A stretch of DNA of 64,000 bases from Bacteroidales bacterium (GTDB lineage Bacteria; Bacteroidota; Bacteroidia; Bacteroidales; WCHB1-69): positions 336-64,335 of the forward strand of contig JAGCCZ010000019.1 in the NCBI GenBank assembly GCA_017651425.1. Reading direction: 5' to 3'. A program made the translations under genes and the position numbers. Within the stretch, counting starts at the first letter, position 1. Each line of letters opens with the position of its first letter. The notes beneath the pieces were generated by a model that had not been told where the DNA came from, searched no databases, and saw only the letters and a list, made by a program, of their open reading frames with translations. Below, in pieces: positions 1-64,000 of the stretch.

Positions 1-7
1 TCGGGCA

Positions 8-61
8 CCCCTTCTGAAAATCAGAAGGGGAGTTAGCGCCTCGTGGCACAGTGGTGCCACG
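8..61. other. Two tandem GC-rich stem-loops at the window edge (possible 3' part of a structured RNA or terminators of an off-window gene)
   Basis: ccccttctga-aaa-tcagaagggg (8-30, 10-bp stem) and cgtggcac-agtg-gtgccacg (42-61, 8-bp stem). No T tract follows either hairpin on either strand. Truncated by the window start. Confidence 0.3.
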
Positions 62-189
62 GGTGTTTATAGGGATCCGCACCCGTTGTATTTGTCTCTA
101 TAGGTCAAATTCTATATTATTGCATTTTTTTCAGTCGCATTCAATGTGATGGCGATTTTCGGTCAAGTCTCCGAATCCTTGGAAACTCG

Positions 190-1020
190 TCACATTTTCC
201 AAGCACCGAGGTCATATTGGGCCTCGATGGCATCTTCCAAGTCGTCTTCCAAGGCGGGGAAGAAGTCGATGCCCGCGAGGCGTTCCACCTCGTCGATGGT
301 TTTGGCATAGTTGCGGAGCCGCTGGTGTCCGGGCTTGTTGTCGAACACGAAACCGATGGCTTGCCATTCGTCGTTAATACAGCACAAAAGAACCTTGAAA
401 AAGGCGTCGGGGACAGCTACGTTGTTTCGTCCGATGACCTCGGGATTGTTGGACATGAGGGGACCGCATGCGATATAGAGGTTGCCGTATTTCTCGGCCC
501 AGACGCGTGCCTGTTCCTCCAGCATCTTCCAGTCGCCATCGTTAAGGTTGTGGTCTTGCGGGCAGACGTTGGAGAGGTAGAACGACTCGCGCATGGCGAT
601 GGTGTCCCATTTCATGTCGCCGGCGGGTGCCATGTGGCCACGGGTGTAGTTGGAACGGGAATAGTCACGATAGGTCGGGCACACGCCTCTGACGTCGGGG
701 TCCGGCTCGAAATGGACGGCACGAGGGTACTTGCCGCGCGTCTCTTCGCGTGTCAGCTCGTAGGCCACCCAGTTGGGCACGCACCAGTCGGAATTGTAAC
801 TGACAGTGTATCCGGTGTGCTCGATGATCTGCTCCGGACGGTCTGCCATGAGCTTCGGAAGCTCCAATAACCCGACTTCCGACTTCGGCGGGAAGGTGGA
901 TTTGGAAGCGGACTGTGCATCAGCCGTCTTTCCTTTGTTCTTGTTCAAAAAAACAAAGACTCCCGCCAAGAGCACGATGCCGATTAACATTATCGTGGCG
1001 GATTTGTTATTTTTCTTCAT
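190..1020 (-). CDS. Secreted or membrane-anchored DNA/RNA non-specific endonuclease (NucA/EndoG family)
   Basis: 276-aa ORF with an N-terminal hydrophobic segment (IMLIGIVLLAGVFVF). NYTRGHMAPAGD resembles the (D)RGH active-site motif of beta-beta-alpha-Me nucleases. Confidence 0.8.
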   Translation of the reverse strand: MKKNNKSATIMLIGIVLLAGVFVFLNKNKGKTADAQSASKSTFPPKSEVGLLELPKLMADRPEQIIEHTGYTVSYNSDWCVPNWVAYELTREETRGKYPRAVHFEPDPDVRGVCPTYRDYSRSNYTRGHMAPAGDMKWDTIAMRESFYLSNVCPQDHNLNDGDWKMLEEQARVWAEKYGNLYIACGPLMSNNPEVIGRNNVAVPDAFFKVLLCCINDEWQAIGFVFDNKPGHQRLRNYAKTIDEVERLAGIDFFPALEDDLEDAIEAQYDLGAWKM

Positions 1021-1183
1021 ATCTTATTCGTTTGCAAAAATATACAGATTTCATCTTTGGATGTTGCAAAGATAAAAAATAATTTTACCATATAGATTAC
1101 AAAGTGATTTTTTTTGAGTATATTTGCAGTGTACTAAAAAAAACAATTTCAAACTTTCTTGTGAACAATTTAAATTTTAGATT

Positions 1184-2419
1184 ATGAAGATTTTACACAC
1201 AAGTGACTGGCATTTGGGCCACACACTCTATGATCATGGTCGTATGGCGGAGCATGAAGATTTCCTCCGTCAACTGAAAATTGTCGTCGGAGAACAGCAA
1301 CCTGACGCATTGTTGGTGTGCGGTGATGTTTTCGACCGCGTGGCCGCCCCCGTGGCTGCACGGGAGCTGTATGTGCGTGCGTTGCTCGACATGCACGATA
1401 TTTGTCCCGCCATGCAAATCATTGTCACGGCCGGCAACCATGATGGCAAGTCGGCACTCGAAACCGAAGGACTCATCTGGGGCCGCCTGCATGTGAAGGT
1501 GATCGGGCAGGTTGAATTCGATGACGACGGACAGGTCGACTTCGACCGCCATATTGTGGAAATTCGCGATGCACAGGGCTGTCTGCTGGGCTTTGTGGCT
1601 GCCGTGCCCCACATCTATGAGTATGGCTATCCCCAAATGGGGGATGCGGAGGATAGGAATGACCGGCAGAAGCTGTTCTTCCAGACCCTGCTCGACAAGG
1701 TTGCGGAGCGCAATCCCGACAAGTTGCCGGTGGTGCTTTCGGCGCACCTGGCCATGGCCGGCGGCAACTTTGCAGGCCATACGTTCAGTGACTCCATCGG
1801 CGGCATCGAGACCGTGAAGCAGGAGCAACTCGGCACGGGTGGCTACGATTACTTGGCCTTGGGGCATATTCACAGCCCGCAAACACTCCCCGGCAGTAAG
1901 CCCGTCGCCCGTTACTGCGGCACCCCCATTGCCATCTCCTTCGATGAGACGGGGCACCATGGCGTCACGATGGTGACCCTCGAAAAAGGTGTGCCGCCTT
2001 TCATCGAGGAGATTGAAATCCGTAACCCCAAGCCCTTGCTGACCTTGCCCGGCAAACCCGCCCTCTTTGAAGATGCCCTGCAGGAGCTGCGTGAGTTCCC
2101 CGACACTGAATCTGCCTATATCCGTCTCAACGTGCTCCTTGACGGCCCGCTTCCCCCGAATCATATTGAGCAAATTCTGCAAATTCTCGACAGGAAAAAG
2201 GCCGAATACTGTTGTGTGGTGACCTCCTTGCCGAGCAGGGAGGAGAAAAGCGGGGAAAATGTGGATGTGAAGCCGGTTGATGCCGACAACATGCCAGAGC
2301 CGGGGGAGTTGGCCGACCGCTTTTTTCAAAAGAAATACAATGTCTCCATGGATGCCGACCTCGCGGAATTGCTTCGCAAAGCCATAGAAGTTGCCCAAAA
2401 AAATGAAATCGAACATTAA
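1184..2419 (+). CDS. sbcD: Exonuclease SbcCD, nuclease subunit SbcD (Mre11-like)
   Basis: 411 aa. Carries MKILHTSDWHLGH, GDVFD and GNHD phosphoesterase motifs. Lies 15 bp upstream of sbcC. Confidence 0.9.
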   Translation: MKILHTSDWHLGHTLYDHGRMAEHEDFLRQLKIVVGEQQPDALLVCGDVFDRVAAPVAARELYVRALLDMHDICPAMQIIVTAGNHDGKSALETEGLIWGRLHVKVIGQVEFDDDGQVDFDRHIVEIRDAQGCLLGFVAAVPHIYEYGYPQMGDAEDRNDRQKLFFQTLLDKVAERNPDKLPVVLSAHLAMAGGNFAGHTFSDSIGGIETVKQEQLGTGGYDYLALGHIHSPQTLPGSKPVARYCGTPIAISFDETGHHGVTMVTLEKGVPPFIEEIEIRNPKPLLTLPGKPALFEDALQELREFPDTESAYIRLNVLLDGPLPPNHIEQILQILDRKKAEYCCVVTSLPSREEKSGENVDVKPVDADNMPEPGELADRFFQKKYNVSMDADLAELLRKAIEVAQKNEIEH

Positions 2420-2434
2420 ACAAAACAAATTATT

Positions 2435-5400
2435 ATGAAGCTCAAGAAACTGATTGTAAAGAATATTGCATCCATAGAGGATGCTGAGTTGAACTTTGAC
2501 GCTGCACCGCTCCGCGATGCGCGCATCTTCCTCATCGGAGGTGACACCGGCAGCGGAAAGAGCACCATTCTCGATGCCATCTGCCTGGCTCTCTATGACG
2601 AAACTCCGAGATTGAAGCAGGCCAGCCACAAGAAAAATGAATACGGCAAAGACAACATCTCCGCGCAGGATACCCGCAACCTGATGCGCCATGGCACCAC
2701 GGAAGCCATGGTCCAACTCGACTTTGAAGGCGATGACGGCAAAACATATAGCGCCGTCTGGTCCGCCCGCCGTACAAAGAATTTCACACTCGACAGCACA
2801 AAACGCTCCCTTACCGTTGACGGCCATCCCATTGACAAAAAGGAGATTGACGCCACCATATCCAAGGCTGTGGGGCTTGACTTCGAGCAGTTTTGCCGCG
2901 TCACCATGCTCGCCCAAGGGCAGTTTACGCAATTCCTGAAGAGTGACGAGAACAAAAAGGCCGACATTCTGGAAAAGATGACAAAAACCGAACGCTACAG
3001 CCAGATCGGCATGACCATCTTCCAGATGTACAAGGATGCGCAAAATGCCTACGACCTTGAGAAAAGCAAGTCGGAAGGCGTGCAACTGCTCTCGGAAGAG
3101 GGAAAAAGAGAACTTGTCGAACAACTGTCCAAGGATAGGGAAGCGGTTGACAAGTACAACAGCGCGTACGAAACGGCTTTGGAAAAGAAAAACTGGCTTG
3201 AAAAGGATTTGAAGAATGAGAAAGACCTGAATGAGGCCAAACGGCAATTGGACAGCTGCGAAGGTGTCTCCACGTCCAAGCAGTTTATAGACGAGGAACG
3301 GCTCATCGCCGACTGGGACCTGTCGCGCGAAGCGCGCACGTGGGCCAACGATCTGGCGATACGACAGAGAACGCTTGAGATTATCGAGAAGCAAAAAGAA
3401 CCCAAAGCACAGTCCATCCTCGCCACCCTGCGCCAAGCTCTGCTGTCTTTAGACAACCTTATCGCAGCAGAACGGCAGCAATATTCGTCACTTCAGGAGG
3501 CACACGATGCGGATTCCGCTCACAAACTGATGTATGAGAATGCGCAGACCATCAAGAAAACTTTGGAGGAGGCCTTCAAACAGCGCCAGACCAAAGCTGA
3601 TGAAGAAAAAAAACTCGCCAAACTTGAAGAAGCCCTGCCCATGCTGCAGGAGGAGATCCGGCAGAAACAGAAACTATTCAACACGGCAAAGAAAGTGCTT
3701 TCCGAAAAACAGCAGGAGGTGGAAAAAGCCGAAAAGGAGCTCGAAGCCATGAAACCGAAGGAGTTGGCGCGTGCGCGTGAGGAGGCCGACAGGCAAACCG
3801 CGCTTCTCCGTGCGGCTGAAGAGGCTGTGAACAAATTGGAGAAAGCCTTCTCTGACCAAACGGCCGCACAACAGGCACTCTCGGAAAACCATACGCTCAT
3901 GGAAACGGAACAAAACAAGAAGAAGGAGGGGAGCATTGTGGAAGAAGAACGCCAGCATGCATACGACGCAGCCAAAGAGGCTTACGAACAGGCCAAGCTC
4001 GCCATCGCGGATGAGGTTGAGCGTCTGCGTGCCCAGTTGAAAGTGGGTGACACCTGTCCCGTGTGCGGCCAGAAAATTGACATGCTGCTCTCTTCCGAAA
4101 AAGCTCGCAAGACATTGGATGCTCTGGCGGTGCCGCTGAAGGAGAGCGAAAAACGCCTCCAAGAAGCAAAAGCAGCGGTCAAGGCATCCCAGAAAATCAT
4201 AGAGGAATGCAATAATAAAACACCCAAGTTGACAAGTTCCTTGAAAAGAGCCGAGGCTCTTGTCGCGGCTGCATCGGAAACTGCAAAAGCCGGCTGTGCT
4301 GCCGCGGCCATCACCTTAGAGGATGCCTCAACGGCAAGCATTGACAACGTCCGCGTTTCCCTCAAATCGAAGTTTGAGGAAATTGAAGCCACGCTGAAAC
4401 ACTTGAATGAGCAACAGAAGCTCATAAACGGGCAGAATGAACTCATCAAGGTTCTGAAGGGCGAGGAGAACGCATTGACCCAAAATCTTAATGCTGCCGA
4501 CAAAGCTGCAAGTGATGCTGTGCAGTCAGAGGCAACCCAAAAGCTGCAAATTGACAACCTTAAAGAATCCATCGGGCAGCGCGACAACATGATCTCGCAG
4601 TATGTGGGGGATGCTGCGCAGTACATGACTGACCCGGCGTGGCAGTCCGACTGGGAGGCGAATCCAAAGGAGTTTGTGGACAACATGGTGGCCGGGGCAC
4701 AACGCTACACGAAATTGGGCGAGGATATCATCAAATTGTCCCATCAGATCAACATGGATGAAGACAAGCGCGCACGCATGACAGGGCAGGACAACCGCAT
4801 CAAGGAACTGTGGCCAGATTGGAATGTCGGCTCAATATCGGTCACCCCTCTCTCCGATGTGCCGCAAGACTTGGAAACCCAGTGGCAGAATTTCGTGACC
4901 GATGCCACAAAATTGCAGGAGCAGAAGGAGAACTGCCGACAGGAGATCCTCAACCTGAAACAAAAGCTGGAAGAATTCCATGCGACCACCTCCATTGACG
5001 AGACACGCCTGCAGGAAGTCTCCTGTTTTCAGAACATGGATGAACTCAAGAAAAGCCACACAAGACTCAACGAGGACCTTGCCGCCGCCAAGACGAATCA
5101 TGCCACTCTGATGAAAATCCATGAGGAACATCATTGCTCAAAACATCCTGCCATTGAGGAGAGCGAGACCGTAGAGTCGCTGCAACAAGCCCTGCAGAAC
5201 GGCAAGGGGCTGCTCGAGACCCTTAACCAGCGCATTGGCGCGATAGAAACGAAGTTGGAGAAAGATAAGAGCGAGGCTGAACGTTTGCAGGATATCCTGA
5301 AAAAAGTCGAGGAGCTGAGGTCTCACGCTGAGAACTGGAAGAAGCTGGACGGTCTCTTCGGCGGCTCCGACGGTGCAAGATTCCGCAACATTGCGCAAAG

Positions 5401-5845
5401 TTTTTTGTTAGAGAACCTGCTGCGAAGTGCGAACTATTACCTGCAAGACCTCACCAAACGCTACCTGCTGGAGTGCATTCCCGGCACACTCACGATCAGC
5501 CTGCGCGACCAGTACATGTCCGACATGGTCAGCCCCGTGGACACGCTCAGCGGTGGGGAGAGCTTCCTGGTGTCGTTAGCCCTGGCCCTGGCCTTGGCTT
5601 CCATGAGCCGTCAGGGCATCACTATGGACACGCTTTTCATCGATGAGGGTTTCGGCACGCTCAGCGACAATGAGATGGACACTGTCATGTCCCTGCTGGA
5701 GCGGCTTCAGGAAAGGAAGGGCAAACGTGTGGGCATCATCAGCCATGTCAAGGAGCTGCGCGAACGGATTCCCGTGCATGTTGAGGTGAGCCGCATTGAC
5801 CCCACCCGAAGCGGAATCGTCGTTAAAGACACCACACACATCTGA
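2435..5845 (+). CDS. sbcC: Exonuclease SbcCD, ATPase subunit SbcC (Rad50-like)
   Basis: 1136 aa. N-terminal Walker A GGDTGSGKSTILDAI, a long K/E/Q-rich coiled-coil, a CPVCG zinc hook (nt 4055-4066), a C-terminal LSGGESF signature and Walker B LFIDEGFGTL. Confidence 0.9.
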   Translation: MKLKKLIVKNIASIEDAELNFDAAPLRDARIFLIGGDTGSGKSTILDAICLALYDETPRLKQASHKKNEYGKDNISAQDTRNLMRHGTTEAMVQLDFEGDDGKTYSAVWSARRTKNFTLDSTKRSLTVDGHPIDKKEIDATISKAVGLDFEQFCRVTMLAQGQFTQFLKSDENKKADILEKMTKTERYSQIGMTIFQMYKDAQNAYDLEKSKSEGVQLLSEEGKRELVEQLSKDREAVDKYNSAYETALEKKNWLEKDLKNEKDLNEAKRQLDSCEGVSTSKQFIDEERLIADWDLSREARTWANDLAIRQRTLEIIEKQKEPKAQSILATLRQALLSLDNLIAAERQQYSSLQEAHDADSAHKLMYENAQTIKKTLEEAFKQRQTKADEEKKLAKLEEALPMLQEEIRQKQKLFNTAKKVLSEKQQEVEKAEKELEAMKPKELARAREEADRQTALLRAAEEAVNKLEKAFSDQTAAQQALSENHTLMETEQNKKKEGSIVEEERQHAYDAAKEAYEQAKLAIADEVERLRAQLKVGDTCPVCGQKIDMLLSSEKARKTLDALAVPLKESEKRLQEAKAAVKASQKIIEECNNKTPKLTSSLKRAEALVAAASETAKAGCAAAAITLEDASTASIDNVRVSLKSKFEEIEATLKHLNEQQKLINGQNELIKVLKGEENALTQNLNAADKAASDAVQSEATQKLQIDNLKESIGQRDNMISQYVGDAAQYMTDPAWQSDWEANPKEFVDNMVAGAQRYTKLGEDIIKLSHQINMDEDKRARMTGQDNRIKELWPDWNVGSISVTPLSDVPQDLETQWQNFVTDATKLQEQKENCRQEILNLKQKLEEFHATTSIDETRLQEVSCFQNMDELKKSHTRLNEDLAAAKTNHATLMKIHEEHHCSKHPAIEESETVESLQQALQNGKGLLETLNQRIGAIETKLEKDKSEAERLQDILKKVEELRSHAENWKKLDGLFGGSDGARFRNIAQSFLLENLLRSANYYLQDLTKRYLLECIPGTLTISLRDQYMSDMVSPVDTLSGGESFLVSLALALALASMSRQGITMDTLFIDEGFGTLSDNEMDTVMSLLERLQERKGKRVGIISHVKELRERIPVHVEVSRIDPTRSGIVVKDTTHI

Positions 5846-5868
5846 AAATTATCTTGCAGCGGCTCCGC

Positions 5869-6333
5869 TCAATTGTTTTGGACAAGCCGCACATAATGCC
5901 AAATGCACCGTTCTTTGTGGGCCATATCCACCCCGTTCCAGTTGAATTGCAAAATCCATGCCCGCTCCAAGCCCATGGCTGTTGACGACCAGTAACAGCC
6001 CATGGGCACACCGGACAATAGTTCATACCAATCGCCATGGCAATCCCGCAACCCCTTTGATACCGGCAAGAAGATGGAGTTGCCGTTAGGTCCTGTCACC
6101 TTGTAGCCGTCGTCTTTCCATTCCCACTTGCAGCTGTCCTTCAGCTCCTCGAACTGTGTGTAAGTGGGGAGACTGTTGCCAAACTCGGCCATTGCCGCAC
6201 CATAGTAGTACAAGTCGACCTCGTTTTTGTCTTTCCACTTAGTGCCGCTGGGCAGCCCCAAATCCACAAACTCTTGGGCATTCAAAGATAATGCTATCAA
6301 GCAAATGATGCTAAAACAGTAAATTTTTTTCAT
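5869..6333 (-). CDS. Secreted hypothetical protein (DUF1566/FISUMP-like pattern)
   Basis: 154 aa with signal peptide MKKIYCFSIICLIALSLNAQ. The VDLGLPSGTKW...NGNSIFLP...GCYWSS pattern is recalled from Bacteroidales secreted paralogous families. Confidence 0.45.
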   Translation of the reverse strand: MKKIYCFSIICLIALSLNAQEFVDLGLPSGTKWKDKNEVDLYYYGAAMAEFGNSLPTYTQFEELKDSCKWEWKDDGYKVTGPNGNSIFLPVSKGLRDCHGDWYELLSGVPMGCYWSSTAMGLERAWILQFNWNGVDMAHKERCIWHYVRLVQNN

Positions 6334-6399
6334 GATAAGGAGTTTTTAAATTGCTTCATTATAAGTGTTTTATATGTCAACATGCAGTTTTCTTTCCAC

Positions 6400-7806
6400 T
6401 TATTTTCCTGTAGAAAAGTTGATTTCTTTGTTCTTGCCGGCATTGTGGCCGTCTTTAGTTTTGAAGAAGGACCCCAAAACAGTAAATCCATATTGGGTTG
6501 ACGGTTTTAGGAGGAACCTGACCTCCAATGTCTTGTCATTAGGCCAGGAGTAACCTTGGAATTTTGGGAATTCCGCCCCGGAGGAGCTGGGGTTCAAGGA
6601 AATACCCTCCACCATCGGCTTGGAGAACTTGATGATAACAGTATAAGTGCCACTCGGGATGTTTTTGGCGCCGTTCTTGATGCTCACTTTGTAAGTGGCA
6701 TCCAGCTTGGCCGCTTTTTTCTCCTCTTTGATGTAATTTTTCAAGTCAAAGTCGTTCACGGCCTTCGCTATGGTGGGCATGAAGTCGGCCATGGTGGCAT
6801 AGCTGCCACGCTGCTGCTCATATTGCTTCAAAGCCTCGCACAAGGTTCGGGTAAGGATAAAGCCGTTTTTTTCTTCCTCCTTAACAAGCGCATTTTCATG
6901 GACTTGCGGATAATGTGCTGTCATATAGCGGATGACAGAGGCGCGGACGAATGTCTCATTCATCATGATCATGGCGTTTCCGTAAGCGGACTGTGTCAGC
7001 TGTTCGGCTTTCACCTTGAAAATCTTCTCGGCGGACTGGCTCATCTTCGACCAGTATTTTGCGTTTAGAGAGTTGCAGTAATGGTGGCAGAACTCGTGAA
7101 TCACTATCGGCAGTACCGAATTGGGTTCGTAATAGAAGTCTCCATTTTCGGCAAGTTCGCAACATCCGATGACGGGACTCAGCATGTCACTGCCGTTCTT
7201 CAGCTTGGCACTGCATCCGTAATTGTTCGGACCCACCAGCAAACTGAGCACAATGCGGAACTGGCTGCCGCCTTCCATGCCATAGAATTTTTTGAACCAG
7301 TCGTAATCCACCTTCTTGTTGATGTCGGAAAAGGCTCTCTCGACATCGTTGAACAACTCCTGCTGTTTCAAATACCACTCATGGAAGTTCGTGGTGTGAT
7401 AAAAGTCGTTCAGAGGCTTGAGGAAATCCTTCTTCTGCTCGTCTGACCATCGGTCGAAAGAGTCATCTCCACCTTTCAGAAATTTGTCGTCGAACATTAT
7501 CTCCGCATCGTCAATCACGTTCAGGTGCAAGGCGTATGCGACGACAGCGTCGTAGGCGATTCCAGCGTCATGTTGGTATCGGCGGGCCAGTTCCACCACT
7601 GGATGTTCTTTGAATGGGCTGAAATAATCATCCACCTCTTGTGCATATTTTGGAACTTTGCACAGGTTGTATTCGCGGGCGCCGGAAAGTCGCCAGACAG
7701 TGGACATCAGTTCGACACACTCGTCGAAATGGGCGGGTATCGTACTTTGGGCGAAGGAGGACAGTGAGAGGAGAATGCTGCAAAAAATAACGGTCAGTTT
7801 TTTCAT
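6400..7806 (-). CDS. Secreted putative zinc metallopeptidase (DUF4932-like)
   Basis: The ORF track gives 6400..7845. I prefer the internal ATG at 7806, which yields signal peptide MKKLTVIFCSILLSLSSFAQS. HEFCHH matches HExxH. Confidence 0.55.
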   Translation of the reverse strand: MKKLTVIFCSILLSLSSFAQSTIPAHFDECVELMSTVWRLSGAREYNLCKVPKYAQEVDDYFSPFKEHPVVELARRYQHDAGIAYDAVVAYALHLNVIDDAEIMFDDKFLKGGDDSFDRWSDEQKKDFLKPLNDFYHTTNFHEWYLKQQELFNDVERAFSDINKKVDYDWFKKFYGMEGGSQFRIVLSLLVGPNNYGCSAKLKNGSDMLSPVIGCCELAENGDFYYEPNSVLPIVIHEFCHHYCNSLNAKYWSKMSQSAEKIFKVKAEQLTQSAYGNAMIMMNETFVRASVIRYMTAHYPQVHENALVKEEEKNGFILTRTLCEALKQYEQQRGSYATMADFMPTIAKAVNDFDLKNYIKEEKKAAKLDATYKVSIKNGAKNIPSGTYTVIIKFSKPMVEGISLNPSSSGAEFPKFQGYSWPNDKTLEVRFLLKPSTQYGFTVLGSFFKTKDGHNAGKNKEINFSTGK

Positions 7807-8049
7807 AAATATTACATTGCGTTTTATCCATGAATAATGATGCAAAGATATTCTTTTTTCGATATCAATCGATAATCAGTCGGCGATTATTATGAACAAT
7901 AACTCGAACGGTAGAAACATGGCCTCGTTGAGAGTGTTTGTTGTTGTGCTATTTGTCGTTTTTATTGGCCGTTTACTCTTTTTTTTACGTTGTTATTTGT
8001 TTTTTAGGCGGATATATTGTATTTTTGTAGCCGTAAAAGAAGATTGTAG

Positions 8050-8948
8050 ATGGCACAAACCAACACGTCCAATATTGATCTCCTGTATTGTTTTTCAGAC
8101 ACTCCTATCATCCATTTGGAGGATGAGTTTTATATTGTGCGCTATTTTGAATCTGATAACTTGGTTTGTCGAACCTTGCGCACGTCTCTTGTTATAAATT
8201 TTTTTGCCTGAAGGGTAATCTGATCGGATATGTTGACAGAAAGCCTATTTCGTTAAAATGCAATGAAGTCTTGATACTTCTGCCCGAACAAACGTTGTCC
8301 GTCAGTCAGTTGAGTCCGGATTTCGAGTGCTCACTTTATGCGATGTCGCGTGATATTGCGGAGGAGCAGAATGTCGGTGAGGAATCTTTGATGTATGAGA
8401 ACATACTTAAAAACCCCATACTTGCATTTGAGGCCGATGAGATAAAGGCTATGCTTTCGCTAACGGACACGTTCGCATACACTGTTCAACAGCGTGATAA
8501 TCCGAGACAGCGTGAAATCCTGCTGCTGCTTTTGCGTGCCAACCACCTGCTGCATGCCGGTTATCTGCACCATAATGAACAGAACAAGAATATAGCAGGA
8601 CATCAGGCTGATACCATCACCATCCGATTCAACCGTTTGGTGGAGAGCTATTACACCCAGCAGCATCATGTGGGCTTCTATGCGTTGAAAATGTGTCTTA
8701 CGCCCAAATATTTGAGCACTGTGGTCATGCAGACCAGCGGACATACGGCAGGCTGGTGGATTGACCACTATATAATGCGCGATGCGGAACAGTATCTGCA
8801 ATCCACAGACATGCCCATACAGCAGATTGCGGCTGTGCTCGGCTTCCAAGACCAGTCTGCATTCGGCAAATATTTCAAACGTCAAAGGGGGATTTCTCCC
8901 AAGGCGTTCCGACAACAGAATTTTCACATTAAATCATTATTATCATGA
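8050..8948 (+). pseudogene. AraC-family transcriptional regulator, apparently frameshifted in a T7 run (8199-8205)
   Basis: A 53-codon ORF from ATG 8050 (MAQTNTSNIDLLYCFSDTPIIHLEDEFYIVRYFESDNLVCRTLRTSLVINFFA*) stops at 8209-8211. The remainder continues in the neighbouring frame (ORF 8166..8948). One extra T would give ...LVINFFCLKGNLIGYVDRKPISLKCNEVLILLPEQ..., a typical AraC N-domain. The C-terminal HTH is IAAVLGFQDQSAFGKYFKRQRGISPKAFR. Confidence 0.65.
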
Positions 8949-10876
8949 GAAAAAGTACATTCTTTTCAGTTATCTTGTGCTTTTTGTTGGCAAACATCAC
9001 ATGGGCGCAAACCATCACCCTCACCTTTACAGGTCATGACAACAAAAACGAATATGTCCAGCTGAACCGCGTGGTTGTCACCAATTACACGCAAGGATGG
9101 CAGGAGACCATCTGCTGGCCTGACACCAGCTTGTCAATGGAAAAAACATCAGGCATTGAGGAGTATGTTGAGAACAGGGGTATTGTCCTGTCGCAGAATA
9201 ACCCCAACCCTTTCATCGGCACCACGGACGTGTGTCTCACGATGGCGGATGCCGGGGCGGTGGCGTTGGATATCACCGATATTAACGGACGTGTGGTTTG
9301 GACAATGCGTACCGGTGCCCTGCCGATGGGCTCACATTGTTTCCGTGTGTCTCTTGCCGCTGCGGGGAACTATCTGATGACCGCCCGTCTGAACGGCAGA
9401 ATGTCCTCCATCAAGATGGTGTGCAGTGGTGGAGGGGGCTCCAATGCCATCGAATATGTCGGCGAGACTCAGATGATGGAACAGGATCTGATAACCACAA
9501 TCACCAAAAGAGTCAATGTCAAGGACAAGATGGAATATGTGGGGTATGCCACTATCGACGGCATTGAGGTGGAGAGCCGCCACATAAGGCAGTCGCAGAA
9601 CAGCTCGCAGGCCATCCCGCTGCAGTTTGCCGGACAGCCTGTGTTCAAGAGCAAGAGCCGTGTCCGCTCAAAAGTGAGCAACGAGGATTTCCGCGTTGCG
9701 CTCTCCTTGAGCCCATTCTCCTTGAACCAATTCCAAAAAGGCTACACCTTTGCGATCGGCGACAAGACCGCCACGACTCCTGAAGAGCTGCAGAGCATCT
9801 ATTGGGAACTCGGCTCCACGGAAATGTATGTGCGCATCGCCACCAAACGCCATGTGACAGCTGAGGACATCACCGACGGGGAACCTGACGAGAACGCCAA
9901 TGTCCACACTTTTGATCAGGGGATACACCTTTGTCAGATTGCGGCCGCGTTGGATATCCCCATCAACCCGGAGATCATGTGCGCCTACACCTATATGGAT
10001 ATGGACAAGCAGCAGGCACCGCGTTTTGATGAATATCCGGAGTTCAACTATCTGATGAACGGCAAGGACTGGTCGGAACTCACCCTCGACGAGATCTGCA
10101 CTGTGTTGGAGGCATACGGCGAATTTGTGGCCTCGGCGATTCTCAACACCGGCTGCAAAGTCAACAACTGGAATCTCGGCAATGAGGCCAACTTCGGTTT
10201 TGCCGGCATCAGCATGGGACTGAAAACCGCCGTTGACCCCAAGTTAGAGAAAGCCGGGAACCTCAAGAAATACACTGCTCCGGTGTTTGCGCGCGGCTGG
10301 CTCAAGAAGCATGTGTGGAAGCATGACGCCAAGGCCTACGCTGCTGTCAAACAGGGCATCTTGAATGCATACGCCAAATTGGGTGTCGATGCCACCAATG
10401 TCAAGTTCTCGACGCATGTCGCCACGGTGGTCTTCCCGGCCGGATGCACGGCGAAGTTCTTCAACTTCATGAAAGAGAACGGTTATGAGATGGAGACCGC
10501 TGGCATCAGTTATTATCCCAGCGCCCCGTCCATGTCGCTGAACAAAAAGCAACTTCTGAAGAAAACAGTCAAGAAAGTCAACAAAAAGTGCGACCTTAAT
10601 GTTTTCATCGGCGAGTTCTCCTATCCGTCGGGCAAGATGGATGGTCCTTTCGCGGGATGGAACAAGAAGGTGAGAGGCTATCAGCATGATCAGCAGGGAC
10701 AGGCCGACATTTACGCCGATGTGATTAACTGGGGAAAAGCAAACGGCCTGATCGGCATCCGTTATTGGGCACCTGATTACGAGGGCTGGTATGCCATGTC
10801 TATGTTCGAGTTTTCCAACAACACAGGCACTGCAAAAACCATTCTGCAAAACCATAAGGAGATTGTAGGAGAATAA
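8945..10876 (+). CDS. Secreted glycoside hydrolase, GH53-like (arabinogalactan endo-beta-1,4-galactanase family), with an N-terminal T9SS-CTD-like beta-sandwich
   Basis: 643 aa with signal peptide MRKSTFFSVILCFLLANITWAQ. NLGNEANFG, GISYYPSAP, FIGEFSYPSG and IRYWAPDY follow the GNE / SYYP / E..YP / YW.P order of GH53 catalytic domains. Residues ~80-165 (NNPNPFIGTTDV...GNYLMTARLNGRMSSIKMV) look like a Por-secretion-tail fold. The start ATG overlaps the AraC stop (ATGA). Confidence 0.55.
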   Translation: MRKSTFFSVILCFLLANITWAQTITLTFTGHDNKNEYVQLNRVVVTNYTQGWQETICWPDTSLSMEKTSGIEEYVENRGIVLSQNNPNPFIGTTDVCLTMADAGAVALDITDINGRVVWTMRTGALPMGSHCFRVSLAAAGNYLMTARLNGRMSSIKMVCSGGGGSNAIEYVGETQMMEQDLITTITKRVNVKDKMEYVGYATIDGIEVESRHIRQSQNSSQAIPLQFAGQPVFKSKSRVRSKVSNEDFRVALSLSPFSLNQFQKGYTFAIGDKTATTPEELQSIYWELGSTEMYVRIATKRHVTAEDITDGEPDENANVHTFDQGIHLCQIAAALDIPINPEIMCAYTYMDMDKQQAPRFDEYPEFNYLMNGKDWSELTLDEICTVLEAYGEFVASAILNTGCKVNNWNLGNEANFGFAGISMGLKTAVDPKLEKAGNLKKYTAPVFARGWLKKHVWKHDAKAYAAVKQGILNAYAKLGVDATNVKFSTHVATVVFPAGCTAKFFNFMKENGYEMETAGISYYPSAPSMSLNKKQLLKKTVKKVNKKCDLNVFIGEFSYPSGKMDGPFAGWNKKVRGYQHDQQGQADIYADVINWGKANGLIGIRYWAPDYEGWYAMSMFEFSNNTGTAKTILQNHKEIVGE

Positions 10877-10948
10877 TCTCTGACCACGAAGACCACATGG
10901 GGGGAGGCAATATTTTTGTATTTTTGCGTCCACAAAAAATACAAAAAT

Positions 10949-11569
10949 ATGAGCAACCCCCTTTTCAACATCCAATACGGCCTGTTCGTCGTCACAACGT
11001 GTGACGGCGGCCGCGACAACGGCTGTATCAGCAACACTGTCGCACAGGTGGCGATGCAGCCCGACCGCATCTCTGTGGCTCTCAATAAAGGCAACCTGAC
11101 CACCGAACTTATCCAACGTTCGCGCCGCTTCACGGCCTCCATCCTCAGTGAGGCCGCCGACTTCGAACTGTTCAAGCATTTCGGGTTCCAGAGCGGGCGC
11201 GAGGTGGATAAGTTCGCCGACTTCAAGGACTGCCGCCGTGTCGGCAACGGCACTTTGGCCGTCACGCGCGGCACCAACACCTTCCTCTCTGTCGATGTGG
11301 AGCAGGTTGTGGACCTCGGTTCGCATGTCCTCTTCATCGGACCCGTCACCGAGATGGAGGTGCTTTCCGATGTGCCCTCCGCCACCTACAGCTACTATCA
11401 GGAGCATATCAAGCCGACGCCCGAACCTGTGGGCCAGACTGCCGAAGGCAAGACTATCTGGCGCTGCGTCATCTGCGGTTACGAATATGAGGGCGAGGAG
11501 TTGCCCGCCGACTTTGTCTGTCCCCTCTGCAAGCATCCTGCCTCGGATTTTGAAAAGATCAGCCGTTAG
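10949..11569 (+). CDS. Flavin reductase-like domain fused to a C-terminal rubredoxin (high-molecular-weight rubredoxin type)
   Basis: Start chosen at MSNPLFNIQYGLFVVTT (the track ORF starts at 10916). The C-terminal WRCVICGYEYEG...FVCPLCKHPASDF carries two CxxC pairs, as in rubredoxin. Confidence 0.75.
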   Translation: MSNPLFNIQYGLFVVTTCDGGRDNGCISNTVAQVAMQPDRISVALNKGNLTTELIQRSRRFTASILSEAADFELFKHFGFQSGREVDKFADFKDCRRVGNGTLAVTRGTNTFLSVDVEQVVDLGSHVLFIGPVTEMEVLSDVPSATYSYYQEHIKPTPEPVGQTAEGKTIWRCVICGYEYEGEELPADFVCPLCKHPASDFEKISR

Positions 11570-11649
11570 CCTGCGTTAATGCAGGTAAAAACACTATTTT
11601 GCTGTTCAAAATTATTTTAGTATTTTTGCAGGTTAAAAATAATGAAAAT

Positions 11650-11859
11650 ATGGCAACATTAACAATAACTTATGATGGGCGCAGTAAGGTGGCGCAGAGT
11701 GTTGTGGCGTTGATACGCTCGTTAGGAAACGTGTTCCACATTTCGCAGTCTCAAGAAGAGGCGAAAGATCGCGAGTGGACGGCTGAAGAGGAAAGACAAG
11801 CTTTCCTCTGTACATCAAGAAATAATATGGTCCGCTGGTTGAGCGAAAACGAAATCTAA
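11650..11859 (+). CDS. Putative antitoxin partner of the MazF/PemK-like toxin
   Basis: 69 aa from ATG 11650 (MATLTITYDGRSK...), ending 6 nt before the toxin gene. I recognise no family. The call rests on size and position only. Confidence 0.4.
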   Translation: MATLTITYDGRSKVAQSVVALIRSLGNVFHISQSQEEAKDREWTAEEERQAFLCTSRNNMVRWLSENEI

Positions 11860-11865
11860 CATCCT

Positions 11866-12198
11866 ATGAAATGCGAACAGCGTGACGTCGTTGAGGTCAA
11901 TTTCATGTTTCCTGATGGTTCATTCAAACCTCATCCAGCGTTAATTATTTCAAATAATGAACTGCAGGAAAACGAGGGATATATCTATTTGTGCATGATT
12001 TCGTCGAAAGATTATAATCCGCAATACAGTTTCACCCTTTCCGACGAGATGCTGACAAAGCCATTAAGCAAACAAAGCTACGTGAAATGCCAGCTGATAA
12101 TGGGAGACATAGAACGCGATGTGGTACGTAAAATCAGCCGTATCAAGCAACCCTATTTCGACCAGATTGTAGAGAAAATAAAGGTGTCGATTTTTTAA
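11866..12198 (+). CDS. Type II toxin, PemK/MazF-like endoribonuclease family
   Basis: 110 aa. The N-terminal RDVVEVNFMFPDGSFKPHPALIIS resembles the GD(I/V)xxVxF...KxRPxxVIS signature of MazF/PemK. Confidence 0.65.
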   Translation: MKCEQRDVVEVNFMFPDGSFKPHPALIISNNELQENEGYIYLCMISSKDYNPQYSFTLSDEMLTKPLSKQSYVKCQLIMGDIERDVVRKISRIKQPYFDQIVEKIKVSIF

Positions 12199-12299
12199 AC
12201 ACTTCGCAGCAGCGTATTATATACAATGACGAAAAGGGGTTGCATTGTTTTTAGTATGGTGGAGTCATAGTTGTTTTTTTGCATGTTTTTAGATATAAT

Positions 12300-13508
12300 A
12301 TGAAGAGACTCTCCCTTACCGCTCAAATTGGCATCGCCTTGCTGCTGGCGGTGGCCGCCGGCATACTGCTGCGCCATCAAGCCGACTTCGTCGATACGTA
12401 TATCAAGCCTTTTGGCATTATCTTCCTGAACTTGCTGAAGTTTATCGTGGCTCCGCTGGTGCTTTTCTCCATCATGGCGGGCATCCTTTCGATGAACGAC
12501 ATCTCGAAAGTGGGCAAGCTGGGACTCCGGGCACTGCTCTATTTCATGACAACCACCCTTTTCGCGGTGACGTTGGGACTGATAGTGCCCAGCTTGTTGA
12601 AGGGCATGCTGCCGGTCATCAACATTGATTTGGACACTGAGACGCCCCCTGTGGAAACATCCAACGTTTCGGTGATGGACCAGCTGGTCAACATATTTCC
12701 GGAGAACATCATTGAACCGTTGAGTTCGATGGCGATGATGCAGGTTATCGTGATCGCCCTGCTCTTCGGCATCGCCATGGTCCATGTGGGTGAGAAGGGC
12801 GAGATGGCCCGCAAGGTGACCCTCAGCTTCAACGATGTGGTGTGCAAGATTCTGGAGTACATCATGGCATTGGCTCCCATCGGCGTGTTCTGCATGCTCA
12901 CGCCTGTGGTGGTCGATAACGGTCCGGCGGTGTTGGGCTCCTACGCAGCGCTGTTGGCGTTAGCCTACCTCTGCTTTGTGGTTCACGCCGGAGTGGTCTA
13001 TTCATCTGCGGTGGCGCTGTTGGGAAGAATGTCGCCGCTGAAGTTCTTCAAGGGGATGCAGCCGGCCATGCTGTTCGCCTTCTCCAGCGACTCGTCGGTG
13101 GCCACGCTGCCTTACACGATGCAGTGTACGGAAAAGATGGGTGTCAGCAAGGATATCGGCAGTTTCGTGCTCTCTTTGGGCGCCACCATCAATATGGACG
13201 GAGTGGCCATCTATCTCGGCGTGGCTTCCGTCTTCATGGCGACCTGCTGCGGCATTGACCTCACCATGAGCCAGTACATAGCCATCGCTTTCGCCTCCAC
13301 GGTAGCCTCCATCGGCACCCCAGGTATCCCGGGCGGCAGCTTGGCGTTGATGGCGATGGTGTTCGCCTCGGCGGGCATCCCGGTCGAGTGCGTGGCGGTG
13401 GCCGCCGGCATCGACCGCCTCATCGACATGGGCCGCACTGTCATGTCGGTCACCGGCGACGCCTCCTGTGCGGTGGTGATGCAGCGGATGGTGGGGAAGA
13501 AGTTGTGA
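12300..13508 (+). CDS. Dicarboxylate/amino acid:cation symporter (DAACS/SDF family)
   Basis: Polytopic membrane protein. The SSDSSVATLP and GATINMDG motifs are characteristic of GltP/SstT-type carriers. Start chosen at MKRLSLTAQ. Confidence 0.85.
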   Translation: MKRLSLTAQIGIALLLAVAAGILLRHQADFVDTYIKPFGIIFLNLLKFIVAPLVLFSIMAGILSMNDISKVGKLGLRALLYFMTTTLFAVTLGLIVPSLLKGMLPVINIDLDTETPPVETSNVSVMDQLVNIFPENIIEPLSSMAMMQVIVIALLFGIAMVHVGEKGEMARKVTLSFNDVVCKILEYIMALAPIGVFCMLTPVVVDNGPAVLGSYAALLALAYLCFVVHAGVVYSSAVALLGRMSPLKFFKGMQPAMLFAFSSDSSVATLPYTMQCTEKMGVSKDIGSFVLSLGATINMDGVAIYLGVASVFMATCCGIDLTMSQYIAIAFASTVASIGTPGIPGGSLALMAMVFASAGIPVECVAVAAGIDRLIDMGRTVMSVTGDASCAVVMQRMVGKKL

Positions 13509-13551
13509 TAATTTCAAGAAAAATCATAAAGAACCGAAACCCAAAGTAAGT

Positions 13552-14007
13552 ATGGAAGCAAACGAATACATCAAGAAACTAAAACTGGAACCCCATCCGG
13601 AAGGAGGCTATTACCGCCAGTTGTTCGGCAACGACGAGACGGGAGAAAAGCCCGTCTCCACCATCTATTACATGCTGACTGCCAACGACATGTCGGCGTT
13701 CCATCGCCTGCACAATATGGTGGAAATCTGGTATTTTCACGCGGGCGAACCGCTCAACATCTATGTGATTGATCCCGACGGAACCTTGACTGTCCATCAG
13801 CTTTCTGAACAAAGTGAGATGCAGGTGGTCATCCAGCCGGAGCAATGGTTCGCCGCCGACATCCCCTCCAAGCGCAGCTTCTGCCTCGTTGGTTGCGCCG
13901 TCGGTCCCGCCTTCCGTTTCGAGAACTTCGAGTTGGCAAAGAAGGAAGAGTTGCTGAAGCTGTACCCGCAGCACGGGGCGTTGATTGAACGGATGTGTAA
14001 AGAATAA
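13552..14007 (+). CDS. Cupin superfamily protein (DUF985-like), copy 1
   Basis: 151 aa. LEPHPEGGYYRQLF and WYFHAGEPL are typical of DUF985 cupins. 138 of 151 residues are identical to ORF 50614..51069 by my count. Confidence 0.75.
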   Translation: MEANEYIKKLKLEPHPEGGYYRQLFGNDETGEKPVSTIYYMLTANDMSAFHRLHNMVEIWYFHAGEPLNIYVIDPDGTLTVHQLSEQSEMQVVIQPEQWFAADIPSKRSFCLVGCAVGPAFRFENFELAKKEELLKLYPQHGALIERMCKE

Positions 14008-14046
14008 GAAGACCGCAAGAAAAATCACAAAAAAGACACGAACCCT

Positions 14047-14865
14047 ATGACAGAAAAGGCACGCACAACACTCTTCGGAATCCTGAAACTGATTCCCTTT
14101 GCTATTATCACGGCTTTGGACGTCTTGATATGGTATGACGATTATTTTGCTTTTGTCATAGCTTTTGCTCTTTTTTGGCTAACGTATCCCGCTCTCATCC
14201 TTGCTTTTGTGTTCTTTTTCACAAGCATACGTTGTCGAAACAAATGGGAATTGGCTACGGTCATTTGGGGTGCAGTCGATGTTCTGCTCATCGTTGTTTT
14301 CTTTCTGACTCGGCCCACTGTTGAAAGATGCGACCCTGATATCATGGCTGCGAACTACGAGAAACACCACACGGAGATGGAAGAATTAAGAGAATATCTA
14401 CATGAAGCACTTGAAGACAGTTGTGAAATAAAGTTGTTTTTTGAAGGGGAACAAATGGAGCAGTTCTATGTTGGGAATTATTACGGCAGTGACAATTATT
14501 ACAAAGGAGAAGCCCAATCTCGTTTAGACTCGATGATGGCTGTCGCAGGACTTTCACAAGAGGAATACGCAAGTGTCGAGCAACGTTTGGAGTCAATGCA
14601 TTGCAATGGGGTCACATACAATCAATATACGCCTGACCGGATAAACATTCGTTTCCGTAGCGACAGATGGGGGGACTACCAATACAACATAGATGCTTAT
14701 CCTATAACAGACAAAGAAAAGGAAAATGTGATGAAGAACAACCTTTTTATCCCATACAACGAGTATTGCATGTTTGTTTATGACGGAAGTGCGGGAGCAT
14801 TCGATTCTGGAGGGTTCAGCGAAAGTGAAAAACGCCGATTCTTAAGGAAGCACAAGCCGTGGTAA
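14047..14865 (+). CDS. Membrane protein of unknown function, paralogue family member 1 (3 TM plus a ~170-aa soluble domain)
   Basis: 272 aa. Shares RTTLFGILKLIPFAI, SIRCRNKWELATVIWGA, HHTEME and the C-terminal FLRKHKPW with ORFs 16385..17191 and 51109..51924. Confidence 0.6.
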   Translation: MTEKARTTLFGILKLIPFAIITALDVLIWYDDYFAFVIAFALFWLTYPALILAFVFFFTSIRCRNKWELATVIWGAVDVLLIVVFFLTRPTVERCDPDIMAANYEKHHTEMEELREYLHEALEDSCEIKLFFEGEQMEQFYVGNYYGSDNYYKGEAQSRLDSMMAVAGLSQEEYASVEQRLESMHCNGVTYNQYTPDRINIRFRSDRWGDYQYNIDAYPITDKEKENVMKNNLFIPYNEYCMFVYDGSAGAFDSGGFSESEKRRFLRKHKPW

Positions 14866-14978
14866 AAGGTATTACCGCTATGATGTTGTTAATTGCACTG
14901 CGTGCGTGACGCCTTCCGAGGTGACGCAATACACAACTGGCAAACAAGTTCATAAGGCGAAAAAATGATTGAAATTTT

Positions 14979-14998
14979 TGTCAACAAATCAGTTGACA
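14979..14998. promoter_or_regulatory. Candidate operator: 7-bp inverted repeat upstream of the XRE-family gene
   Basis: TGTCAAC-aaatca-GTTGACA sits immediately upstream of the -7 box at 15006-15013 and 38 nt from the ATG at 15036. Confidence 0.4.
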
Positions 14999-15035
14999 TT
15001 TTTTGTATTTTTGCGCGGTCGTTTTGCGATGAATT

Positions 15036-15593
15036 ATGAAAGAACGTTTAGGACAATATATCAACAAGTTGATGGTTCGGGACCATTACAACCAATCCGC
15101 ACTGGCGAGGGAGTTAGGCGTTTCCCGCCAGATGTTGAGCAACATTGTGCTTGACCAAAAGGAGGTGTCGCTTCCGCTTTCGCTGAAGATCGAATCGCTG
15201 TTTTCGCTTCCCGAAGGCACCATCCTGAGAATCCAAAACGACTACAAAATCCATCAATATAAAGAGCTGATTCGTAAGGATCTGTTCAAAAAACTGATGC
15301 AAGCACACGTTTTTTGGTCATACAGTGAGGTGACTGTGGAAACACTTCCTGACGAGTTGCTGATTGAGAAGGTTTTTGTACATCTCGACATGACCGATAT
15401 TGACAAACTGTTCGAACTGTTTCCAAAGAAATTCGTTCAAAAGGTCTGGCGAGAAAACATGGCCATTCAAGGGGAATATCTTTTTGACCTGAATGTGATG
15501 ATAGCGCTTTACTTCTTCCATATACGGAAGCCTGAAGCATATCTCCATCGTCAGGAAACGTTACATCTAAAAAAACTAGCCCGAACCTCATGA
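15036..15593 (+). CDS. XRE-family helix-turn-helix protein with an uncharacterised C-terminal domain
   Basis: 185 aa. The N-terminal QSALARELGVSRQMLSNIV is a Cro/C1-type HTH. A -7 box TATTTTTG lies at 15006-15013. Confidence 0.7.
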   Translation: MKERLGQYINKLMVRDHYNQSALARELGVSRQMLSNIVLDQKEVSLPLSLKIESLFSLPEGTILRIQNDYKIHQYKELIRKDLFKKLMQAHVFWSYSEVTVETLPDELLIEKVFVHLDMTDIDKLFELFPKKFVQKVWRENMAIQGEYLFDLNVMIALYFFHIRKPEAYLHRQETLHLKKLARTS

Positions 15594-15770
15594 TTATGCT
15601 TTCAAGCAGCTGAATCCCCAAGGATGCAAACTTTGCGCAAATGAGCCCAGTATATGATGTCCCAATTGAAACGATGCGGGAATTTCTTGTGAAGCATTTG
15701 AATGGGTGATCACTTTTTATGAAACATTTTAGTACTTTTGCCATTTAAAAATGGATGAAAATATTGCAAC

Positions 15771-16337
15771 ATGGGATTCAATAGAAAAGAAGGCAAACCT
15801 CCGCTTTACCGAAAGGTGAACAAGCGAACGCACAATGGATGGTCATGGTATCAATTCAGCCATAATCGTTACAGATACGAACGAGGCAAAAAGCAGGATG
15901 TTTTGACTGAAAGATTGCCAATCAAACGATGTGATTCCACATTTAGGACAGGATATGATTATACGCCACTGATTAAGTTCCTTCATGCGCACGTTGGTCA
16001 GCCATGGGACGAGGTCTATCAGGAATGCGTTCCCCGGTTGGACAGTCCCAAACCAATAACATGGATGGTGGTGAATATCAACGAACGAGGGCTTGTGGTG
16101 AATAGAAACCCCAATGGAGAGATGAGTGCATGGTGTTGTGTGGGTGGTGAAGAAAGTTATTGGTCTGCTTTGTGGGTGGACGACGATGGACTTTTGCAGT
16201 TTGTAAACCCTGACTATTCGTGGATTGAGGCAAACCGGGATCACGTGGATGAGTTCTATTCTGGCGAATGGACGATCTCATGGAACGGAAAAGTGGTATG
16301 GCCGGAGAGCGCGGTGAAGCCGGAAAAGGGTGTTTGA
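15771..16337 (+). CDS. Hypothetical protein
   Basis: 188-aa ORF preceded by TACTTTTG about 20 nt upstream. I recognise no family. Confidence 0.45.
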   Translation: MGFNRKEGKPPLYRKVNKRTHNGWSWYQFSHNRYRYERGKKQDVLTERLPIKRCDSTFRTGYDYTPLIKFLHAHVGQPWDEVYQECVPRLDSPKPITWMVVNINERGLVVNRNPNGEMSAWCCVGGEESYWSALWVDDDGLLQFVNPDYSWIEANRDHVDEFYSGEWTISWNGKVVWPESAVKPEKGV

Positions 16338-16384
16338 AAACAGCTTGTATCTTTGCAAACGAAATTTGTCGAAAATAGATAGAT

Positions 16385-17191
16385 ATGAACGAACGCTCTC
16401 GCACAACACTCTTTGGCATTCTGAAACTGATTCCTTTCGCCATCGTCACAGCCATCATTATTTCAATTTGGATAGGCAAAGATATAGGCTTTTTCGTTTT
16501 TGTTTTCTTTTGGTGGCTTTGGATACCTGCTCTTATTATCAGCATTGTGTTGTTTTTCGCAAGCATCCGTTGTCGTAACAAATGGGAGTTGGCTACGGTC
16601 ATCTGGGGTGCGGTCAATGTATTGCTTTTGGCTGTTTTCTTTATGTTGCCAGGCCAAAAGTGCAATCCAGATGTTATGGCAACACATTATGACGAGCATC
16701 ACACTGAAATGGAAGACCTTCACCGATACGTTCAATCCGCCATCGCCGACAGCTGTGATATCACATTGGAATTCAATGGAAATAAACTTGAGAGATTCTA
16801 TGTGAAAGGCCCGGACAAGCGTTATCTGCCATATAGTGGCAAAAAGGCTGAACAGAATAAAGACTCGCTGATGACCATTGTACGGCTGTCTCAAGAGGAA
16901 TACGACAACATTTGTGAACAGTTGAAAGATATGGGGTGCATTGGCATTGATTATTCTCAATCCACCCCCGAACGGCTGATGATTTGGTTCAGACGTGTAG
17001 GTTGGGGACTATATTGCTACACTCTCCTCGACCGTCCGATGACCGATGAAGAGAAAGCGTCAGCGATGAATGGGGTGGTGATCCCCTACAATGACCACTG
17101 CTATTTCAACTACTACGGTGGGGCCGTCGGCCAGGAGACATTCCCTGAAAAAGTAAGAGAAGATTTCTTAAGGAAGCACAAGCCGTGGTAA
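16385..17191 (+). CDS. Membrane protein of unknown function, paralogue family member 2
   Basis: 268 aa. Clear paralogue of 14047..14865 and, more closely, of 51109..51924. Confidence 0.6.
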   Translation: MNERSRTTLFGILKLIPFAIVTAIIISIWIGKDIGFFVFVFFWWLWIPALIISIVLFFASIRCRNKWELATVIWGAVNVLLLAVFFMLPGQKCNPDVMATHYDEHHTEMEDLHRYVQSAIADSCDITLEFNGNKLERFYVKGPDKRYLPYSGKKAEQNKDSLMTIVRLSQEEYDNICEQLKDMGCIGIDYSQSTPERLMIWFRRVGWGLYCYTLLDRPMTDEEKASAMNGVVIPYNDHCYFNYYGGAVGQETFPEKVREDFLRKHKPW

Positions 17192-17246
17192 TAGAATCAT
17201 CAAAATCAAAGTAATACGTTATACAACAATATTAAAACAACTGACT

Positions 17247-17789
17247 ATGATCGACCAAATTATCGAATACAACAAGACATTCGTGGCGCAGAAGGGCTAC
17301 GAGAAGTATCTAACTGACAAGTATCCCGACAAAAAGTTGGCGGTGCTATCGTGTATGGACACGCGGCTGACGGAGCTGCTGCCCGCCGCACTTGGATTGA
17401 AGAACGGCGACGCGAAGATTATCAAAAATGCAGGAGGACTGGTAATCTCCGCTTTCGACTCCGCCATGCGCAGCCTGATTGTCGCCATTTACGAATTGGG
17501 CGTGCAGGAAATCATGGTGGTGGCGCACTCACACTGCGGCGCCTGCCACATGAGCTACGACCACTTCCACCATGAGATGATTGCCCGCGGTGTGACGGAC
17601 GAGACCCTCGACACTATCCGCAAGTGCGGCATCAACCTTGACCACTGGTTAGAGGGTTTCAAGGACACCCCGACCTCCGTCCGAAAAACCGTGGAGACTA
17701 TCCGCACCCACCCGCTCGTTCCAAAGGACATCGTGGTACGAGGGTTCATCATTGATTCGGAAACGGGAGCGTTGGAGGAGATAGGATGA
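17247..17789 (+). CDS. Beta-class carbonic anhydrase
   Basis: 180 aa. SCMDTRL and AHSHCGA provide the Cys-Asp-Arg / His-x-x-Cys zinc ligand pattern. Confidence 0.85.
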   Translation: MIDQIIEYNKTFVAQKGYEKYLTDKYPDKKLAVLSCMDTRLTELLPAALGLKNGDAKIIKNAGGLVISAFDSAMRSLIVAIYELGVQEIMVVAHSHCGACHMSYDHFHHEMIARGVTDETLDTIRKCGINLDHWLEGFKDTPTSVRKTVETIRTHPLVPKDIVVRGFIIDSETGALEEIG

Positions 17790-17858
17790 TTCGTTCGAGA
17801 ACGTGGGTTGAATATGTTACAACATTCTAAAATTCAACGTGTTTTGTGTTTTTATAAT

Positions 17859-18359
17859 ATGAAGTGTTTTTCAACAAAATTGGTGTTTTGTGCAGCCCTG
17901 CTAGTCTTCGGGTTGACGGCCTGCAAAAACGGCAATGTTAATGGCCCTGATGTTGGCATTGCGGTGCTGTCCGACACCTCTACGATAAAACACAGTTGGG
18001 CTAAAGACATTTCCGTTGATGGCAGCTGTCTGACTTATGTGATATTCTTTTGGTCAGATGATTTTACAGAACGCACCGTACAAGAGTTGGAATCATCTGG
18101 TGATACCGTTGGCTTGGACAATTTCTACACAGCTGCGGATGATATGCAGTGGTATATGGCAATATGCAGAGATCGGTTGGAGGAATTGAAGGCGAAATAC
18201 TATGAAACAGATGCCAGCAATGCGGTTTACTATCCCGGCGGAGTTTTCCGTACTACGAAAGACTCGGATTGTGGGGTGCTCATCCTTGAACCTGGAAAGA
18301 ATCCTGTCTTTTTGGAATATCTCGAATTTCTCGGATCTGTCGGATGGACCGGCGAGTAG
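17859..18359 (+). CDS. Lipoprotein, hypothetical
   Basis: Start chosen at MKCFSTKLVFCAALLVFGLTACKNG (lipobox LTAC). The track ORF starts at a TTG at 17808. Confidence 0.5.
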   Translation: MKCFSTKLVFCAALLVFGLTACKNGNVNGPDVGIAVLSDTSTIKHSWAKDISVDGSCLTYVIFFWSDDFTERTVQELESSGDTVGLDNFYTAADDMQWYMAICRDRLEELKAKYYETDASNAVYYPGGVFRTTKDSDCGVLILEPGKNPVFLEYLEFLGSVGWTGE

Positions 18360-18514
18360 AGACACAAATTAACACCATACAAGCGAAGCACAGTGTGGTG
18401 ATGCGGACAGGTGCGGTCAGGGCAAGCATCTCGGAGAGATGCAACAATTGAATGTCGATAGTATTCATATTCCCGAAATTATTATTTTTGCCTCCACTGA
18501 AAAACACCAATATC

Positions 18515-19207
18515 ATGACCGAAATAGAAGCCATCAAAGTCCGCCATTCCGTGCGGCAATACCTTGACAAACCCATTGAGGCGGAGAAAATCGAAGCCAT
18601 ACAAGCGTGCATCGACCGCTGCAACCGCGAGGGCGGCATACATCTGCAGCTGGTAACCAACGAACCCAAGGCGTTCCGCAAAGGGGTGGACTGGCCGAAA
18701 TACGGCAAATTCGGAAATGTTGAGAACTACATTGCCGTGGTGGCACCCAAAGGTAGGAGTGGGGATGTGACGGCCGGCTACTACGGCGAGAAGGTAGTGC
18801 TGCTCGTCCAAACACTTGGTCTTAACTCTTGTTGGGTCGGCTTGACATTCAAGAAGGTTAAGCAGGCCTATTCCGTGGGAGAGGGAGAGGAGTTGAAAGC
18901 CGTCATCTCCATAGGTTATGGGGCTGTGCAAGGCGTACAGCACCCGCAAAAGAAGACCATCGCCGACGTGACGGCGAACAAATCCTCAGCCGCCAGTTTC
19001 CCCGAATGGTTCGTGAATGGCGTGGAGGCCGCACTGCTCGCCCCCACGGCCGTCAACCAGCAGAAGTTCGAGTTTGTGCTGCACGACGACAACCGTGTGG
19101 AGGCCGTGGCCAAGTTCTCGCTCATCGGCTATGCGCACCTTGACCTTGGAATTGCAAAATACCACTTTGAAGTGGGTGCGGGGAAGGGGAATTTTGAGTG
19201 GTTATAA
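18515..19207 (+). CDS. Nitroreductase family protein
   Basis: Start at MTEIEAIKVRHSVRQYLDKPIE, a typical nitroreductase N-terminus. A TATTTTTG box lies ~25 nt upstream. Confidence 0.8.
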   Translation: MTEIEAIKVRHSVRQYLDKPIEAEKIEAIQACIDRCNREGGIHLQLVTNEPKAFRKGVDWPKYGKFGNVENYIAVVAPKGRSGDVTAGYYGEKVVLLVQTLGLNSCWVGLTFKKVKQAYSVGEGEELKAVISIGYGAVQGVQHPQKKTIADVTANKSSAASFPEWFVNGVEAALLAPTAVNQQKFEFVLHDDNRVEAVAKFSLIGYAHLDLGIAKYHFEVGAGKGNFEWL

Positions 19208-19293
19208 AGATGTCCACCCTGTTTTTATAAGATGAGAAATGGCCAAAGGGTTGCAGTTTCTTGAAAATAACTTCTATTTGCTATCGCAATGGG

Positions 19294-20025
19294 CTAATAG
19301 CGTGGTCTGACGGTTGAGCCCTCCGAAGTGGGACAGTTTACAACGGGATGGCAGTCGTCGGAATAGGTTCCGTAAGTGAGAGTGCTGGCGCCACTGAGTT
19401 TCACATTCAGATTAAAGCAGCACGTGACATCCGCGTTGCTGGCTCCGCTCATCTCCCCGTACACTGACTCGGCAGAGAGATAGGGAGCCTTCAGGGTGCT
19501 GGCACCACTGAGGTCAATCTCCATCTTATCCAATTTGGTGAGATCCAAACCGTCAATGAACGCCTCGGATGCGCCGGAGAGTTCGACATCCAGTTCTGCG
19601 GCATCAATACCACCTCTGAAGGTGGAAGTACCAGAGAGTTTGACACCGGCATTACGGCTATCATAATCGCCATTGCTGTAAAGATTGCCTGTAAACGACG
19701 ACGCTCCGCTAAGTTCAAGTCTGCGAAGACCGATTGTAGCCGGAATAACCGCCGTGGCTTTGCCGTTGTACCATGTGTTCGGTTTGAATCCGATTTGCAA
19801 TTCACCGTCAACGACTCTCACCACGACCCGTTCTTGAGCCAGTTCGCCCACCGTGACAACCACATCGGTCACTTGGTCGCTGACCGTCACCTCGAAAGCA
19901 TTGCTCACGTCAAGTTTTGTGTATGGGGCGTTGACGGGATAATTTCTGGTGGCAGGATTACCCCAATCTTTTGTACATCCGAAGAATAAAATGCTTATAG
20001 ACAGCATGATGAAAATGTTTTTCAT
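19294..20025 (-). CDS. Lipoprotein with DUF2807 / head GIN domain (putative adhesin-like beta-solenoid)
   Basis: 243 aa with a lipoprotein signal (ISILFFGC). Contains repeated LSGAS(T/E/N) strands. Confidence 0.65.
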   Translation of the reverse strand: MKNIFIMLSISILFFGCTKDWGNPATRNYPVNAPYTKLDVSNAFEVTVSDQVTDVVVTVGELAQERVVVRVVDGELQIGFKPNTWYNGKATAVIPATIGLRRLELSGASSFTGNLYSNGDYDSRNAGVKLSGTSTFRGGIDAAELDVELSGASEAFIDGLDLTKLDKMEIDLSGASTLKAPYLSAESVYGEMSGASNADVTCCFNLNVKLSGASTLTYGTYSDDCHPVVNCPTSEGSTVRPRY

Positions 20026-20096
20026 AATCAGATATTTTAATCGGTTAGTTTTGGCAAAGATACGATTTTTGTTTCATCACAATGACCAACGCAGCG

Positions 20097-22220
<2,124 letters not shown>

Positions 22221-22316
22221 TGTATGGTATTTTAATTTGAGGGTGCAAAGATAGTTATTTATGCTTCACCATAAATTTCATAATTCAGTGTTGTGTATCC
22301 AATCTCTTCGTTCACC

Positions 22317-22847
22317 TCAGGCGTGTGTACTGCGATAGGCTTCCAACCGTTGATTCAGCAGGTCGAGAAGTGGCTGGGGCTTCATCGACAAGCGGTAGGT
22401 GGGGATGCCCTCTTGAGCGCCTATGAGCATCTTGTTCATTTGGCGGACTGCATTCCCAGCGCTATGGGCACTTTCCAACTTTTGCGCTTCAACATTTTCT
22501 TTATAGCGGATTCCTATCAACTGCTTGGTGATATCCGTAAAGAAGAACTCCTCCACCTCAGAAAACGGAATCTCCCAACTTTTCAAGCTGTTCATCACAA
22601 CCTTGTCATCTGTTACTTCCAAAAACGGTATTTTTTTGTTTTTTTCTTTCCACCACGGAATCAAAAAAGAGAATCCGAGTCCCACACCGAAAAGCCCGAT
22701 TAACGAGGGTGTCCATCTGACACTTCCAGTCAAAGTCAGGAAACCCAACCCATAGGCTATTAATTCGCAGAGTCCGGCAACAATAAAACAAATGGCGGCA
22801 ATAACGGGGCCTCTCCCCAGAGAATGATAAATCTTGACGTTTTCCAT
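22317..22847 (-). CDS. Membrane protein, hypothetical (2 TM plus a small soluble domain)
   Basis: 176 aa with two N-terminal hydrophobic helices. Confidence 0.45.
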   Translation of the reverse strand: MENVKIYHSLGRGPVIAAICFIVAGLCELIAYGLGFLTLTGSVRWTPSLIGLFGVGLGFSFLIPWWKEKNKKIPFLEVTDDKVVMNSLKSWEIPFSEVEEFFFTDITKQLIGIRYKENVEAQKLESAHSAGNAVRQMNKMLIGAQEGIPTYRLSMKPQPLLDLLNQRLEAYRSTHA

Positions 22848-22862
22848 ATTCGTTAGTGTTTT

Positions 22863-24176
22863 TTATCGTGAAAATGTCCGATAGAACTCCCACGTGTCGC
22901 GGTGACCGTCGCGGTAGGTGAAGCTCCACTGCAGTTTCTTCTCCGTCAGCGTGTCGAGGTGAAACTTGTATTCGTAATCGATGCTGCCGCTGATGACCTT
23001 GATGATTTCCTGTGCCAGCTCTGCTTCTGGCTCACCATCAACCACCTCCATACGGAAGCTTTCCTTGATGCCGGAAAAGTAGAAATTCTCCCCTTCCAAA
23101 CGCCACTTGCTGGGGCTGAGGTAGTTGAACACATACGTCACTTTCTTGCCATTCTGAAGAGTGGCGATATAGACTTGCCGGGCGGAGTCGAGGGCGGTGC
23201 CATCGGGGTGGAAGTCCATCGTGCCGGTCTCGTACACGGCGAGGTGCACACCTTTGAGGTCATAGTTGAAGGCGTGTGCATAGCCGTAGTGTCCTTCAAC
23301 CTTCGGCGCTTTGCCATTGGGTTCCACTTCATATTCCCACCAATCCTCATCAATGGAGTACAAGAAGTCGTAATACATCCACAGAGGATCACCTACCCAA
23401 GCGTGATTATCCCAATCAAGGTAGGGTTTCCAGCCGAGATCATAATATTCCTCGCCCGGGATAAACAACCCGCACCCGCCATCCAAGCTTTTGGATTCGG
23501 GAATCCGGAAGTCGCCCCAGTTGCAGGTGAGCGTGTCGTTTGTGACAAGATCAACCCATTTGCCAGCATATTGGTTGTTGCTATATCCGTCTGCAACAAT
23601 CATCATAGCATCGTAATAAACACTGTCATTATGCACCAAATAGCCATAACTTGAGCGACCGAAAAGCCGCGCAACAGGTATTGATCCTGCGGAGGCCTCC
23701 ATCTCATAATGGGCATAGACCGTTCCGCATTCCGTCAGGTTTTTGATAAACTCATCCCCGACATCACATTCGTCAAGAGTCACCGAATCGATGAGGATGC
23801 GACCTTGGATATGGCAGATTTCATCCTTGCAGCGAGAGCGAGCTTTCATCTGATAGACCGTTGGCGAGACTTTATATACCGTGTCGAAATGGATATAAAA
23901 ACGTTGGAAATTGTCACCCCTGAAGCCCAACGGCTCCGGACGATGCAACCAACCGTCATCCATAGGTTCACCCCATTCTGCTTTCGCGGTCTCCGTCCAC
24001 CAGGAATAGACATCGTCAGTAGGCGCCGTGTCGGGGTTGATGACTGTGGTGGAGAGATCATAACGTTTCAGGAATGCTTTCTCGTGGCTTTGTGCATAGC
24101 CGGTCATCCGTCCCAGCAGCAGTATTGAAATGGCCACCGTTATTATCCGTAACCCTTTGAAGAATATTGTTTTCAT
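22863..24176 (-). CDS. Secreted hypothetical protein, paralogue of 37219..38406
   Basis: Start chosen at MKTIFFKGLRIITVAISILLLG. Shares FQRFYIHFD, DGYSNNQY and CNWGDFRIPES blocks with the lipoprotein at 37219. Confidence 0.55.
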   Translation of the reverse strand: MKTIFFKGLRIITVAISILLLGRMTGYAQSHEKAFLKRYDLSTTVINPDTAPTDDVYSWWTETAKAEWGEPMDDGWLHRPEPLGFRGDNFQRFYIHFDTVYKVSPTVYQMKARSRCKDEICHIQGRILIDSVTLDECDVGDEFIKNLTECGTVYAHYEMEASAGSIPVARLFGRSSYGYLVHNDSVYYDAMMIVADGYSNNQYAGKWVDLVTNDTLTCNWGDFRIPESKSLDGGCGLFIPGEEYYDLGWKPYLDWDNHAWVGDPLWMYYDFLYSIDEDWWEYEVEPNGKAPKVEGHYGYAHAFNYDLKGVHLAVYETGTMDFHPDGTALDSARQVYIATLQNGKKVTYVFNYLSPSKWRLEGENFYFSGIKESFRMEVVDGEPEAELAQEIIKVISGSIDYEYKFHLDTLTEKKLQWSFTYRDGHRDTWEFYRTFSR

Positions 24177-24232
24177 ACTAGCGATTCGTATTATTGATAT
24201 TGGCAGGTTCTCTATGAAAAACAACGGCAAAA

Positions 24233-24616
24233 TTACAGCTTTGCCATAAACTTAGCGCTTTCCACCACAAACCGCTCGTGGATGCCTTCGCCGACAAGTG
24301 TTTCGCCTTCGAAGCACTTCACAGAGAAGACCAGGCGGCGGCGGTCCACCTCCACCAGTTCGGCCTCGCAGCGGATGGTCGCACCCACGGGACTGGCTTT
24401 CAAGTGCTTGATGTTGACGGCGATGCCGACGGTGGTGTTGCCCTCGCCGATTTTGTCGCACACGGCCATCAGGCAGGTTTTCTCCATCAGGGCGATCATC
24501 GCGGGGGTGGCGAACACCTCCAGTGCGCCGGAGCCATAGACCGCGGCGGTGTCTTTGTGCTCCACCACCAATTGCTCTATGTGGCGGAGACCGGTAAGGT
24601 TGTTGTAATCTGTCAT
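24233..24616 (-). CDS. Hotdog-fold acyl-CoA thioesterase family protein
   Basis: 127 aa. The overall pattern (TAAVYGSGALEVFATPAMIALME...HLKASPVG) resembles thioesterase superfamily members. Confidence 0.65.
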   Translation of the reverse strand: MTDYNNLTGLRHIEQLVVEHKDTAAVYGSGALEVFATPAMIALMEKTCLMAVCDKIGEGNTTVGIAVNIKHLKASPVGATIRCEAELVEVDRRRLVFSVKCFEGETLVGEGIHERFVVESAKFMAKL

Positions 24617-24692
24617 AACAAGGTGTTTTAGGGTGCAAAAATACGCATTATTTAAAGCGTTCGCGCAATTTTCGCGGATGATCGCAAATTAT

Positions 24693-25790
24693 CTACCAGC
24701 CCATGTGATTCTCCCGACCATATTTTCCGTGAAGATCATCGAAATAATGGTCGGGATTGAGCTCGTAGGCCCGGTCAAAGCACTGGCCATACCAGAGGCT
24801 GTATCTCCCTTCTCCATGATAAAAGTCTTCCGGCGGGTTCCCGGGATGCTTTTTGACCATTTCGAACGTTTCCTCTATCATGTCACTGGCCCACGGTGAG
24901 CGATAAGCCATCAATGCGGAGAAAAAGTAACGCAAACGGGGCATGTTGTATCTTATTTCAGGATATAGTTCTGAATCTCTTATCTTCGTCAACAAGGCTT
25001 TAAATTGCTCGTGTGGCCACTCTGCGACGGCCAATAAGGCGCAATCAGTAAGATTATAGTGCTGATGGTGGTAATTTACGGCAGTCTCTTTCAAGGTCGT
25101 GTACCAGTAGTATATCCAATCGTCATTGGATAGAGTATATTTTCGCAGATTTTCCAACACATAAGCGGCATCCTCTTCTCGGTGGAATCGAGCCAATGCT
25201 ATAAGAGCGTTACCATCGTGCTCTTCAAGGTACATTCTTTTCATTCCCAAATAATATTTTTCCTCAATGGGCAATGTTTTCAGCAATTTAGCTCTTCTTT
25301 CTATATGTCTTAAATTTTCGGAAAAAAGCAAAGAGTCAACCAAGCGAAGAGAGTCGTGCTCAGAGATAAAGCTGTTTCTGAAGAGTTCTTCCAACAGGAA
25401 ATTTCCGACATTGTCATGCATAAAAACGTCAGCATAGCCAATTTCAAACATGTTTTTGTCATGGAGGAGATCGAACACCAAGGGAACGGCCAAATCGCTT
25501 TTGCGCTCTATTAAAGACATTCCGGCAACGGCTCGGACGACGGGCGAGGGATGTTTCCTTGACAGACTGTCTAAGGTTTTGTCACTGGCATGTCTTGATA
25601 GAAGTTGAGTATAGGACCAGCATTTTGGCACATTACCCCAGCCGTCAGTTCCATAATAACAAATATAATTGTATTTACGAATGCTGTCAACAGCCTCGTC
25701 TATTAAATTTCTTTCCTGTGCCTTCAATGGGCTTACACCGCAGTATAGTGTCAGGAGAAAGGCCATAAAGAGGTGGAACTTGAATTTCAT
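24693..25790 (-). CDS. Secreted hypothetical protein (helical-repeat-like)
   Basis: 365 aa with signal peptide MKFKFHLFMAFLLTLYCGVSPLKAQ. Confidence 0.45.
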   Translation of the reverse strand: MKFKFHLFMAFLLTLYCGVSPLKAQERNLIDEAVDSIRKYNYICYYGTDGWGNVPKCWSYTQLLSRHASDKTLDSLSRKHPSPVVRAVAGMSLIERKSDLAVPLVFDLLHDKNMFEIGYADVFMHDNVGNFLLEELFRNSFISEHDSLRLVDSLLFSENLRHIERRAKLLKTLPIEEKYYLGMKRMYLEEHDGNALIALARFHREEDAAYVLENLRKYTLSNDDWIYYWYTTLKETAVNYHHQHYNLTDCALLAVAEWPHEQFKALLTKIRDSELYPEIRYNMPRLRYFFSALMAYRSPWASDMIEETFEMVKKHPGNPPEDFYHGEGRYSLWYGQCFDRAYELNPDHYFDDLHGKYGRENHMGW

Positions 25791-25836
25791 AAGGGGTGTC
25801 TTATATATTTTAAATATGCAAAAATAAAATTTTTAA

Positions 25837-26298
25837 TCATACTTCGCTCACAAAGTTCACCACCGCAAAAACCAGATGGCACACCGCGAACACCGTGGCG
25901 AAGAGGACCGCTGGGAGGTTCTTCCGGTCGATGGCAAAGAGGATGAACGCCAAGCAGGGCGGAACAGTCAGCAGGAGGATGACGATGGGGGACACTTTGG
26001 CCGTGTAATACAACGCCCACCCAATGTAATAAATTGCGACGCAAACAATTGCAGTAATAATCAAGGGAGAAAAGCGAAGTTTGCTTCTGTCATTATGGAT
26101 AACGAAGCAGAGGCACGCGACGGTCAGGACTTGGAACACGGAGCCGATGGCATCCACCACCGGAGTGACCGAATCCGCGCGCAGGATGTCGTTCGGTGCG
26201 GGAACGGCGAACCAGATGAAATTGGGGAGCATCACCAGCAGGAAGAGGAGCAAGCCCCACGGGTCGAAGCCGAAACGGTATTGTTTTAGCGGTGTCAT
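25837..26298 (-). CDS. Membrane protein, hypothetical (about 5 TM)
   Basis: 153 aa, strongly hydrophobic throughout. Confidence 0.5.
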   Translation of the reverse strand: MTPLKQYRFGFDPWGLLLFLLVMLPNFIWFAVPAPNDILRADSVTPVVDAIGSVFQVLTVACLCFVIHNDRSKLRFSPLIITAIVCVAIYYIGWALYYTAKVSPIVILLLTVPPCLAFILFAIDRKNLPAVLFATVFAVCHLVFAVVNFVSEV

Positions 26299-26319
26299 AG
26301 TGTTTCGAAAATAAGTGGT

Positions 26320-27573
26320 TCAAATTTTTATATACTTCGGAAATGCCTCGTTCCGCATAATTCCCCACATCTTGTCGATATAGGAGAGGGTGTAGAACTG
26401 CTCGTAGTAATGATAGTAAAACGCCCCTTTCGTTGTCATCGAATAGATGTTGTTTTCTTTTGTAAGGAAGCCCAATTTCTGCGCCAACCAAAATTCAAAG
26501 CCATACATTTTTTTCAGCGGCACACCGAAAAACTGTTCAAACGTTCTCTCATCCAATTGCATACTGTATAGCGTCCAGAAGAGGTAATACACCATTCGTT
26601 GTCTCAGAGAGAACCTGATGGTCAATGAGGTGGGCAACTCGCCGCCGTTTATCCTTTTGCAATATTCATCAACAGAAAAGGTGTTTATTTTGAATTGATT
26701 TTTTAACAGGGTGGTGGCGGAACAGCCAAAGCCAAGGAAGTTGTCCCGTGTCATAGAAGAATATTTGGCTTCTTTCTTGTTTGAGAACGTCCAAATGGAG
26801 TCACGATAATATCTTTGTTGCTTGAAATAGGCCGTTGTTTGATCCAAAAGTTGCTTTTTTTGTTTCTTCGGCATTGGTTTCACTTCACTTTTGGTGAAAG
26901 AGAAATCAATAAACGGATAAATAGCGACGTGGTTGGCTCCGTTTCTGAAAGCGATATCCACATCCGATTTGATATCTTCGCAAGTTTGGTTGGGCAATGC
27001 AAATATAAAATCCATCGAAACAGTCTCAAACGCAACCTTGTCCAAGGCTTCTTTCAATTTGGCAGGATCCACCTGCTTTCGTCCTAAGACAGTTTGGAAT
27101 TTTTCTGAAAAAGACTGGATTCCGATACTGATTTTCGTAACACCCGCTGCCTTAAGTTTCCATAGTGTATCGACCGTCACGTTATCGGGATGCAGTTCCA
27201 CGCCAACACCTTCTGCAACAATGAAATATTCGTTAATTACCTCTATGATTTCGCCGATTCTGTCCGCCACCAAAGCCGGTGTCCCACCCCCGAAATACAA
27301 ACTGGTCGTCTCTTTCTTGCCGTCATATTGACTGCCAACCATACGTATTTCCTGAATCAGCGCATCGATATATTTATCGCATAACTCCTTGTTGTATATT
27401 GTTTTGCAATATGGGCAAAACGTGCAAATGCTTTTGCAAAAGGGAATATGGACATACAGTCCAAGTTTGTCACAATCCCCAAAAGGAAGATGACTGTCGT
27501 ACTCATTTTCAAACAGAAACGGTTTGAAAGATCGGGTGAGCCAAGTTCTGGTGAAGGTCGTAATCAAACTCAT
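26320..27573 (-). CDS. Radical SAM enzyme, HemN-like (coproporphyrinogen III oxidase family)
   Basis: CKSICTFCPYC matches CxxxCxxC. The GGGTPA motif follows. Start chosen at MSLITTF. Confidence 0.8.
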   Translation of the reverse strand: MSLITTFTRTWLTRSFKPFLFENEYDSHLPFGDCDKLGLYVHIPFCKSICTFCPYCKTIYNKELCDKYIDALIQEIRMVGSQYDGKKETTSLYFGGGTPALVADRIGEIIEVINEYFIVAEGVGVELHPDNVTVDTLWKLKAAGVTKISIGIQSFSEKFQTVLGRKQVDPAKLKEALDKVAFETVSMDFIFALPNQTCEDIKSDVDIAFRNGANHVAIYPFIDFSFTKSEVKPMPKKQKKQLLDQTTAYFKQQRYYRDSIWTFSNKKEAKYSSMTRDNFLGFGCSATTLLKNQFKINTFSVDEYCKRINGGELPTSLTIRFSLRQRMVYYLFWTLYSMQLDERTFEQFFGVPLKKMYGFEFWLAQKLGFLTKENNIYSMTTKGAFYYHYYEQFYTLSYIDKMWGIMRNEAFPKYIKI

Positions 27574-27736
27574 GGGGAAAAACAATCTTGTTCGCGGTTT
27601 TATATGTACTTTGAGTAAGTTTTCAGCGAATTGCACCTGTCGGTTATGATTATTGACCCGACGATGGGGCCTTTTTTCTTGAACAGGGCAGTTTTAATCC
27701 AGAAATTGGCAAGATACCAATAGGAAGAAGCTTTCA

Positions 27737-28354
27737 TCACAGTGTTCCGATGGTTTTCTGCAATGCCTCGAGAAACCGGGCCGCGTCGCCGCCGTCCATC
27801 TGCACGTGGTGGAACTGGAACGAGACCGGCAGCTTGGTCTTGAACCACTCTTTGCGATACTTGCCCCACATCACCATCGGGTTGAGGAACTTGTCGGTGT
27901 ATTGGTTGACGATGCAGTCGAGCTCGGTCTGGATCATCGCGGAGGTGCCGACAATCATATAGCCGTCGAGGAAGCTGCTCGCGCACTCTTCCGCCACCTT
28001 GGTGGTCAGCGCGATGTAGTCGCGGTTGAACTGCTGCAGGTCGTCGGAGAAGGGGATGTCGCAGGAGTTGATGCCGCCTTTGCGGTTGCGCACCACCACA
28101 TTGACGGCGATCTGGTCGTACTGAAACAGCTTTCCGTTCTCCGGCAGCAGATGCAGCTCTTCCGTCTCGGTAGCCGTCTTGCCGATGCACCAGCACATCA
28201 GCGTGTTGAACTTTACGCCGGTCTTCTTACTGATTTTCAGCAGATTGTTAACATTCATTGTCTTCACCAATGTCACCATCGGCATCGGTGCGCTCATCCA
28301 CATCTCAAAGGCGTACGCCCGCTTGGTATCCCGGGGGTTGATTTCTTGTTTCAT
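27737..28354 (-). CDS. Chloramphenicol O-acetyltransferase (type A CAT) family protein
   Basis: 205 aa from ATG 28354 (MKQEINPRDTKRAYAFEMW...). FHHVQMDGGDAARF matches the catalytic-His region HHxxxDGxHxxxF of CAT. The track ORF is artificially extended through the repeat. Confidence 0.75.
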   Translation of the reverse strand: MKQEINPRDTKRAYAFEMWMSAPMPMVTLVKTMNVNNLLKISKKTGVKFNTLMCWCIGKTATETEELHLLPENGKLFQYDQIAVNVVVRNRKGGINSCDIPFSDDLQQFNRDYIALTTKVAEECASSFLDGYMIVGTSAMIQTELDCIVNQYTDKFLNPMVMWGKYRKEWFKTKLPVSFQFHHVQMDGGDAARFLEALQKTIGTL

Positions 28355-28376
28355 TATGATGATAAGATTGAGGTGG

Positions 28377-28384
28377 CAAAAGTA
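28377..28384 (-). promoter_or_regulatory. Bacteroidetes-type -7 promoter box for the CAT-family gene
   Basis: TACTTTTG on the minus strand, 23 nt upstream of ATG 28354 and 13 nt from repeat R1. Confidence 0.5.
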
Positions 28385-28397
28385 AACAAAAAAACAT

Positions 28398-28463
28398 CTC
28401 CCGCAGATTACGCAGAATGACGCCGATCTTTTTCTGCGCGAGTCTGCGAGTTCTGCGGGAAAA
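28398..28463 (+). repeat. Triple-hexamer palindromic repeat, copy R1 (orientation A)
   Basis: ctcccgcagattacgcagaatgacgccgatctttttctgcgcgagtctgcgagttctgcgggaaaa. It ends 1 nt before the GNAT stop codon, and the CAT -7 box lies 13 nt to its left. Confidence 0.9.
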
Positions 28464-28464
28464 T

Positions 28465-29010
28465 CTATAACAACTCCAGCCGCAGCACCCGGATTGGTCT
28501 GCCCGCGCCCTGGTACTGCGTCTCGTCGATGCAGGTTTCGCCGGTGGGCACAAAGCCGCACTTCTCCATCACGCGGCCCGAGGCGGGGTTGTCGATGAAG
28601 TGGCCGCTGACGAGGGACTTGATCTCCGTGGTCTTGCAGATGTGGTCCAGCATCAGTCGCAGCGCTTCGGTGCAGATGCCCTGGTTCCAGTAGGGCTTGG
28701 CCACCCAGTAGCCGCAGATGGGCTCGTTTTCGCGGGCGGGAAGTTTGCAGTCGCAGGAGGGACCGTAGCCCATCGCGCCGATGGCCTCGCCGGTCTCCTT
28801 CAACTCAATGGCCCACGTACATAGCGCGTCATTGAACACCGTGCGGATAATCTCCAGGCTTTCCTCCACGCTTTGGTGCGGCGCCCATCCCGCGCGCGGA
28901 CCCACATCAGGGTCGGAGGCATATTTGTAAAGCGACTCCGCATCGCTCTCACGCCACGGACGCAGCAGGATTCGGTCGGTATGGAGGAGGTTGTTATCTT
29001 TTTTATTCAT
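28465..29010 (-). CDS. GNAT family N-acetyltransferase (RimJ/RimL-like)
   Basis: 181 aa. RILLRPWRESDAESLY...YWVAKPYWNQGICTEA is a typical GNAT pattern. Confidence 0.8.
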   Translation of the reverse strand: MNKKDNNLLHTDRILLRPWRESDAESLYKYASDPDVGPRAGWAPHQSVEESLEIIRTVFNDALCTWAIELKETGEAIGAMGYGPSCDCKLPARENEPICGYWVAKPYWNQGICTEALRLMLDHICKTTEIKSLVSGHFIDNPASGRVMEKCGFVPTGETCIDETQYQGAGRPIRVLRLELL

Positions 29011-29031
29011 TGTTAATGTTTTAACAAGTTG

Positions 29032-29421
29032 TCAGACCAAACAAACGCGATGCAACTCTTCGGAGAATCGGATAATCCCCTCTTGTATTTTCCGCACAGT
29101 TTTGACGGAAGGACGGCTTTTGCCAGTTGCATAGTGACTGAGCTGGTGACGGTTGATACCAGTGATGGTTTGCAGGTCAGCAAGGTTTAGCTTCCCGTTT
29201 ATATACTGCAAAAAACTGGCGGTGTCAAACTTGTACTCAAAGGTCATTTCCGGCAGCGAAGGGAGCATCTCCTTGGCTTCATTGTATGAGTTCTGAAGAT
29301 CTGACATCGTTTCCTCCACTGTTTTTCCCATCCCTATGAATCCGATTTTATGCTTGTGCTGCGGAACGGCGGTGAAAGTTCCGTCGTCGTTTCTCTCTAT
29401 AATAACAGTAATGTTTTCCAT
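29032..29421 (-). CDS. HicB-like antitoxin / HTH protein (no HicA partner seen)
   Basis: 129 aa. The N-terminal VIIERNDDGTFTAVPQ looks like a HicB fold. The C-terminal LADLQTITGINRHQLSHYATGKSRPS is an HTH. Confidence 0.6.
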   Translation of the reverse strand: MENITVIIERNDDGTFTAVPQHKHKIGFIGMGKTVEETMSDLQNSYNEAKEMLPSLPEMTFEYKFDTASFLQYINGKLNLADLQTITGINRHQLSHYATGKSRPSVKTVRKIQEGIIRFSEELHRVCLV

Positions 29422-29542
29422 ACTCTATGGATTGATTTAACATTGCAAAAATATACAAATGTATATTGTTTTAAATACACGAGTGGATATTTTTATCAAC
29501 AGATTTATAAACAGCAAGAGGTGCCACTATACTACAAGAAAA

Positions 29543-29608
29543 CATCCGCAGATTACGCAGAATGACGCAGACTTAGTTATGCGTTTATCAGCGAGTTCTG
29601 TGAGAAAA
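29543..29608 (+). repeat. Triple-hexamer palindromic repeat, copy R2 (orientation A, partly decayed)
   Basis: catccgcagattacgcagaatgacgcagacttagttatgcgtttatcagcgagttctgtgagaaaa. Lies 3 nt from the FMN reductase stop. Confidence 0.8.
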
Positions 29609-29611
29609 ACA

Positions 29612-30163
29612 TTATCCCAAATATTCCACGAACGCCTCCGCCTGGGCCTTCAGTGCGGCACGCTGCTCGTCGGTGAGGATCATGCGGCCCTCCGTCCATG
29701 CCTCTGCGTTGAGGGTGACACCCGTCTGTGGTTCAGCCATCACGTCAGCCTTGATGAAGGTGAGCAGTTCGGTGAGCTTCTCGCGGCACTTGCCCGTGGC
29801 CATCTGACCGCCGGCGCCGCTCAACGCCACCTTCTTGCCGTTCATGACCGTCGGCGTGGCGAAATCGTATGCCACCAAGGGGCGGGAAAGCCAATCCAGC
29901 ACGTTTTTCAGATGTCCGGGATAGCTGAAGTTGTATTCGGGGGTGAAAATCCAAAGGCCGTCGGCGTTGGCCACCGTCTCACGCAGCTTGGCCACCGCTG
30001 AGGGCGCGGGATATTCGATGTCCTGGTTGATGAACGGCAAGTCCGTGTAGTCCAAATAGGTGACTTCGGCAATGCCTGCCAAGTTCTTTTCCGCCTCTTG
30101 GGCGAGCTGCCGGTTGAAGGAGTCTTTTCTCAGCGAACCGACGATGAAGAGGATTTTTTTCAT
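29612..30163 (-). CDS. NAD(P)H-dependent FMN reductase family oxidoreductase
   Basis: 183 aa. MKKILFIVGSLRKDSFNRQLA and TPEYNFSYPG are typical of the family. Confidence 0.8.
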   Translation of the reverse strand: MKKILFIVGSLRKDSFNRQLAQEAEKNLAGIAEVTYLDYTDLPFINQDIEYPAPSAVAKLRETVANADGLWIFTPEYNFSYPGHLKNVLDWLSRPLVAYDFATPTVMNGKKVALSGAGGQMATGKCREKLTELLTFIKADVMAEPQTGVTLNAEAWTEGRMILTDEQRAALKAQAEAFVEYLG

Positions 30164-30188
30164 AAATGTGGATATTTGTATTTTTTAA

Positions 30189-30599
30189 TTAATTGTCAGA
30201 CTTTTTCCTCAAACTCACGATGGCCGCCACAACCTCCACCAAGCCGAGCACAAAATAGAGGTTGCTGATGGCATTGAAGCCCCATACCCACCATTCGAGG
30301 ACAATCCAGAGCATCAGGATGATGCCGCAGACGAGGACCGCCCACTGCGCGAGCGGATGCTTCTTGAAGAGCAGATACACTGCTGCTAATTGGGTAACAC
30401 CGTTCAGGAACAGCAGCACAAAGCCCGACGGGATGAAGTCGCGGAAGAAGATATCCGGCCAAGGCATTTTTGCACGCAGCATCTCTAACAGTGGCTCGCC
30501 GCCCCACGCTACACCCGTAGGGTCAATCCACATCATCACGGCACCGCCAATTGCGCCGATACCGATGAAAAGGGTCAGGATTTTTTCGAGTTTGAGCAT
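30189..30599 (-). CDS. Membrane protein, hypothetical (4 TM)
   Basis: 136-aa hydrophobic ORF. Confidence 0.5.
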   Translation of the reverse strand: MLKLEKILTLFIGIGAIGGAVMMWIDPTGVAWGGEPLLEMLRAKMPWPDIFFRDFIPSGFVLLFLNGVTQLAAVYLLFKKHPLAQWAVLVCGIILMLWIVLEWWVWGFNAISNLYFVLGLVEVVAAIVSLRKKSDN

Positions 30600-30645
30600 A
30601 CAATTATGGATTAATTATACAATGTAATATCAGTGTTAATTGTTG

Positions 30646-30873
30646 TCAGCGTTTTCGTTTTGTTTTCATTAGGCAGATAAACAGAATGACAATCAGCACA
30701 TTGCTGACAATAAGAGAGATGAAGAGACTGTAAATGTGATGATAGTAATTGGATTCGGTCAGACAATAGTTGCCATCAACTAATGCGGCAATGCACATTA
30801 GGACTTCTAAAACGACGATGGCGATAAAAGCTAAAACTGAGAAGATTATTAATACTTTTCTCTTGTTATTCAT
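30646..30873 (-). CDS. Small membrane protein, hypothetical
   Basis: 75 aa from ATG 30873 (MNNKRKVLIIFSVLAFIAIVV...) with two TM helices. Confidence 0.4.
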   Translation of the reverse strand: MNNKRKVLIIFSVLAFIAIVVLEVLMCIAALVDGNYCLTESNYYHHIYSLFISLIVSNVLIVILFICLMKTKRKR

Positions 30874-31040
30874 ACCATTATTATTTCGAACGGCAAAAGT
30901 ACACAAAATGTGTGGATGCTTTTCATTTGGTGAAAAAATGAAATAGCATTCATTTTACGTTATATCTTTTATAAAAGAAATTTGCCGTAAATAATCATCT
31001 TTATATTTTTGGAAGATAAAAATCGCCGTGAATAAAAATT

Positions 31041-31104
31041 TTCCCGCAAACTGCGCAGAATAACGCAGACCTTTTTCTGCGTATATCAGCGAATTCTGCG
31101 GGAG
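31041..31104 (+). repeat. Triple-hexamer palindromic repeat, copy R3 (orientation A)
   Basis: ttcccgcaaactgcgcagaataacgcagacctttttctgcgtatatcagcgaattctgcgggag. Lies 3 nt from the stop of ORF 31108. Confidence 0.9.
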
Positions 31105-31107
31105 GAA

Positions 31108-31620
31108 TTATTCGCGGAACTCACTGATTTTATGATAGGCGTATCCAGACACCGTATCGAATACGAGCAAGTGATCGAACGGGGTGCGGATACAACGGTA
31201 ATATTGCAGATGGTCTTCCGGAACGACTTGCCATTCAATGAACACGGCGAAATATGCTTGTGGCAACGAACCGAATTTTTGTTCAATCTCTTCCCTACTG
31301 CAAGGCTTTAGTGTGCTGTCTGGGACAATATCCGAGTAACAACAAGGTTTTGACATAAGTGCAGACTCCACTTCGGCAGGTGAAGCTTTATATCGGAACC
31401 AGTAATTGTAAAGCGAACCATTTTCTCTTGCCCCAACACACTCGCGGTCAGCCAATTCCGGATACAAATCACCAATGTTGTATTCCTGTGCATTCCCATT
31501 CCACCAATTTGCCCATTTATGCTTAATCTTTGAGCAAGAAACCGATGCGAAAATGAAAAAGCATCCGAGGACTGCAACAACTACAAATTGTATAATCCGA
31601 TTATTTCTCATAGCAATCAT
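31108..31620 (-). CDS. Secreted or lipoprotein hypothetical protein
   Basis: 170 aa with N-terminal FVVVAVLGCFFIFASVSCSK. The stop is 3 nt from repeat copy R3. Confidence 0.5.
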   Translation of the reverse strand: MIAMRNNRIIQFVVVAVLGCFFIFASVSCSKIKHKWANWWNGNAQEYNIGDLYPELADRECVGARENGSLYNYWFRYKASPAEVESALMSKPCCYSDIVPDSTLKPCSREEIEQKFGSLPQAYFAVFIEWQVVPEDHLQYYRCIRTPFDHLLVFDTVSGYAYHKISEFRE

Positions 31621-31640
31621 CCAGCTTTTGATGTAATAAA

Positions 31641-31704
31641 TGCCCGCAAACTGTGCAGAATAACGCAGACCTTTTTCTGCGCAAGTCTGCGAGTTCCGCG
31701 GGAG
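31641..31704 (+). repeat. Triple-hexamer palindromic repeat, copy R4 (orientation A)
   Basis: tgcccgcaaactgtgcagaataacgcagacctttttctgcgcaagtctgcgagttccgcgggag. Lies 9 nt from the stop of ORF 31714 and 20 nt from the start codon at 31620. Confidence 0.9.
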
Positions 31705-31713
31705 AATAATCCG

Positions 31714-32211
31714 TTAACAAAACACCCACGCATACACCCCCGCCCCGATCAGGCACGGAATCAGTCCGATGAGCATTCCCCACAGCGACTGCACGAAGTG
31801 GTACTTTTTCTGATGGTAGGCCGCGTCCATGTGTTCGGTGCCGGGGAGGCGCACGGACTTCATATTGGCGAAGAGCACCCAGTCGAGAAAGAAGCAGTCG
31901 TACCAGTCGATGACGAACCAGATGCCGTAGCTCAGCGCGAACGCCGACCAGAAGTTATAGGCGCTGGCCAGCTTCATCAGCCCGAGCATCACAGCCAGGG
32001 TAACGAGCAGCGCAAAGCCCTTCTTAAGCAGCACGGTCTTGGTGAAGAACTTCGACGGCACGCGCTCGTGTGTCTTGAAGTACTCCTCTTGGATGTCCTC
32101 CGGATAGTCGTGAATCCACCACACGGGGTTCTTCACGAGCGGGATCAGAATCATGGCCGTGAACGCGGCGGTCATGACGAGGGTTTCGATGATGATGATG
32201 GTCCAGTTCAT
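31714..32211 (-). CDS. Membrane protein, hypothetical
   Basis: 165 aa, about 4 TM. The stop is 9 nt from repeat copy R4. Confidence 0.5.
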   Translation of the reverse strand: MNWTIIIIETLVMTAAFTAMILIPLVKNPVWWIHDYPEDIQEEYFKTHERVPSKFFTKTVLLKKGFALLVTLAVMLGLMKLASAYNFWSAFALSYGIWFVIDWYDCFFLDWVLFANMKSVRLPGTEHMDAAYHQKKYHFVQSLWGMLIGLIPCLIGAGVYAWVFC

Positions 32212-32243
32212 AGTTTTAGTGATCAGTGAACAGTGAATAGTGA

Positions 32244-33440
32244 TCAGTGAGTTGGTGAATGGTTAACGATTAGGTTCCGTTGTTTGGAGAACGGTGATTG
32301 GGTGTTCGTTTTGACTTTTTTCTTCTCCCCCAGCACGCACCACCGCACAAACGGAATCCGACGGACGGTTTCGTAAATTAGTGGCGACAGGGTGAAAACC
32401 GCTATAATAAGAATAAGGTACAGTGCCACTGGCGGTAGCTGAGTATAGACTTTCATCATATAGCCAAGGCTGACAATCACCAGATAATGAACGATGTAGA
32501 TGCCAAAACTGGAGCGGGTCATATATCCGGCAAAGGCGTTTGTCTTGTCGAATTTGGCAATGAACCAGCCCATCATGGCAAGGCACATAAACCCGCCATA
32601 GATGCAGTTGAAGGGGTCGGCAAGATACTGCGGTGTGGTGTTGTTCTCGCCGTATGTGTCAAATAAAAGATAAACGCAAGCCACAATGGCGCAAGCCATA
32701 TCTATCCACCAACCATCAGACAGGTATTTTTGTATCTTCTTTGACGAGAAGCAATAATAGCCCAGCAGGAAGAAAATAAGGTAGAACAGCGGCTTGTAGA
32801 GGTTGTAGAGTCCGTCTGCGGATTCGGGGCGCGGGTTGAAAATAAGCGTTTGCCCGCCGAGCCAATACAGCACACAAATACCAAAGAGCATAATCTTCGG
32901 AAGATACCAATATTCGTAGTCGTGAAAGTGTTTTTTAACCTTCTTATTCTTTATTTTGAAATGCCAGTCCCTCGTTATCCGCCGTATCAGCAGCAGAATC
33001 AGCGAGAACAGCCACAGATCCTGGATAAACCACAGCGGTCCCGTTCCGCTGACCGCCCAAACGCAAAACTTGAGAGGCTGTGGCACCGAAGCCAGCACAT
33101 CCGTCCCGCCCACGTGCGTGTTGAAGTAGCCCTCCATCCAATGGAACACGAACAGTCCGATGGTGGATGGGACCAGCAGCTTTAGGGTTCGGGACTTAAA
33201 CCACTCCTTGCCGGAATGTCTGTCTAACGCGTACTTTGCGCTGATGCCCGCCAAAATGAACAGCAGCGGCATGAACCAAGGATAGAGGATGTACATCAGC
33301 ACATCCTGGTACTGCGGACCGTCGCCGAAACCGCCCACACCGCCGAAAACGCCCTTGTTGTTGTAAAAGTAGATGACGTGATACAACAACACCAACATCA
33401 CGGTGACCCAACGCAGATTGTCAACCCAGTATTTTCTCAT
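32244..33440 (-). CDS. Acyltransferase family 3 membrane protein (OafA/OpgC-like)
   Basis: Start chosen at MRKYWVDNLRWVTVMLVLLYH, a typical acyltransferase_3 N-terminus. About 10 TM. Confidence 0.7.
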   Translation of the reverse strand: MRKYWVDNLRWVTVMLVLLYHVIYFYNNKGVFGGVGGFGDGPQYQDVLMYILYPWFMPLLFILAGISAKYALDRHSGKEWFKSRTLKLLVPSTIGLFVFHWMEGYFNTHVGGTDVLASVPQPLKFCVWAVSGTGPLWFIQDLWLFSLILLLIRRITRDWHFKIKNKKVKKHFHDYEYWYLPKIMLFGICVLYWLGGQTLIFNPRPESADGLYNLYKPLFYLIFFLLGYYCFSSKKIQKYLSDGWWIDMACAIVACVYLLFDTYGENNTTPQYLADPFNCIYGGFMCLAMMGWFIAKFDKTNAFAGYMTRSSFGIYIVHYLVIVSLGYMMKVYTQLPPVALYLILIIAVFTLSPLIYETVRRIPFVRWCVLGEKKKVKTNTQSPFSKQRNLIVNHSPTH

Positions 33441-33512
33441 AAAGCACTTTTTTCCGGCGGCAAAAGTACGCAAAATGCGGGGATGTGTTTTCATTTGGCG
33501 GAAAAATATTAT

Positions 33513-33577
33513 CTCCCGCAGAACTCGCAGATTTACGCAGAAAAAAGTCTGCGTTAGTCTGCGAAATCTGCGGGAAA
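33513..33577 (-). repeat. Triple-hexamer palindromic repeat, copy R5 (orientation B, the only inverted full copy)
   Basis: ctcccgcagaactcgcagatttacgcagaaaaaagtctgcgttagtctgcgaaatctgcgggaaa. Sits in the divergent promoter region between 33440 (-) and 33618 (+). Confidence 0.9.
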
Positions 33578-33585
33578 TATTTTTG

Positions 33586-33593
33586 TATTTTTG
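33586..33593 (+). promoter_or_regulatory. Bacteroidetes-type -7 promoter box (TAnnTTTG) for the M28 peptidase gene
   Basis: TATTTTTG lies 25 nt upstream of ATG 33618 and 8 nt after the end of repeat R5. Confidence 0.5.
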
Positions 33594-33617
33594 CCGCTGA
33601 ATTTAATACCCGAAGCA

Positions 33618-34892
33618 ATGAAAAAAACGACTCTGTTAGTATTGGCGTTTATATTGACGGCGATGATTCCTGGAACGCCGCTACAGGCGCAGGATCTGGA
33701 GTATTACAAACAGATTGTCAAAGAACTGAGCTCCGCAAAGTACCAGGGGCGCGGCTATGCCTACGGCGGCGCCAACAAGGCAGGGAAATACCTGTTGAAA
33801 GAGTACAAGAAAGCAGGCGTGGACGAAGTGAGATGCCAGCCGTTCACTATCGACATCAACACCTTCCCCGGCAAGATGGAAATGTTTGTGGATGGCAAGA
33901 AATTGACCCCGGGTGTCGATTTCTCGATGCGTGAATACTCGCCGGGCGTGCGCGGCACCTACAAACTCTACTATGTCGATACGAACAACTACGATGCCGA
34001 GAAGATGTTTGCCGACCTGGCGAAACCCGAGTACAAGGACTGCTTCGTGGTCTGCGACTTCTGGTTCTCCTACCGTCATTACGGCGACTTCCAGAAGATC
34101 TGGGGCGGTACTGAATGCGCCAACGCCGGGATGATCCAGACGTGGCCTCCCTTGCTGAAATTCTACAAGGCCTACGGCGAGAAGGTGATGGGCAAGCCCG
34201 TCATCTGGGCCACCTCCGACTTCCCGAAGGATGCCAAAACCATCACCGTCAACATCGAGAACGAGTTTCTGAAGGACTACGAACTCTTCAACGTCATCGC
34301 CAAGGTGGAGGGTCGGCGGCACGACAGCTGCTTCGTTTTCACGGCGCACTACGATCACCTCGGCAACCTCGGCAAGAAGGTGTTCTATGCAGGTGCCAAC
34401 GACAACGCCTCCGGCACCGCCGCTATCGTGACCCTCGCGGCCTACTACGCCCAAAACCGTCCCGAATACGATATGTACTTCATCGCCTTCTCCGGCGAGG
34501 ACGCCAACCTTCGCGGCTCGGAATATTACGTGGATCACAACCCCGTCGTGCCGCTCTCGCAGATTAAGTACCTGTTCAACATCGATATGATCGGCGACAA
34601 CAACCCGGTGCAGTACTGCGAGGTCAGCGACGAGGGATTGCGCGGTTACGCTTTGATGGAGCGAATCAACGATGAGAAACACCATTTCAAAGGATTGAAC
34701 CGTGCCGAGTTGGAGGGCAACAGCGACCACTACCCGTTCGCCCTGCGCCACGTGCCGTGCATCCTCTTCGAGAACGAGAGCGGCGACGCGTTCCAGTACT
34801 ACCACACCGTCAACGACGACTGGGAGCACGCGGTGTTCGACACGTACGAGCCGCTGTTCCGGTTGGTGCGGGATTTCATCGAAAAGTATTGA
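33618..34892 (+). CDS. M28 family zinc peptidase (aminopeptidase)
   Basis: Signal peptide MKKTTLLVLAFILTAMIPG. AHYDHLG, GANDNASGTA, FSGEDANLRGSEYY, NIDMIG and SDHYPF are the M28 ligand and active-site blocks. Confidence 0.85.
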   Translation: MKKTTLLVLAFILTAMIPGTPLQAQDLEYYKQIVKELSSAKYQGRGYAYGGANKAGKYLLKEYKKAGVDEVRCQPFTIDINTFPGKMEMFVDGKKLTPGVDFSMREYSPGVRGTYKLYYVDTNNYDAEKMFADLAKPEYKDCFVVCDFWFSYRHYGDFQKIWGGTECANAGMIQTWPPLLKFYKAYGEKVMGKPVIWATSDFPKDAKTITVNIENEFLKDYELFNVIAKVEGRRHDSCFVFTAHYDHLGNLGKKVFYAGANDNASGTAAIVTLAAYYAQNRPEYDMYFIAFSGEDANLRGSEYYVDHNPVVPLSQIKYLFNIDMIGDNNPVQYCEVSDEGLRGYALMERINDEKHHFKGLNRAELEGNSDHYPFALRHVPCILFENESGDAFQYYHTVNDDWEHAVFDTYEPLFRLVRDFIEKY

Positions 34893-34900
34893 TATTTAGC

Positions 34901-34964
34901 TTCCCGCAGATTTCGCAGATTAACGCAGACTTTTTTCTGCGGGTTCTGCGAGTTCAGCGGGAAT
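34901..34964 (+). repeat. Triple-hexamer palindromic repeat, copy R6 (orientation A)
   Basis: ttcccgcagatttcgcagattaacgcagacttttttctgcgggttctgcgagttcagcgggaat. Starts 8 nt after the M28 peptidase stop. Confidence 0.9.
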
Positions 34965-35067
34965 AACATCTCCAGTAGATCTCACAAACTGGTGCTAAAA
35001 AGCACTAACCTCAATGTGTATCTTGCACAATGTGGGATATGACACTTCACTCTGGAATTCGCATCAC

Positions 35068-35514
35068 CTATCGAGATAACTGACAAACCGGTTTTTCTTG
35101 CAGATAGATTGTCACTGCCTTAATCACCGAAATCCCTTCCGATTCCTCTTTGCCAACAAACAAGTCAAAGTCGGCAAACATGTGGAAGTGGTCACCAGTC
35201 TCATAGATGATGTTCAGGATATATTGCATCTCCGAGAAGCCATCCTCATCAAAATGAAATTGTACATTGGATGATTCCAGGTCACACAAGCACATAATGT
35301 GGTAATCAGTACCGGAAAAGGTCTCCTTTGGGGCAGGTTTCACCTCCAAACAACGGACACTTATCATATCCGATGTGGTATTTGACAGTGGGAAACTCAA
35401 TTCCCCCTTTTTGCTCTGCAACAATTCCATAAACTGAAGTAGCCCATCTTTGTCAAGAGTAATCTCGACATAGTTGGTAGGGAAGAATATTAGTTTACTC
35501 ATAGGTGATAACAT
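35068..35514 (-). CDS. Hypothetical cytoplasmic protein (possibly immunity-like)
   Basis: 148 aa with no signal peptide. I recognise no family. Sits just downstream of the YafQ/DinJ pair. Confidence 0.4.
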   Translation of the reverse strand: MLSPMSKLIFFPTNYVEITLDKDGLLQFMELLQSKKGELSFPLSNTTSDMISVRCLEVKPAPKETFSGTDYHIMCLCDLESSNVQFHFDEDGFSEMQYILNIIYETGDHFHMFADFDLFVGKEESEGISVIKAVTIYLQEKPVCQLSR

Positions 35515-35593
35515 GCTTTATCTTGAATGAAACAGCAGATGTTTTTTGTCTCCGCGTATCACACGTATATGCACGTGATGTTTTTGCAAGATA

Positions 35594-35869
35594 CTATTGA
35601 CCAAACAATTCCACGTGACTTCCCAATCTGACGAGCTGGATGATATTGTTCACTTCGTCAATCCAAATCAGCAGAAAATCCCCTTGAATATGGCATTCCA
35701 TACAACCTTTGTACCTGCCGTGGAGTTTATGGGGAAAATATTCCGCTGGAATAGGTTTCCCTTTTTGCAACAAAAGGAGAACTTCCCTAAGCAGTGCGAC
35801 TTTTTCAACGTTATTCTTGATACGTTTAAAGTCTTTTTTGTACTGAGTGGTTGGTTGCAGTTTTTTCAT
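35594..35869 (-). CDS. Type II toxin, YafQ/RelE family mRNA interferase
   Basis: 91 aa. YKKDFKR...HKLHGRYKGCMECHIQGDFLLIW...LVRLGSHVELF matches the YafQ pattern. Overlaps the antitoxin stop by 4 nt. Confidence 0.8.
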   Translation of the reverse strand: MKKLQPTTQYKKDFKRIKNNVEKVALLREVLLLLQKGKPIPAEYFPHKLHGRYKGCMECHIQGDFLLIWIDEVNNIIQLVRLGSHVELFGQ

Positions 35870-36117
35870 TCTGTCGCACTCAAATCATCTAACAAGTCGT
35901 CCACACTATCATAGACCTTATTTTGGTTACGCCCTGACATGGCTTCTGCGATAGCCGCTTTTGTTATATCGTTGGGCTCATCATAAACCACGTCAAGCAG
36001 AACGCTTTCCACATAGTTGTTGAGCGTTCTGTTCACCTTGGCGGCATTTTGTTTCAGCCGTTCCAACAGGTCTGTTCTAAGACGGAACGAAGTGTTCTTT
36101 CTTACAATAGTTTCCAT
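35866..36117 (-). CDS. Type II antitoxin (RHH / DinJ-RelB-like)
   Basis: 83 aa. SFRLRTDLLERLKQNAAKVNRTLNNYVESVL is a ribbon-helix-helix-like N-terminus. Translationally coupled to the toxin. Confidence 0.7.
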   Translation of the reverse strand: METIVRKNTSFRLRTDLLERLKQNAAKVNRTLNNYVESVLLDVVYDEPNDITKAAIAEAMSGRNQNKVYDSVDDLLDDLSATE

Positions 36118-36204
36118 TTGTAATACAATTAAATATTTTTGGCTGCAAAAATAATATTTTTTTTCGGATAGAAAGCAGATTGTCTAAAAAAAGTATTTTT
36201 GTCG

Positions 36205-36229
36205 AAAATAACGAACCACTATGTCAAAG
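36205..36229 (+). repeat. 25-bp perfect direct repeat, left copy (duplicate of the promoter-proximal leader and first 3 codons of gene 37219)
   Basis: aaaataacgaaccactatgtcaaag is identical to 37203-37227. Confidence 0.9.
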
Positions 36230-36256
36230 CGCAAGTCTGCGAGTTCCGGGGGAAAA
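36230..36256 (+). repeat. Right half of the palindromic repeat, copy R7 (orientation A)
   Basis: cgcaagtctgcgagttccgggggaaaa. The left arm is missing. It begins directly after the 25-bp duplicated segment 36205-36229. Confidence 0.75.
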
Positions 36257-36294
36257 TATTTTTCCTATTTTCGCGCCCATAAAAACATCCCGTT

Positions 36295-37113
36295 ATGAAG
36301 AAATACAGAGCCCCCATCCTCCTGTTCGCCATTTTCGAGGTCATTGCCGTATCGCTTTGGCTCTCAACAGGTAACCTCTTCTTTCTGCTGAACTTTTCCT
36401 ACATCGGCATCTGCCTCGGCGTCGGGGGAATATTGATGACAGCAGGGTGGAAACACGCCCGTGAGTTCGTGCAGTTCACCGTAGGCAGCTACATTCTGGT
36501 GTTCCTCGGCCTTGTCTGTCGCGAGAACATGCAGATAGAGGGATTCTGGTACTATCTGCTCTCCGGGGTTGTCGGGGCGGGGGTGCTGCACTACCTCATC
36601 GCCAAGATCTTCGGGCCGTTGCTGTTCGGGCGCGGCTGGTGCGGGTTTGCCTGCTGGACCGCGATGATTCTCGACCTGTTGCCGTACAAGCAGCCCGCGA
36701 AACTACGGAAATCCTTCGGATGGGTGCGCTATGTGATGTTCGCGCTGTCGCTCGCCATCGTCATCCTGCTGATGTGCCTCGGCAAAGCCGACAAAACCAC
36801 GATGTTCTACCTTTTCGTGGCCGGGAATGTGCTCTACTACGCCGTCGGAATCGTCCTGGCTGTCGTGTTGAAGGACAACCGCGCCTTCTGCAAGTACATC
36901 TGCCCCATCACCGTCTTCCTCAAACCGATGAGCTACTTCTCCTTACTGCGCATCAAGTGCGACGAGGAGAAGTGCATCCATTGCGACAAGTGCCTGAAAG
37001 TCTGCCCGATGGAGGTGGAGGTCAACAACAACTCGCGCAAGCGGAAGAACGCCACCGAGTGCATCCTCTGCCAGCAGTGCAAGAAGGCGTGCCCGGTGGG
37101 GGCGCTGAAATAG
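36295..37113 (+). CDS. Membrane-bound 4Fe-4S binding protein (NapH/MauN-like)
   Basis: 272 aa, about 6 TM, with C-terminal CIHCDKCLKVCP and CILCQQCKKACP ferredoxin motifs. Confidence 0.7.
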   Translation: MKKYRAPILLFAIFEVIAVSLWLSTGNLFFLLNFSYIGICLGVGGILMTAGWKHAREFVQFTVGSYILVFLGLVCRENMQIEGFWYYLLSGVVGAGVLHYLIAKIFGPLLFGRGWCGFACWTAMILDLLPYKQPAKLRKSFGWVRYVMFALSLAIVILLMCLGKADKTTMFYLFVAGNVLYYAVGIVLAVVLKDNRAFCKYICPITVFLKPMSYFSLLRIKCDEEKCIHCDKCLKVCPMEVEVNNNSRKRKNATECILCQQCKKACPVGALK

Positions 37114-37117
37114 TTCT

Positions 37118-37181
37118 CTCCCGCAGATCTCGCAGAACATCGCAAATCTTTTTTCTGCGCAAATCAGCGAGTTCAGCGGGA
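37118..37181 (+). repeat. Triple-hexamer palindromic repeat, copy R8 (orientation A)
   Basis: ctcccgcagatctcgcagaacatcgcaaatcttttttctgcgcaaatcagcgagttcagcggga. Starts 4 nt after the 4Fe-4S protein stop. Confidence 0.9.
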
Positions 37182-37188
37182 TAATTTT

Positions 37189-37196
37189 TATTTTTG
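37189..37196 (+). promoter_or_regulatory. Bacteroidetes-type -7 promoter box for lipoprotein gene 37219
   Basis: TATTTTTG lies 23 nt upstream of the ATG and 7 nt after the end of repeat R8. Confidence 0.5.
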
Positions 37197-37202
37197 CACT
37201 CC

Positions 37203-37227
37203 AAAATAACGAACCACTATGTCAAAG
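37203..37227 (+). repeat. 25-bp perfect direct repeat, right copy (contains the ATG of the lipoprotein gene at 37219)
   Basis: aaaataacgaaccactatgtcaaag is identical to 36205-36229, 998 bp upstream. Confidence 0.9.
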
Positions 37228-38406
37228 AGAATCTTAAGCATTCTGTTTGTAGCACTGTCGGCAACGCTCTTCTTGACTGCCTGCAAGGTCGGCGGGAAGA
37301 CGACGACAGTCACGATGGAGGAGTTTCGGAACACCGACCTTTCGCGGATGATTATACCGGACTCCATCCTGACAAACCCCGACTACTGTTCCCAAAAGGA
37401 TGAGTTTATGTTCATCGAAAAAACCTCCGAGTTCGAGCCCATCGGGTATCGAGGCCGTGACTTCCAACGGTTCTACATCCATTACGACAGCGTCCGTTTT
37501 ATGGGCAATGGAGTCTATAAGGTGGAGGGACGCACCCGCTACCGCGACACTATCCGGCTTTTCTCCGGGACCATCACGCTGGACTCTATGCGCCTGAACA
37601 AAGGGAAGCACCTACCGTCAACGGGTAAATTCGGGAAGTTGTGCGGGCATTTCCAGTTCGATGAGGACGAATTTTCCGGCGGCGGGGTCCTGACGGGCAA
37701 AATGTGGATTGGCTTCGCAAAAATTAACGGGCGGTTCTACTACGATGCTTTTAAGTTAGGTTTGGCCGACGGTTACAGTAACCGCCAGTACGAGGGTGTG
37801 TGGACTTCGAAAGGCCTCACCCGGATGGAGAAATGCAACTGGGGCGATTTCCGGATACCCGATTCAAGAGGATTAGGGTCGGGTGAGGCTGAATTTATTT
37901 CCAGAGATTCGTGTCTCGACCGCGGATGGCGTATTTATACTTACGGTTGGGCCGAGAGTGATTCTTTACAGGCTATATATCAGGCGGATATGCAATGGTT
38001 TACCCACGAGGAAGACTATGTCATTCCCTATTCCGGACGGCTGCAGCGGTATCTGAAAGAGTACGGCTACGGAAAGAGTCAGCCCTCGGCAAAAGTGGTT
38101 TTGGGGACTATCCCGGTGACCTATGACGAATTTGAGATTTGGGTGTTGTTGCAAGGTGGCAAATTATGGACTACCACAAGCCAATACGCGCACGCCGACA
38201 GTGCAGGCATTATGTTTGCCTATATGCGTATGGGGCAATTGAGATTCCCAGACGGGGATTCCGATGCGATGTGGGAAGCTTTTTTTGATGATTACATCGT
38301 GTTGCAAAAGGAGCATCCTGCCCTTTTCGACCAATACCGCAAACAGTTGTCCGAAAAATGGAACCAAGCATTTGATGGCTGGAAGAAAGAGATGTACGGG
38401 GAGTAG
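37219..38406 (+). CDS. Lipoprotein, hypothetical, paralogue of 22863..24176
   Basis: 395 aa with lipobox LFLTAC. Shares FQRFYIHYD, DGYSNRQY and CNWGDFRIPDS blocks with 22863..24176. Confidence 0.55.
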   Translation: MSKRILSILFVALSATLFLTACKVGGKTTTVTMEEFRNTDLSRMIIPDSILTNPDYCSQKDEFMFIEKTSEFEPIGYRGRDFQRFYIHYDSVRFMGNGVYKVEGRTRYRDTIRLFSGTITLDSMRLNKGKHLPSTGKFGKLCGHFQFDEDEFSGGGVLTGKMWIGFAKINGRFYYDAFKLGLADGYSNRQYEGVWTSKGLTRMEKCNWGDFRIPDSRGLGSGEAEFISRDSCLDRGWRIYTYGWAESDSLQAIYQADMQWFTHEEDYVIPYSGRLQRYLKEYGYGKSQPSAKVVLGTIPVTYDEFEIWVLLQGGKLWTTTSQYAHADSAGIMFAYMRMGQLRFPDGDSDAMWEAFFDDYIVLQKEHPALFDQYRKQLSEKWNQAFDGWKKEMYGE

Positions 38407-38433
38407 GGACACAGTGCATTGCGTCTCCACAAT

Positions 38434-38464
38434 TTTCTGCGCATCTCAGCGTGTTATGCATAAA
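38434..38464 (+). repeat. Decayed right half of the palindromic repeat, copy R9
   Basis: ttttctgcgcatctcagcgtgttatgcataaa resembles TTTTCTGCGCAAATCAGCGAGTTC.GCGGGAAA. Starts 27 nt after the lipoprotein stop. Confidence 0.5.
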
Positions 38465-38485
38465 TGTGGAAGTCCTTAACCGTAT

Positions 38486-39823
38486 TTATTCGGTGACACT
38501 TCTTAACAAAGTCATCCATTTGTCCATCCATCCCACCAATGGGGCGGGACTGCTGAGCATTCCGCTGTTGTATTGGAAGTTAAGCATTGAGAAACGCATT
38601 CGATACCGAGGACTATATTTTTTCGTATAAACAGCGAGGCTGTTGCCGCTGATGTTGTTTTCGGCTTTGACCTCCACGGGTATGATTTCATCATCCCATT
38701 GGATGACAAATTCCACTTCAGCCGTTCCGGGGGATGTCCAATAATAGGGTTTCTGATCGTCCAGAAGAGGCATGATGGACTGAAGCACTGCGTTTTCAGC
38801 TATGGCTCCTTTGAACTCTGTATAGTTAGCGATAGGATCTGTGACAACCGTTGCGGGCAGATGTGCCAAACGGCGGAGCAAGCCGCAGTCGCAGGCATAA
38901 ACCTTGAAAGCATCTGTTTCCTCGTATGCAGAAAGCGGCATTCCAGGCTTGCTGATACTGAATATGCGATGAATTATCCCCGCATCTTCCAACCACAAGA
39001 GGGCGTCTTCGTAGTCTTTGGAACGTGCGCCCGTTTTGATGACCTTCCATACGAACTTCCGGTTTTCCTTCGATAGTTGGGCTGGCAGTGAGTGCCAGAC
39101 GGCATGAATGCGCGGAATCTCGCGTGGTTCAGCGTATTTGGCAAAGTCGAGTTCATAAAGGTCAAGAATGCCTTGTAAAGTCGATTCCACCTCACCAATG
39201 CCCTTGTCTTCAAGCAGTGACACAATGGCTTCCGGCATGCCTCCAGACACTTGGTAGCGCCTGTATTCTGTACGTAACTTGTTCATGATGATTTCCGGCA
39301 AATGGCGGATTTCATCCAATGAATTGATATACTCGTATGTACGCACATCGCTGGCACGCAGGAATTCCTTGAAGGTGACAGGGAACATGTTGATGATTCT
39401 CACCTTACCGACAGGCACCGTCATCCTGCGCTTTTTCACCGCCACACCCAGCAACGAACCTGCCGCAATGATGTGATACAGGGGTGCTTCATCACAGAAA
39501 TACTTCAAACTGTTAAATGCCTCTTCGCATTCCTGTATCTCATCGAAAATCACCAGTGTCTCGCCGGCAATGATGGGCTGTTCGCAATAGAGCGTCAACT
39601 CCTTGATCAGGCGTTTAGGGTCCTTCGTGATCTCAAACAACGACTTCAGTTCCGGTTGCCGGTCGAAATCAAACTTCACACAATACTTGAAACACTCCTT
39701 GCCGAATGTCTCCATAGCCCACGTCTTACCAATTTGGCGTGCGCCTTTCAACAGAATCGGTTTCCTATCAGGAGCCTCTTTCCATGCTTTGAATTGGTTG
39801 ATGATATCTCTTTCTATTTTCAT
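38486..39823 (-). CDS. AAA-family ATPase with C-terminal DUF4143-like domain
   Basis: Start at MKIERDIINQF. Walker A is GARQIGKT and Walker B is VIFDEIQ. Confidence 0.75.
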   Translation of the reverse strand: MKIERDIINQFKAWKEAPDRKPILLKGARQIGKTWAMETFGKECFKYCVKFDFDRQPELKSLFEITKDPKRLIKELTLYCEQPIIAGETLVIFDEIQECEEAFNSLKYFCDEAPLYHIIAAGSLLGVAVKKRRMTVPVGKVRIINMFPVTFKEFLRASDVRTYEYINSLDEIRHLPEIIMNKLRTEYRRYQVSGGMPEAIVSLLEDKGIGEVESTLQGILDLYELDFAKYAEPREIPRIHAVWHSLPAQLSKENRKFVWKVIKTGARSKDYEDALLWLEDAGIIHRIFSISKPGMPLSAYEETDAFKVYACDCGLLRRLAHLPATVVTDPIANYTEFKGAIAENAVLQSIMPLLDDQKPYYWTSPGTAEVEFVIQWDDEIIPVEVKAENNISGNSLAVYTKKYSPRYRMRFSMLNFQYNSGMLSSPAPLVGWMDKWMTLLRSVTE

Positions 39824-39935
39824 ATAACACATCGGAAAGTTCGATTTTGTGTATCACCGTTACACTTTTCCTAACTTTCGGCTGCAAAAATACAAAAATA
39901 TTCATTCACCTTTTCTATTGTTCTTTAGAAAAAAA

Positions 39936-40066
39936 TCCCTGCGGACTGTACAAAAACACAGAACTTCTCCTACATGATGCAAATTAGTCATCTTCTGCGG
40001 ACACTCAATACTTTACAGAACATCGCAGATCTTTTTCCTGCGCAAATCAGCGGGTTACGTAGGGTT
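39936..40066 (+). repeat. Decayed composite of the palindromic repeat, copy R10
   Basis: tccctgcggactgtacaaaaacacaga (left-arm-like) ... ttctgcggacactcaatactttacagaacatcgcagatctttttcctgcgcaaatcagcgggttacgtaggg. The right part aligns well to copy R8. Ends 5 nt before the WG-repeat gene stop. Confidence 0.6.
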
Positions 40067-40071
40067 TACCA

Positions 40072-40575
40072 TCAGTATCTATCCAGAATATTTCCCTGCT
40101 TGTCAAGTTCGAACCAATGACCACGACCTTTCATCACCTGCACTGTGCCGAATTGGAATCGGCCCACGAGATCGTATTTTAACGGAATGACTACATTCCC
40201 CGTTGTGTCAATATAGCCCCATTTCTTCCGCAGACATACTCCCGCTCTTTCTTCATAAAAATAAGACACATTTTTGAATTGTGGTTCGATGACTATGATT
40301 GCATTTGTGTCGGCGAATCCCCATTTGTTCCCAACACGTACTGGTATCAAGCCGTCTTTACCCCACCAGGGATATTCTTCGTATGCCCTAAACCATTCAA
40401 TGGATGAGTCCGAAACACGGCATTTTTCCTGAAAAGCTTCTATCCAAGCCTCTTTTGTCATCTGATCCAATTGTCCATCCTTATTTTGCGCCAAACAACT
40501 TACGGAGAACATCATCGCAAGAGTGCATACTAAAAACAGTGTTTTAGTTCCCAAAGTGTTTCTTTTAAATGCCAT
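40072..40575 (-). CDS. Secreted WG-repeat (KWG) protein
   Basis: Start chosen at MAFKRNTLGTKTLFLVCTLAMMFSVSCLAQ. Contains NKWGFAD and KKWGYID WG repeats. Confidence 0.6.
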   Translation of the reverse strand: MAFKRNTLGTKTLFLVCTLAMMFSVSCLAQNKDGQLDQMTKEAWIEAFQEKCRVSDSSIEWFRAYEEYPWWGKDGLIPVRVGNKWGFADTNAIIVIEPQFKNVSYFYEERAGVCLRKKWGYIDTTGNVVIPLKYDLVGRFQFGTVQVMKGRGHWFELDKQGNILDRY

Positions 40576-40681
40576 ATTTCCAAACATCCAAACGAGCGAT
40601 TCTTTAAGCAATATCTTATAAAACAACGCAAAAATATAAAATCCTGCTTAATAAAACTCAAATTTTTTTTACGCAAATTCT

Positions 40682-40745
40682 CTCCCGCAGACTTCGCAGA
40701 CTGACGCAGATCTTTTTTCTGCGTAAATCAGCGGGTTCTTCGGGC
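40682..40745 (+). repeat. Triple-hexamer palindromic repeat, copy R11 (orientation A)
   Basis: ctcccgcagacttcgcagactgacgcagatcttttttctgcgtaaatcagcgggttcttcgggc. Lies 6 nt from the ICMT-like gene stop. Confidence 0.9.
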
Positions 40746-40751
40746 ATCCCA

Positions 40752-41423
40752 CTACCACACAAACGGAATCACTTTGTACCGAACTTTCTGTTTATACTCC
40801 GTGTATCCTTCAAGTCCCTGCTCCAAGACGGCCTCCTCGTTACGGATGCGCTTGGCGATGATGGGGATGTAGAGCAGCATGATCAGAAACGACCACGGGG
40901 AAGCCAACACCATGGGCATAGCGAGGAAAAGTACCAATGTGGCGGCGTACATCGGATGCCGAACAATGCTGTACAGTCCCGTGTCCACCACTTTCTGATG
41001 CTCCTGCACCTCGATGGTGCGCGACAGCCAGACGTTTTCGCGGAGCACCTCGGCGTAGAGTGCGTAGCCGATCAGGAAAACCACGGAGGCCGCATATACC
41101 GCCCAATCCGGCAGCAGGCACCATTGGAAACGATAGTTGAGGCCAGCCATTACGAACATCGCGAGGAACATTAGGCCACTTAACGCGACCACCCACTTCT
41201 GTTCCCCCTGCTTCTCCTTGGCATCCAATCGTTTGCACAACAGCTCGGGCTGGCGGAGCAACAGCACCACGCCCGCAATGAGCATCGGCCCGAACAGCAA
41301 GGCGATGAAAAGCCATCCCTGCCAGTAGGCGAAGGTGCCCGCCGGCAAAAACAGCAACGCACCCACCAGCACTAATCCGGCGAGGAACTTTGTCAGGGCT
41401 TGGAAAAAGAGTTTTGAGGTCAT
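40752..41423 (-). CDS. Isoprenylcysteine carboxyl methyltransferase (ICMT)/phospholipid methyltransferase family membrane protein
   Basis: 223 aa, multi-TM. TGLYSIVRHPMY is the family signature. Confidence 0.75.
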   Translation of the reverse strand: MTSKLFFQALTKFLAGLVLVGALLFLPAGTFAYWQGWLFIALLFGPMLIAGVVLLLRQPELLCKRLDAKEKQGEQKWVVALSGLMFLAMFVMAGLNYRFQWCLLPDWAVYAASVVFLIGYALYAEVLRENVWLSRTIEVQEHQKVVDTGLYSIVRHPMYAATLVLFLAMPMVLASPWSFLIMLLYIPIIAKRIRNEEAVLEQGLEGYTEYKQKVRYKVIPFVW

Positions 41424-41441
41424 ATCTTATTTGTTTTGTTT

Positions 41442-41506
41442 CTCCCGCAGACTGCGCAGACTGACGCAGACTGTTTTCAGCGTAAATCGGCGAGTTCTGC
41501 TGGAAA
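41442..41506 (+). repeat. Triple-hexamer palindromic repeat, copy R12 (orientation A)
   Basis: ctcccgcagactgcgcagactgacgcagactgttttcagcgtaaatcggcgagttctgctggaaaa. Lies 13 nt from the Fic stop and 18 nt from the ICMT-like start codon. Confidence 0.9.
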
Positions 41507-41519
41507 ACATATTTCCCGT

Positions 41520-42548
41520 TTATTTCAACACCTCCCAATGTCCGCTCTTGTTGCTGCCGACGCGAATGATATAGCCTGCTGTCTTCAGCTCGCCGAGTCG
41601 GCGCTTGACGGTGGCTTCAGACACGCCTAACAGAGCACCGTACGCCGCATAATTGAGACTGTTGTCTTTCAACACAGCCTGATAGAGCCGCTCCGTTATC
41701 GGGTCAGCGAACCGTTTTATCGGGTCAGAAAGCGGTTTTATCGGGTCAGCGGACTGGGATTCCTTGAACTCCTCAATCTCTTTGCGGATGTTGCGGGTGT
41801 GCTGTTCCAACATAAACCGACGGAATGGTTCTGTACTTTCCTGTTCCCTTGAATCAACCAACGACTGGATGTATTCTGCTTTGTCAGCTTTGTCGATTTT
41901 CACGGGCACCAGTCCGAATTCATATTGCAGATGATTCATCACCAATCTGGACATGCGTCCGTTGCCATCTACCCGGGGATGAATGGTCACCAATTGATAA
42001 TGGGCATCGAACGTCAACAGATATTTGGCAATCAAATCGTTAGAATTGACAAGCTGCCGTCTCATTTCGTTCAACTGCAGACAGAACTCCTGCAATTTTT
42101 CTGGAACTTTCCGATAATCCATGTAGGAGCGTCCACCGATTCCAGCGGTGACGCTGACTAAGCGCAAGTCCCCTTTGGATGCATCAAATGAACCTTGCAC
42201 TGTATTGTACGCACTTCCAGTGTTTTTCATAACCAGTGCGGACATCGTTTTCAGCATTTCCACGGAAAAATCTGTATGTTGTTCGGCAAGCCGCATCGAA
42301 TGTTCGTAAGCCGCTTTCAGGTCAAGGTTCATCAGCTGTTCCTGCATACTTCGTCCCTTCGCGGAAATACCCTCATCAAACAGCAGCTGGTTCTCAATTT
42401 CCGTGACAGTACTCCCTTCGATAGCCGTGGAATGGGTAATAATGGAATACAGATAGAACTTTTTGTAGTCTCTCTGTTCCGCAATTCCCAACGACTGGTA
42501 CTCATTGAGTGCGTCAAGCAATTGTTGTTCCTGTTTCGTGACCATCAC
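41520..42548 (-). CDS. Fic family protein with a C-terminal winged-helix domain
   Basis: 342 aa. HPRVDGNGRMSR matches the Fic motif HxFx(D/E)GNGRxxR except R in place of F. The C-terminal region is VKRRLGELKTAGYIIRVG. Confidence 0.8.
   Translation of the reverse strand: MMVTKQEQQLLDALNEYQSLGIAEQRDYKKFYLYSIITHSTAIEGSTVTEIENQLLFDEGISAKGRSMQEQLMNLDLKAAYEHSMRLAEQHTDFSVEMLKTMSALVMKNTGSAYNTVQGSFDASKGDLRLVSVTAGIGGRSYMDYRKVPEKLQEFCLQLNEMRRQLVNSNDLIAKYLLTFDAHYQLVTIHPRVDGNGRMSRLVMNHLQYEFGLVPVKIDKADKAEYIQSLVDSREQESTEPFRRFMLEQHTRNIRKEIEEFKESQSADPIKPLSDPIKRFADPITERLYQAVLKDNSLNYAAYGALLGVSEATVKRRLGELKTAGYIIRVGSNKSGHWEVLK
41696..41755. repeat. 21-bp tandem repeat x3 inside the Fic gene
   Basis: TTATCGGGTCAG recurs at 41696, 41717 and 41738. 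It encodes DPIK/DPIK/DPIT heptads (SADPIKPLSDPIKRFADPITE) on the minus strand. Confidence 0.8.
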
Positions 42549-42564
42549 AGCTGTTTTTCAGCGG

Positions 42565-42572
42565 CAAAAGTA
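42565..42572 (-). promoter_or_regulatory. Bacteroidetes-type -7 promoter box for the Fic gene
   Basis: TACTTTTG on the minus strand, 17 nt upstream of ATG 42548 and 18 nt from repeat R13. Confidence 0.5.
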
Positions 42573-42590
42573 CTATTTTTCCTGATATTT

Positions 42591-42655
42591 CTCCCGCAGA
42601 CTGCGCAGACTGACGCAGACTTTTTCAGCGTAAATCGGCGAGGTCTGCGGGAAAA
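42591..42655 (+). repeat. Triple-hexamer palindromic repeat, copy R13 (orientation A)
   Basis: ctcccgcagactgcgcagactgacgcagactttttcagcgtaaatcggcgaggtctgcgggaaaa. Differs from R12 by one indel and two substitutions. Lies 4 nt from the flavodoxin stop. Confidence 0.9.
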
Positions 42656-42659
42656 TGAA

Positions 42660-43502
42660 CTACCGTATCACCTTCGTGAACACCGGCGCTTTGTCTTTCT
42701 CCACCGTCACATAGACCTGGATCTCGTCGGTGGGCATGTCCGGCTTGTCCTCGCGGGGAAGGTTGACGGCGGTGAAGAGGTATTCCGTGCCGTCGGGCAG
42801 GGAGCGCACCGCCACCGTCTTGGCCTTGGCATTCAGCATCTGATAGCCATCGACAGCCGCGTCGAAGATGGCCGCTTCCTCTTCGCTAACCTCGTGTTGC
42901 GCAGGGAATTCCTCCAACTGTATGAATTCACCTTCAAGGAATCCGTTGGCTTTCAGGAAATTGTCAACTTCTTTGGGCATCGCCTCCATGCGGGCGGCGC
43001 GGACACCGTAGCCGGGCAGAATCTCCGCATTGGGCTCAGCTGACGCCAAGTCCTTCGCACTGGACTCCAGACCGCCGCTGCCGAAGGTGCAGAACGGCAC
43101 AATCTTCTTGCCACTCAAATCGTTGCTGAGAAGGAACTTCTGCACTGGCGGCACGTATGTGCCGAACCAGATGGGATAGCCGATAAAGATGATGTCATAA
43201 TCAGCAATGTTGGATTTGATCGGCTGAATGTCGGGGATGTTCCCTTGTTCATGTTCCTGCTTGCAGCGCTCAATGGTGGCTTGGAAGTCGCCATCGTATG
43301 GGTTCACCGCCACGATCTCTTCGATGTCGGCACCGAGCTTGCCGGAGATCTCCTCGGCCACGGCTTTGGTGTTGCCGGTTTGGGAATAATAGAGGACGAG
43401 CATCTTGGGGGCTTCCTCTTTCGGGGTTTCTTTCTTGGAACCGCAGGAGACGGCGGTCAGCGTCACGACTGCGAGAAGCAGTATCAATTTGGGACTTTTC
43501 AT
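42660..43502 (-). CDS. Flavodoxin-domain lipoprotein with an extra C-terminal domain
   Basis: 280 aa with lipobox AVSCGS. LVLYYSQTGNTKAVAEEI is a flavodoxin FMN-binding N-terminus. Confidence 0.65.
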   Translation of the reverse strand: MKSPKLILLLAVVTLTAVSCGSKKETPKEEAPKMLVLYYSQTGNTKAVAEEISGKLGADIEEIVAVNPYDGDFQATIERCKQEHEQGNIPDIQPIKSNIADYDIIFIGYPIWFGTYVPPVQKFLLSNDLSGKKIVPFCTFGSGGLESSAKDLASAEPNAEILPGYGVRAARMEAMPKEVDNFLKANGFLEGEFIQLEEFPAQHEVSEEEAAIFDAAVDGYQMLNAKAKTVAVRSLPDGTEYLFTAVNLPREDKPDMPTDEIQVYVTVEKDKAPVFTKVIR

Positions 43503-43552
43503 AGGATTGTTCTTTTATTTCAAGATGCAAAAATACTATTTTCTCGGATATT

Positions 43553-43617
43553 ATCCCGCAGACTACGCAGAATGACGCAGAAATAATGTCTGCGTTAATC
43601 AGCGGTTTCGGCGGGAG
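43553..43617 (+). repeat. Triple-hexamer palindromic repeat, copy R14 (orientation A)
   Basis: atcccgcagactacgcagaatgacgcagaaataatgtctgcgttaatcagcggtttcggcgggag. Lies 1 nt from the DMT transporter stop. Confidence 0.85.
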
Positions 43618-43618
43618 A

Positions 43619-44599
43619 CTATACGAAGAACAAGCATACACCCACCACACTGATGACGGCGCCGATGACCTCGCGGACGGTCACCTTCTGGTGGAAGAGG
43701 ATGGCCGCCGGGGCGATGATGAGGATGGGCGTGAGGGCGAAGATGGTCTGTGCGATGCCCGCGGAGGTGTACATAGTGGCCAAGAGCGACGCGCTGACCC
43801 CGATGAACGGACCGAAGATGGTGGAGGCGAACACGCACCACATGGCTTTGCGGTCGCGGACGGCGCTGCGCAGCTTCGCCAAGCCTTCTTTGCTGAACAG
43901 CATCAACGAGAGGAAGAAGCCCGCCAACCCGATGTAGGCGCGGATGGTGGTGGCGGCGAAGGGCACGCAGATGCTGACCGGCAACGGCAGCAACGCGCCC
44001 TCGAAGACCGCGTCTTGGGAGATGTTGAGCGCTGTGAGCGCCGCGTCATAATGTTGGAGCCCCATCTTGCTGAGCACCAGCCCGAAACCTTGGCAGATAC
44101 CGGCCATCGCCGCATAGAAGATACCCTTCGCGGGCAGCTTGAAACGGATACCGTGATGCTCCGAATCATCGTTTTTCGAGAGAATTGACAGGGCAATGCC
44201 GCTCAGAGTGACGACCATTCCGAGGATGGCGACCGGGCGCATCTGCTCGCCGAGGAGAATTCGTCCCGTGAGCGCTGCCGTGGGGGCCGAAAGGGTCATG
44301 AAGAGCTGCCCGAAGCGCGACCCGATATGGATGTAGCCCTGCATCAGGCAGTAGTCGCCGATGACGTAGCCAACCACGCCCGAGAGCAGCAGCCACCCCC
44401 ACGTGCCGCCGTCGGCGTAGCGGGGGTAAGGGACGCCCATAATCAGCCAGAGGGTGAGGACGAGGAAACACAGCGACATCGTCATCCGGATCGTGTTGAA
44501 AGGCAGCGAGCCCATACGCTTCGAGCCCACCTCCGCAAAAAGGGCGGTGGCAGTCCACGAAAGGGCGACGAAAAGGGAAATTAATTCACCGAGAAACAT
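43619..44599 (-). CDS. DMT superfamily (EamA-like) transporter
   Basis: About 10 TM in two EamA-like halves. First ATG at 44599 (the track ORF uses a TTG at 44614). Confidence 0.75.
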   Translation of the reverse strand: MFLGELISLFVALSWTATALFAEVGSKRMGSLPFNTIRMTMSLCFLVLTLWLIMGVPYPRYADGGTWGWLLLSGVVGYVIGDYCLMQGYIHIGSRFGQLFMTLSAPTAALTGRILLGEQMRPVAILGMVVTLSGIALSILSKNDDSEHHGIRFKLPAKGIFYAAMAGICQGFGLVLSKMGLQHYDAALTALNISQDAVFEGALLPLPVSICVPFAATTIRAYIGLAGFFLSLMLFSKEGLAKLRSAVRDRKAMWCVFASTIFGPFIGVSASLLATMYTSAGIAQTIFALTPILIIAPAAILFHQKVTVREVIGAVISVVGVCLFFV

Positions 44600-44629
44600 T
44601 AGGTTAGGGATCAAGGGTGTAGATGGTAG

Positions 44630-44645
44630 TTTTTTTGGGGGGGGG
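44630..44645. repeat. Homopolymer pair T7-G9 (A7... C9 on the coding strand) between dgkA and the DMT transporter gene
   Basis: tttttttggggggggg was read directly. It lies 31-46 nt upstream of the DMT ATG (44599) on the minus strand. Confidence 0.9.
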
Positions 44646-44701
44646 AGGTAGAGATGTCATATTATGGCATCTCCAACACCATTATGGCATTTTTTGCAAT
44701 T

Positions 44702-45082
44702 TTAGAACAATTGAATGATTTTCGGAACAAACACCAGCAGGCCGATGGTGGCGGCGGTGATGGCGTTCACTAAGACAGCGGCGGCGGCCAGGTCTTTGAC
44801 CTTCCTGATGCGGTCGTCGCGTTCGGGGCAGACCACGTCGGAGAGGTCCTCGATAGCCGAGTTGAAGATTTCGCCGCTGAAGACCAGCCCGATGGCAAAG
44901 GCGACGGCCGCCCATTCCAGCAGCGACAGTTTGAGCAGCGCGCCCGCGATGACGACGCAGACGGTCGCGAACAGATGTATCCGGCTGTTGTGCTCCTCCT
45001 GGAAGAGCACCTTCAGTCCGTTGAACGCGTATGTGAAGCTTTTCAGCCGTTTCGCTATAGAAAATTTCTCCTGTTTTTTCAT
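44702..45082 (-). CDS. dgkA: Diacylglycerol kinase family protein (DgkA-like)
   Basis: 126 aa from ATG 45082 (MKKQEKFSIAKRLKSFTYAFNGLKVLFQEEHNSRIHL...EIFNSAIEDL), 3 TM. Confidence 0.75.
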   Translation of the reverse strand: MKKQEKFSIAKRLKSFTYAFNGLKVLFQEEHNSRIHLFATVCVVIAGALLKLSLLEWAAVAFAIGLVFSGEIFNSAIEDLSDVVCPERDDRIRKVKDLAAAAVLVNAITAATIGLLVFVPKIIQLF

Positions 45083-45146
45083 CCCGCAATTTTTGAGGAG
45101 GCAAAAGTACAAATTTTGTATTTTTGCGGAATCAAATATTTTACAG

Positions 45147-46586
45147 ATGAGTGCCATTTCACAAATTCACCATTTTTTTCGCACTGTCACATTTCGGGCG
45201 GTATTGCTTTTCATGCTGGCGATTCCACTGTTTGGATTTGCGCAAAATACCGACCAACAGGCAGATTCGTTGGTAACGGTCTATATTCCGGTGGATTTGC
45301 CTGATTGCATGCGGCAGTTGGATTCCATTCTGACACCGGAAAACAAGGAATGGATACTTTCGGTGGAGGAGAAGGATTTCTTGGCCAGAACACATCTCGC
45401 GTTGGGGATGTGGATTCGCAACAATTGGGGGCTTTGGGCGGGCTCTCATCTGGCAACCTATTTCGATGAACAGGGAATTCACCATCCGGACGATATGTCG
45501 GGTGTGATTTTACGCTGCTATTATCATTATATTCGGGGCGAGAAGGTGAATTATCAGAGAATGCTGCGGAAAGAACGTCGAATGGAGAAGCGATGGGCGA
45601 AGAAGAATGAGAAAAACAAGCAAAAGGAAAAAGAAAAGTGGGAGTATGAGTGGCGTTATAGTTGCGATAGTGAAGTGGACACCTTGTCGGAGAAAGAAAA
45701 CAAAGCGTTTCTCCATCTTCCATTTGTTGCCGACAGTGTGACGGGGGTTCAGGTCTATTTGCGCAATTATGGCGATTCGATTGCGGAAGAGTTGCGCTTG
45801 ATGGAGCAGAGTCTGAACCGTGAACCGCGACGGGCACCCATAAAGGATGAGCTTGTCAGATCCGCTGTTGACATATACTACAGGCGTAATCCCAATGGAC
45901 GGGTCAAAAATTTGAAAATCAAGTATGTTGACAAAGAAAAAGTGAAAATCAGTTTTAACCCTGACAGCACCATTGCCCGCTTTCAGCATCATCGAATACG
46001 TCAAGATGGCCAGAAAGTTTACGTTGACGAGCACTATGAATACGCCCAAGGCCACGTTTCACGGGAAGTTGTCTATTGGAACGACACGCTCCACTCTGTC
46101 ACGCTTTATCGTTTTTCAGACCCCTGTCACTGTCAGGAATTCCATTTTGAAGGTCGGGTTTGGAATTCGCTTGCGGTCGGGTGCGACACCGTTTCCATGG
46201 CTACGTCCAGTTATCGCGTGGTGCTTTCCCCCGAAGGAGAGCGTCTGGCAACTTTTCGAAATGGATGTAGCATACTCCAATATGACAGTCTTGGTCGTGA
46301 AGTGCTTTGGATTGAGTCCAAAGACGGATATACCGTAAATCATTGCCAAGTCACTGTTTATGATGACGAGCGCAACATCTATTACGAATACCAAGGGTTC
46401 GGTTTTCTTGACGCCACCGTGCTCAATGCTCAGGGTGACGAACTTGGCAGATGCTGTTCGAAGCGGCTGGACACGTTCGACTATAATAAAACATTGTTCA
46501 GTTACCGCTATGACCGGCACGGCAATTGGACGCGCAGTTACGAAAAAGGGAAATTATACAGCCATTGCAAAATTCGGTATTATTGA
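45147..46586 (+). CDS. Secreted hypothetical protein with a K/E-rich segment
   Basis: 479 aa from ATG 45147, with signal-like FRAVLLFMLAIPLFGFAQ. The upstream part of track ORF 44715..46586 is antisense to dgkA. Confidence 0.5.
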   Translation: MSAISQIHHFFRTVTFRAVLLFMLAIPLFGFAQNTDQQADSLVTVYIPVDLPDCMRQLDSILTPENKEWILSVEEKDFLARTHLALGMWIRNNWGLWAGSHLATYFDEQGIHHPDDMSGVILRCYYHYIRGEKVNYQRMLRKERRMEKRWAKKNEKNKQKEKEKWEYEWRYSCDSEVDTLSEKENKAFLHLPFVADSVTGVQVYLRNYGDSIAEELRLMEQSLNREPRRAPIKDELVRSAVDIYYRRNPNGRVKNLKIKYVDKEKVKISFNPDSTIARFQHHRIRQDGQKVYVDEHYEYAQGHVSREVVYWNDTLHSVTLYRFSDPCHCQEFHFEGRVWNSLAVGCDTVSMATSSYRVVLSPEGERLATFRNGCSILQYDSLGREVLWIESKDGYTVNHCQVTVYDDERNIYYEYQGFGFLDATVLNAQGDELGRCCSKRLDTFDYNKTLFSYRYDRHGNWTRSYEKGKLYSHCKIRYY

Positions 46587-46616
46587 TAGCCGGGCCGTTA
46601 AGATATACGTATTTTT

Positions 46617-47408
46617 TTACGTCCCCAGCCACATCTTCCGTTCCTCATCATCCATCTTTTCGATGGCATAGCGAAGGGCGGTGCGGGGCATTTCGTGTGC
46701 GTGCATCCGGAGGAACTCTCGCAACAAATTCATATCGATGCGTTTCCCCATCTCGCGGAGCATCCAGCCGACCGCCTTCTGCATCAGGTCGTGCGGGTGG
46801 TGCAGGTGTGTTTCGGCACAGCGCAAGCACCACCACGAGTCGCCCTGTTGCAGGGTTTTCCACGTGCAGACCATACTCATTCGCTGCTTCCAGAGGCAAG
46901 GACTGGCAGCTAATTCGTCCATCACTTGCACCTTGTAGTCCTCGTGCAAATCCAGTTCGTCACCGCCGAGAAAAGTGGGGAGTAGCAGCCAGCTGCCCAA
47001 TATCTTATGGGTGGATAAGTCCACTAGATCCCAGTTGTTGGCCCGTTCGGCGTATTGCAGATACAGGGTGAGGATTTCGTCCCGATGGCGTGCCGCTTCT
47101 GCATTGTTAGCCAAGCGTTTCGTGGCTAATTTCTCAAATTTTGCAACAAGAATCAGCAGACCGCAGAGCCGCACCTCGTGCCACTTCGACATCAGCAGCT
47201 CGGGCACCTCGTCAAGCGGGAAATCCTTTGCAACGGCCTTCACCACCTCGCGGGTCTGTGGCACCTTCAGTCCGAGGAACTCGTCGCCCTCACCGTACTG
47301 TCCCGGCCCCGTTTTGAAGAACCGCATCAGCACCTCCCGCTGCTTTTCGTTGCGGAGGGATTCGAGGTAGGCGATGGTGTCGGAGGCGGAGAACTTCTGT
47401 TGCTTCAT
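46617..47408 (-). CDS. DNA alkylation repair protein (AlkD-like HEAT-repeat family)
   Basis: MRFFKTGPGQYGEGDEFLGLKVPQTREV is typical of the family. The start is either 47408 or 47432. Confidence 0.7.
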   Translation of the reverse strand: MKQQKFSASDTIAYLESLRNEKQREVLMRFFKTGPGQYGEGDEFLGLKVPQTREVVKAVAKDFPLDEVPELLMSKWHEVRLCGLLILVAKFEKLATKRLANNAEAARHRDEILTLYLQYAERANNWDLVDLSTHKILGSWLLLPTFLGGDELDLHEDYKVQVMDELAASPCLWKQRMSMVCTWKTLQQGDSWWCLRCAETHLHHPHDLMQKAVGWMLREMGKRIDMNLLREFLRMHAHEMPRTALRYAIEKMDDEERKMWLGT

Positions 47409-48052
47409 TATTGATGGTAAAATTCGAGACATTTTTGTTGAAAAAGACCTGAAGTTTTGTTATAGAGAATTTCAGCACCCCTCAATAGGATAATTGACCT
47501 TTTACGGTCGTGCTCCACTTGCAAGGATTTGGGGAACCCAAAGACACACTCTCTATGGCCATAACCTGAAGGGCAAAACCTTCCCACCTTTTTGCAATAC
47601 TCCTCGTACTCCTTGCCGAAGTCGCGGCGGAGTCGAGTCTCTTCAGTGCGCACCTGCACGAGCATAATGGCCACAAAGACGAGAAAGACCACTGCCGACT
47701 GCCAGGTCCAAAGCCAGAGGCAACAGCCTATCAGATAGACGAATATTCCCGTCAGCATCGGGTTGCGGCTGAGACGGTAGGGACCGTCGGTCATCAGGCG
47801 CTTGGTGCGCGGGGCGACCTCGTGCCCGAAGGCGTCCATCGGGTTGCCGTCGCCCACGCGGCGCATATAGATAATGGCCCAGATGCTCAGGACTAAGCCT
47901 GCCACTGCGAGTAACAACGCAATGACGACTTGCACGGCGCTGACTTCTGTGAGCACGGGCCGACAGGAGCAGAGCCACATGATTACGGGAATCAGCACCA
48001 CAAACAGCACAAAGCCGAGTGCGTACCCGAGGGTTTCTTTGAATTTGTTCAT
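47408..48052 (-). CDS. ICMT-like methyltransferase family membrane protein with an unusual ~50-aa C-terminal extension
   Basis: 214 aa. Signature LMTDGPYRLSRNPMLTG. The stop TAA overlaps the ATG at 47408 of the next gene (TAATG). Confidence 0.65.
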   Translation of the reverse strand: MNKFKETLGYALGFVLFVVLIPVIMWLCSCRPVLTEVSAVQVVIALLLAVAGLVLSIWAIIYMRRVGDGNPMDAFGHEVAPRTKRLMTDGPYRLSRNPMLTGIFVYLIGCCLWLWTWQSAVVFLVFVAIMLVQVRTEETRLRRDFGKEYEEYCKKVGRFCPSGYGHRECVFGFPKSLQVEHDRKRSIILLRGAEILYNKTSGLFQQKCLEFYHQ

Positions 48053-48119
48053 CTTATTACGTTTTAATTGTTATTTCTACCGAGCTCTTGCCCCTACCGG
48101 GGCTGCTCAAGGAAAACTC

Positions 48120-48860
48120 TTAACTCTTAACTATTATCTCTACTCTCTCCGCCACCTCTTCCGGGTGGTCCACCAACATCTGGCCGTGGTTCATCTTCGG
48201 GAAGACCTCCACGTGCGCATCCGGATATAGTGAGAGCAGATGCTTGGCCTGCGGCTTCGCGACAAAGGCCTCTTTGGTGCCGTGCCAGTAGTGGATATCT
48301 TTACCGCAAATGGATTCCAATTTGCTGGTGTAAACAGATTTGTAACCGTCCAGCACAGCGCGGGATTTCCCCGACGGATAGACCTTCTTCACCTCATCGA
48401 GCAGCACGTCAAAGTAGTGCGAGTGGAACAGCCACCGCCAGAATCCGGTCCAGTGGTAGCAGGTCCACACGTTGAAAGCCTGGTAATAGCGCAACGGTCC
48501 CACTGTCCATCTTGGCAGTGGCAGCAACGGTGCGGCATCCATAATGGCGTGGTCGATAACAATTTCGTCGCGCTCCATCATCCGCGAGAGGATCTTTCCA
48601 CCCAACGAAAGTCCGTAGGCGACATCCAACCGTCCGCCGAGGTTCTCTTGCACGTAGCGGATGGCCTGTGCAGCTTGGTCATCCACGGAGGTGAAACGGG
48701 AGGGCTTGCCGAGCAGGAATCCATCAATATCTACCGTGACAATGCGGAAATCCCCCTTCAGCAGTTCCACCAACGGAAGGAAAATCTCGTGCGAGACTCC
48801 CAAGCCGGGAAGCAGAAGGAGGGTCGGGTTGTCGGGGGTGCCGTAGATGTGAAAGTCCAT
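48120..48860 (-). CDS. Alpha/beta hydrolase
   Basis: 246 aa. LLLLPGLG, the nucleophile elbow GLSLGG, and a C-terminal MNHGQ are present. Confidence 0.75.
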   Translation of the reverse strand: MDFHIYGTPDNPTLLLLPGLGVSHEIFLPLVELLKGDFRIVTVDIDGFLLGKPSRFTSVDDQAAQAIRYVQENLGGRLDVAYGLSLGGKILSRMMERDEIVIDHAIMDAAPLLPLPRWTVGPLRYYQAFNVWTCYHWTGFWRWLFHSHYFDVLLDEVKKVYPSGKSRAVLDGYKSVYTSKLESICGKDIHYWHGTKEAFVAKPQAKHLLSLYPDAHVEVFPKMNHGQMLVDHPEEVAERVEIIVKS

Positions 48861-48872
48861 GGGTTACCGTTT

Positions 48873-49151
48873 TTAAATGTGCATTCGTTTTTCCAGTTCC
48901 CGCCACTCTTCAAGCAGGTTCCAGATGCCGTCCTCGCTGAGCACGCCACGCTTCAGGCCGGCGGGCAGAAGTCCGGCTTCATCGGCGGCAAAGTCCGCCT
49001 TCCATGCTTCACTGCCAAGATAGTCGCTCAACAGCCGGAGGTCTTCCTGTACGGTCTCATAATGGTCAAGCGCCGTCTCTAATTCCCGTAAGGCGGCTGT
49101 GGCCCTGTCAAGCCGTTGTTCCATTGTTTCAATTCGTTCCGTGTTTTCCAT
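48873..49151 (-). CDS. DUF4298-like small helical protein
   Basis: 92-aa coiled-coil-like protein. GVLSEDGIWNLLEEW is recalled from DUF4298. Confidence 0.5.
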   Translation of the reverse strand: MENTERIETMEQRLDRATAALRELETALDHYETVQEDLRLLSDYLGSEAWKADFAADEAGLLPAGLKRGVLSEDGIWNLLEEWRELEKRMHI

Positions 49152-49335
49152 TTCCCTTTTTTTAGGGAGGCAAAATTACTACTTTTCTCTTAATCCGCGT
49201 GGTTTTATCGTATTTTGTTTATGGATGCCCCAAGATATTGATTGAGTGGCAAAACCGTAAAAAATGGGATTGGATTTCATTTTGAAAGAAAAAATATCAT
49301 TATTTTTGCAAGTTGTTTCTAATGCATTTATCACA

Positions 49336-49974
49336 ATGTTTCTTAAAAAGGTGAATCAGGAAATTTCGGATTATTTGGAGTTGGAGATTATTCCGTTGTA
49401 TGACCATTTCGACAAGGCGCATCAGCGCGACCACGTGCGGATGGTGATCCGGCAAAGCATGGAGTTGGCGGCACAAATGGAGGTGGACGCGGATATGGTG
49501 TATGTCATTGCCGCCTACCACGATGTGGGGCTTTGCGAAGGAAGAGACCGGCACCATTTGGTGTCGGCACAGATGCTGTTGGAGGATGCCGTGTTGCGGA
49601 AATGGTTTACGGAAAGCCAATTGCAGACGATGGCCGAGGCGGTGCAAGACCACCGCGCATCCTCAGACCATGCGCCACGCTCCATTTATGGCCGTATTGT
49701 GGCGGAGGCCGACCGCTTTATCGATCCTGAGACGATTGTCCGCCGCACGGTGCAATATGGGCTGGAACACTATCCGGAATTGGACAAGGAAGGGCACTAC
49801 GGGCGGACGGTGCAGCATCTTCACGAAAAATACGGCCGCAACGGCTATCTCAAACTCTGGTTTACCGAGTCACCCAATGCCAATCGTCTGGAGCTCCTTC
49901 GCCAAATCATCGACGACGAGCCTCAACTCCGCCGATTTTTCAACGAATATTGGGAGAACATTATCAAACACTAA
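49336..49974 (+). CDS. HD domain phosphohydrolase
   Basis: Start at MFLKKVNQEI, about 27 nt after a TATTTTTG box. Carries H...HD (AAYHDVG) and a downstream D. Confidence 0.7.
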   Translation: MFLKKVNQEISDYLELEIIPLYDHFDKAHQRDHVRMVIRQSMELAAQMEVDADMVYVIAAYHDVGLCEGRDRHHLVSAQMLLEDAVLRKWFTESQLQTMAEAVQDHRASSDHAPRSIYGRIVAEADRFIDPETIVRRTVQYGLEHYPELDKEGHYGRTVQHLHEKYGRNGYLKLWFTESPNANRLELLRQIIDDEPQLRRFFNEYWENIIKH

Positions 49975-49984
49975 CTAAACTACG

Positions 49985-50578
49985 ATGAGCAATCCTTCCA
50001 TCCTTCGTGTTGTCATCCTTTACCTCGTCGCCATCAACGTGGTCACTTTCCTCTTGTACGGCATCGACAAGTTCAAGGCGAAGCGGTTGAAATGGCGCAT
50101 CCCGGAGTCGGTCTTGTTGGGACTTGCGGTCATTGGCGGCAGTGTCGGGGCTTGGTTGGGGATGATAGTTTGGCGCCACAAGACCCAGCATAAGAAATTT
50201 AGGTATGGGATCCCATTGATACTGGCCATACAAATTGCCATTCTGTTTCTGGTGTCGTGCAAAACTGAACAGGCGGTGGAAACAGTCAAGCCGCTGTCGG
50301 AAAATCGATATGTTCCCGAGCACTCTCCAGATGTGTTCCTGATATCGTATGATGCGGAAACCGGGAAGGAACCCGTCTTGAAGGCCATCAAGAAATACAG
50401 GTGTGAGATTGTTTACGATTACCATACCTTCAATGGAATGGCACTGAAGAAACCCGAGGACAAAACGTTGGAGGAGACTATGCAGTATTTCAGAGGGGTG
50501 AAGGGTGTGTTGACGGTGGAGTATGACTTTATCACACGCCTCGACGACCCGGTCAAGCCGAAACTGGAGGAGCGATAG
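49985..50578 (+). CDS. DUF1294 domain membrane protein with a C-terminal soluble domain
   Basis: YGIDKFKAKRLKWRIPESVLLGLAVIGGSVGAWLGMIVWRHKTQHKKF is the DUF1294 core. Confidence 0.7.
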   Translation: MSNPSILRVVILYLVAINVVTFLLYGIDKFKAKRLKWRIPESVLLGLAVIGGSVGAWLGMIVWRHKTQHKKFRYGIPLILAIQIAILFLVSCKTEQAVETVKPLSENRYVPEHSPDVFLISYDAETGKEPVLKAIKKYRCEIVYDYHTFNGMALKKPEDKTLEETMQYFRGVKGVLTVEYDFITRLDDPVKPKLEER

Positions 50579-50613
50579 GGTAGAGCTGCAAAAAGAAATA
50601 AATCCACAAAAAT

Positions 50614-51069
50614 ATGGAAGCATCGGAATACATCCAAAAACTGGGGCTCGAACCACATCCGGAAGGAGGCTATTACCGCCAGCTGTTTGGCAACGACGAG
50701 ACAGGCGACAAATCCATCTCCACTATCTATTACATGCTGACTGCCAACGATATGTCGGCATTCCATCGTCTGCACAATATGGTGGAAATCTGGTATTTCC
50801 ACGCGGGCGAGCCGCTCAATATCTATGTCATTGATCCAGACGGCACGCTGACTGTCCACCATCTTTCCGAACAGAACGAGATGCAAGTGGTCATCCAGCC
50901 GGAGCAATGGTTCGCCGCCGACATCCCTTCCAAGCGTGGTTACTCTCTCGTCGGCTGTGCCGTAGGTCCGGCCTTCCGTTTCGAGAACTTCGAGTTGGCG
51001 AAGAAGCACGAGTTGCTGAAACTGTACCCGCAGCACGGAGAGTTGATAGAAAGGATGTGTAAGGAATAA
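50614..51069 (+). CDS. Cupin superfamily protein (DUF985-like), copy 2
   Basis: 151 aa. 138/151 residues identical to 13552..14007. Confidence 0.75.
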   Translation: MEASEYIQKLGLEPHPEGGYYRQLFGNDETGDKSISTIYYMLTANDMSAFHRLHNMVEIWYFHAGEPLNIYVIDPDGTLTVHHLSEQNEMQVVIQPEQWFAADIPSKRGYSLVGCAVGPAFRFENFELAKKHELLKLYPQHGELIERMCKE

Positions 51070-51108
51070 GAAGACCGCAAGAAAAATCGCAATAAAGACA
51101 CGATCTCA

Positions 51109-51924
51109 ATGACAGAGCAAGTCCGCACAACACTCTTCGGAATCCTAAAGCTGATTCCTTTCGCCATTGTTACAGCGATAATTGTTCTATTATGGGTGGA
51201 CGATTTCCTCTGTTTTATTATGTCATTCTTCTGCTTTTGGATTATACTGCCTGCGATTGTGCTTTCGATAGTGTTCTTTATTAAGGGGTTGCGTTGGCGG
51301 GAGAAATGGCAACGGATAGCAGTTGTTTGGAGCGGACTTAACCTGCTGATGCTCATCCTCTACTTTCTTGTACAAGAACCCAACCAACGGTGTAATCCGG
51401 ACATAATGGCTGCACATTATGAGGAACATCACACCGAAATGGAAGCGCTTCACCGATACGTCCAATCCGCCATCGCTGACAGTTGTGAGATCACATTAGA
51501 ATTCAAAGGAAATAGAGTTGAGATGTTTCATGTGAGAGATAGTAACGGTAATTATTCATCCCATTGGGACAAAGAAGCGCGTCAACAGAGAGATTCGCTC
51601 ATGGCGGTAGTGGGTTTGTCTCAAGAGGAATACAAAAACATCCGCAAACAGTTGAAAGACATGGGTTGCATAGGCTTCGAATATTCACAGTCCTCCCCCG
51701 AATGGCTGACGATATGGTTTCGACGTGTTGGATTTGGGCTCTATAGTTACTACATCCTCAACCGTCCGGCGACCGATGAAGAGAAGTCCTCAGCAATGGA
51801 AGATTGGTTGCCCATCCCATATAATGATCATTGCTTTTTCAGATATGAAGGGGGCGCCGTCGGACCGATTTCATTCCCTAAAGAAGTAAGAGAAGAATTC
51901 CTGAAGAAACACAAGCCGTGGTAA
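51109..51924 (+). CDS. Membrane protein of unknown function, paralogue family member 3
   Basis: 271 aa with the same architecture and motifs as 14047..14865 and 16385..17191. Confidence 0.6.
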   Translation: MTEQVRTTLFGILKLIPFAIVTAIIVLLWVDDFLCFIMSFFCFWIILPAIVLSIVFFIKGLRWREKWQRIAVVWSGLNLLMLILYFLVQEPNQRCNPDIMAAHYEEHHTEMEALHRYVQSAIADSCEITLEFKGNRVEMFHVRDSNGNYSSHWDKEARQQRDSLMAVVGLSQEEYKNIRKQLKDMGCIGFEYSQSSPEWLTIWFRRVGFGLYSYYILNRPATDEEKSSAMEDWLPIPYNDHCFFRYEGGAVGPISFPKEVREEFLKKHKPW

Positions 51925-51944
51925 AGTGATGCTGATGCATTGAT

Positions 51945-52208
51945 ATGGATTATGACAAAAAAGAAAAGGAGATTATGCCAACCCTCACCATCCGACATAA
52001 ACGACACTGGTACGAGCCGAAGTTGCCGCACTCGGTCTTCCTGAACGGCTACTTTGTGGGTATGCTGAAGGACGACCAGCTACGGGGCGAGGTGCCGCCG
52101 ATTTACAAGATTCTCTCCGATGCGTTTTTTGCCATCTGGATCGTACGGTTGGTGTTGATACGGAAGAGATATTATAAGATTGTGACAAATGTTATAATAG
52201 AAAAATAA
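51945..52208 (+). CDS. Small hypothetical protein
   Basis: 87-aa ORF. I recognise no family and coding status is uncertain. Confidence 0.3.
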   Translation: MDYDKKEKEIMPTLTIRHKRHWYEPKLPHSVFLNGYFVGMLKDDQLRGEVPPIYKILSDAFFAIWIVRLVLIRKRYYKIVTNVIIEK

Positions 52209-52261
52209 GTATCTTTGCCGTCGAAATAGAATCTCTCTAATCAAAATCAAAGACAGACCAA

Positions 52262-53695
52262 ATGATTAATACAGAACGTGTTTTCGGCATCTTCCGTGAG
52301 CTGAACCAGATACCGCGTCCTTCGCATCACGAGGAGCGCGTGGCCGAATACCTTTGCCAATTTGCAGAACGGCTGCAGTTGGAGTATGAACGCGACAAGG
52401 AGAACTGCGTGGTGATACGCAAGCCCGCCACTCCCGGGCACGAGGCCGCCGCGCCCATCGCCCTCCTCAACCACATGGACATGGTGTGCGTGGGGATGAA
52501 CGACCCGCTGAGCGACCCCGTCGTGCCCTACGAGGAGAACGGCTGGATGAAGGCCCGCGGCACCTCGCTGGGCGCCGACAACGGCATCGGCCTCTCGATG
52601 GCGTTAGCTGTGCTCGAGGACGACAGCATCGTGCATCCCGCACTCGAGGTCATCACTACCACCAATGAGGAGGACGGCATGTCGGGCGCGTCGCAACTGG
52701 GCAAAGAGTTTCTGAAAGGCCGCAAGGTCATCAACCTCGATTCGGAGGACTACGACACCATCACCACCGGTGCGGCGGGCGCCTGCCTGCAGTTCCACCG
52801 CATCCCGATGAAAAGGATGCCGGCGCCGGACAACATTCTCGGCTGGCACCGCATCCGCATCGAGGGCGGTTTGGGCGGCCACTCCGGCGTCGATATCAAC
52901 AAGGGACGCTGCAGCGCTCTCATTCCTGCCAAAGCCATTCTGGAAACTATATGCGCCCAAGAAAGTGGCATTGAAGTGGCCGATATCCAAATCGGCGAGG
53001 CCAACGCCTCCATTGCCTCTAAGGGCGAGATGGTGATTGGCACTGCCGCGGAAGCGGCAGCAGAGGGTATAAAGAAACGGGTGGACAGCGTCAATCAATG
53101 GTTGCGAGAGCAATTTGGCGGCAGCGACCCCAATATCACTTGCAGCATTGAAGAATGCGGGAAACAAGACACTGTCATACCCAAAGACGTTGTGGTAGCA
53201 CTCCTGAAGAGTCTGGAGCAGGTACCGCAGGGTATGGTCAAGATGACCGAGGAGATGCCCGGCACGGTGGAGACCTCCAACAATGTGGGGCGCATTGTGG
53301 CGGAAGCAGACCACCTCTTCGTCTCGACCCATACGCGCAGCTTCATCGACAGCAAGATGGCGGCATTGAGCAAGGAGATTGCCAAAGCCTTTGCCGCTGC
53401 CGGCGCCGAATCGGAAGTGGTGATGTCGGCGCCCGCCTGGCAGGAGGACCAGCAGTCGCCATTTCTGCAGCTGGTCAGCGACACGTTCCAGGATGTGTTG
53501 GGCTGGCGTCCCCGCATGGTGGCGATGCACTTTGTCCTGGAGGCGGGTTTCTTCGTGCAGCACTATCCGGGCATCCAGATCGCCAGCATCGGCCCGCGCA
53601 TCGTGGAGCCGCATTCCACCAGCGAGAGGGTGGAGCTGAAGACCATCGACGACATCTGGCAGGTGCTGTTGGAGTTGCTGAAACGATTGGCGTGA
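52262..53695 (+). CDS. pepD: Aminoacyl-histidine dipeptidase (Xaa-His dipeptidase, M20C)
   Basis: 477 aa. IPRPSHHEERV, LLNHMDMVC and TTNEEDGMSGA blocks are typical of PepD. Confidence 0.85.
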   Translation: MINTERVFGIFRELNQIPRPSHHEERVAEYLCQFAERLQLEYERDKENCVVIRKPATPGHEAAAPIALLNHMDMVCVGMNDPLSDPVVPYEENGWMKARGTSLGADNGIGLSMALAVLEDDSIVHPALEVITTTNEEDGMSGASQLGKEFLKGRKVINLDSEDYDTITTGAAGACLQFHRIPMKRMPAPDNILGWHRIRIEGGLGGHSGVDINKGRCSALIPAKAILETICAQESGIEVADIQIGEANASIASKGEMVIGTAAEAAAEGIKKRVDSVNQWLREQFGGSDPNITCSIEECGKQDTVIPKDVVVALLKSLEQVPQGMVKMTEEMPGTVETSNNVGRIVAEADHLFVSTHTRSFIDSKMAALSKEIAKAFAAAGAESEVVMSAPAWQEDQQSPFLQLVSDTFQDVLGWRPRMVAMHFVLEAGFFVQHYPGIQIASIGPRIVEPHSTSERVELKTIDDIWQVLLELLKRLA

Positions 53696-53771
53696 TCGAC
53701 CGGATGCATCGTCCTTGCAAAACAATCGCCAATGATATTTTGTACGTTTGCCCCTGAAAAATAATCCCGCT

Positions 53772-55385
53772 ATGCCTCACCACCGACATACGCATCTGAT
53801 CATGGTCCTCGTGGCTATGCTGCTTTTGCTGGCAGCACGGCCTGCGCGGGGACAGCAGCGGTTCACGATTATTCAAGACACGGTGTCCGTTAACGATTTG
53901 GCACTGTATAACAAATTATCCGAATTTTATTTGACGGATATCAGAAAGTATCGAGACTACTATTTTTGCGAATTTCATGAATCATTTAAGTTCGAATATA
54001 ATACTTGTGAGACTTTATTGGCGATTTCCATAAAAGATGGCACTTCTAAAATAGTTGAACATCCTGAGAATATGGACAATCTCTGGAATGTTGACTTGTT
54101 TATTTGGAATGATACGCTATACCTCCAGGCAAAAGATTACAATTATAACAAAAAAGGCTATTATTTCGATTATGACAAGTGGCAATGGCATTCTGTATCG
54201 CATATTCCGGATCATTTTTATGAAGATGAGAACTATTATGTGGTTCCACGATATGGAAACGAAATGCTTTTTATCGAAAAAAACACCACATTGTATCCGG
54301 AAACGAAAAACGGATGGTTGCAGATGGTGCCTGTCAACCGACCCTATCTGAATCATTTCGGAAAGTGTCGGATTATCCGGACAAAAGACAACTATCTTTT
54401 CATCCACAGGGGAAAAATCGACAGTCTGCCCGTTGACCGGCCGGGTGATCCCGGCCACACGAACACTTTGGGCGACGTTTTTGGTGAGGAAAGTATGTTC
54501 TACCCGACAGACAAGTGGGTCTTTGAGGGAGATCCGGTCAGAAGACACCTCTGTTTGGGTTGTGGTTGCAGCATTGGTTACCACCGGTACCCCCAGAGTG
54601 ATACTGTTTTCCATAATGCATTCTATGTCAATGGCCAACTTTTCTTTATCGTCACTGTTTCGGGCAGAACTTTCATAGCCCAAAGTGAAAATGAAAAATT
54701 GCAGGTGGTTCAACCACTGCTTCAAGACAATCATAAAATAATGGATCCGGATTTGGATGATCGGGATTTGAACTGTGCCCCCAACTATTGCCATCTCTGT
54801 TTCACAGCAAACGGCGCCCGCGATTATGGAACTATTGATGTGGAAGACACGACCGTTTATATCCGTTACTTCACTTATCATCAGAAGGATGATTCGTTGC
54901 CCATTGCCTCTGATAATGCTACAGAGCCTCTCCTTGCCTTCCTTCTGAACAATCTGCCCGACATCCCTTTGTCCAAATTGGACAGCTGCGAGCGGCAACT
55001 TTCGGAAGTAGGGTTAGGTTGTTTTATACCCATACATAACGGCTATTACCCGAAAGATTATCAGAGCCCTAAGGAATATGGCAATTTCCCTTATTACAGG
55101 ATTTTAGACAATGGATTGGTATGCCGAAGGGAGTATTGTGTGCACAAACAGGACTCTGTTGTTAAATCGGCCTGCTTGGAATGGCGACGTTCTTACTATG
55201 GACCTCACGGAATGGACAACAAGGATTGGAAAGAGGAGATCAAGGGCGAATACGAAGAGGCTTCCTCTATCCTCACCCGTCTTACCGGTATGAACCCGCA
55301 GCAGGTGCTTCAGGTTTGCCGAGTGTGGACCTATAACGGTCTGACAATTAAACTGTACTATGATGGATGTATAATCATCTACTGA
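53772..55385 (+). CDS. Secreted hypothetical protein
   Basis: 537 aa from ATG 53772 with signal-like LIMVLVAMLLLLAARPARGQQ. I recognise no family. Confidence 0.5.
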   Translation: MPHHRHTHLIMVLVAMLLLLAARPARGQQRFTIIQDTVSVNDLALYNKLSEFYLTDIRKYRDYYFCEFHESFKFEYNTCETLLAISIKDGTSKIVEHPENMDNLWNVDLFIWNDTLYLQAKDYNYNKKGYYFDYDKWQWHSVSHIPDHFYEDENYYVVPRYGNEMLFIEKNTTLYPETKNGWLQMVPVNRPYLNHFGKCRIIRTKDNYLFIHRGKIDSLPVDRPGDPGHTNTLGDVFGEESMFYPTDKWVFEGDPVRRHLCLGCGCSIGYHRYPQSDTVFHNAFYVNGQLFFIVTVSGRTFIAQSENEKLQVVQPLLQDNHKIMDPDLDDRDLNCAPNYCHLCFTANGARDYGTIDVEDTTVYIRYFTYHQKDDSLPIASDNATEPLLAFLLNNLPDIPLSKLDSCERQLSEVGLGCFIPIHNGYYPKDYQSPKEYGNFPYYRILDNGLVCRREYCVHKQDSVVKSACLEWRRSYYGPHGMDNKDWKEEIKGEYEEASSILTRLTGMNPQQVLQVCRVWTYNGLTIKLYYDGCIIIY

Positions 55386-55391
55386 GTTTTG

Positions 55392-55423
55392 CTTCCCGCA
55401 GAACGCGCAGATTGCCGCAGATT
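55392..55423 (-). repeat. Left half of the palindromic repeat (orientation B-like), isolated copy R15
   Basis: cttcccgcagaacgcgcagattgccgcagatt. No recognisable right arm. Starts 6 nt after the stop of ORF 53772..55385. Confidence 0.6.
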
Positions 55424-55477
55424 ATTTTTACAAAATCACAGCATTCAACCCCAACATCTGACTCTAACATCTACCGC

Positions 55478-57862
55478 CTAACGTTTTTTCAGCAGTGGTG
55501 AACGGCTCAGGTCGGTGGGGTTGGTGCCTGGGACCCCCTCGGGCACGGGGATGCCGAGTCTCTTGAAGTGCTTCTTCCAATAGAGAGGGATTTTTCCGTC
55601 CGCATCCCGCCAGTTCATGGGCTTGGCCTCGAAAAAGTGGTTGTCGCCTTTGTCCTTGTAGTCGTTGAGGAAGCATTCGTAGATCAGCTCGGAGCAGTAG
55701 AGTGCCTTGTTGTTGGGCCGGAAGGCGTGATCGTAGGGTCGGCCGATGAAGGAGCGGGCACGTGTCAGCACGGTACTCTCGTTAAAGTGTCCCACAAACT
55801 CGTAAACATCGGGGAAAGGCAGGCTGTCACCGGGGTTGTACAAGAACGGACGTCGGGCAACGCCATACTGCGGGGTGGCGTCGATGATCCAGACGGTGTC
55901 GCCGACACTCTCCACTAAGGCCACATGCGAGTATTGTCCGGTGCTTGCCCGCACTGCACCGCCCATGCCCGCAGTGTCACTGAAGAAGAGCAGGTTGCAA
56001 GGCTGCAGGAAAGACAATGGGTTCAGGTGTCTGCGCAGATTCATGCCGACAGGCATCATAGGCCGCAGTGCCTTCCACAGCCCAGGCTGGCAGGTGGTGA
56101 AGGCCATGTCGGTCCCGCGAATTTGCATCGGCAGCAACCACGGGAAACATTCCCCACAGTCTTTCTGACTGCTGCCATGGGCTGTCAGGGTGTCGCCGTC
56201 ACGATTGACGAAGACAACTTTGTAGCCGGCATACGAGGTGCAGCCGCCCAAGTTGTGGAATATTTCTTTCAAATCGACCGTTCCCTCATGAAGGCCGAAA
56301 TCTTTCGGGGTAGGGAAGAGACTGTATTGTTCACCAAGACGAGACAACGCCAGCTCCACACTGTTGGCTGCGATTGAGTACGGTTTATGCCAAGAGGAAT
56401 CCACGGTATTCTCGCTCTCCACCAGATTGTCGCCGGAACGCTTGTAGCTCACGATGTGTTCGTCATAATAGAAACATCCTCCATAGTATGTATTGATGGT
56501 CACACTTTCCAATCCGCTGTGTACAAAGGCTTCCGTTGGATTTTTGTAGATGTAGGGTTCCATGAGGCCGTTGGTGTCAATGCTGAAGTTTTCCCGGATA
56601 TAGGCATCGTTTCCGGGTCCGAGAAGGATGATGATGCGGTCGGTGTGGTCGGGGTCGGGGAATATTTCTTGCACCGACAACGGCTTGGCGATGCGGTACC
56701 AGCCTTGGCCGTCCTGCAGGTAGATGCTTTCCCCGTCGGTGCGCCACAGACGGCCGCCGTGACGGATGGTGGGCAGTGCCTCTCTTCCGTATCGGCCATT
56801 TTGTTTTTCGGTTTTGTCAAAAAACTCGTCCAGGGTCATCTCCTCGGTGAAGAATCCGCAGATATCGGCTTGCCCGTCTGGACTGATGCGCACCACACCA
56901 TCAGGTGTTTCCAAATAAATATGTCCGTTGAGTGTGCCGCGGATGTTTTTATAGTACACATCATCGCGTACTATACGCCAATGTTCCATATCCTGCATCA
57001 GCACCAGCTGGCCGCTGTCGGTGATGCCCCACAGCTCGCCGGTGGCGTCGTCCACCTCGTAATTCACCACATTCAGCGGCATGGGCTGCCAATGGAGCTG
57101 CGCCCCGACAGGGGTGTAGGCCACGGTGCTTGCCTCCGAGACAATCAGCCATTGCCGCCAGGGGCGTATGCGATGGATCCAAGTGGCTGTGTAGCCCAGG
57201 TTCTCCAACAGTCCTTGATCAAGAGGGGTGGTGAGTTTTGTGGCGGTGCTCCAGTTGTCGGTGGTGTGGTAAAGCCCATTGCCGTAGGTGCCGGCGTAAC
57301 CATCGTTTGCATTGGTCATGTAGAGCTCATTGATGCCGTTTTCATCGTCTTTCTTTTTTACGAATGGTGGCATAAGGGAGGTGTATGTGCGCCCGCTGTC
57401 GGTGCTGTAAGCTAAATTCTCGAATTTGCGTCCGCTGCAGGAGGCTATCCACAAGCGTCCGTCGGGGTGGAAACAGAATCCGCGTGTCCAGATGAGTTTC
57501 GGATCCACTTTGACAGTGTCCCAATGAGATCCTCCATCGGTGGTGCGCAACACATAACCGCTTTGATGCAGGTAGCCCGCAGCAACAGCCGTTTTCGGAC
57601 CAAATCCAGCCACATGTTCGAAGGTTTCCCCTCCCAGATAGTCATCATCCTCGGAAGTTAACACGGTACGCCATGAGCCCCCCATGCTGTCAGCCATCCA
57701 AATGTGGCCGCAACCGTCGTACATCCACAGTTGGCCTGTGGTGGAGATGTCAACATTGGCGTAGCATGGAATCTTCAAATCGACGCGGCGGTCGCGCTGC
57801 TGCGACAACCCCATTTGCGCCAACAGCATGGCGGCAAACAGTATTGGGATTGTTCTTTTCAT
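55478..57862 (-). CDS. Secreted beta-propeller (BNR/Asp-box-like) protein fused to a C-terminal permuted papain-like C92 (YiiX/YaeF) domain
   Basis: 794 aa with a signal peptide. Asp-box-like TTDGGSHW and STDSGRTY occur in the N-terminal half. The C-terminal FFSDTAGMGG...YSHVALVE...ALYCSELIYECF matches the C92 family order (His then Cys). Confidence 0.6.
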   Translation of the reverse strand: MKRTIPILFAAMLLAQMGLSQQRDRRVDLKIPCYANVDISTTGQLWMYDGCGHIWMADSMGGSWRTVLTSEDDDYLGGETFEHVAGFGPKTAVAAGYLHQSGYVLRTTDGGSHWDTVKVDPKLIWTRGFCFHPDGRLWIASCSGRKFENLAYSTDSGRTYTSLMPPFVKKKDDENGINELYMTNANDGYAGTYGNGLYHTTDNWSTATKLTTPLDQGLLENLGYTATWIHRIRPWRQWLIVSEASTVAYTPVGAQLHWQPMPLNVVNYEVDDATGELWGITDSGQLVLMQDMEHWRIVRDDVYYKNIRGTLNGHIYLETPDGVVRISPDGQADICGFFTEEMTLDEFFDKTEKQNGRYGREALPTIRHGGRLWRTDGESIYLQDGQGWYRIAKPLSVQEIFPDPDHTDRIIILLGPGNDAYIRENFSIDTNGLMEPYIYKNPTEAFVHSGLESVTINTYYGGCFYYDEHIVSYKRSGDNLVESENTVDSSWHKPYSIAANSVELALSRLGEQYSLFPTPKDFGLHEGTVDLKEIFHNLGGCTSYAGYKVVFVNRDGDTLTAHGSSQKDCGECFPWLLPMQIRGTDMAFTTCQPGLWKALRPMMPVGMNLRRHLNPLSFLQPCNLLFFSDTAGMGGAVRASTGQYSHVALVESVGDTVWIIDATPQYGVARRPFLYNPGDSLPFPDVYEFVGHFNESTVLTRARSFIGRPYDHAFRPNNKALYCSELIYECFLNDYKDKGDNHFFEAKPMNWRDADGKIPLYWKKHFKRLGIPVPEGVPGTNPTDLSRSPLLKKR

Positions 57863-57909
57863 TTCATTTTTGTTTTATTATAATGATCCCACCACTCTGG
57901 GTTTATCGT

Positions 57910-60528
57910 TTATTCCGACTTCGCCACCTTCACTGTTGCGGTTTTGCCGTCGATGGATTGTATTCGAAGCAGGTACATTCCAGCTGGAGCGTCTGACAAA
58001 TCTATGGTCAGATGATTGCCGTCCATTTTCCCACGCATGATTTCTTTGCCAAACAAATCAGTAACACAATATGTTGCATTGCTCATATTGCATTCCACAT
58101 TGAAAATTGAATTCGATGGATTGGGCCATACGCGAATATCGTTCGGCGAATGATCCACTATGCCTACCGATGTGACATTCAGCACTTTCATCACATCCTG
58201 CGCCGGAAAATACTGGTCGTTGCCGGTTTGCGAGGCGGTGATGATGGCTAATCCGGGTGCATTGAGTATCAGGATGCTGCCATACACCGTGGCGATGGTT
58301 TCATCATTACAAGTGTAGCTTACGGGCAGCCCCGATGTGGCGGTCGCGGTAAGAGGCAGGTAGTGGTCGTCCAGGCTGACGTTCAGGTCTTGGTTCCAAA
58401 TAATAGTTTGGGGTTGTGGCTCTTCCGTCCCGCCAGTTTCATTAACGGTAAGTATTTTGACCACATTCTGTGCGGGATGGAAATAGGCGTTCCCGGCCTG
58501 CGAGGCGATGATGACAGCTTGCCCCGCACCGACTAACGTGAGCGTGTTCCCGTTCACAGTGGCAATGTTCTCATCGCTGCAGGTGTAGCTTACGGGCAGC
58601 CCCGACGAAGCGGTGGCGTTCAACACCAGCGTGCCGCTGTCAATGCTGGTGGTCAAAGTCTGGTTCCAAGTGATGTTTTGGTTCAGCACCGGAGCGGCCA
58701 CATTCACGATCAGGCTCACATCGGCGGCGGGCTGGTAAAGCGTGTTGCCGGCCTGTGAAGCGGTGATGAGGGCGGCTCCAATCCCCACGAAATAGAGACT
58801 GTCGTTGCTGACGTACGCAATGCTTGTGTCGCTGCTGCTGTAGCTTACGGGCAAGCCCGAGGTGGCCGTGGCGGTCAAGAGGATGGGCGCGTCGCCCAAG
58901 GTGGCGGCGAGCGTCTGGTTCCAGCTGATGGTCTGGCTCATGGTTGTTTGCGTGCACTCGTAGGCCCCGATGTCGGCAATGCTGTTGTAAATGCGCGGAT
59001 TGCCGTCCATGTCCGTGGCGGGCAGATAAGTGATAAATGCCGTGTTGGGGTCGCCAGCGTCCACCAAGGGAGAAATGGGCTGTATGTTCCAGTCGGCGGT
59101 GAGGTTTGATAAGTCCGTGGCGATGGTCGTGGCCCCAATCATAGAGGACGGTGCGACGAACATCGGTAAGTTGGCGGTGTCCAACACGATATTGGTGCTG
59201 TCGGCGGCAAAGTCGCTGGTGGGGTTCGCGTCACTGGCGCAATAGGTGTAGGGAACCGAGAAATTGGTGGACCATCTGGTGTTGGAGGCTGTGCTGCCGC
59301 GCTTGTTGTTCCAGGTCACCGTGTTCTTGACAGTGGCGGCCTTGGTGGTACGGATGCCCCCGGTACCGTTGGCATGGGTGGTCTGTGCAAGGTTGTTCGT
59401 CACCACGCAGTTTGTCATATATAACCGTCCTGCAGGATCACCGGTGTTATTGGAGGAGGTGTTTGTTCCATTGGCGTACGATGCCACACCGCCGGTTACA
59501 TCGATGCCCTCGGTGGAGATGGCGCTGTTGTTGGCAATCACACAACCCAAAATATGTGTGGTGTGCGTATATGCGCTGACACCGCCGGCAATATATGGCC
59601 AACTGTTGTCCGCGCTGGCAGTGGTGGCCGTGGTATAGACGGTGTTGTCAATGATGCGCGAATTAAGAATCCTCCACTCGCATTTCGTGTTGACGTAGTC
59701 GAAGTCGTTGCTCTGTGTGAGGATGCCGCCAGCCTTGGCAGTCAGTCCGGAAGCGACATTCTTCACAATGTCACAATTGTTTACAATAATATTATTGGTT
59801 GTAGAATAAGCATACGTGTTGAACCTCATGCCACCGAACTGGTTACCAGTGTTTTCTGCAATCACACAGTTATTAAACTCAAACGTGGCTCCGTAAGTTT
59901 GGTTTCCGTTGTACATCTGCACGCCGCCGTATGTGGTATTTCCAATGATTTTACAATCAGAAACCTGGAATGTGGAACTGTAGTACGTGTTGTTATATGC
60001 CAAGGTCAAATACAGACCGCTGGCATTCCCTGTCATAGTGCAGTTGGAGATGGTGTGTGTGTTGTTGGCCAGATCGTAAACGCCATACGAGGTGCCGCCC
60101 GTCACATAAAAGCCGTCGAGGGTGTTTCTCCCGCAATGATAACTGCTATTGTAGTAATAATAGCCGTCAATTAGGACGGCGTAGTTGCTGCTCTGCTGCG
60201 CATCGATTCGGGAGCAGGAGCTATCGGCGGCGATGCCGTAAGTGAGCGGCTGCCGCTCATACAAATGTGCCTCCGTGCCCGCGAACCCGCCATACACATG
60301 CGTGCCGCTCTTGATGGTGCAGGCTGGATAGGTGCCTGCCGCCACGAACACCGAATCGTCGTTGGTTGAGGTGATCAGCGCCATCGCCCCATTGATGGTG
60401 GCCTTGGCCGTGGCCCACGAAAGGCCGTTGTTGTTGTCGTTACCTTGGTTGGAAACGAAATAGGTGGTCTGTGCCGGGAGCATGACACATATTGTCAAAA
60501 TCATCCCCAAAAAGAGAATTTTTTTCAT
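57910..60528 (-). CDS. T9SS-sorted surface protein: right-handed beta-helix region, three tandem Ig-like repeats and a Por C-terminal sorting domain
   Basis: Start at MKKILFLGMILTICVMLPAQ. N/T/G-rich NxxxxN beta-helix-like repeats. Three ~80-aa repeats (Q.I.WNQ.L...ATA.SGLPVSY...ASQ.GN). The C-terminal VWPNPSNSIFNV...GMYLLRIQSIDGKTATVKVAK is a typical T9SS CTD. Confidence 0.75.
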   Translation of the reverse strand: MKKILFLGMILTICVMLPAQTTYFVSNQGNDNNNGLSWATAKATINGAMALITSTNDDSVFVAAGTYPACTIKSGTHVYGGFAGTEAHLYERQPLTYGIAADSSCSRIDAQQSSNYAVLIDGYYYYNSSYHCGRNTLDGFYVTGGTSYGVYDLANNTHTISNCTMTGNASGLYLTLAYNNTYYSSTFQVSDCKIIGNTTYGGVQMYNGNQTYGATFEFNNCVIAENTGNQFGGMRFNTYAYSTTNNIIVNNCDIVKNVASGLTAKAGGILTQSNDFDYVNTKCEWRILNSRIIDNTVYTTATTASADNSWPYIAGGVSAYTHTTHILGCVIANNSAISTEGIDVTGGVASYANGTNTSSNNTGDPAGRLYMTNCVVTNNLAQTTHANGTGGIRTTKAATVKNTVTWNNKRGSTASNTRWSTNFSVPYTYCASDANPTSDFAADSTNIVLDTANLPMFVAPSSMIGATTIATDLSNLTADWNIQPISPLVDAGDPNTAFITYLPATDMDGNPRIYNSIADIGAYECTQTTMSQTISWNQTLAATLGDAPILLTATATSGLPVSYSSSDTSIAYVSNDSLYFVGIGAALITASQAGNTLYQPAADVSLIVNVAAPVLNQNITWNQTLTTSIDSGTLVLNATASSGLPVSYTCSDENIATVNGNTLTLVGAGQAVIIASQAGNAYFHPAQNVVKILTVNETGGTEEPQPQTIIWNQDLNVSLDDHYLPLTATATSGLPVSYTCNDETIATVYGSILILNAPGLAIITASQTGNDQYFPAQDVMKVLNVTSVGIVDHSPNDIRVWPNPSNSIFNVECNMSNATYCVTDLFGKEIMRGKMDGNHLTIDLSDAPAGMYLLRIQSIDGKTATVKVAKSE
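58174..58935 (-). repeat. Three tandem ~240-270-bp repeats inside the T9SS surface protein gene
   Basis: Protein residues about 557-635, 642-720 and 731-810 are mutually similar. At DNA level, gtagcttacgggca(g/a)gccccga recurs three times. Confidence 0.8.
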
Positions 60529-60685
60529 ACTTGTCTGATGGTTATCTATACGGAATACTTGTATGTTTAATTTGTAATAAATACAATTGGTTACAGTCGG
60601 CAAAAATACAATATTTTCTTAGTCGTCAAAAACACACATGGCAGATATCGACACAGCATTGTAACTGTTATTCGAACCCGGAGAT

Positions 60686-62089
60686 CTATGGGTGGCTGGA
60701 AGACAATTCTTTTCGTAAAGAAATCAAGTCTTTGTTTCTGGAAACGGGCAGATGATTCCCTTCCAGGTCTTCAAGATACTTTTCAGGATTTTCATGGAGC
60801 AAATAGAGGGCATCTTCATATAGGATCTGCTCCAGGCTTTTCTGACTCTTTTTCGCATCCTCAAGGATTTTGGCATATAGTTTTGGCTTTGATTTGATGG
60901 AGGATATAACAATGTTGGCTGCGGAATCTATGGCCGCTTTGTCGTAGCAGAGATGCAGTAATGCTCTGGAAAGGAATTTGCTGCCGAAATCATAAAGTTG
61001 CGTTGTATTATAGATGAGCATGATATAGTCCGTTCGCATCAGCTCCTGCTCAAGGTCCAAATCTAACGTGGCAGTGTTCGCGGAATCGAAATATACAATG
61101 TAGTTGTAGTACCAGTACGGGTAATGTCGGAAAATGTCGTGCAAGGGGATGTTATAGGCGAAATTCCAGAAATAGGAGTCTCCGATGGTCAGGAAATAGG
61201 GCATGACAGCGGTAGTGTCCTCTTCGGCTTTTACCTGTGCGTACCAGTATGGAGACGATTTTATGGGGAAAAACAGGTTGAGGAGTTCCTCCAAATCATT
61301 GTCGGACTGCCGGGGCTCCGCCTGATATCTTTCGCCAATATTAATATTGACAAGATTCTGATCCCCTAAAATCTCCATATACCGAATAATGGAATCAAAA
61401 GCATGGATGGAGGCGATGTTGCTCCAGTGCGCGCCCGTTTTCGAGTACAATGGATAATCGACAGTATCTTTGGCGTTCTGAAAAACCGCCACATTGTCAA
61501 TGTAGTTTATGCCAAGTTCATCGAACATTCTTTTATAGTAGTCGTAGGCATGGAGGCCATCGGGATGAAAGTGGTTTCTGTTTTTTGGCAGATATTCCGG
61601 GTAAATCACATCTTTTCCGGGATTTATGACAACGAAAAGATGAATGTTGTATTCATCCAGCAGTTTTTGTACTTTCCAGAGACGCAGGGCCTCGGTCTCG
61701 AAAATCTTTCTCATGGCCACCGTGTCATCTGTGTGTTGGTACATCAGGCTCTCGTAGTGGTCCTTGACATACACTTCCTCAAACAGCCAGTCGTTTTTCC
61801 CACGCACCACATTGGCGTTGTTTGTTTCCCTGAAACAGCTCCAGAGATATTGGTTGTACGCCCTGACCAGCCACTCGCGGAAGCCGAAATGGTCTTGGAG
61901 ATAACTGTCCACATTGCTTTGAAAAGAGCCGTCAACGTAGTTCTTTAATGTCAGCTTCGGTTTTTCTGTTTCAGTGGTGACCCCATGGAGCGGTTCAAGT
62001 CGGACCACCCCGGTGAAGGTTTGCAGTAAAAAGACGACCATAACAGCTATCGTGCAGATAAACAGTATCTTGTAAAAATGCTTTCTCAT
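60686..62089 (-). CDS. AlgJ/AlgX/DltD-like SGNH-fold O-acetyltransferase partner protein
   Basis: Start at MRKHFYKILFICTIAVMVVFL (N-terminal anchor). Contains a KTGAHWSN (D/T-x-HW-like) motif. Lies 10 nt downstream of the MBOAT gene. Confidence 0.6.
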   Translation of the reverse strand: MRKHFYKILFICTIAVMVVFLLQTFTGVVRLEPLHGVTTETEKPKLTLKNYVDGSFQSNVDSYLQDHFGFREWLVRAYNQYLWSCFRETNNANVVRGKNDWLFEEVYVKDHYESLMYQHTDDTVAMRKIFETEALRLWKVQKLLDEYNIHLFVVINPGKDVIYPEYLPKNRNHFHPDGLHAYDYYKRMFDELGINYIDNVAVFQNAKDTVDYPLYSKTGAHWSNIASIHAFDSIIRYMEILGDQNLVNINIGERYQAEPRQSDNDLEELLNLFFPIKSSPYWYAQVKAEEDTTAVMPYFLTIGDSYFWNFAYNIPLHDIFRHYPYWYYNYIVYFDSANTATLDLDLEQELMRTDYIMLIYNTTQLYDFGSKFLSRALLHLCYDKAAIDSAANIVISSIKSKPKLYAKILEDAKKSQKSLEQILYEDALYLLHENPEKYLEDLEGNHLPVSRNKDLISLRKELSSSHP

Positions 62090-62099
62090 GGTTGTCGTT

Positions 62100-63518
62100 T
62101 TAGAATCTGAAATATATGAACGGACTGAAACCTGTCGCATTGAGGGCGCTGAGACAGATTATGAAAAGCAAGATACTCGCAGGCCAAATCGCAAGATGCT
62201 GCTTTTTGGTGTAATCGGTATAATAGACAGCGTGTTGCCATCTTTTCCCAAGAGGGGACAGGACGATGAATGCAAAGAATACTGCTATGATGAGCGTGGC
62301 GTAAAAATGCAAGCTGCTGATGGGAACAACAGGTTGAAAATCAAAGGCAAATAATCTGGAAATGAATATGGCTGCATCTGAAAGGTTTTCGATGCGGAAG
62401 ATGGCCCAACCCACTGTGACAATCAGGAAGGTGATGATGACGCTGGGGATGTTGCCGATTTTTTCGTAGAATTTTCCCAGTCCGATGCGCTCCAGCACGA
62501 GCCAAATGCCGTGATAGGCTCCCCAGATGACGAAGTTCCAGCTTGCGCCGTGCCATAATCCGGACAGGAGGAACACCACCCAAAGGTTGAAGTACATCCT
62601 CCGTTTGGAACATCGGTTGCCGCCGAGCGGGATATAGAGGTAGTTGCGCATGAATGTGCCGAGCGTGATATGCCATCGCCGCCAGAACTCGCTGACACTT
62701 TTTGAGTTATAGGGATTGTCGAAATTCTCCGGGAAATGGAACCCCATGATTTTGCCCAAGCCGATGGCCATGTCGGAGTAGCCCGAGAAATCGAAATAGA
62801 GCTGCATGGTGTAGGCGACGATGGTGATCCAGGCAGTGCCAGTGCCCATGGCGGGCAGATCGCCTGCAAGCAGTGCGTCCACCTGGCGACCAATCACATC
62901 CGCAATCAGAACTTTCTTGGAAAGCCCTATCACAAAGCGGTAAAAACCCTGCAGACTCTCCGACCAGCTCTGCTCCCTGTTGCGGATTTCGTCCGCAATG
63001 TCGCAGTAGCGCACAATGGGGCCGGCGATGAGCTGGGGGAACATGATGATGTAGAGCATATAGTCGGTGAGCCGCTCCATCGGCTTGTGGACATTGCGGT
63101 AGGCATCGACCACGTAGGTGATGGACTGGAACGTGAAAAAGGAGATGCCGATGGGCAGCAGCACCTTCGCCATCGTGAACGGCTCCAAACCGAATACCCC
63201 GAGAAGCGCATTCAGGTTCTCCACGAAGAAGTTCGCATACTTGAAATAGCCCAAAAGTCCGAGACTGACCGTGATGGCCAATCCGGCAAGGACTTTTCTG
63301 TGTGTTGGGTTGTCTGATTGATACAACCGCTTCACCAGATAGAAATTGATCACAGTGGAACCGAGGAGCAACAAAATGAATGTGGGTGCTCCGTATGCGT
63401 AAAAAAGGATGGAAAACAGCTGCAAAATGATGTTCCGCCATCGTTTCGGGCATGCAAAATAGCATATTAGGAAGACGGGTAGGAATAGTATCAGGAAAAC
63501 ATTGCTGCTAAAAATCAT
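62100..63518 (-). CDS. MBOAT family O-acyltransferase (AlgI/DltB/PatA-like)
   Basis: About 470-aa polytopic protein. FWRRWHITLGTFMRNYLYIPLGGNR contains the conserved MBOAT histidine region. Confidence 0.85.
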   Translation of the reverse strand: MIFSSNVFLILFLPVFLICYFACPKRWRNIILQLFSILFYAYGAPTFILLLLGSTVINFYLVKRLYQSDNPTHRKVLAGLAITVSLGLLGYFKYANFFVENLNALLGVFGLEPFTMAKVLLPIGISFFTFQSITYVVDAYRNVHKPMERLTDYMLYIIMFPQLIAGPIVRYCDIADEIRNREQSWSESLQGFYRFVIGLSKKVLIADVIGRQVDALLAGDLPAMGTGTAWITIVAYTMQLYFDFSGYSDMAIGLGKIMGFHFPENFDNPYNSKSVSEFWRRWHITLGTFMRNYLYIPLGGNRCSKRRMYFNLWVVFLLSGLWHGASWNFVIWGAYHGIWLVLERIGLGKFYEKIGNIPSVIITFLIVTVGWAIFRIENLSDAAIFISRLFAFDFQPVVPISSLHFYATLIIAVFFAFIVLSPLGKRWQHAVYYTDYTKKQHLAIWPASILLFIICLSALNATGFSPFIYFRF

Positions 63519-63616
63519 GTTTCTTAGCGGTATAGATTCAACCTGCAAAATTATAAAAAAACAGAATCATCCCTTTAAGTCTTGCAAAAAAACGGCGTGG
63601 TAATCTTAATCATCGT

Positions 63617-63665
63617 GGTCTGCGGGACAACTATATGCCCGCGGAACTCGCAGAAATACGCAGAC
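63617..63665 (-). repeat. Fragments of the palindromic repeat, R16
   Basis: ggtctgcggga (terminal stem), then tgcccgcggaactcgcagaaatacgcagac (orientation-B left arm). Sits between the MBOAT gene and the NhaC-like gene. Confidence 0.55.
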
Positions 63666-63739
63666 AGAATATTTACAAGATTCAAGGGGGATAATTCAGT
63701 TTTTTCATGAAAAATTTTATACTTTTGCGTTTTATTTGA

Positions 63740-64000
63740 ATGGATTATAATAGTATGGAAGATGACGCTCCCCGAATCCATTGGCTTGTTGCATTAGTGC
63801 CTTTTGCGGTACTGGTGGTGCTGCAAGTCCTCGTGATCAAGCAGTTCGGTTCCGACGCCATTGACGGTGCCAGCCAGACGGCATTGCTTTTTTCCGCTGC
63901 CGTGGCCGTGGCCATCGCCATGGTTGGCTACAAGGTGCCCTGGAAGACCATCAACGGGGCGATTGGCGACAACATCAAAACCATTGGTCCAGCCATTCTC
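63740..64000 (+). CDS. Na+/H+ antiporter NhaC family, 5' partial (runs off the window)
   Basis: Open frame from ATG 63740 (or 63755) to the window end: M(DYNSM)EDDAPRIHWLVALVPFAVLVVLQVLVIKQFGSDAIDGASQTALLFSAAVAVAIAMVG. Preceded by TACTTTTG at 63720-63727. Confidence 0.55.
   Translation, partial: MDYNSMEDDAPRIHWLVALVPFAVLVVLQVLVIKQFGSDAIDGASQTALLFSAAVAVAIAMVGYKVPWKTINGAIGDNIKTIGPAIL

Follow-up and report, generated by a model that had tools for sequence, protein, structure and literature searches.

REP/BIME elements and REPINs of the Proteobacteria are short extragenic imperfect palindromes, mobilised by RAYT, that occur in many copies after the stop codons at operon ends. They are transcribed as 3′ hairpins, serve as substrates for rearrangement, and include cases in which the repeats also flank a single-copy nuclease or transposase gene. 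MITEs, among them the Correia elements of Neisseria and integron-mobilising MITE pairs, are non-coding sequences of less than 100 bp with terminal inverted repeats. In integrons, sedentary chromosomal integrons and CALINs, an ORF is followed by attC, a 3′ imperfect palindrome of 60-70 nt with helical boxes, unpaired spacers and recurrent mismatched stem bases; the cargo consists of accessory and toxin-antitoxin genes, and array order varies among strains. Finally, 23S rRNA IVS elements with S23p or GxxExxY-type ORFs comprise a small ORF bracketed by long-stem inverted repeats, and are selfish elements with a patchy spread across phyla. Apart from mobilisation by RAYT, the repeat described here, R, shares the features listed for REP, MITE and attC sequences, its transcription as a 3′ hairpin being probable. 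It may resemble the IVS elements in its spread, whereas R copies lack an ORF and follow protein-coding genes.

R comes from a rumen Bacteroidales bacterium, where its hairpin follows almost every transcription unit of an accessory gene island spanning 17 kb. All copies and arms have the same build, three CGCAGA boxes, a loop and three TCTGCG boxes, with the boxes of each arm spaced by about one helical turn. Arms measure 27-33 nt, full hairpins 59-61 nt from helix to helix, and the whole element, which carries no ORF, about 66-72 nt. In the window (the entire 64-kb stretch analysed), 11 copies are full and one is decayed, and there are also four single arms (Table 1). An nhmmer model found the full and decayed copies at 28.4-43.6 kb and single arms at 55393 and 63634; further single arms were seen at 36223 and 38433. 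The arm at 55393 corresponds to the half copy that had been noted outside the cluster near ORF 55385. A 27-nt arm pattern (up to 3 mismatches) matched 22 arms in the window and none in 100 shuffles. Fourteen of the 16 copies or arms fall within 16 kb, and 10 of the 11 full copies point the same way, R5 being the only one flipped. The predicted DNA folds of R1 and R5 have energies of -18.7 kcal/mol (z -4.0) and -24.5 kcal/mol (z -8.4), respectively.

Table 1. Positions of R copies and arms in the 64-kb window.
Feature	Coordinates	Strand	Setting
R1, full hairpin	28400..28459	+	5 nt past GNAT stop, 45 nt ahead of CAT start
R2, full hairpin	29545..29604	+	7 nt past FMN-reductase stop
R3, full hairpin	31043..31102	+	5 nt past stop of ORF 31108-31620
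R4, full hairpin	31643..31702	+	11 nt past stop of ORF 31714-32211 (o165)
R5, full hairpin	33515..33574	-	between divergent acyltransferase and M28 gene starts
R6, full hairpin	34903..34961	+	10 nt past M28 stop
Right arm only	36223..36256		just upstream of Fer4 promoter
R7, full hairpin	37120..37180	+	6 nt past Fer4 stop
Right arm only	38433..38466		between o395 stop and AAA14 stop; one AAA14-unit border
Decayed copy	40010..40059	+	between AAA14 promoter and WG stop; other AAA14-unit border
R10, full hairpin	40684..40744	+	7 nt past ICMT stop
R12, full hairpin	41444..41503	+	between Fic stop and ICMT start
R13, full hairpin	42593..42651	+	8 nt past flavodoxin stop
R14, full hairpin	43555..43615	+	3 nt past EamA stop
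Left arm only	55393..55428	+	9 nt past stop of ORF 53772-55385; outside cluster
Single arm	63634..63672	-	outside cluster

Measured to the outer helix, 10 of the 11 full copies begin 3-16 nt past a stop codon. The initial annotation had given gaps of 1-13 nt from a slightly wider boundary, so that its placement of the repeat stands while its distances are revised. It had also described each gene as being followed by the repeat, missing the exception of R5, which does not follow a stop codon, and had overlooked that R5 is flipped. Copies after the plus-strand M28 and Fer4 genes keep the plus orientation; the repeat is thus not flipped with the gene strand, as had been stated. Two copies lie within operons and one between divergent promoters, and none was found inside HTH129-GNAT, o75-o136-FMNred, AcylT3-o165 or YafQ-DinJ. 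In four long spacers, the spacing from the stop codon is tighter than avoidance of promoters alone explains.

One explanation for this placement is that R copies act as terminators or stabilise mRNA as 3′ hairpins and were selected where they stand, their repetition reflecting a common function rather than mobility. They do sit at the 3′ ends of transcription units, other hairpins fill the same position in relatives, and among assembled RNA contigs, the only RNA data used, depth drops about ten-fold across R7 and one contig stops at the outer hairpin base. We nevertheless judge this explanation improbable. A consistent U-tract is lacking, the tails differing among copies, and a terminator scan, with 30 predictions against 19.9 ± 5.3 in shuffles (not clearly higher), flagged only sub-hairpins and no copy as a whole. 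The intra-operon and divergent-promoter copies, as well as the insertion polymorphism, cross-phylum identity of boxes and absence of covariation described below, also speak against it. The initial annotation had proposed that a repeat found after core genes genome-wide would be a plain terminator family; this objection does not apply, because no copy occurs in the first 27 kb of the window, which holds about 25 genes.

A second possibility is that the box arrays are operators of a DNA-binding regulator controlling downstream promoters. Each side carries three helically spaced boxes, and several downstream genes have R some 20 nt ahead of their -7 promoter box. A strict TAnnTTTG box within 90 nt upstream was found for about half of the genes, and for 6-7 of about 11 repeat-bounded units, so the earlier statement that most units carry their own promoter is roughly right. 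R also precedes genes that have no promoter, however, the downstream genes are unrelated in function, strains differ by the gain and loss of copies, and the same boxes adjoin unrelated genes in unrelated phyla. An operator role is therefore very improbable.

The two genes previously singled out as lacking room for a promoter, ICMT after R12 and o170 after R4, both stand behind copies that relatives lack, and in those relatives the flanking genes abut with spacers of 9 or 11 nt. R12 is an 87-nt insertion in the Fic-ICMT operon spacer when compared with the empty site of relative L129, where the junction reads TAA, 9 nt, ATG. The same empty site occurs in DNA contigs of three diverged-strain runs (X6, X7, X9) and in an RNA contig of X26. 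R12 is flanked by 5-bp CATAT direct repeats, and 13 nt of the insertion are unexplained filler. R13, which lies 1.1 kb away and has an orthologue in L129 (16985-17052), shares 97% identity with R12. A second gain without a gene is seen when L132 is compared with L181; no target duplication was seen in this pair, leaving that of R12, with its filler, as the only clean one. R4 is missing in L181, which has an 11-nt operon spacer instead. R5 provides a further comparison of filled and empty sites, being missing in L127 and L128, while L132 and L134 carry at its site a hairpin of the same build made of CACGTAT boxes. Thus R inserts alone, without a gene, into operon spacers.

Among 80 related loci, R is confined to 9, all from the closest relatives, which together hold 28 copies; L127 and L128 have none despite 89% identity in M28. 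An alignment of R copies has 90% of its cells paired with nearly invariant boxes and 0 compensatory pairs, and R is conserved in sequence rather than in structure. Across many phyla, at least 120 stretches carry the arm pattern itself, some 40 of them with paired arms, against a chance expectation that we estimate at about 4.

Among close relatives gene order differs and the junctions fall within R, at the left arm, the loop or the right arm. R copies are therefore substrates for recombination. Presence/absence and order differences among close strains break inside the repeats, which was one of the checks suggested at the outset, and hybrid and half copies sit at the borders of indels. The arm upstream of Fer4, for instance, is the same as the right arm of the hairpin in the M28-R-Fer4 arrangement of L125, and the o148-YafQ-DinJ block separates this Fer4 arm from the right arm of R6. 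Gene-plus-repeat units also recur elsewhere, the other point suggested for checking. R4 and o165 occur together in three differing left-hand contexts, EamA plus R is another recurring unit (L141 has an orthologous R14 copy after EamA, and L129 an 11-mer tandem array at that position instead), and the AAA14 unit has moved, lying inside a split R7 in L212 and downstream of o395 in the window.

Such recurring units, together with the clustering and uniform orientation of R, are what would be expected if R were the recombination site of a dedicated, undescribed integron-like capture system with a recombinase encoded elsewhere. The AAA14 unit of L212 lies exactly within R7 between two hybrid hairpins, as insertion of a circle at the site would yield, and in L077, from another phylum, genes are singly enclosed by arms. 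The cargo is also like that of chromosomal integrons; Pfam confirmed the gene names CAT, GNAT, FMN reductase, M28, 4Fe-4S, WG repeat, ICMT, Fic, flavodoxin, EamA and YafQ. Even so, a capture system is unlikely. R inserts without any gene, the position of the junction within R varies, R orientation is independent of gene strand and most units have their own promoter. Furthermore, junctions without R are broken as often: among repeat-bearing relatives 16 of 16 junctions without R and 19 of 27 with R are broken, and in repeat-free relatives, which show the same mosaic gene order, the numbers are 42 of 46 and 42 of 44 for the without- and with-repeat classes, respectively.

In agreement with the reported lack of IntI, a Pfam scan of the 60 ORFs of the window revealed no recombinase or transposase domain, and neither Phage_integrase nor another recombinase domain was present in these or in 30 ORFs of related loci; no recombinase was found near R across the window or at eight related loci. 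RYYYAAC/GTTRRRY cores, also reported as lacking, are not visible in an alignment of 22 copies, the ends of which read TTTCCCGCAGA ... TCTGCGGGAAA without GTT or AAC cores. We therefore rejected the integron reading, since these loci contain no recombinase and R no attC cores, orientation ignores the gene strand and the stems are without compensatory change. R differs from integron sites in lacking R''/R' cores, in conserving sequence instead of structure, in its gene-independent orientation, in units with their own promoters, in moving without a gene and in its variable crossover point. The checks suggested in the initial annotation thus gave mixed results for its proposal of gene-cassette capture sites: breaks inside the repeats and recurring units speak for it, and the gene-less insertion, variable crossovers, lack of a nearby recombinase and lack of covariation speak against it. 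Its other proposal, a REP/BIME-like element accumulated in an accessory island, comes closest to the evidence.

We consider it probable that R is a non-coding mobile palindromic repeat, MITE/REP-like, whose copies reshuffle neighbouring genes by recombination. The family is apparently undescribed and apparently tolerated at operon ends. R is MITE-like in its insertion polymorphism among strains, its entry into operons and the ability of pairs to bracket genes, the one 5-bp target duplication being a putative further likeness. Unlike MITEs, it has no identified parent IS carrying a transposase, no autonomous element with a known transposase having been found; it consists of essentially just two arms, its copies are clustered and co-oriented, and its one clean insertion has filler DNA. 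The clustering and uniform orientation are unlike those of a freely hopping MITE, and local copying or recombination is required. Unlike REP sequences, which are species-specific, R has boxes common to many phyla. Its arm is built of three repeated 6-nt boxes, GTAG is absent from the R alignment, no RAYT (Y1 HUH transposase) was seen in the 64 kb of this genome or in flanks of about 10 kb from relatives, and the candidate partner of R is instead a PD-(D/E)XK nuclease. Unrelated GTAG(A/G)GACG hairpins are present in relatives.

In the mechanism that we propose for this mobile repeat, the two arms would form a 60-nt hairpin or cruciform. In the first step, seen at the filled and empty sites, the hairpin alone inserts into short intergenic spacers, mostly copied from a nearby R. 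Copies would then survive where they are harmless, just past the stop codon that closes a transcription unit and directly ahead of the next promoter, where they would be transcribed as a 3′ hairpin. Several same-oriented copies in one region next recombine, a step visible in the rearranged loci, to produce deletion, insertion and permutation of the genes between them, and varying crossover points leave hybrid and half copies and a cassette-like array without an integrase. Less certainly, the enzyme recognising the boxes may be a GxxExxY protein, the gene of which is typically flanked by box arrays of this kind in many phyla, and by R in the closest relatives.

GxxExxY is a small 125-aa protein with a Cas4/RecB-like PD-(D/E)XK nuclease fold. 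Its AF2 model (pLDDT 94) matches Cas4 and lambda exonuclease, and its invariant residues are D, ExK and QxxxY. To our knowledge it is not a known transposase. The 64-kb window contains no GxxExxY gene, and in close relatives the gene looks like just one more gene followed by R. R flanks the GxxExxY genes of L124, L132 and L212, and CGCAGA or CGCAAAG arms enclose those of L095, L110, L077 and L081. Among plasmid-borne GxxExxY genes, tandem-box arrays were seen by eye on one or both flanks in 8 of 8, and the two flanks are significantly repeated in 5 of 8. These flanks are inverted in 2 and direct in 3, and thus there is no single architecture. Together these associations make GxxExxY a candidate partner enzyme of the box arrays.

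Whether triple-box hairpins and GxxExxY constitute an undescribed class of mobile element that spans phyla, with box-specific recognition, spread and cassette-making, is a more tentative idea, which we hold to be possible but doubtful. If it is correct, a Cas4/RecB-like PD-(D/E)XK enzyme, specific for its own boxes (CGCAGA, CACAGAG, CGCGGAT and others), would recognise the arrays and disperse hairpins without an ORF to gene ends. Cutting or recombining at these hairpins would then make ordinary genes exchangeable, an integron-like result achieved without a tyrosine recombinase.

Between 28.4 and 43.6 kb the window contains 11 full copies and one decayed copy of a palindromic hairpin, R, in the places at which the initial annotation had put repeats. 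An arm pattern allowing up to three mismatches (≤3) matched 22 times in the window versus 0 times in shuffled sequence. The hairpin is 59-61 nt long, with the consensus TTTCCCGCAGA-nnn-CGCAGA-nnnn-CGCAGA, a loop of 5-7 nt, and TCTGCG-nnnn-TC(T/A)GCG-nnn-TCTGCGGGAAA. The best-supported conclusion of our study is that R is a mobile, MITE/REP-like triple-box hairpin. The source of the window is an uncultured rumen Bacteroidales, and identical contigs are known from ruminant gut metagenomes; an exact-protein look-up with the GNAT protein matched the same strain only and was uninformative. Rfam gave no match for the whole window at gathering thresholds and chance-level matches only for 27-45 kb with E-value thresholds. 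No account of the hairpin family or of a gene-repeat association was found in Rfam or the literature searched and, as far as those sources go, both are apparently undescribed.

Five of six copies folded as single-stranded DNA formed the expected three-helix hairpin. Fold energies ranged from -15 to -24.5 kcal/mol (z -4 to -8.4), with a weaker fold for R12 (-12 kcal/mol, z -1.4). The left arm is systematically more perfect than the right, and an A/A mismatch recurs at the fourth box position of the middle helix in 13 of 22 copies. This asymmetry gives R an orientation, which is plus for ten full window copies and minus for R5. Across 22 copies 90% of cells pair and no pair has changed on both sides, in a covariation test of low power, given how young and alike the copies are. 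Conservation in R lies in the box sequence rather than in the pairing, an indication of a protein that recognises the boxes and not of an RNA fold under selection.

The repeats lie close behind stop codons, as previously described, since 10 of the 11 full hairpins begin 3-16 nt past a stop; the exception, R5, has a divergent start codon on either side. The copies sit at the ends of transcription units, and none was found inside HTH129-GNAT, o75-o136-FMNred, AcylT3-o165 or YafQ-DinJ (Pfam agreed with the earlier gene names). A TAnnTTTG promoter had been proposed for most units, and the strict Bacteroidetes -7 box was present upstream of about half of the genes. The two genes said to have no room for a promoter do follow R12 and R4, and both of these copies are missing from relatives. 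We infer that R persists at operon ends. Such a placement would suit a plain terminator family, as had been suggested. However, a terminator scan flagged only sub-hairpins, and the tails vary among copies rather than being uniform, so that R is not a canonical terminator; the reading also fails on the distribution of R and on its insertion polymorphism.

Relatives of the window were collected by a scan with the M28 peptidase, which yielded 80 rumen contigs with 69-95% protein identity. The hairpin model found 28 copies of R in nine of these 80. Eight of the nine loci have M28 identities of at least 85%, and the ninth, L141 (82%), carries one copy. The same model found no R at the other M28 loci, including L127 and L128 at 89% identity. 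The restriction of R to nine close loci indicates a recent, lineage-restricted expansion of the element.

Gains of R without a gene are seen at two junctions. In the related locus L129, Fic-TAA is followed after 9 nt by ATG-ICMT, with no R, whereas the window has 87 extra bases at this junction, bordered by a direct repeat of CATAT. The junction is likewise empty in DNA contigs of three further runs from diverged strains (X6, X7 and X9), joined from 40930 (40928 in X9) to 41508 with AGAGTTTTGTAGT in X6 and X7 or TAGGAGTATTGTGGT in X9 between the two sides, and in an RNA contig. Its presence in several sources indicates that the empty state is widespread and probably ancestral. The copy at this junction, R12, is 97% identical to R13, which lies 1.1 kb away and has an orthologue in L129; R12 is therefore a local copy, and 13 nt of the insertion match neither source nor target. 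The second case concerns o165, an ORF whose next gene follows after 11 nt in L181 and after about 90 nt, including R, in L132; no clean target duplication was found at this L132/L181 site. In the AcylT3-M28 spacer, the hairpin is absent from L127 and L128, R5 is present in the window, L124 and L126, and in L132 and L134 the site is occupied by a hairpin that shares this build but has CACGTAT-type boxes. Furthermore, the most similar window copies are neighbours (R12/R13, R3/R4, R1/R2/R14, and R7 with the decayed copy), which fits local copying or conversion and not the arrival of every gene together with a site of its own. Together these results show that R spreads locally.

The surroundings of M28 are a gene mosaic in all lineages, as judged from gene maps. 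The same single genes, among them YafQ/DinJ, HTH129, FMN reductase, EamA, Fer4, CAT and FlK, reappear in changed order at 85-100% identity, and nucleotide homology between relatives ends at gene borders. Each window gene junction was scored as kept or broken in each relative. In R-bearing relatives, 19 of 27 junctions with R and 16 of 16 without R were broken; in R-free relatives the counts were 42 of 44 and 42 of 46. The mosaic therefore belongs to the region and not to R. Three relatives have an erythromycin-esterase family gene between M28 and o165; in L124 and L132 it separates o165 from the acyltransferase, two genes that are 32 nt apart in the window, and the L124 gene has no repeat on either side.

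Recombination among R copies was evident at several joints. The unit of o165 and R4 was seen with three different left neighbours, and its L132 copy shares the right arm with L129 and has a different left arm. The lone window arm at 36223 is the right arm of the M28-R-Fer4 hairpin of L125, which places the o148-YafQ-DinJ block between two direct right arms. The window order Fer4, R7, o395, arm, AAA14, decayed R, WG, R10, ICMT becomes, in L212, Fer4, R7 left arm joined to the AAA14-side arm, truncated AAA14, decayed R joined to the R7 right arm, o395, the arm fused to the R10 right arm, and ICMT. The same joint occurs in a DNA contig of run X8, and further metagenome-contig joints begin and end inside repeats, including one from 37136 to 42614 in two runs; joint positions taken from contig alignments are approximate. 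Crossovers fall at differing positions: in the left arm past box 2, in the loop or within the right arm. Such variation speaks for homology-driven or break-induced recombination among scattered copies and against fixed site-specific exchange. Short identical stretches can yield assembly chimeras, so we relied mainly on long JGI and ENA contigs. A loss of Fic by R12 x R13 recombination was set aside and the series left out of the evidence, since the X9 joint shares 34 nt on both sides, near the assembler word size, and may be an artefact; the long contig L216 lacks Fic and has an 89-aa ORF in its place. Overall our results show that recombination among R copies gives the array its cassette-like variability.

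The initial annotation had likened the array to integron cassettes, and strain differences do break inside the repeats. The integron-like reading nevertheless fails four defining tests. The absence of a recombinase was confirmed, with no recombinase or transposase domain in the 60 window ORFs scanned, and no recombinase was found in the scan of the related loci. AAA_14 + DUF4143 ATPase genes recur beside R, and the window example forms a unit with a half copy at one border and the decayed copy at the other.

The boxes of R are not confined to this lineage. At least 120 stretches of a species-representative genome collection contain the string CCGCAGA-N3-CGCAGA-N4-CGCAGA, against our estimate of about 4 expected by chance for 19 fixed bases. 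The matches listed include Verrucomicrobiota, Planctomycetota, Acidobacteriota, Chloroflexota, Gamma-, Delta- and Zetaproteobacteria, Bacteroidota, Spirochaetota, cyanobacteria, one archaeal Methanocellaceae MAG and the isolates Geothrix fuzhouensis and Oligosphaera ethanolica. At about 40 loci among those listed the arms pair, either in tight hairpins or around loops of 50-190 nt; others have about 360-510 nt between arms, and at still others the arms are back-to-back, single or tandem. Several genomes have more than one contig with matches, so the box family is dispersed within genomes. Arms lie within 100 nt downstream of stops in 38% of cases versus 11% of random positions (ORF calling was crude), and they are placed far less tightly than the window copies. 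Neighbour proteins of the 120 loci were clustered; the largest cluster, response regulators and histidine kinases, was judged to be background from abundant families.

Individual loci of this set show further arrangements. In L077 each gene of an array stands between a left and a right arm, the units including a 461-aa ORF, a 279-aa ORF and a GxxExxY gene, and neighbours among the first three units are back-to-back with 22 nt between them. Two ABC-ATPase ORFs of L019 run into an arm and end in ...SADYAD* (TCC GCA GAT TAC GCA GAT TAA), so that the repeat supplies the C-terminus and stop codon. Hairpins or arms also occur head-to-tail at three loci.

A candidate partner enzyme emerged from the loci with about 400 nt between arms, where the enclosed ORF is a GxxExxY protein (TIGR04256 / PF13366 PDDEXK_3) in L077, L095 and L110; CGCAAAG-type arms surround the gene in L081. 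In 1 Mb of rumen loci there are two GxxExxY genes, both beside M28 with R arms at their flanks (L124, L132). A nearly identical copy (P0007) is found at this position in many samples; the window has o148-YafQ-DinJ there instead. The 64-kb window has no GxxExxY gene, and in this lineage GxxExxY looks like any gene with R behind it. In a sample not selected by repeat (eight plasmid- or chromid-borne genes from eight genera), tandem 6-10-nt box arrays, including CACAGAG, CGCGGAT, CGCGAAG and ACAAATC, were seen by eye beside the ORF in all eight, and the two flanks were significantly repeated in five, two inverted and three direct. Several of the eight lie between housekeeping genes; those of L210 and L208 do so in the same orientation as their neighbours, which fits the behaviour of a small selfish insertion. 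The AlphaFold model of GxxExxY is confident (pLDDT 94) and the invariant residues are D56, E77-x-K79 and Q91-xxx-Y95. A Holliday-junction or cruciform resolvase was considered and rejected, as the best PDB matches of the model were instead Cas4 SSO0001, lambda exonuclease and RecB-type nucleases; a PDB sequence search gave no match. A single search retrieved more than 8000 relatives; the one survey that came to light describes a family of unknown function with multiple inter-phylum transfers (PMC3424549). A GxxExxY nuclease is a plausible candidate for the enzyme of R, as a lead and not a demonstration.

Other box elements were observed in the relatives. The flavodoxin-EamA gap of L129 holds a tandem array exactly in the place of R14, which suggests that box arrays can expand. 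Repeat-free relatives have R-like builds straight after stops, with 3-4 tandem boxes of 7-10 nt often followed by their inverse (GTTTCAG x4 / CTGAAAC x4, CACGTAT-type, GTTAAAA, CTGAAAA, ATTGAAA, CACGAAT x3); they occur in L136, in the AcylT3-M28 spacer of L132 and L134, and past the M28 stop in L139, L137, L148, L194 and L199. At the position of R6, just past the M28 stop, L126, L127, L128 and L135 have GTAG(A/G)GACG...CGTC(C/T)CTAC hairpins, sharing the GTAG start typical of REP elements. Within the window, an SbcD-like and an SbcC-like gene lie 22 kb from the hairpin array; the SbcCD nuclease pair cuts DNA hairpins and palindromes. The Cupin_5/ORF paralogues have 74-87% DNA identity and are 34-37 kb apart.

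Coordinates of features in the window and in the compared loci
Locus	Position	Feature
Window	36223, 38433, 55393, 63634	Single arms of R
Window	1184-2419	SbcD-like gene (Metallophos)
Window	2435-5845	SbcC-like gene (AAA_23 / SbcC Walker B)
Window	10899-10961	27-nt inverted repeat GGGGGGAGGCAATATTTTTGTATTTTT / AAAAATACAAAAATATGAGCAACCCCC centred on promoter-like TATTTTTG box; unrelated to R
Window	13552-14865, 16385-17191, 50614-51924	Paralogous pairs, Cupin_5 gene and ~270-aa ORF without Pfam family
Window	38486-39832	AAA_14 + DUF4143 ATPase gene
L129	7260-8465	AAA_14 + DUF4143 ATPase gene
L124	5463-6668	AAA_14 + DUF4143 ATPase gene
L129	19700-19930	~17 tandem copies of 11-mer ACAACTCCGAT
L136	5734-5803	R-like build
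L124	7383-8675	Erythromycin-esterase family gene
L131	1319-2602	Erythromycin-esterase family gene
L132	1943-3247	Erythromycin-esterase family gene
L077 (Zetaproteobacteria MAG)	489-5650	Array of arm-enclosed genes
L019 (Gammaproteobacteria MAG)	1739-2860, 2965-4602	ABC-ATPase ORFs
L107 (Saprospiraceae MAG)	4320-4906	Head-to-tail hairpins/arms, period ~137 nt
L108	2472-2618	Head-to-tail hairpins/arms, period ~39 nt
L113	3827-4195	Head-to-tail hairpins/arms, period ~65 nt
L210 (Sphingomonas parapaucimobilis plasmid)	377-805	GxxExxY gene between fabD and fabG
L208 (Bacteroides finegoldii plasmid)	380-754	GxxExxY gene between radA and FAD-dependent protein gene

If R is indeed such a mobile hairpin, a strain-variable, cassette-like gene array in gut Bacteroidales would be explained without an integron, and a small mobile palindrome would seed portable homology at operon ends. 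The box architecture spans Planctomycetota, Verrucomicrobiota, Acidobacteriota, Chloroflexota, Proteobacteria, Spirochaetota and at least one archaeal MAG. Such a class of element would therefore be of general interest: for genome annotation, as ORFs run into arms; for assembly, given the risk of repeat-induced chimeras; and for work on accessory-gene turnover, including that of CAT, erythromycin esterase and other resistance-type genes in the rumen. Finally, the link to R would place the very large GxxExxY / PDDEXK_3 family in a genomic context for the first time and so suggest a function that can be tested.

Follow-up and report, generated by a model that had tools for sequence, protein, structure and literature searches.

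The 64-kb stretch of DNA analysed here (64,000 nucleotides, hereafter the window) belongs to a ruminant-gut Bacteroidales genome and holds an island of ~15 kb in which small, mutually unrelated accessory genes alternate with copies of a 65-base palindrome. Genes lying between the copies encode CAT-like, GNAT, FMN reductase, Acyl_transf_3, M28, YafQ toxin-antitoxin, Fer4, AAA/DUF4143, WG-repeat, ICMT, Fic, flavodoxin and EamA products; their GC3 swings from gene to gene between 0.42 and 0.86, and they occupy both strands, while all but one of the full repeats share one orientation. Eleven full and five to six partial copies are present (Table 1), against 0 expected by chance. The pattern CGCAGA-N2-5-CGCAGA-N2-6-CGCAGA matches the window ten times, compared with 0.00 times in 100 shuffles, and a de novo repeat search returned a left-arm family (n = 13) and a right-arm family (n = 12). 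A covariance model made from the 11 full window copies and scanned with filters off (E≤0.1) found those copies at 74-94 bits, together with one partial match inside the composite element, and nothing else in the 64 kb. Pattern, repeat and covariance searches thereby recovered the copies listed in an initial annotation of this DNA to within a few nucleotides, and its half copies and composite lie as it had described them. The clustering that it claimed also holds: full copies are absent from 1-28 kb, from 44-64 kb and from the ~2-4 kb past the window's right end, and in the ~66 kb of host genome read, repeat copies are restricted to 15 kb.

Table 1. Repeat copies, arms and promoter boxes in the window (positions in the window; bits are covariance-model scores).
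Feature	Position	Strand	Observations
Full copy	28398..28463	+	89.0 bits; RNA fold -33.9 kcal/mol; right end 1 nt from GNAT stop (28465-29010, -)
Full copy, most decayed	29543..29608	+	74.4 bits; -16 kcal/mol; 3 nt from FMN-reductase stop (29612-30163, -)
Full copy	31041..31104	+	87.2 bits; 3 nt from stop of gene 31108-31620 (-)
Full copy	31641..31704	+	9 nt from stop of gene 31714-32211 (-)
Full copy, inverted	33513..33577	-	Six perfect hexamers; fold -42.1 kcal/mol, z -11.5
Full copy	34901..34964	+	8 nt past M28 peptidase stop (33618-34892, +)
Right half only	36223..36256	+	Right-arm (D3) family at 71%
Full copy	37118..37181	+	80.5 bits; 4 nt past stop of Fer4 membrane-protein gene (36295-37113, +)
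Right half, decayed	38433..38466	+	D3 family at 65%; 27 nt past stop of gene 37219-38406 (+)
Composite of two abutting degenerate copies	39936..40066	+	'B' 39936-40000, 'A' 40008-40058; partial covariance-model match, 27.7 bits
Full copy	40682..40745	+	80.6 bits; 6 nt from ICMT stop (40752-41423, -)
Full copy	41442..41506	+	Covariance model; 13 nt from Fic stop (41520-42545, -); 18 nt to next start codon
Full copy	42591..42655	+	Covariance model; 4 nt from flavodoxin gene stop
Full copy	43553..43617	+	81.5 bits; 1 nt from EamA stop (43619-44599, -)
Solitary left arm, CGCAGA x3	55392..55423	+	6 nt past stop of gene 53772-55385 (+)
Fragments: right-arm end, then degenerate left arm	63617..63665	+	Repeat search
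TACTTTTG, Bacteroidetes-type -7 box	28377..28384	-	22 nt upstream of CAT-like gene start
Other -7 boxes	29446-29463, 30894-30901, 33461-33468, 40629-40636, 42565-42572, 43528-43535	-	Promoter-motif scan
Other -7 boxes	33578-33593, 37189-37196	+	Promoter-motif scan

Each arm of the repeat comprises three phased CGCWGA units, an arrangement that lets a single strand fold into three short stems. The outer stem, (T)CCCGCAGA / TCTGCGGG(A), occurs in all 11 full copies. Folding of every copy yields the three-stem hairpin, both as RNA (-16 to -42 kcal/mol, z -2.3 to -11.5) and as DNA (-9 to -26 kcal/mol), in agreement with the anatomy and phasing first proposed, and alignment of the copies likewise bears out the proposal that the hexamers are conserved (they form the invariant columns) and that the spacers and apical loop vary. 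Of two middle-stem subfamilies suggested at the outset, TCTGCG and TCAGCG, both exist, but they are joined by a third form, TCGGCG. Strand scores favour the + strand by 13-36 bits for 10 of the 11 full copies, which confirms the orientation bias; the sole inverted copy, 33513, scores 93.8 bits on the - strand and 81.1 on the +. Neighbouring copies resemble one another more closely than others do in their left halves (identity 0.87 vs 0.81; permutation p=0.003), a pattern of local exchange, as illustrated by copies 31041 and 31641 (96%), by 34901 and the inverted 33513 (96%), and by 41442 and 42591, which are 97% identical across their first 38 nt and together bracket the Fic unit. When the window and 18 loci were searched with 4227 Rfam covariance models, no match attained its gathering score, the region 40600-43700 gave nothing even at E≤1, and we found no account of such a repeat in the literature; as had been suspected, the family is apparently undescribed. 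The abutment to stop codons, the pairing with promoters, the strain-level indels, the distribution across phyla and phages, and the link to GxxExxY genes, all described below, lie beyond the initial annotation.

Inspection of the flanking genes shows that a stop codon lies 1-13 nt from 10 of the 11 full copies, on whichever side a gene happens to end, and that almost every gene in the island carries a repeat just 3' of its stop codon. Copy 33513 is flanked by a divergent gene pair, 32244-33440 (-) and 33618-34892 (+). Nine of the 11 hairpins are in turn followed by TAnnTTTG, the Bacteroidetes -7 box, placed 19-41 nt upstream of the next start codon; 11 such boxes fall within ~700 nt, where the background density is 0.5 per kb per strand. 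This combination of stop-codon abutment and following promoter boxes indicates that the array is a string of single-gene units, each consisting of promoter, ORF and hairpin. At copies 31641 and 41442, the next gene is 18-20 nt away with no promoter box between, such that its expression needs transcription through the repeat. A T-run (≥4 within 8 nt) follows about five of the 11 copies, and the T4...A4 flanks simply lengthen the stem, which makes a canonical intrinsic terminator unlikely. Among RNA runs, represented by sparse Logan contigs, one contig of run X26 (43419-43727) continues across copy 43553; the organism was absent from the raw-read runs examined. Since the orientation of the repeat is fixed to the chromosome rather than to the gene, a role in RNA alone does not suffice as an explanation.

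Comparison with related strains and species revealed that several gene indels, as well as changes in gene order and context, break in or at the hairpins. L124 and L125, which come from two samples, lack the Fic unit plus one repeat and retain a single hybrid copy. In L126, ICMT and WG are missing and the breakpoint corresponds to the window's composite element; the junction falls within the outer stem, where the shared sequence amounts to only ~8-10 nt. Two independent assemblies (L255 and L256) carry a hairpin|Fic|hairpin|AAA|hairpin|Fer4|hairpin set between other genes, with hairpins confined to that accessory segment, and L255 has a shortened two-armed copy (13414-13479) where the window has its first right half. 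The order in L252 is flavodoxin-hairpin-Fic-hairpin-EamA, as opposed to EamA-hairpin-flavodoxin-hairpin-Fic in the window. Contigs of individual metagenome runs supply further joints within repeats, although palindromes may have produced chimeric assemblies among those taken from Logan contigs: X7 lacks copy 31041 and the gene next to it (30601->31643), X9 joins 37154->36229, and X26 lacks gene 37219-38406 and has one repeat there (37136->38453). Two joints in Logan contigs run backwards (34961->33514 and 43571->28421), a configuration compatible with circles and equally with other gene arrangements or assembly chimeras. Breakpoints occur at either end of the hairpin, with no one fixed point, and orthologous copies in L252 and L255 decay relative to the window like neutral DNA. 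In L123, DUF6794 and DAGK are absent and the borders carry no hairpins; some indels of the region thus end elsewhere.

Beyond this genome, the CGCAGA x3 arm turns up across many bacterial phyla as well as in genuine phage genomes, the latter containing head, portal and terminase genes and carrying hairpins 2-18 nt past stop codons. Hairpins of the wider family lie within 60 nt of ORF stops more often than of ORF starts (51 vs 28). In other genomes the repeat is mostly single, and in other phyla it stands behind housekeeping genes (recA, rpsP, hflX, lexA), indicating that cassette behaviour is not general. One gene family recurs beside it: GxxExxY (PDDEXK_3), a putative nuclease of the PD-(D/E)XK type. 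Five independent places were selected with no other criterion than the GxxExxY protein, and at these loci every GxxExxY gene is bracketed by the repeat family. The window-derived model, run over four 20-kb GxxExxY loci, matches only within ~900 nt of the gene, at up to 72.8 bits; its matches are confined in the same way to ~650 nt in L380 and ~225 nt in L381. Where loci had instead been selected for the repeat, arms lie no more than 150 nt from 8 of 10 GxxExxY genes. Every GxxExxY gene sampled is accompanied by an identical unit, with the spacing, outer stem and TCAGCG variant seen in the window, and in the sampled Bacteroidota the window-derived model matches only beside such genes. GxxExxY is thus likely to be the partner enzyme of the repeat, although neither the gene nor a remnant of it was found in the window.

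A RAYT/Y1 transposase or a tyrosine or serine recombinase, as originally suggested, is absent from the window, and no scanned ORF of the 64 kb has a recombinase Pfam match. An integrase is likewise absent from the DNA read past the window's right end, and none recurs next to the repeat across 120 loci. A MITE, which would have terminal inverted repeats, target-site duplications and a related autonomous IS, was also considered and rejected: the flanks show no direct duplication, and no transposase is present in the window or common to the 120 loci.

A separate question is whether the repeat is recognised as a hairpin or as duplex DNA. The compensatory changes that the initial annotation proposed to look for are almost lacking among the stem pairs: the variable unit position pairs as A-T 263 times, A.A 27, G.T 14, T.T 8, G-C 5 and T-A 1, and in one subfamily each of the three stems contains the A.A mismatch, every unit reading TCAGCG. 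Elsewhere, some half of the exact arms lack an inverted partner (162 exact CGCAGA x3 arms without one within 260 nt; 101 solitary arms after merging), and tandem arrays of arms also occur. Near-absent covariation, the A.A subfamily and unpartnered arms together favour sequence-specific recognition of CGCWGA units over pairing alone, as judged from these sequences. One could go further and regard the units as phased duplex sites (iterons, CGCWGA every ~10 bp) for GxxExxY or for a regulator or roadblock protein, with the hairpin incidental. The hexamers rather than the pairing are conserved, units 9-10 bp apart share one helix face, and the constancy of the unit across phyla suggests a protein partner that is itself conserved and spreads horizontally. 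Every full window copy, however, is palindromic throughout and folds strongly; the closeness to stop codons and the preference of solitary arms located after genes for the sense strand (21 vs 9) point instead to the transcript; and the binding protein is a putative one. We regard this reading as rather unlikely. Somewhat less probable still is that the copies are ordinary, immobile terminator or stabiliser hairpins that multiplied by local duplication and gene conversion, with indels arising from short repeats. Positions past stop codons and ahead of promoters, the similarity of nearest copies, the neutral decay of orthologues and the Fic-flanking pair, whose identity over 38 nt is sufficient for RecA-dependent deletion, would all fit; local duplication cannot, however, account for a family spread over GxxExxY loci, phages and many phyla, and the U-tract is inconsistent. 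T7 RNase III processing hairpins and intrinsic terminators share the intercistronic placement, the internal loops, the repetition along co-oriented genes and the occurrence in phages; the window repeat differs in its inconsistent U-tract and in that stem sequence as well as shape is conserved.

Integrons offer a more mobile model, in which a site-specific recombinase encoded elsewhere would act in trans on the folded strand, or on the duplex, to excise and insert gene cassettes. The array would then correspond to a CALIN, in which attC sites cluster without an integrase. Like attC sites (57-141 nt), the copies are co-oriented imperfect palindromes directly behind ORFs, irrespective of gene strand, and unpaired spacers divide them into two or three stems; the conserved mismatches are limited to one arm, reminiscent of the strand-selecting features of attC. 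The mixed cargo (acetyltransferases, toxin-antitoxin, unknowns) resembles that of chromosomal integrons, the Fic unit differs by single-cassette presence or absence with one hybrid site remaining, gene order is permuted in L252, and the homology at the L126 junction is too short for ordinary homologous recombination. Integron cassettes, however, are promoterless and of one orientation, each ending in an attC site, whereas here the genes come from both strands and the units bring promoters of their own. An integron would also have an adjacent IntI with attI and Pc, which a CALIN by definition lacks. The attC core (R''/R', RYYYAAC/GTTRRRY; AAC...GTT) is absent from the ends of the 11 copies, IntI and any other integrase are missing from the 64 kb as well as from the places named above, breakpoints vary between hairpin ends, and the repeat elsewhere is mostly solitary, behind housekeeping genes. 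An integron-like site is accordingly improbable. Far less probable again is mobilisation by a Y1 (HUH) transposase, as in REP/RAYT or IS200/IS605-type single-strand elements: the repeat is palindromic and extragenic, and its orientation is fixed to the chromosome, as expected of strand-specific single-stranded DNA transposition, but the window has no Y1_Tnp gene, the sole one in 2.7 Mb of loci (in L252) is flanked by different REPs, the GTAG/CGTC tag is lacking, and a 65-nt element of three stems does not resemble the known hairpins of TnpA or RAYT.

The reading that we prefer, at a probability of about one half, is that the repeat is a REP-like extragenic palindrome that bounds accessory-gene units at their 3' ends and provides joints for cassette shuffling, with GxxExxY as its likely partner. 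Each unit would comprise a TAnnTTTG promoter, an ORF and a hairpin 1-13 nt past the stop codon, and such independent single-gene units would be strung into a hypervariable accessory-gene island. We infer that the hairpin forms at the transcript's 3' end, where it may terminate, insulate or stabilise the transcript, and that the hairpin-plus-promoter modules may act as joints at which units are gained, lost and re-ordered between strains. For the family as a whole, we propose that GxxExxY stands to the repeat as RAYT stands to REPs, binding or cutting the units and thereby spreading and maintaining them. The closest parallel is the promoter-early stem-loop (PeSL), a mobile regulatory cassette of T4-type phages (PMC2839356; PMC4122927). 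As with PeSLs, a repeated intergenic stem-loop and promoter module flanks small non-essential genes in a hyperplastic, variable region, and the modules are where indels or replacements that distinguish close relatives have their ends (L124, L125, L126, L255 and L252; not L123). The window repeat differs in being chromosomal and from Bacteroidales, although it has relatives in phages; in its sequence and three-stem, iterated arm; in a promoter that lies outside the conserved repeat; and in its tie to a putative nuclease gene family. Mini-circles, together with terminator and promoter activity, are described for PeSLs.

More tentatively, and by analogy with REPIN-RAYT systems, three-stem CGCWGA palindromes and GxxExxY may form an unrecognised repeat/enzyme system of bacteria and phages, a possibility that we consider less likely than not. 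The nuclease would then recognise the phased units as duplex or extruded hairpin; cutting and repair would copy the repeat with adjacent genes to new sites behind stop codons; and arrays of exchangeable gene cassettes could arise without any integrase. The comparison set here is that of REP/BIME and REPIN-RAYT systems (PMC3733652; PMC3116915), in which the REP, a palindrome of 20-40 bp, carries an unpaired GTAG or CGTC tag (PMC3733652). REPs also reach high copy number throughout the extragenic space of a genome. Shared traits are many clustered, imperfect extragenic palindromes at gene 3' ends and a protein-coding gene itself flanked by repeats. The window repeat, however, has no such tag, is 65 nt long with three phased units per arm rather than 20-40 nt, and is associated with a PD-(D/E)XK gene instead of a Y1 HUH transposase (RAYT: Y1_Tnp, PF01797). 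REPs are also typically species-specific, whereas the unit of the window repeat recurs across phyla.

The repeats of the window make up a family of fixed anatomy that stands directly behind stop codons and ahead of promoters. The strict left-arm pattern CGCAGA-N(2-5)-CGCAGA-N(2-6)-CGCAGA occurs ten times in the window, versus 0.00 in 100 dinucleotide-preserving shuffles, and repeat detection recovered a left-arm family (n = 13) and a right-arm family (n = 12) at the places where the initial annotation had put its copies. A covariance model built from an alignment of the 11 full copies, and run with filters off, returned these copies (74-94 bits) and a single partial one, and matched nothing else in the 64 kb; the ~2-4 kb past the window's right end hold no additional copies. 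Ten copies favour the plus strand by 13-36 bits and one (copy 33513, named by its start coordinate) scores better on the minus strand, in agreement with the orientation bias first described. All 11 copies fold into three stems separated by internal loops of 3-4 nt, both as RNA (-16 to -42 kcal/mol, z down to -11.5) and as DNA (-9 to -26 kcal/mol), which bears out the stable hairpin that had been proposed, and the invariant columns of the alignment fall in the hexamers, as claimed. A search for compensatory changes, suggested by the initial annotation as a check on the fold, found 0 among the 11 copies. Left halves are more alike between neighbouring copies than between distant ones (0.87 versus 0.81, permutation p = 0.003), a pattern that fits local exchange or copying.

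Every copy in the window is intergenic, and in 10 of the 11 a stop codon lies 1-13 nt away from one end, the right end for minus-strand genes and the left end for two plus-strand genes (encoding an M28 peptidase and a Fer4 protein); copy 33513 sits between two divergent genes. After nine of the 11 copies, 19-41 nt ahead of the next start codon, lies the string TAnnTTTG, the established -7 box of Bacteroidetes promoters. The hairpin-to-gene gaps hold 11 such boxes in ~700 nt, versus a background of 0.5 per kb per strand; copies 31641 and 41442 leave just 18-20 nt to the next gene and have no box. Copies behind stops and boxes before the next gene together suggest that the array is a chain of single-gene transcription units, in which the apparent order is promoter, ORF, hairpin. 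A promoter-like string, AATATTTTTGTATTTTTGCAGCCGAAA, which holds two overlapping TAnnTTTG boxes, occurs twice behind a hairpin, once upstream of the M28 gene and once upstream of the AAA_14/DUF4143 gene, suggesting that the promoter may travel together with the repeat in some units.

Domain scans and ORF reading indicate that the genes between copies are unrelated, small and accessory (CAT-like, GNAT, HTH protein, FMN reductase, Acyl_transf_3, M28, YafQ toxin pair, Fer4, AAA_14/DUF4143, WG repeat, ICMT, Fic, flavodoxin and EamA). Third-position G+C swings from 0.42 to 0.86 from gene to gene, and no recombinase or transposase domain was detected in any scanned ORF of the window.

Comparison with contigs encoding the window's proteins shows that the repeat coincides with gene-sized strain differences in this organism, a member of the Bacteroidales from bovine and sheep gut metagenomes. 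Two close strains from separate samples (L124 and L125) are without the Fic gene and one repeat, and keep a single hybrid copy; another (L126) is without the ICMT and WG genes, and its junction falls within the outer stem (CCGCAGAA), both in copy 41442 and in degenerate copy B (39936-40000), with only ~8-10 nt shared between the two. Among more distant relatives, L255 and L256 have hairpin-bounded Fic (96% amino-acid identity), AAA and Fer4 units that lie between quite different genes (SDR, release factor), with hairpins limited to that 3.6-kb accessory segment, and L252 (~80% nucleotide identity) has the order flavodoxin-hairpin-Fic-hairpin-EamA versus EamA-hairpin-flavodoxin-hairpin-Fic in the window. 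Further joints with ends in repeats, in Logan contigs of other runs (30601->31643, 37136->38453, 39909->40752, 43571->28421, 42597->31665 and 34961->33514), are taken as no more than supporting evidence, given that palindromes may give rise to chimeric assemblies; the organism was not found in raw-read runs X21-X23. Accessory genes of the window come packaged as promoter-ORF-hairpin units, which vary from strain to strain gene by gene. Not all indels of the island use the repeat: close strain L123 (GCA_024681675.1) is without DUF6794 and DAGK, whose place is between the DNA_alkylation gene and EamA, and has no hairpin at either border of this indel, indicating that the island changes by other routes too. 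The window's MBOAT gene is swapped for two small unrelated ORFs in another strain (L382 versus L383, compared just beyond the window's right end), and this replacement adjoins repeat fragments.

Elsewhere, the repeat is tightly associated with GxxExxY genes and is present in phages and many phyla. At locus L250, arms flank a 125-aa gene of the NCBIfam family 'GxxExxY protein' (TIGR04256, Pfam PDDEXK_3). The repeat-picked loci hold 10 GxxExxY genes, eight with arms within 150 nt and five with arms on both sides, CGCAGA preceding the gene and TCTGCG following it. Since these first loci had been selected for the repeat, we re-picked GxxExxY loci by protein search alone, taking the contigs of the proteins found regardless of repeats. 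In all five independent loci obtained in this way the gene is bracketed by hairpins of the window's family, with the same outer stem CCCGCAGA/TCTGCGGG, the same spacing and the same TCAGCG variant, that begin 5-8 nt past the stop codon; this bracketing makes the repeat a directly testable candidate substrate for GxxExxY. Across four 20-kb stretches, the window-derived model with filters off matched only within ~900 nt of a GxxExxY gene (maximum 72.8 bits), and in loci L380 and L381 all matches adjoin that gene, within ~650 nt and ~225 nt. A search of viral contigs for GxxExxY gave one locus only, and the window contains neither a GxxExxY gene nor a remnant of one. The protein model is confident (pLDDT 88), and among PDB folds Cas4 SSO0001 matches it best, ahead of lambda-exonuclease-like nucleases; this modelled likeness is to a generic Cas4/lambda-exonuclease-like PD-(D/E)XK core only, and a sequence search against the PDB returned no match. 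The closest relatives in the protein search are mostly from Bacteroidota. GxxExxY/PDDEXK_3 is a large protein family; a survey that lists its function as 'Unknown' records 'multiple transfers' between divisions (PMC3424549), and our literature search found no paper tying it to a repeat.

Two other candidate partners were considered. Four-helix-bundle (TIGR02436) genes are present in two loci and have no arms within 150 nt, giving no link, and the one Y1/RAYT gene found, in 2.7 Mb of loci, has REPs unrelated to the three-stem repeat, so that Y1/RAYT was rejected as a partner. At the start of L252, from a related species, a RAYT-like Y1_Tnp gene is followed by a different REP-like pair (…GGGCTGAAAGCCTGAC…CCTAGGGTGA…), indicating a second, unrelated repeat system in the lineage.

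An exact scan of species-representative genomes for CGCAGA-N3-CGCAGA-N4-CGCAGA yielded at least 120 loci, as against ~17 chance matches in 596 Gb by our own arithmetic estimate. The matches listed include Planctomycetota, Verrucomicrobiota, Acidobacteriota, Chloroflexota, Bacteroidota, Gemmatimonadota, Spirochaetota, several proteobacterial classes and one archaeon, with no Firmicutes or Actinobacteria among their titled records. Many of the loci listed hold full hairpins whose loops measure 15-170 nt, and 162 exact-arm hits lack an inverted partner within 260 nt (101 solitary arms once merged). Within the same listed matches, hairpins lie within 60 nt of ORF stops versus ORF starts in 51 versus 28 cases, genes ahead of the repeat include recA, rpsP, hflX, lexA and dinB, and all-against-all ORF clustering over 120 loci, seeking a shared neighbour enzyme, found no family in more than nine. 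When JGI metagenomes were scanned with the Bacteroidota-type outer stem, most loci among the matches listed had one element. In IMG/VR, 115 loci match; some contigs have many copies and belong to real phages, as genes for the major head, portal and terminase proteins show, and their hairpins lie 2-18 nt past stop codons between co-oriented genes. Rfam, searched in gathering and E-value modes with the window and 18 loci, gave no match, and literature searches on the motif, Bacteroidetes repeats and GxxExxY/PDDEXK_3 found no description of the repeat, so the initial view that this is not a named family stands. Missing from Rfam and easy to model, the family would be of use in annotation. Whole hairpins also form tandem arrays beside GxxExxY genes (period ~113 nt, up to eight copies), and right arms alone form others (period ~42-48 nt); evidently, the repeat expands locally. 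Other three-fold phased units (CACGGAT, CGCGGAT, CGCAAAG and GGAGTTA) adjoin CGCAGA arms in loci L009, L067, L088, L041 and L049, which suggests a broader class of phased-unit repeats.

Variation of the repeat bears on the choice between a hairpin and duplex sites. At the one variable unit position of 113 hairpins we counted A-T 263, A.A 27, G.T 14, T.T 8, G-C 5 and T-A 1, with left and right bases independent of each other (Fisher p = 0.59). One subfamily carries TCAGCG as each of its three right-arm units, and thus an A.A mismatch in every stem, and still folds, weakly; solitary arms after genes have CGCAGA in the sense direction in 21 cases versus 9. Together these features lead us to say that the unit sequence itself is probably what is recognised, pointing to a protein acting on duplex DNA, single-stranded DNA or RNA. 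Both an RNA-polymerase pause motif in the TCTGCG arm and selection on the transcript's 3' arm only were rejected, as hairpins having a single perfect arm showed no bias with respect to the neighbouring gene (21 versus 18). Four RNA runs gave low-depth contigs only. In 20 kb scanned for terminators there were 23 sites versus 21.6 expected, and in lineages poor in canonical terminators the repeat serves as a marker of gene 3' ends.

We propose that each hairpin would form the 3' boundary of a transcript, as terminator, insulator or stabiliser, that the repeated modules would supply joints for modular shuffling of genes, and that GxxExxY would be the partner enzyme of the repeat, as RAYT is for REPs. 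A rival account of the rearrangements invokes a site-specific or single-strand mechanism, and the fixed orientation of the repeat relative to the chromosome and the microhomology at the L126 junction both leave room for it. Among described systems, the repeat modules come closest to the PeSL of T4-type phages, in which a promoter and stem-loop flank non-essential genes, and for which PeSL-PeSL recombination and mini-circles are described (PMC2839356). The array may be a chromosomal counterpart of such phage shuffling and of integron cassettes, no integrase having been found nearby. It does not belong among attC sites (it is without core sites, the scanned ORFs of the window include no integrase, and its units appear to have their own promoters), REP/RAYT systems (it has no tag, and the window no Y1 gene) or MITEs, and probably not among canonical intrinsic terminators. 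We place the repeat among extragenic palindromic repeats with a partner gene, here a putative one; the array is real, and it amounts to more than a local peculiarity.

Positions of individual features in the window and in comparison loci
Feature	Sequence	Position	Strand
Partial copy of the repeat	window	40008-40058	
AATATTTTTGTATTTTTGCAGCCGAAA	window	33578-33600	+
AATATTTTTGTATTTTTGCAGCCGAAA	window	39880-39900	-
DUF6794 and DAGK, missing in L123	window	44603-46614	
MBOAT gene	window	62100-63518	
Repeat fragments	window	63617-63665	
MazF/PemK toxin gene	window	11866-12198	
Antitoxin-sized HTH protein gene	window	29032-29421	
YafQ toxin gene and upstream 83-aa partner	window	35594-36117	
Cupin_5 module	window	13548-14865	
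Cupin_5 module	window	16385-17191	
Cupin_5 module	window	50610-51924	
SbcD-like gene and putative SbcC	window	within 1184-5845	
Direct repeats in Por_Secre_tail gene	window	58314-58875	
Y1_Tnp gene and REP-like pair	L252	1-600	
Tandem array (hairpins or right arms)	L379	9141-9992	
Tandem array (hairpins or right arms)	L380	9354-9978	
Tandem array (hairpins or right arms)	L196	12442-12669	
Tandem array (hairpins or right arms)	L221	5220-5397	

The toxin-antitoxin-type genes scattered over the window fit an accessory island. Near the window's start, the domain scan found an SbcD-like gene (Metallophos/SbcD_C), beside which lies a 1136-aa ORF that we take to be SbcC; SbcCD cuts DNA hairpins, and the presence of such genes near a hairpin-rich island is probably a coincidence. 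A two-gene module, in which a Cupin_5 gene is joined by one for a 270-aa membrane protein starting M(T/N)E..RTTLFGILKLIPFA, is partly triplicated at 74-87% nucleotide identity (repeat families D4-D12 and D19), one copy lying 37 kb away from the other two. Inside the gene for an 872-aa Por_Secre_tail protein, three direct repeats of ~37 nt, 255-270 nt apart, probably reflect internal domain repeats.

Follow-up and report, generated by a model that had tools for sequence, protein, structure and literature searches.

Homology-facilitated illegitimate recombination (HFIR) and "displacement" arrays that carry orphan gene remnants, such as the V. cholerae T6SS effector-immunity arrays and the orphan 3′ ends of Rhs/CDI loci, have been described (PMC5361080, PMC3240628). 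The locus described here resembles them in that conserved sequence anchors one end of the exchanged DNA and little or no homology accompanies the joining of the other, that part of the displaced gene stays in the product as a stub or orphan and the conserved module can be duplicated, and that the remnants are inherited and accumulate at a hypervariable locus. A second relevant group comprises the REP sequences, which carry GTAG or CGTC as a conserved tag at one terminus (PMC3733652) and for which a Bacteroidetes-specific TnpA-REP subclass, 2.6, has been described (PMC6006769). In the published literature we found no description of the repeat family reported below, only general papers on REP/RAYT, HFIR, and Neisseria MME.

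Small accessory genes form a hypervariable array at the locus, with palindromes interspersed among them. In the window, the whole 64-kb stretch of DNA that was analyzed, the array runs from 28.4 kb to 43.6 kb and has ordinary genes on both sides. Each array unit comprises its own promoter, a gene, and a palindrome 3 to 15 nt after the stop codon; units lie on either strand and have their own TAnnTTTG boxes, the Bacteroidetes-type −7 box consensus known from Bacteroides promoters. Comparison with 58 related loci from rumen and gut metagenomes (L numbers below) revealed turnover of genes for a lipoprotein, a 4Fe-4S protein, toxin-antitoxin, Fic, flavodoxins, and acyltransferases. For example, the 4Fe-4S gene and its repeat are present in L013 and absent from L010, and the AAA14 and WG genes are also variable. 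A lipoprotein-AAA14-WG block, bracketed in the window by repeat R8 and by the full repeat at the 3′ end of an ICMT-family gene (40683..40744, plus strand; nhmmer), is missing from L023 to L025 and L028, which have a single repeat. The preliminary description had proposed that repeat-bounded units come and go, and the occurrence of both two-repeat and one-repeat states, together with empty sites, bears this out. The empty sites that it had suggested looking for, with the lipoprotein gene and no 4Fe-4S unit, occur in L010, L021, L017, L029, L033/34, and L054. In L011, L013, L014, and L038 the 4Fe-4S unit is bounded by two full repeats, with an unbroken palindrome before the gene. Recombination at the palindromes, which are probably fragile at their centers, would account for the gain and loss of units.

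The 64-nt palindromes are an undescribed family, and their centers are recurrent breakpoints. The consensus is CCCGCAGAnnnCGCAGAnnnnCGCAGA-T6-TCTGCGnnnnTC(A/T)GCGnnnTCTGCGGG, with three CGCAGA motifs in each arm, at a spacing of about 10 nt, around the T-rich loop. The window has 13 copies, and there are 118 full copies over all loci compared, nearly all of them intergenic and at the distance from stop codons given above. Eleven of the window copies fall within 16 kb, and the remaining 48 kb has only two half copies. The repeat is also carried by MAGs such as RUG312, RUG538, and RUG125; RUG182 (L017) is nearly free of it. Ten of the 11 full copies in the window have the same orientation, whatever the strand of the gene. 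Copy R8 (37118..37181, plus strand; nhmmer, 61.9 bits), 5 nt past the 4Fe-4S stop codon, is predicted to form a DNA hairpin of −15.2 kcal/mol (z = −4.6). Base pairs maintained by compensatory changes, as would be expected of a structured RNA element such as a terminator or stabilizer, were not found. RNAalifold did not recover the hairpin from 56 distinct copies, and an explicit three-helix test on those copies found pairing in 88% of cells without covariation, with only one double change and equal values in shuffle controls; two positions have systematic A·A mispairs. Rfam searches, at the gathering threshold over the whole window and in E-value mode over 28 to 44.5 kb, returned nothing relevant and no family matching the repeat, and the palindrome had no match in plasmid and phage collections. 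Partial copies are broken in the T-rich loop in more than 15 independent flank contexts. Everted "empty units," in which a right arm is followed by about 10 nt and a left arm, are found at 63606 to 63670 in the window and in L049 and L031.

A 25-mer, AAAATAACGAACCACTATGTCAAAG, has exactly two plus-strand copies in the window, at 36205..36229 and 37203..37227. No further matches were found in the window with up to three mismatches, and none of 100 shuffles gave any match (0 expected by chance). The right copy is native, consisting of the conserved leader and the first three codons, ATG TCA AAG, of the lipoprotein gene (37219..38406, plus strand). This gene encodes 395 amino acids, with the N-terminus MSKRILSILFVALSATLFLTAC and a lipobox; the protein matched no Pfam family, and its homologues come only from rumen or gut Bacteroidales and a few other Bacteroidota. 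The left copy, an exact duplicate of the leader and three codons, is an orphan that runs into the right arm of a palindrome (36230..36253, plus strand) whose left arm and loop are missing (nhmmer match 36228 to 36253, model positions 38 to 63). Upstream of the copies lie −7 boxes, TATTTTTG, at 36194..36201 (plus strand), the orphaned former lipoprotein promoter, and at 37189..37196 (plus strand), the native promoter. More than 10 species conserve the latter box ahead of the lipoprotein gene. The preliminary description had recognized the exact duplication, the native right copy, the orphan left copy with a breakpoint inside the palindrome, and the similar region upstream of both copies, and on these points it was correct.

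The orphan leader sits in the divergent intergenic region of a toxin-antitoxin module (35594..36117, minus strand) that encodes a YafQ-family toxin (35594 to 35869; Pfam YafQ_toxin, E = 1e-28) and its 83-amino-acid antitoxin (35866 to 36117). The probable promoter of this operon is a −7 box (TAnnTTTG on the minus strand, 36146..36153) that is invariant in all aligned haplotypes. On the other side of the orphan lies the 4Fe-4S gene (36295..37113, plus strand), which encodes a 272-amino-acid membrane protein with a C-terminal 2x[4Fe-4S] ferredoxin domain (Pfam Fer4, Fer4_5, Fer4_7, Fer4_9, and Fer4_10). From sequence and alignment it has a −7-like box of its own, TATTTTCG (36266..36273, plus strand), which in L030 is the perfect consensus TATTTTTG. 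Metatranscriptome contigs show that the region is expressed, and additional repeat-junction variants were seen among them. Contig ends, such as the one at 37152 in the palindrome center, are probably assembler breaks.

The homology between the copies is longer than 25 nt. The duplication grows to 28 nt if one mismatch is allowed, in relatives it is ungapped from the −7 box through codon 3, and the stub of L044 matches native promoters of the L014 type exactly over 41 nt. The 25-mer would be what survives, after a 3-nt spacer deletion in the lineage of the window, of a homology that once spanned at least 41 nt. Outside the stretch from the −7 box to codon 3 the copies show no similarity, and therefore a larger tandem duplication was ruled out. 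The copies would still be identical because each keeps the ancestral promoter-leader sequence. Gene conversion is unnecessary as a cause of this identity because the stub is exact in genomes that lack the native copy.

The break at the orphan falls between 36229 and 36230 (AAAG/CGCAAG, plus strand), with 1 to 2 nt of possible microhomology (G or AG). The joint …ATGTCAAAG/CGCAAG… is found at the same base in 16 loci, representing 10 distinct haplotypes, and the corresponding intact repeat in L011 and L013 reads …TTTTTTC(A/T)G/CGCAAGTC…. The joint recurs among independent assemblies of several studies, taken from ENA, Logan, and JGI, and thus is not an assembly artifact. Five haplotypes have decayed stubs with 3 to 5 substitutions, among them the stubs of L012, L035, and L057, which read ATGTTAAAG with ACGGACCACG. 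The stub also occurs with no lipoprotein gene after the 4Fe-4S gene (L023, L024, L025, L028, and L030), and in L027 it is joined to the ICMT flank and the 4Fe-4S gene is absent. The 4Fe-4S genes of the junction haplotypes differ by 4 to 6.5% of nucleotides. The identical base in 10 haplotypes, persistence without the flanking genes, and decay in some haplotypes demonstrate that this is one old, unique joint that has been inherited in, or has spread by homologous recombination between, co-resident lineages of rumen Bacteroidales, rather than a recent insertion or a target-site duplication.

Related loci also preserve the states expected on either side of the joint. In L017, L029, L033/34, and L054 (four haplotypes) the intergenic region of the antitoxin leads to an intact lipoprotein gene, and the YafQ/antitoxin pair is found beside either the orphan stub or the intact gene. 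The right arm and following promoter in L011, L013, L014, and L038, in which the palindrome is unbroken, are orthologous to 36230 to 36294. The lipoprotein gene supplies a portable promoter-leader-signal-peptide module for which at least three different fusions are seen, namely with the stub, with a flavodoxin-like gene, and with protein Z. These results suggest that the left 25-mer is probably the fossil stub of a truncated lipoprotein gene that was fused to half of a palindrome by illegitimate recombination in a gene-shuffling hotspot.

The ancestral lipoprotein gene would have stood beside the YafQ/antitoxin module. A single illegitimate recombination event would have cut it after codon 3 and joined the stub, sharing only 1 to 2 nt of microhomology, to the right arm of the palindrome that precedes the 4Fe-4S gene, at the end of the arm nearest the loop, and the joint would then have spread by homologous recombination. 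As a possible side effect, the intact promoter of the stub, which now faces the 4Fe-4S gene, may add to transcription of that gene. For the route there is somewhat less than an even chance that a one-sided exchange, homologous at one end and illegitimate at the other as in HFIR, took place between hyp148-TA-P-lipoprotein and hyp148-Rx-Fer4-R8-P-lipoprotein alleles, which would yield the duplication in one step. A further possibility, almost as likely, is that the lipoprotein copy adjacent to the toxin-antitoxin module was deleted from codon 4 into the repeat arm, with a lipoprotein unit also present, or later reacquired, downstream. The one-sided exchange would regenerate the lipoprotein start in the same event, and simple deletion of a second copy would not. 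However, the direction is not readable from the product, which an ancestor with two copies would yield by deletion as well. A haplotype with the toxin-antitoxin module followed by an intact lipoprotein gene, the right arm, and the 4Fe-4S gene was not found, including among six extra lipoprotein variants examined. The orphan joint lies 3 to 6 nt deeper in the arm than other half-repeat joints and therefore may have arisen not by a break at the center but by a deletion that reached into a repeat halved at an earlier stage.

An alternative to illegitimate recombination is that the palindromes are the crossover sites of cassette exchange driven by an unrecognized recombinase, with the orphan joint a product of an off-target event at a secondary site in the lipoprotein 5′ end. 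The features that suggest this are the uniform orientation of the window copies, the right arm at the left and left arm at the right of each array unit whatever the gene strand, the one-repeat and two-repeat states, the clustering in the loop of joints to non-repeat DNA, and the everted empty units. Conservation of the sequence without structural covariation and the three CGCAGA motifs per arm both fit recognition by a protein. However, there is no recombinase within the 64 kb. A Pfam scan of about 50 ORFs in the window found no transposase, integrase (Phage_integrase family), or HUH protein, a RAYT was likewise missing from the window and from flanks up to 10 kb long, and no tRNA was found. 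Breaks in the repeat upstream of the 4Fe-4S gene also vary with context (model positions 12/13, 32, and 38), the orphan break is in the arm rather than the loop, and no left arm is found at the 3′ end of the lipoprotein unit. There, a small hairpin is followed by a right-arm-only repeat (38402..38466, plus strand; repeat at 38429 to 38459), and the same hairpin/right-arm joint is found in L010 to L014, L035, and L038. This missing left arm also led to rejection of MITE-like units with terminal inverted repeats. Furthermore, all variation observed is in one chromosomal neighborhood, where homologous recombination at the repeats and at conserved flanks, such as the M28 peptidase and ICMT genes, can explain it. 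Cassette exchange as the source of the orphan joint is thus unlikely. It is similarly doubtful that rumen Bacteroidales have an undescribed cassette system in which self-promoted units on either strand are each bounded by outward-facing palindrome arms, crossover takes place in the loop, the enzyme is encoded elsewhere in the genome, and the stub and half-palindromes are off-target products.

Another explanation for the duplication is that the stub has been retained because it is functional, with the captured promoter, leader, and start driving the 4Fe-4S gene via a 25-codon upstream ORF and the identity of the copies maintained by purifying selection or gene conversion. The orphan ATG begins an ORF (36221..36298, plus strand; MSKRKSASSGGKYFSYFRAHKNIPL*) whose TGA overlaps the ATG of the 4Fe-4S gene (ATGA; TAATG in L030). 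The orphan −7 box does not vary in any of the 10 junction haplotypes or in the four haplotypes that have an intact lipoprotein gene under its control. Five haplotypes have an exact 25-mer although the intergenic sequence around it varies, which could hint at constraint rather than neutrality. Rumen metatranscriptomes (Logan contigs) indicate that the 4Fe-4S gene is transcribed, at a contig depth greater than that of the lipoprotein gene. However, the substitutions in the other five haplotypes, loss of the orphan ATG in L030 (to GTG), and the dispensability of gene conversion argue against a function. The upstream ORF is also open in other haplotypes only because no indels arose there, and the frame is open in L011 and L013, where the stub is absent. 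A promoter belonging to the 4Fe-4S gene itself drives its expression in loci with an unbroken palindrome. Retention of the stub for its function is therefore improbable, and a function for the upstream ORF is speculative.

The preliminary description had read the duplication as the scar of an insertion or duplication event at the 5′ end of the lipoprotein gene. Taken literally, this would be a transposon-like or template-switch insertion of the 973-bp segment (half repeat, 4Fe-4S gene, and full repeat) with a target duplication of 25 to 41 nt. The direct repeat that flanks the segment, the single-copy sites with toxin-antitoxin, promoter, and lipoprotein gene in L017, L029, L033, and L054, and the same architecture in L052, where a different gene (Z) lies between two copies of the lipoprotein 5′ module, would be consistent with this. 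Nonetheless, the reading did not survive the comparison of loci, in which the joint is shared by 10 haplotypes with divergent 4Fe-4S genes, decays, and persists without the right copy (L023 to L025, L028, and L030) or without the 4Fe-4S gene (L027). The left edge of the duplication is a promoter −7 box common to unrelated genes rather than an element end, and the ends of the segment are asymmetric, with half of a palindrome (the right arm) at the left and a full palindrome, about 7 nt, and a promoter at the right. Terminal inverted repeats and a transposase are absent, the two copies do not always accompany the segment, and the 4Fe-4S unit has other boundaries elsewhere. To our knowledge, 25 to 41 nt exceeds known target-site duplication lengths. 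We consider such an insertion very unlikely.

Chance similarity or an assembly chimera, which the metagenomic origin of this one window might suggest, is refuted by the shuffle control and by the recovery of the joint in independent assemblies and 10 haplotypes.

The 25-mer alone is an ordinary, though unusually legible, recombination scar whose worth is as a marker, showing base by base the turnover of small accessory genes at one locus of abundant uncultured rumen Bacteroidales. If an enzyme acts on the palindromes, they would represent a new cassette system. If there is no such enzyme, the locus would be a clear natural case in which recombination, both repeat-mediated and illegitimate, shapes the gene content of strains within a gut ecosystem.

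Among known systems, the array resembles integron cassettes (an ORF plus attC) in its genes with an imperfect palindrome straight after the stop codon, arrangement in arrays, presence/absence variation, and inclusion of a toxin-antitoxin module. However, intI, attI, and Pc are absent, units on both strands have their own promoters rather than being promoterless cassettes in one orientation, there are no attC R/L boxes or GTTRRRY core, and the joints are at the palindrome center rather than at one end.

Breakage at palindrome centers, as in loop cleavage by SbcCD/Mre11-Rad50, is similar in that most half-repeat joints lie in the loop, the DNA hairpins are predicted to be stable, and SbcD and SbcC, a hairpin nuclease, are encoded at 1184 to 5845. 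The orphan joint differs in its position 3 to 6 nt into the arm, and a link of SbcCD to the repeats would be by analogy; palindromes shown to be in vivo SbcCD substrates are far longer than the 28-nt mismatched arms here.

Like the palindromes here, the REP/BIME sequences of Enterobacteria and pseudomonads and the NIME/dRS3 arrays of Neisseria, with their "minimal mobile elements," are short, multicopy, extragenic, imperfect palindromes just past stop codons that lie mainly among small accessory genes; the repeats mark the limits of rearrangements, and conserved flanks enclose different genes in different strains. Unlike these sequences, the element here is 64 nt long and strongly clustered, with three CGCAGA/TCTGCG motifs per arm and a T-rich loop, and it has no Rfam family, no RAYT seen, and apparently no terminal GTAG tag at the outer arm ends. 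These ends read CCCGC…GCGGG, and in many copies the innermost unit contains GACG, which reads CGTC on the opposite strand, at an internal position rather than at an end. A full copy is not a REPIN of two REPs because each half is not itself a hairpin.

The orphan joint can be compared with HFIR/displacement arrays. The remnant here is a 5′ stub (promoter, leader, and three codons) rather than a 3′ orphan, and the illegitimate end is in a palindromic repeat. As in HFIR junctions, the joined sequences share only G or AG, and the homologous anchor may be in the lipoprotein gene or hyp148. Both parental arrangements are present among the related loci, with the toxin-antitoxin module, promoter, and lipoprotein gene in L017, L029, L033/34, and L054 and with hyp148, a full repeat, the 4Fe-4S gene, a repeat, and the lipoprotein gene in L011 and L013.

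The 25-bp duplication, the half-repeat, the 4Fe-4S gene, and the full repeat of the preliminary description were all present in the window. A search of the whole window recovered the 25-mer AAAATAACGAACCACTATGTCAAAG at 36205 to 36229 and at 37203 to 37227, with no third copy even when three mismatches were allowed, and none of 100 dinucleotide shuffles of the sequence yielded a match. The right copy ends with ATG TCA AAG, the start of a 395-amino-acid open reading frame (37219 to 38406, forward strand) with a lipoprotein signal peptide. The left copy, which is referred to here as the stub, runs directly into CGCAAGTCTGCGAGTTCCGGGGG, identified with an nhmmer model made from the palindromic repeats of the window as the palindrome right arm only (model positions 38 to 63). 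TATTTTCG (36266 to 36273), the gene for a 272-amino-acid membrane 4Fe-4S protein (36295 to 37113), and a full 64-nt palindrome (37118 to 37181) also lie between the copies.

Fifty-eight related loci from rumen and gut metagenomes (L numbers) were gathered via the lipoprotein, the antitoxin, the 4Fe-4S protein, and the leader sequence, and were sorted by what comes after the antitoxin-side promoter. The joint between stub and right arm was found in 16 loci representing 10 distinct haplotypes, with the break at the identical base throughout (…AAAG/CGCAAG…). The exact 25-mer is retained in 5 of the 10 haplotypes, and derived changes are common to 5 (ACGGACCACG, ATGTTAAAG). In the L044 stub, the 41 nt that begin at the -7 box and end with codon 3 match native lipoprotein promoters of the L014 type exactly; the window stub has lost 3 nt of the spacer present in this form. 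Polymorphism around the joint is mosaic. Because the 4Fe-4S genes of the stub haplotypes differ by 4 to 6.5% in nucleotide sequence, these comparisons indicate that the joint arose once, long ago, and has since been passed on and shuffled by homologous recombination. The initial interpretation is partly supported: the duplication is a recombination scar within the palindrome, but the scar is ancient, its joint being inherited in 10 haplotypes, and it does not represent a target-site duplication. Among haplotypes with 4Fe-4S genes this divergent, the adjoining antitoxin genes (35866 to 36117 compared with L023 to L030) are 98.7 to 100% identical in nucleotide sequence; it seems that the toxin-antitoxin module either passed from lineage to lineage recently or is unusually constrained.

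At the stub's place after the antitoxin-side promoter, other loci carry an intact lipoprotein gene (L017, L029, L033/34, and L054) or else a different gene, either gene Y (L015 and L031) or a flavodoxin-like gene with the leader AAAAACGAACCACTATG in common (L016). In L023, L024, L025, L028, and L030 the stub is present and no lipoprotein gene follows the 4Fe-4S gene. In L027 the right arm behind the stub is fused directly to the ICMT flank, and the 4Fe-4S gene is also missing.

The proposal that repeat-bounded units move or recombine was borne out as far as their gain and loss is concerned. An empty site was found in L010, which has the lipoprotein without the 4Fe-4S unit; between the gene hyp148 and the lipoprotein promoter, its sole difference from L013 is the 4Fe-4S gene plus one repeat. 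Likewise, a lipoprotein-AAA14-WG block separates the window (two repeats, at 37118 and 40683) from L023 to L025 and L028 (one repeat). Gain and loss of repeat-bounded blocks are therefore real at this locus. Insertion into this particular lipoprotein gene, as first suggested, is not demonstrated by the scar alone. In L011, L013, L014, and L038 a full palindrome precedes the 4Fe-4S gene, and its right arm and the next promoter are orthologous to window positions 36230 to 36294. In contigs from metatranscriptome runs X25 to X27, the 4Fe-4S gene and repeat enter, past window position 37181, at least two other right-hand flanks, resembling the window contexts at 41507 and 42655; these are more repeat-junction variants, from other animals.

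The scar itself is an ordinary kind of thing, and the more interesting lead is the palindrome family and its array. The 28- to 44-kb region of the window is a row of small accessory genes (CAT-like, GNAT, HTH, FMN reductase, acyltransferase, M28 peptidase, YafQ toxin and antitoxin at 35594 to 36117 on the reverse strand, 4Fe-4S protein, lipoprotein, AAA14/DUF4143, WG-repeat protein, ICMT, Fic, flavodoxin, and EamA), almost every one followed by a palindrome 3 to 15 nt past its stop codon. Eleven copies fall within 16 kb (28398 to 43616), and the remaining 48 kb has two half copies only; copies outside the array lie at 55394 to 55428 and 63606 to 63670. The latter is everted, the right arm coming first and the left arm 9 nt later; L049 and L031 have the same kind of arrangement. 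All but one of the 11 full copies point the same way, independent of the strand of the gene. The palindrome has the consensus CCCGCAGAnnnCGCAGAnnnnCGCAGA-T-rich loop-TCTGCGnnnnTC[A/T]GCGnnnTCTGCGGG and folds as a DNA hairpin at -14 to -26 kcal/mol. Of the pairs proposed, 88% form across 56 distinct copies, A·A is systematic at two positions, and no covariation was found, a pattern indicating conservation of sequence, not of compensated structure. The palindrome matched no Rfam family and no plasmid or phage record, and no description was found in the literature searched; the family and the gene array that it punctuates appear to be undescribed. Over the whole 17-kb locus of L017 (RUG182), gene order is similar but the palindrome is nearly absent (one half copy); abundance of the family appears lineage specific. 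Behind the stop codon of the lipoprotein gene lies a palindrome of another small family, GTAGAGACGC…GCGTCTCTAC (window 38402 to 38428, L033:6195-6270, and L017:9185-9260), with two tandem copies in L033/L034 and L017 and a looser relative at window 44651 to 44673. Elsewhere in the window, a Cupin_5 (DUF985) gene and a gene for a 270-amino-acid membrane protein have paralogous copies at 13552 to 14865, 16385 to 17191, and 50614 to 51924 (74 to 87% nucleotide identity); the membrane gene, which has no Pfam family, occurs three times.

Partial repeats were found in more than 15 independent flank contexts across all loci, nearly all broken within the T-rich loop (model positions 25 to 36). Among them is a conserved joint in which a right arm adjoins the 3' hairpin that belongs to the lipoprotein gene itself. 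The orphan joint is 3 to 6 nt deeper than these loop-broken half repeats. Adjacent genes for SbcD (411 amino acids, Metallophos/SbcD_C) and SbcC (1,136 amino acids, AAA_23/SbcC_Walker_B) lie at 1184 to 5845, 30 kb from the palindromes. In other bacteria SbcD/SbcC is a nuclease that opens hairpin loops, and by this analogy its presence would fit with fragile palindrome centers.

The lipoprotein, which has no Pfam family, has relatives solely in uncultured rumen and gut Bacteroidales (RUG and RGIG MAGs). Its amino acid identity between species is 70 to 92% (37219 to 38406 versus L010 to L018), compared with 94 to 98% for the neighboring M28, 4Fe-4S, and ICMT proteins, a difference suggestive of diversifying selection or of alleles being replaced often. 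An unrelated flavodoxin-like gene lies behind the lipoprotein promoter-leader in L012, L015, L016, L018, and L034. This flavodoxin/EFR1-like gene (MILYFSGCGNS…; L012:3801, L015:1029, L016:7079, and L018:6997) has the promoter-leader TATATTTTTGCCCCCAAAAACGAACCACTATG in common with the lipoprotein gene, and upstream of it is a palindrome or the antitoxin intergenic region. An unrelated secreted protein, Z, begins with the lipoprotein leader plus approximately 15 codons (MSKRIFSILLVALLV; L012:4718, L015:1946, L045:2053, and L052:2905). In L052, Z and the lipoprotein are in tandem with a 5' module on each, in the order Z, degenerate right arm, promoter, leader again, lipoprotein. Judged by this order, L052 is a second instance of the duplicated-5'-module architecture, and the arrangements together mark the module as a recurrent joint. 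A bias in the mechanism may underlie the recurrence, or selection may favor the module for strong expression and export.

A present function for the stub is speculative. Its -7 box is invariant, and the orphan ATG starts a 25-codon frame with a stop codon overlapping the ATG of the 4Fe-4S gene. However, L030 has lost the orphan ATG, the frame is open simply for want of indels, and the 4Fe-4S gene has its own promoter. That gene is expressed in the rumen according to metatranscriptome contigs, from which transcript ends are not placeable.

The joint is single, with microhomology of at most 2 nt, and is inherited with decay; both "parental" arrangements exist in the population. We tentatively favor a one-sided homologous plus illegitimate exchange between a toxin-antitoxin-promoter-lipoprotein allele and a full repeat-4Fe-4S-repeat-promoter-lipoprotein allele, which would give the window arrangement, including the duplication, in one step. 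The same product would result if a toxin-antitoxin-adjacent lipoprotein copy had been deleted from its codon 4 into the repeat arm, and we consider this route nearly as likely, but it requires a two-copy ancestor, and none was found among the loci collected. It is improbable that a recombinase-driven cassette system made the joint in an off-target event; the approximately 50 open reading frames scanned across the window include no transposase, no integrase, and no HUH protein, and the window also has no tRNA. A true transposon-type target duplication, considered in the preliminary description, is disfavored because the ends are asymmetric, no enzyme is present in the window, and stub-only haplotypes exist. 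The tentatively favored one-sided exchange would resemble HFIR (PMC3240628, PMC5361080).
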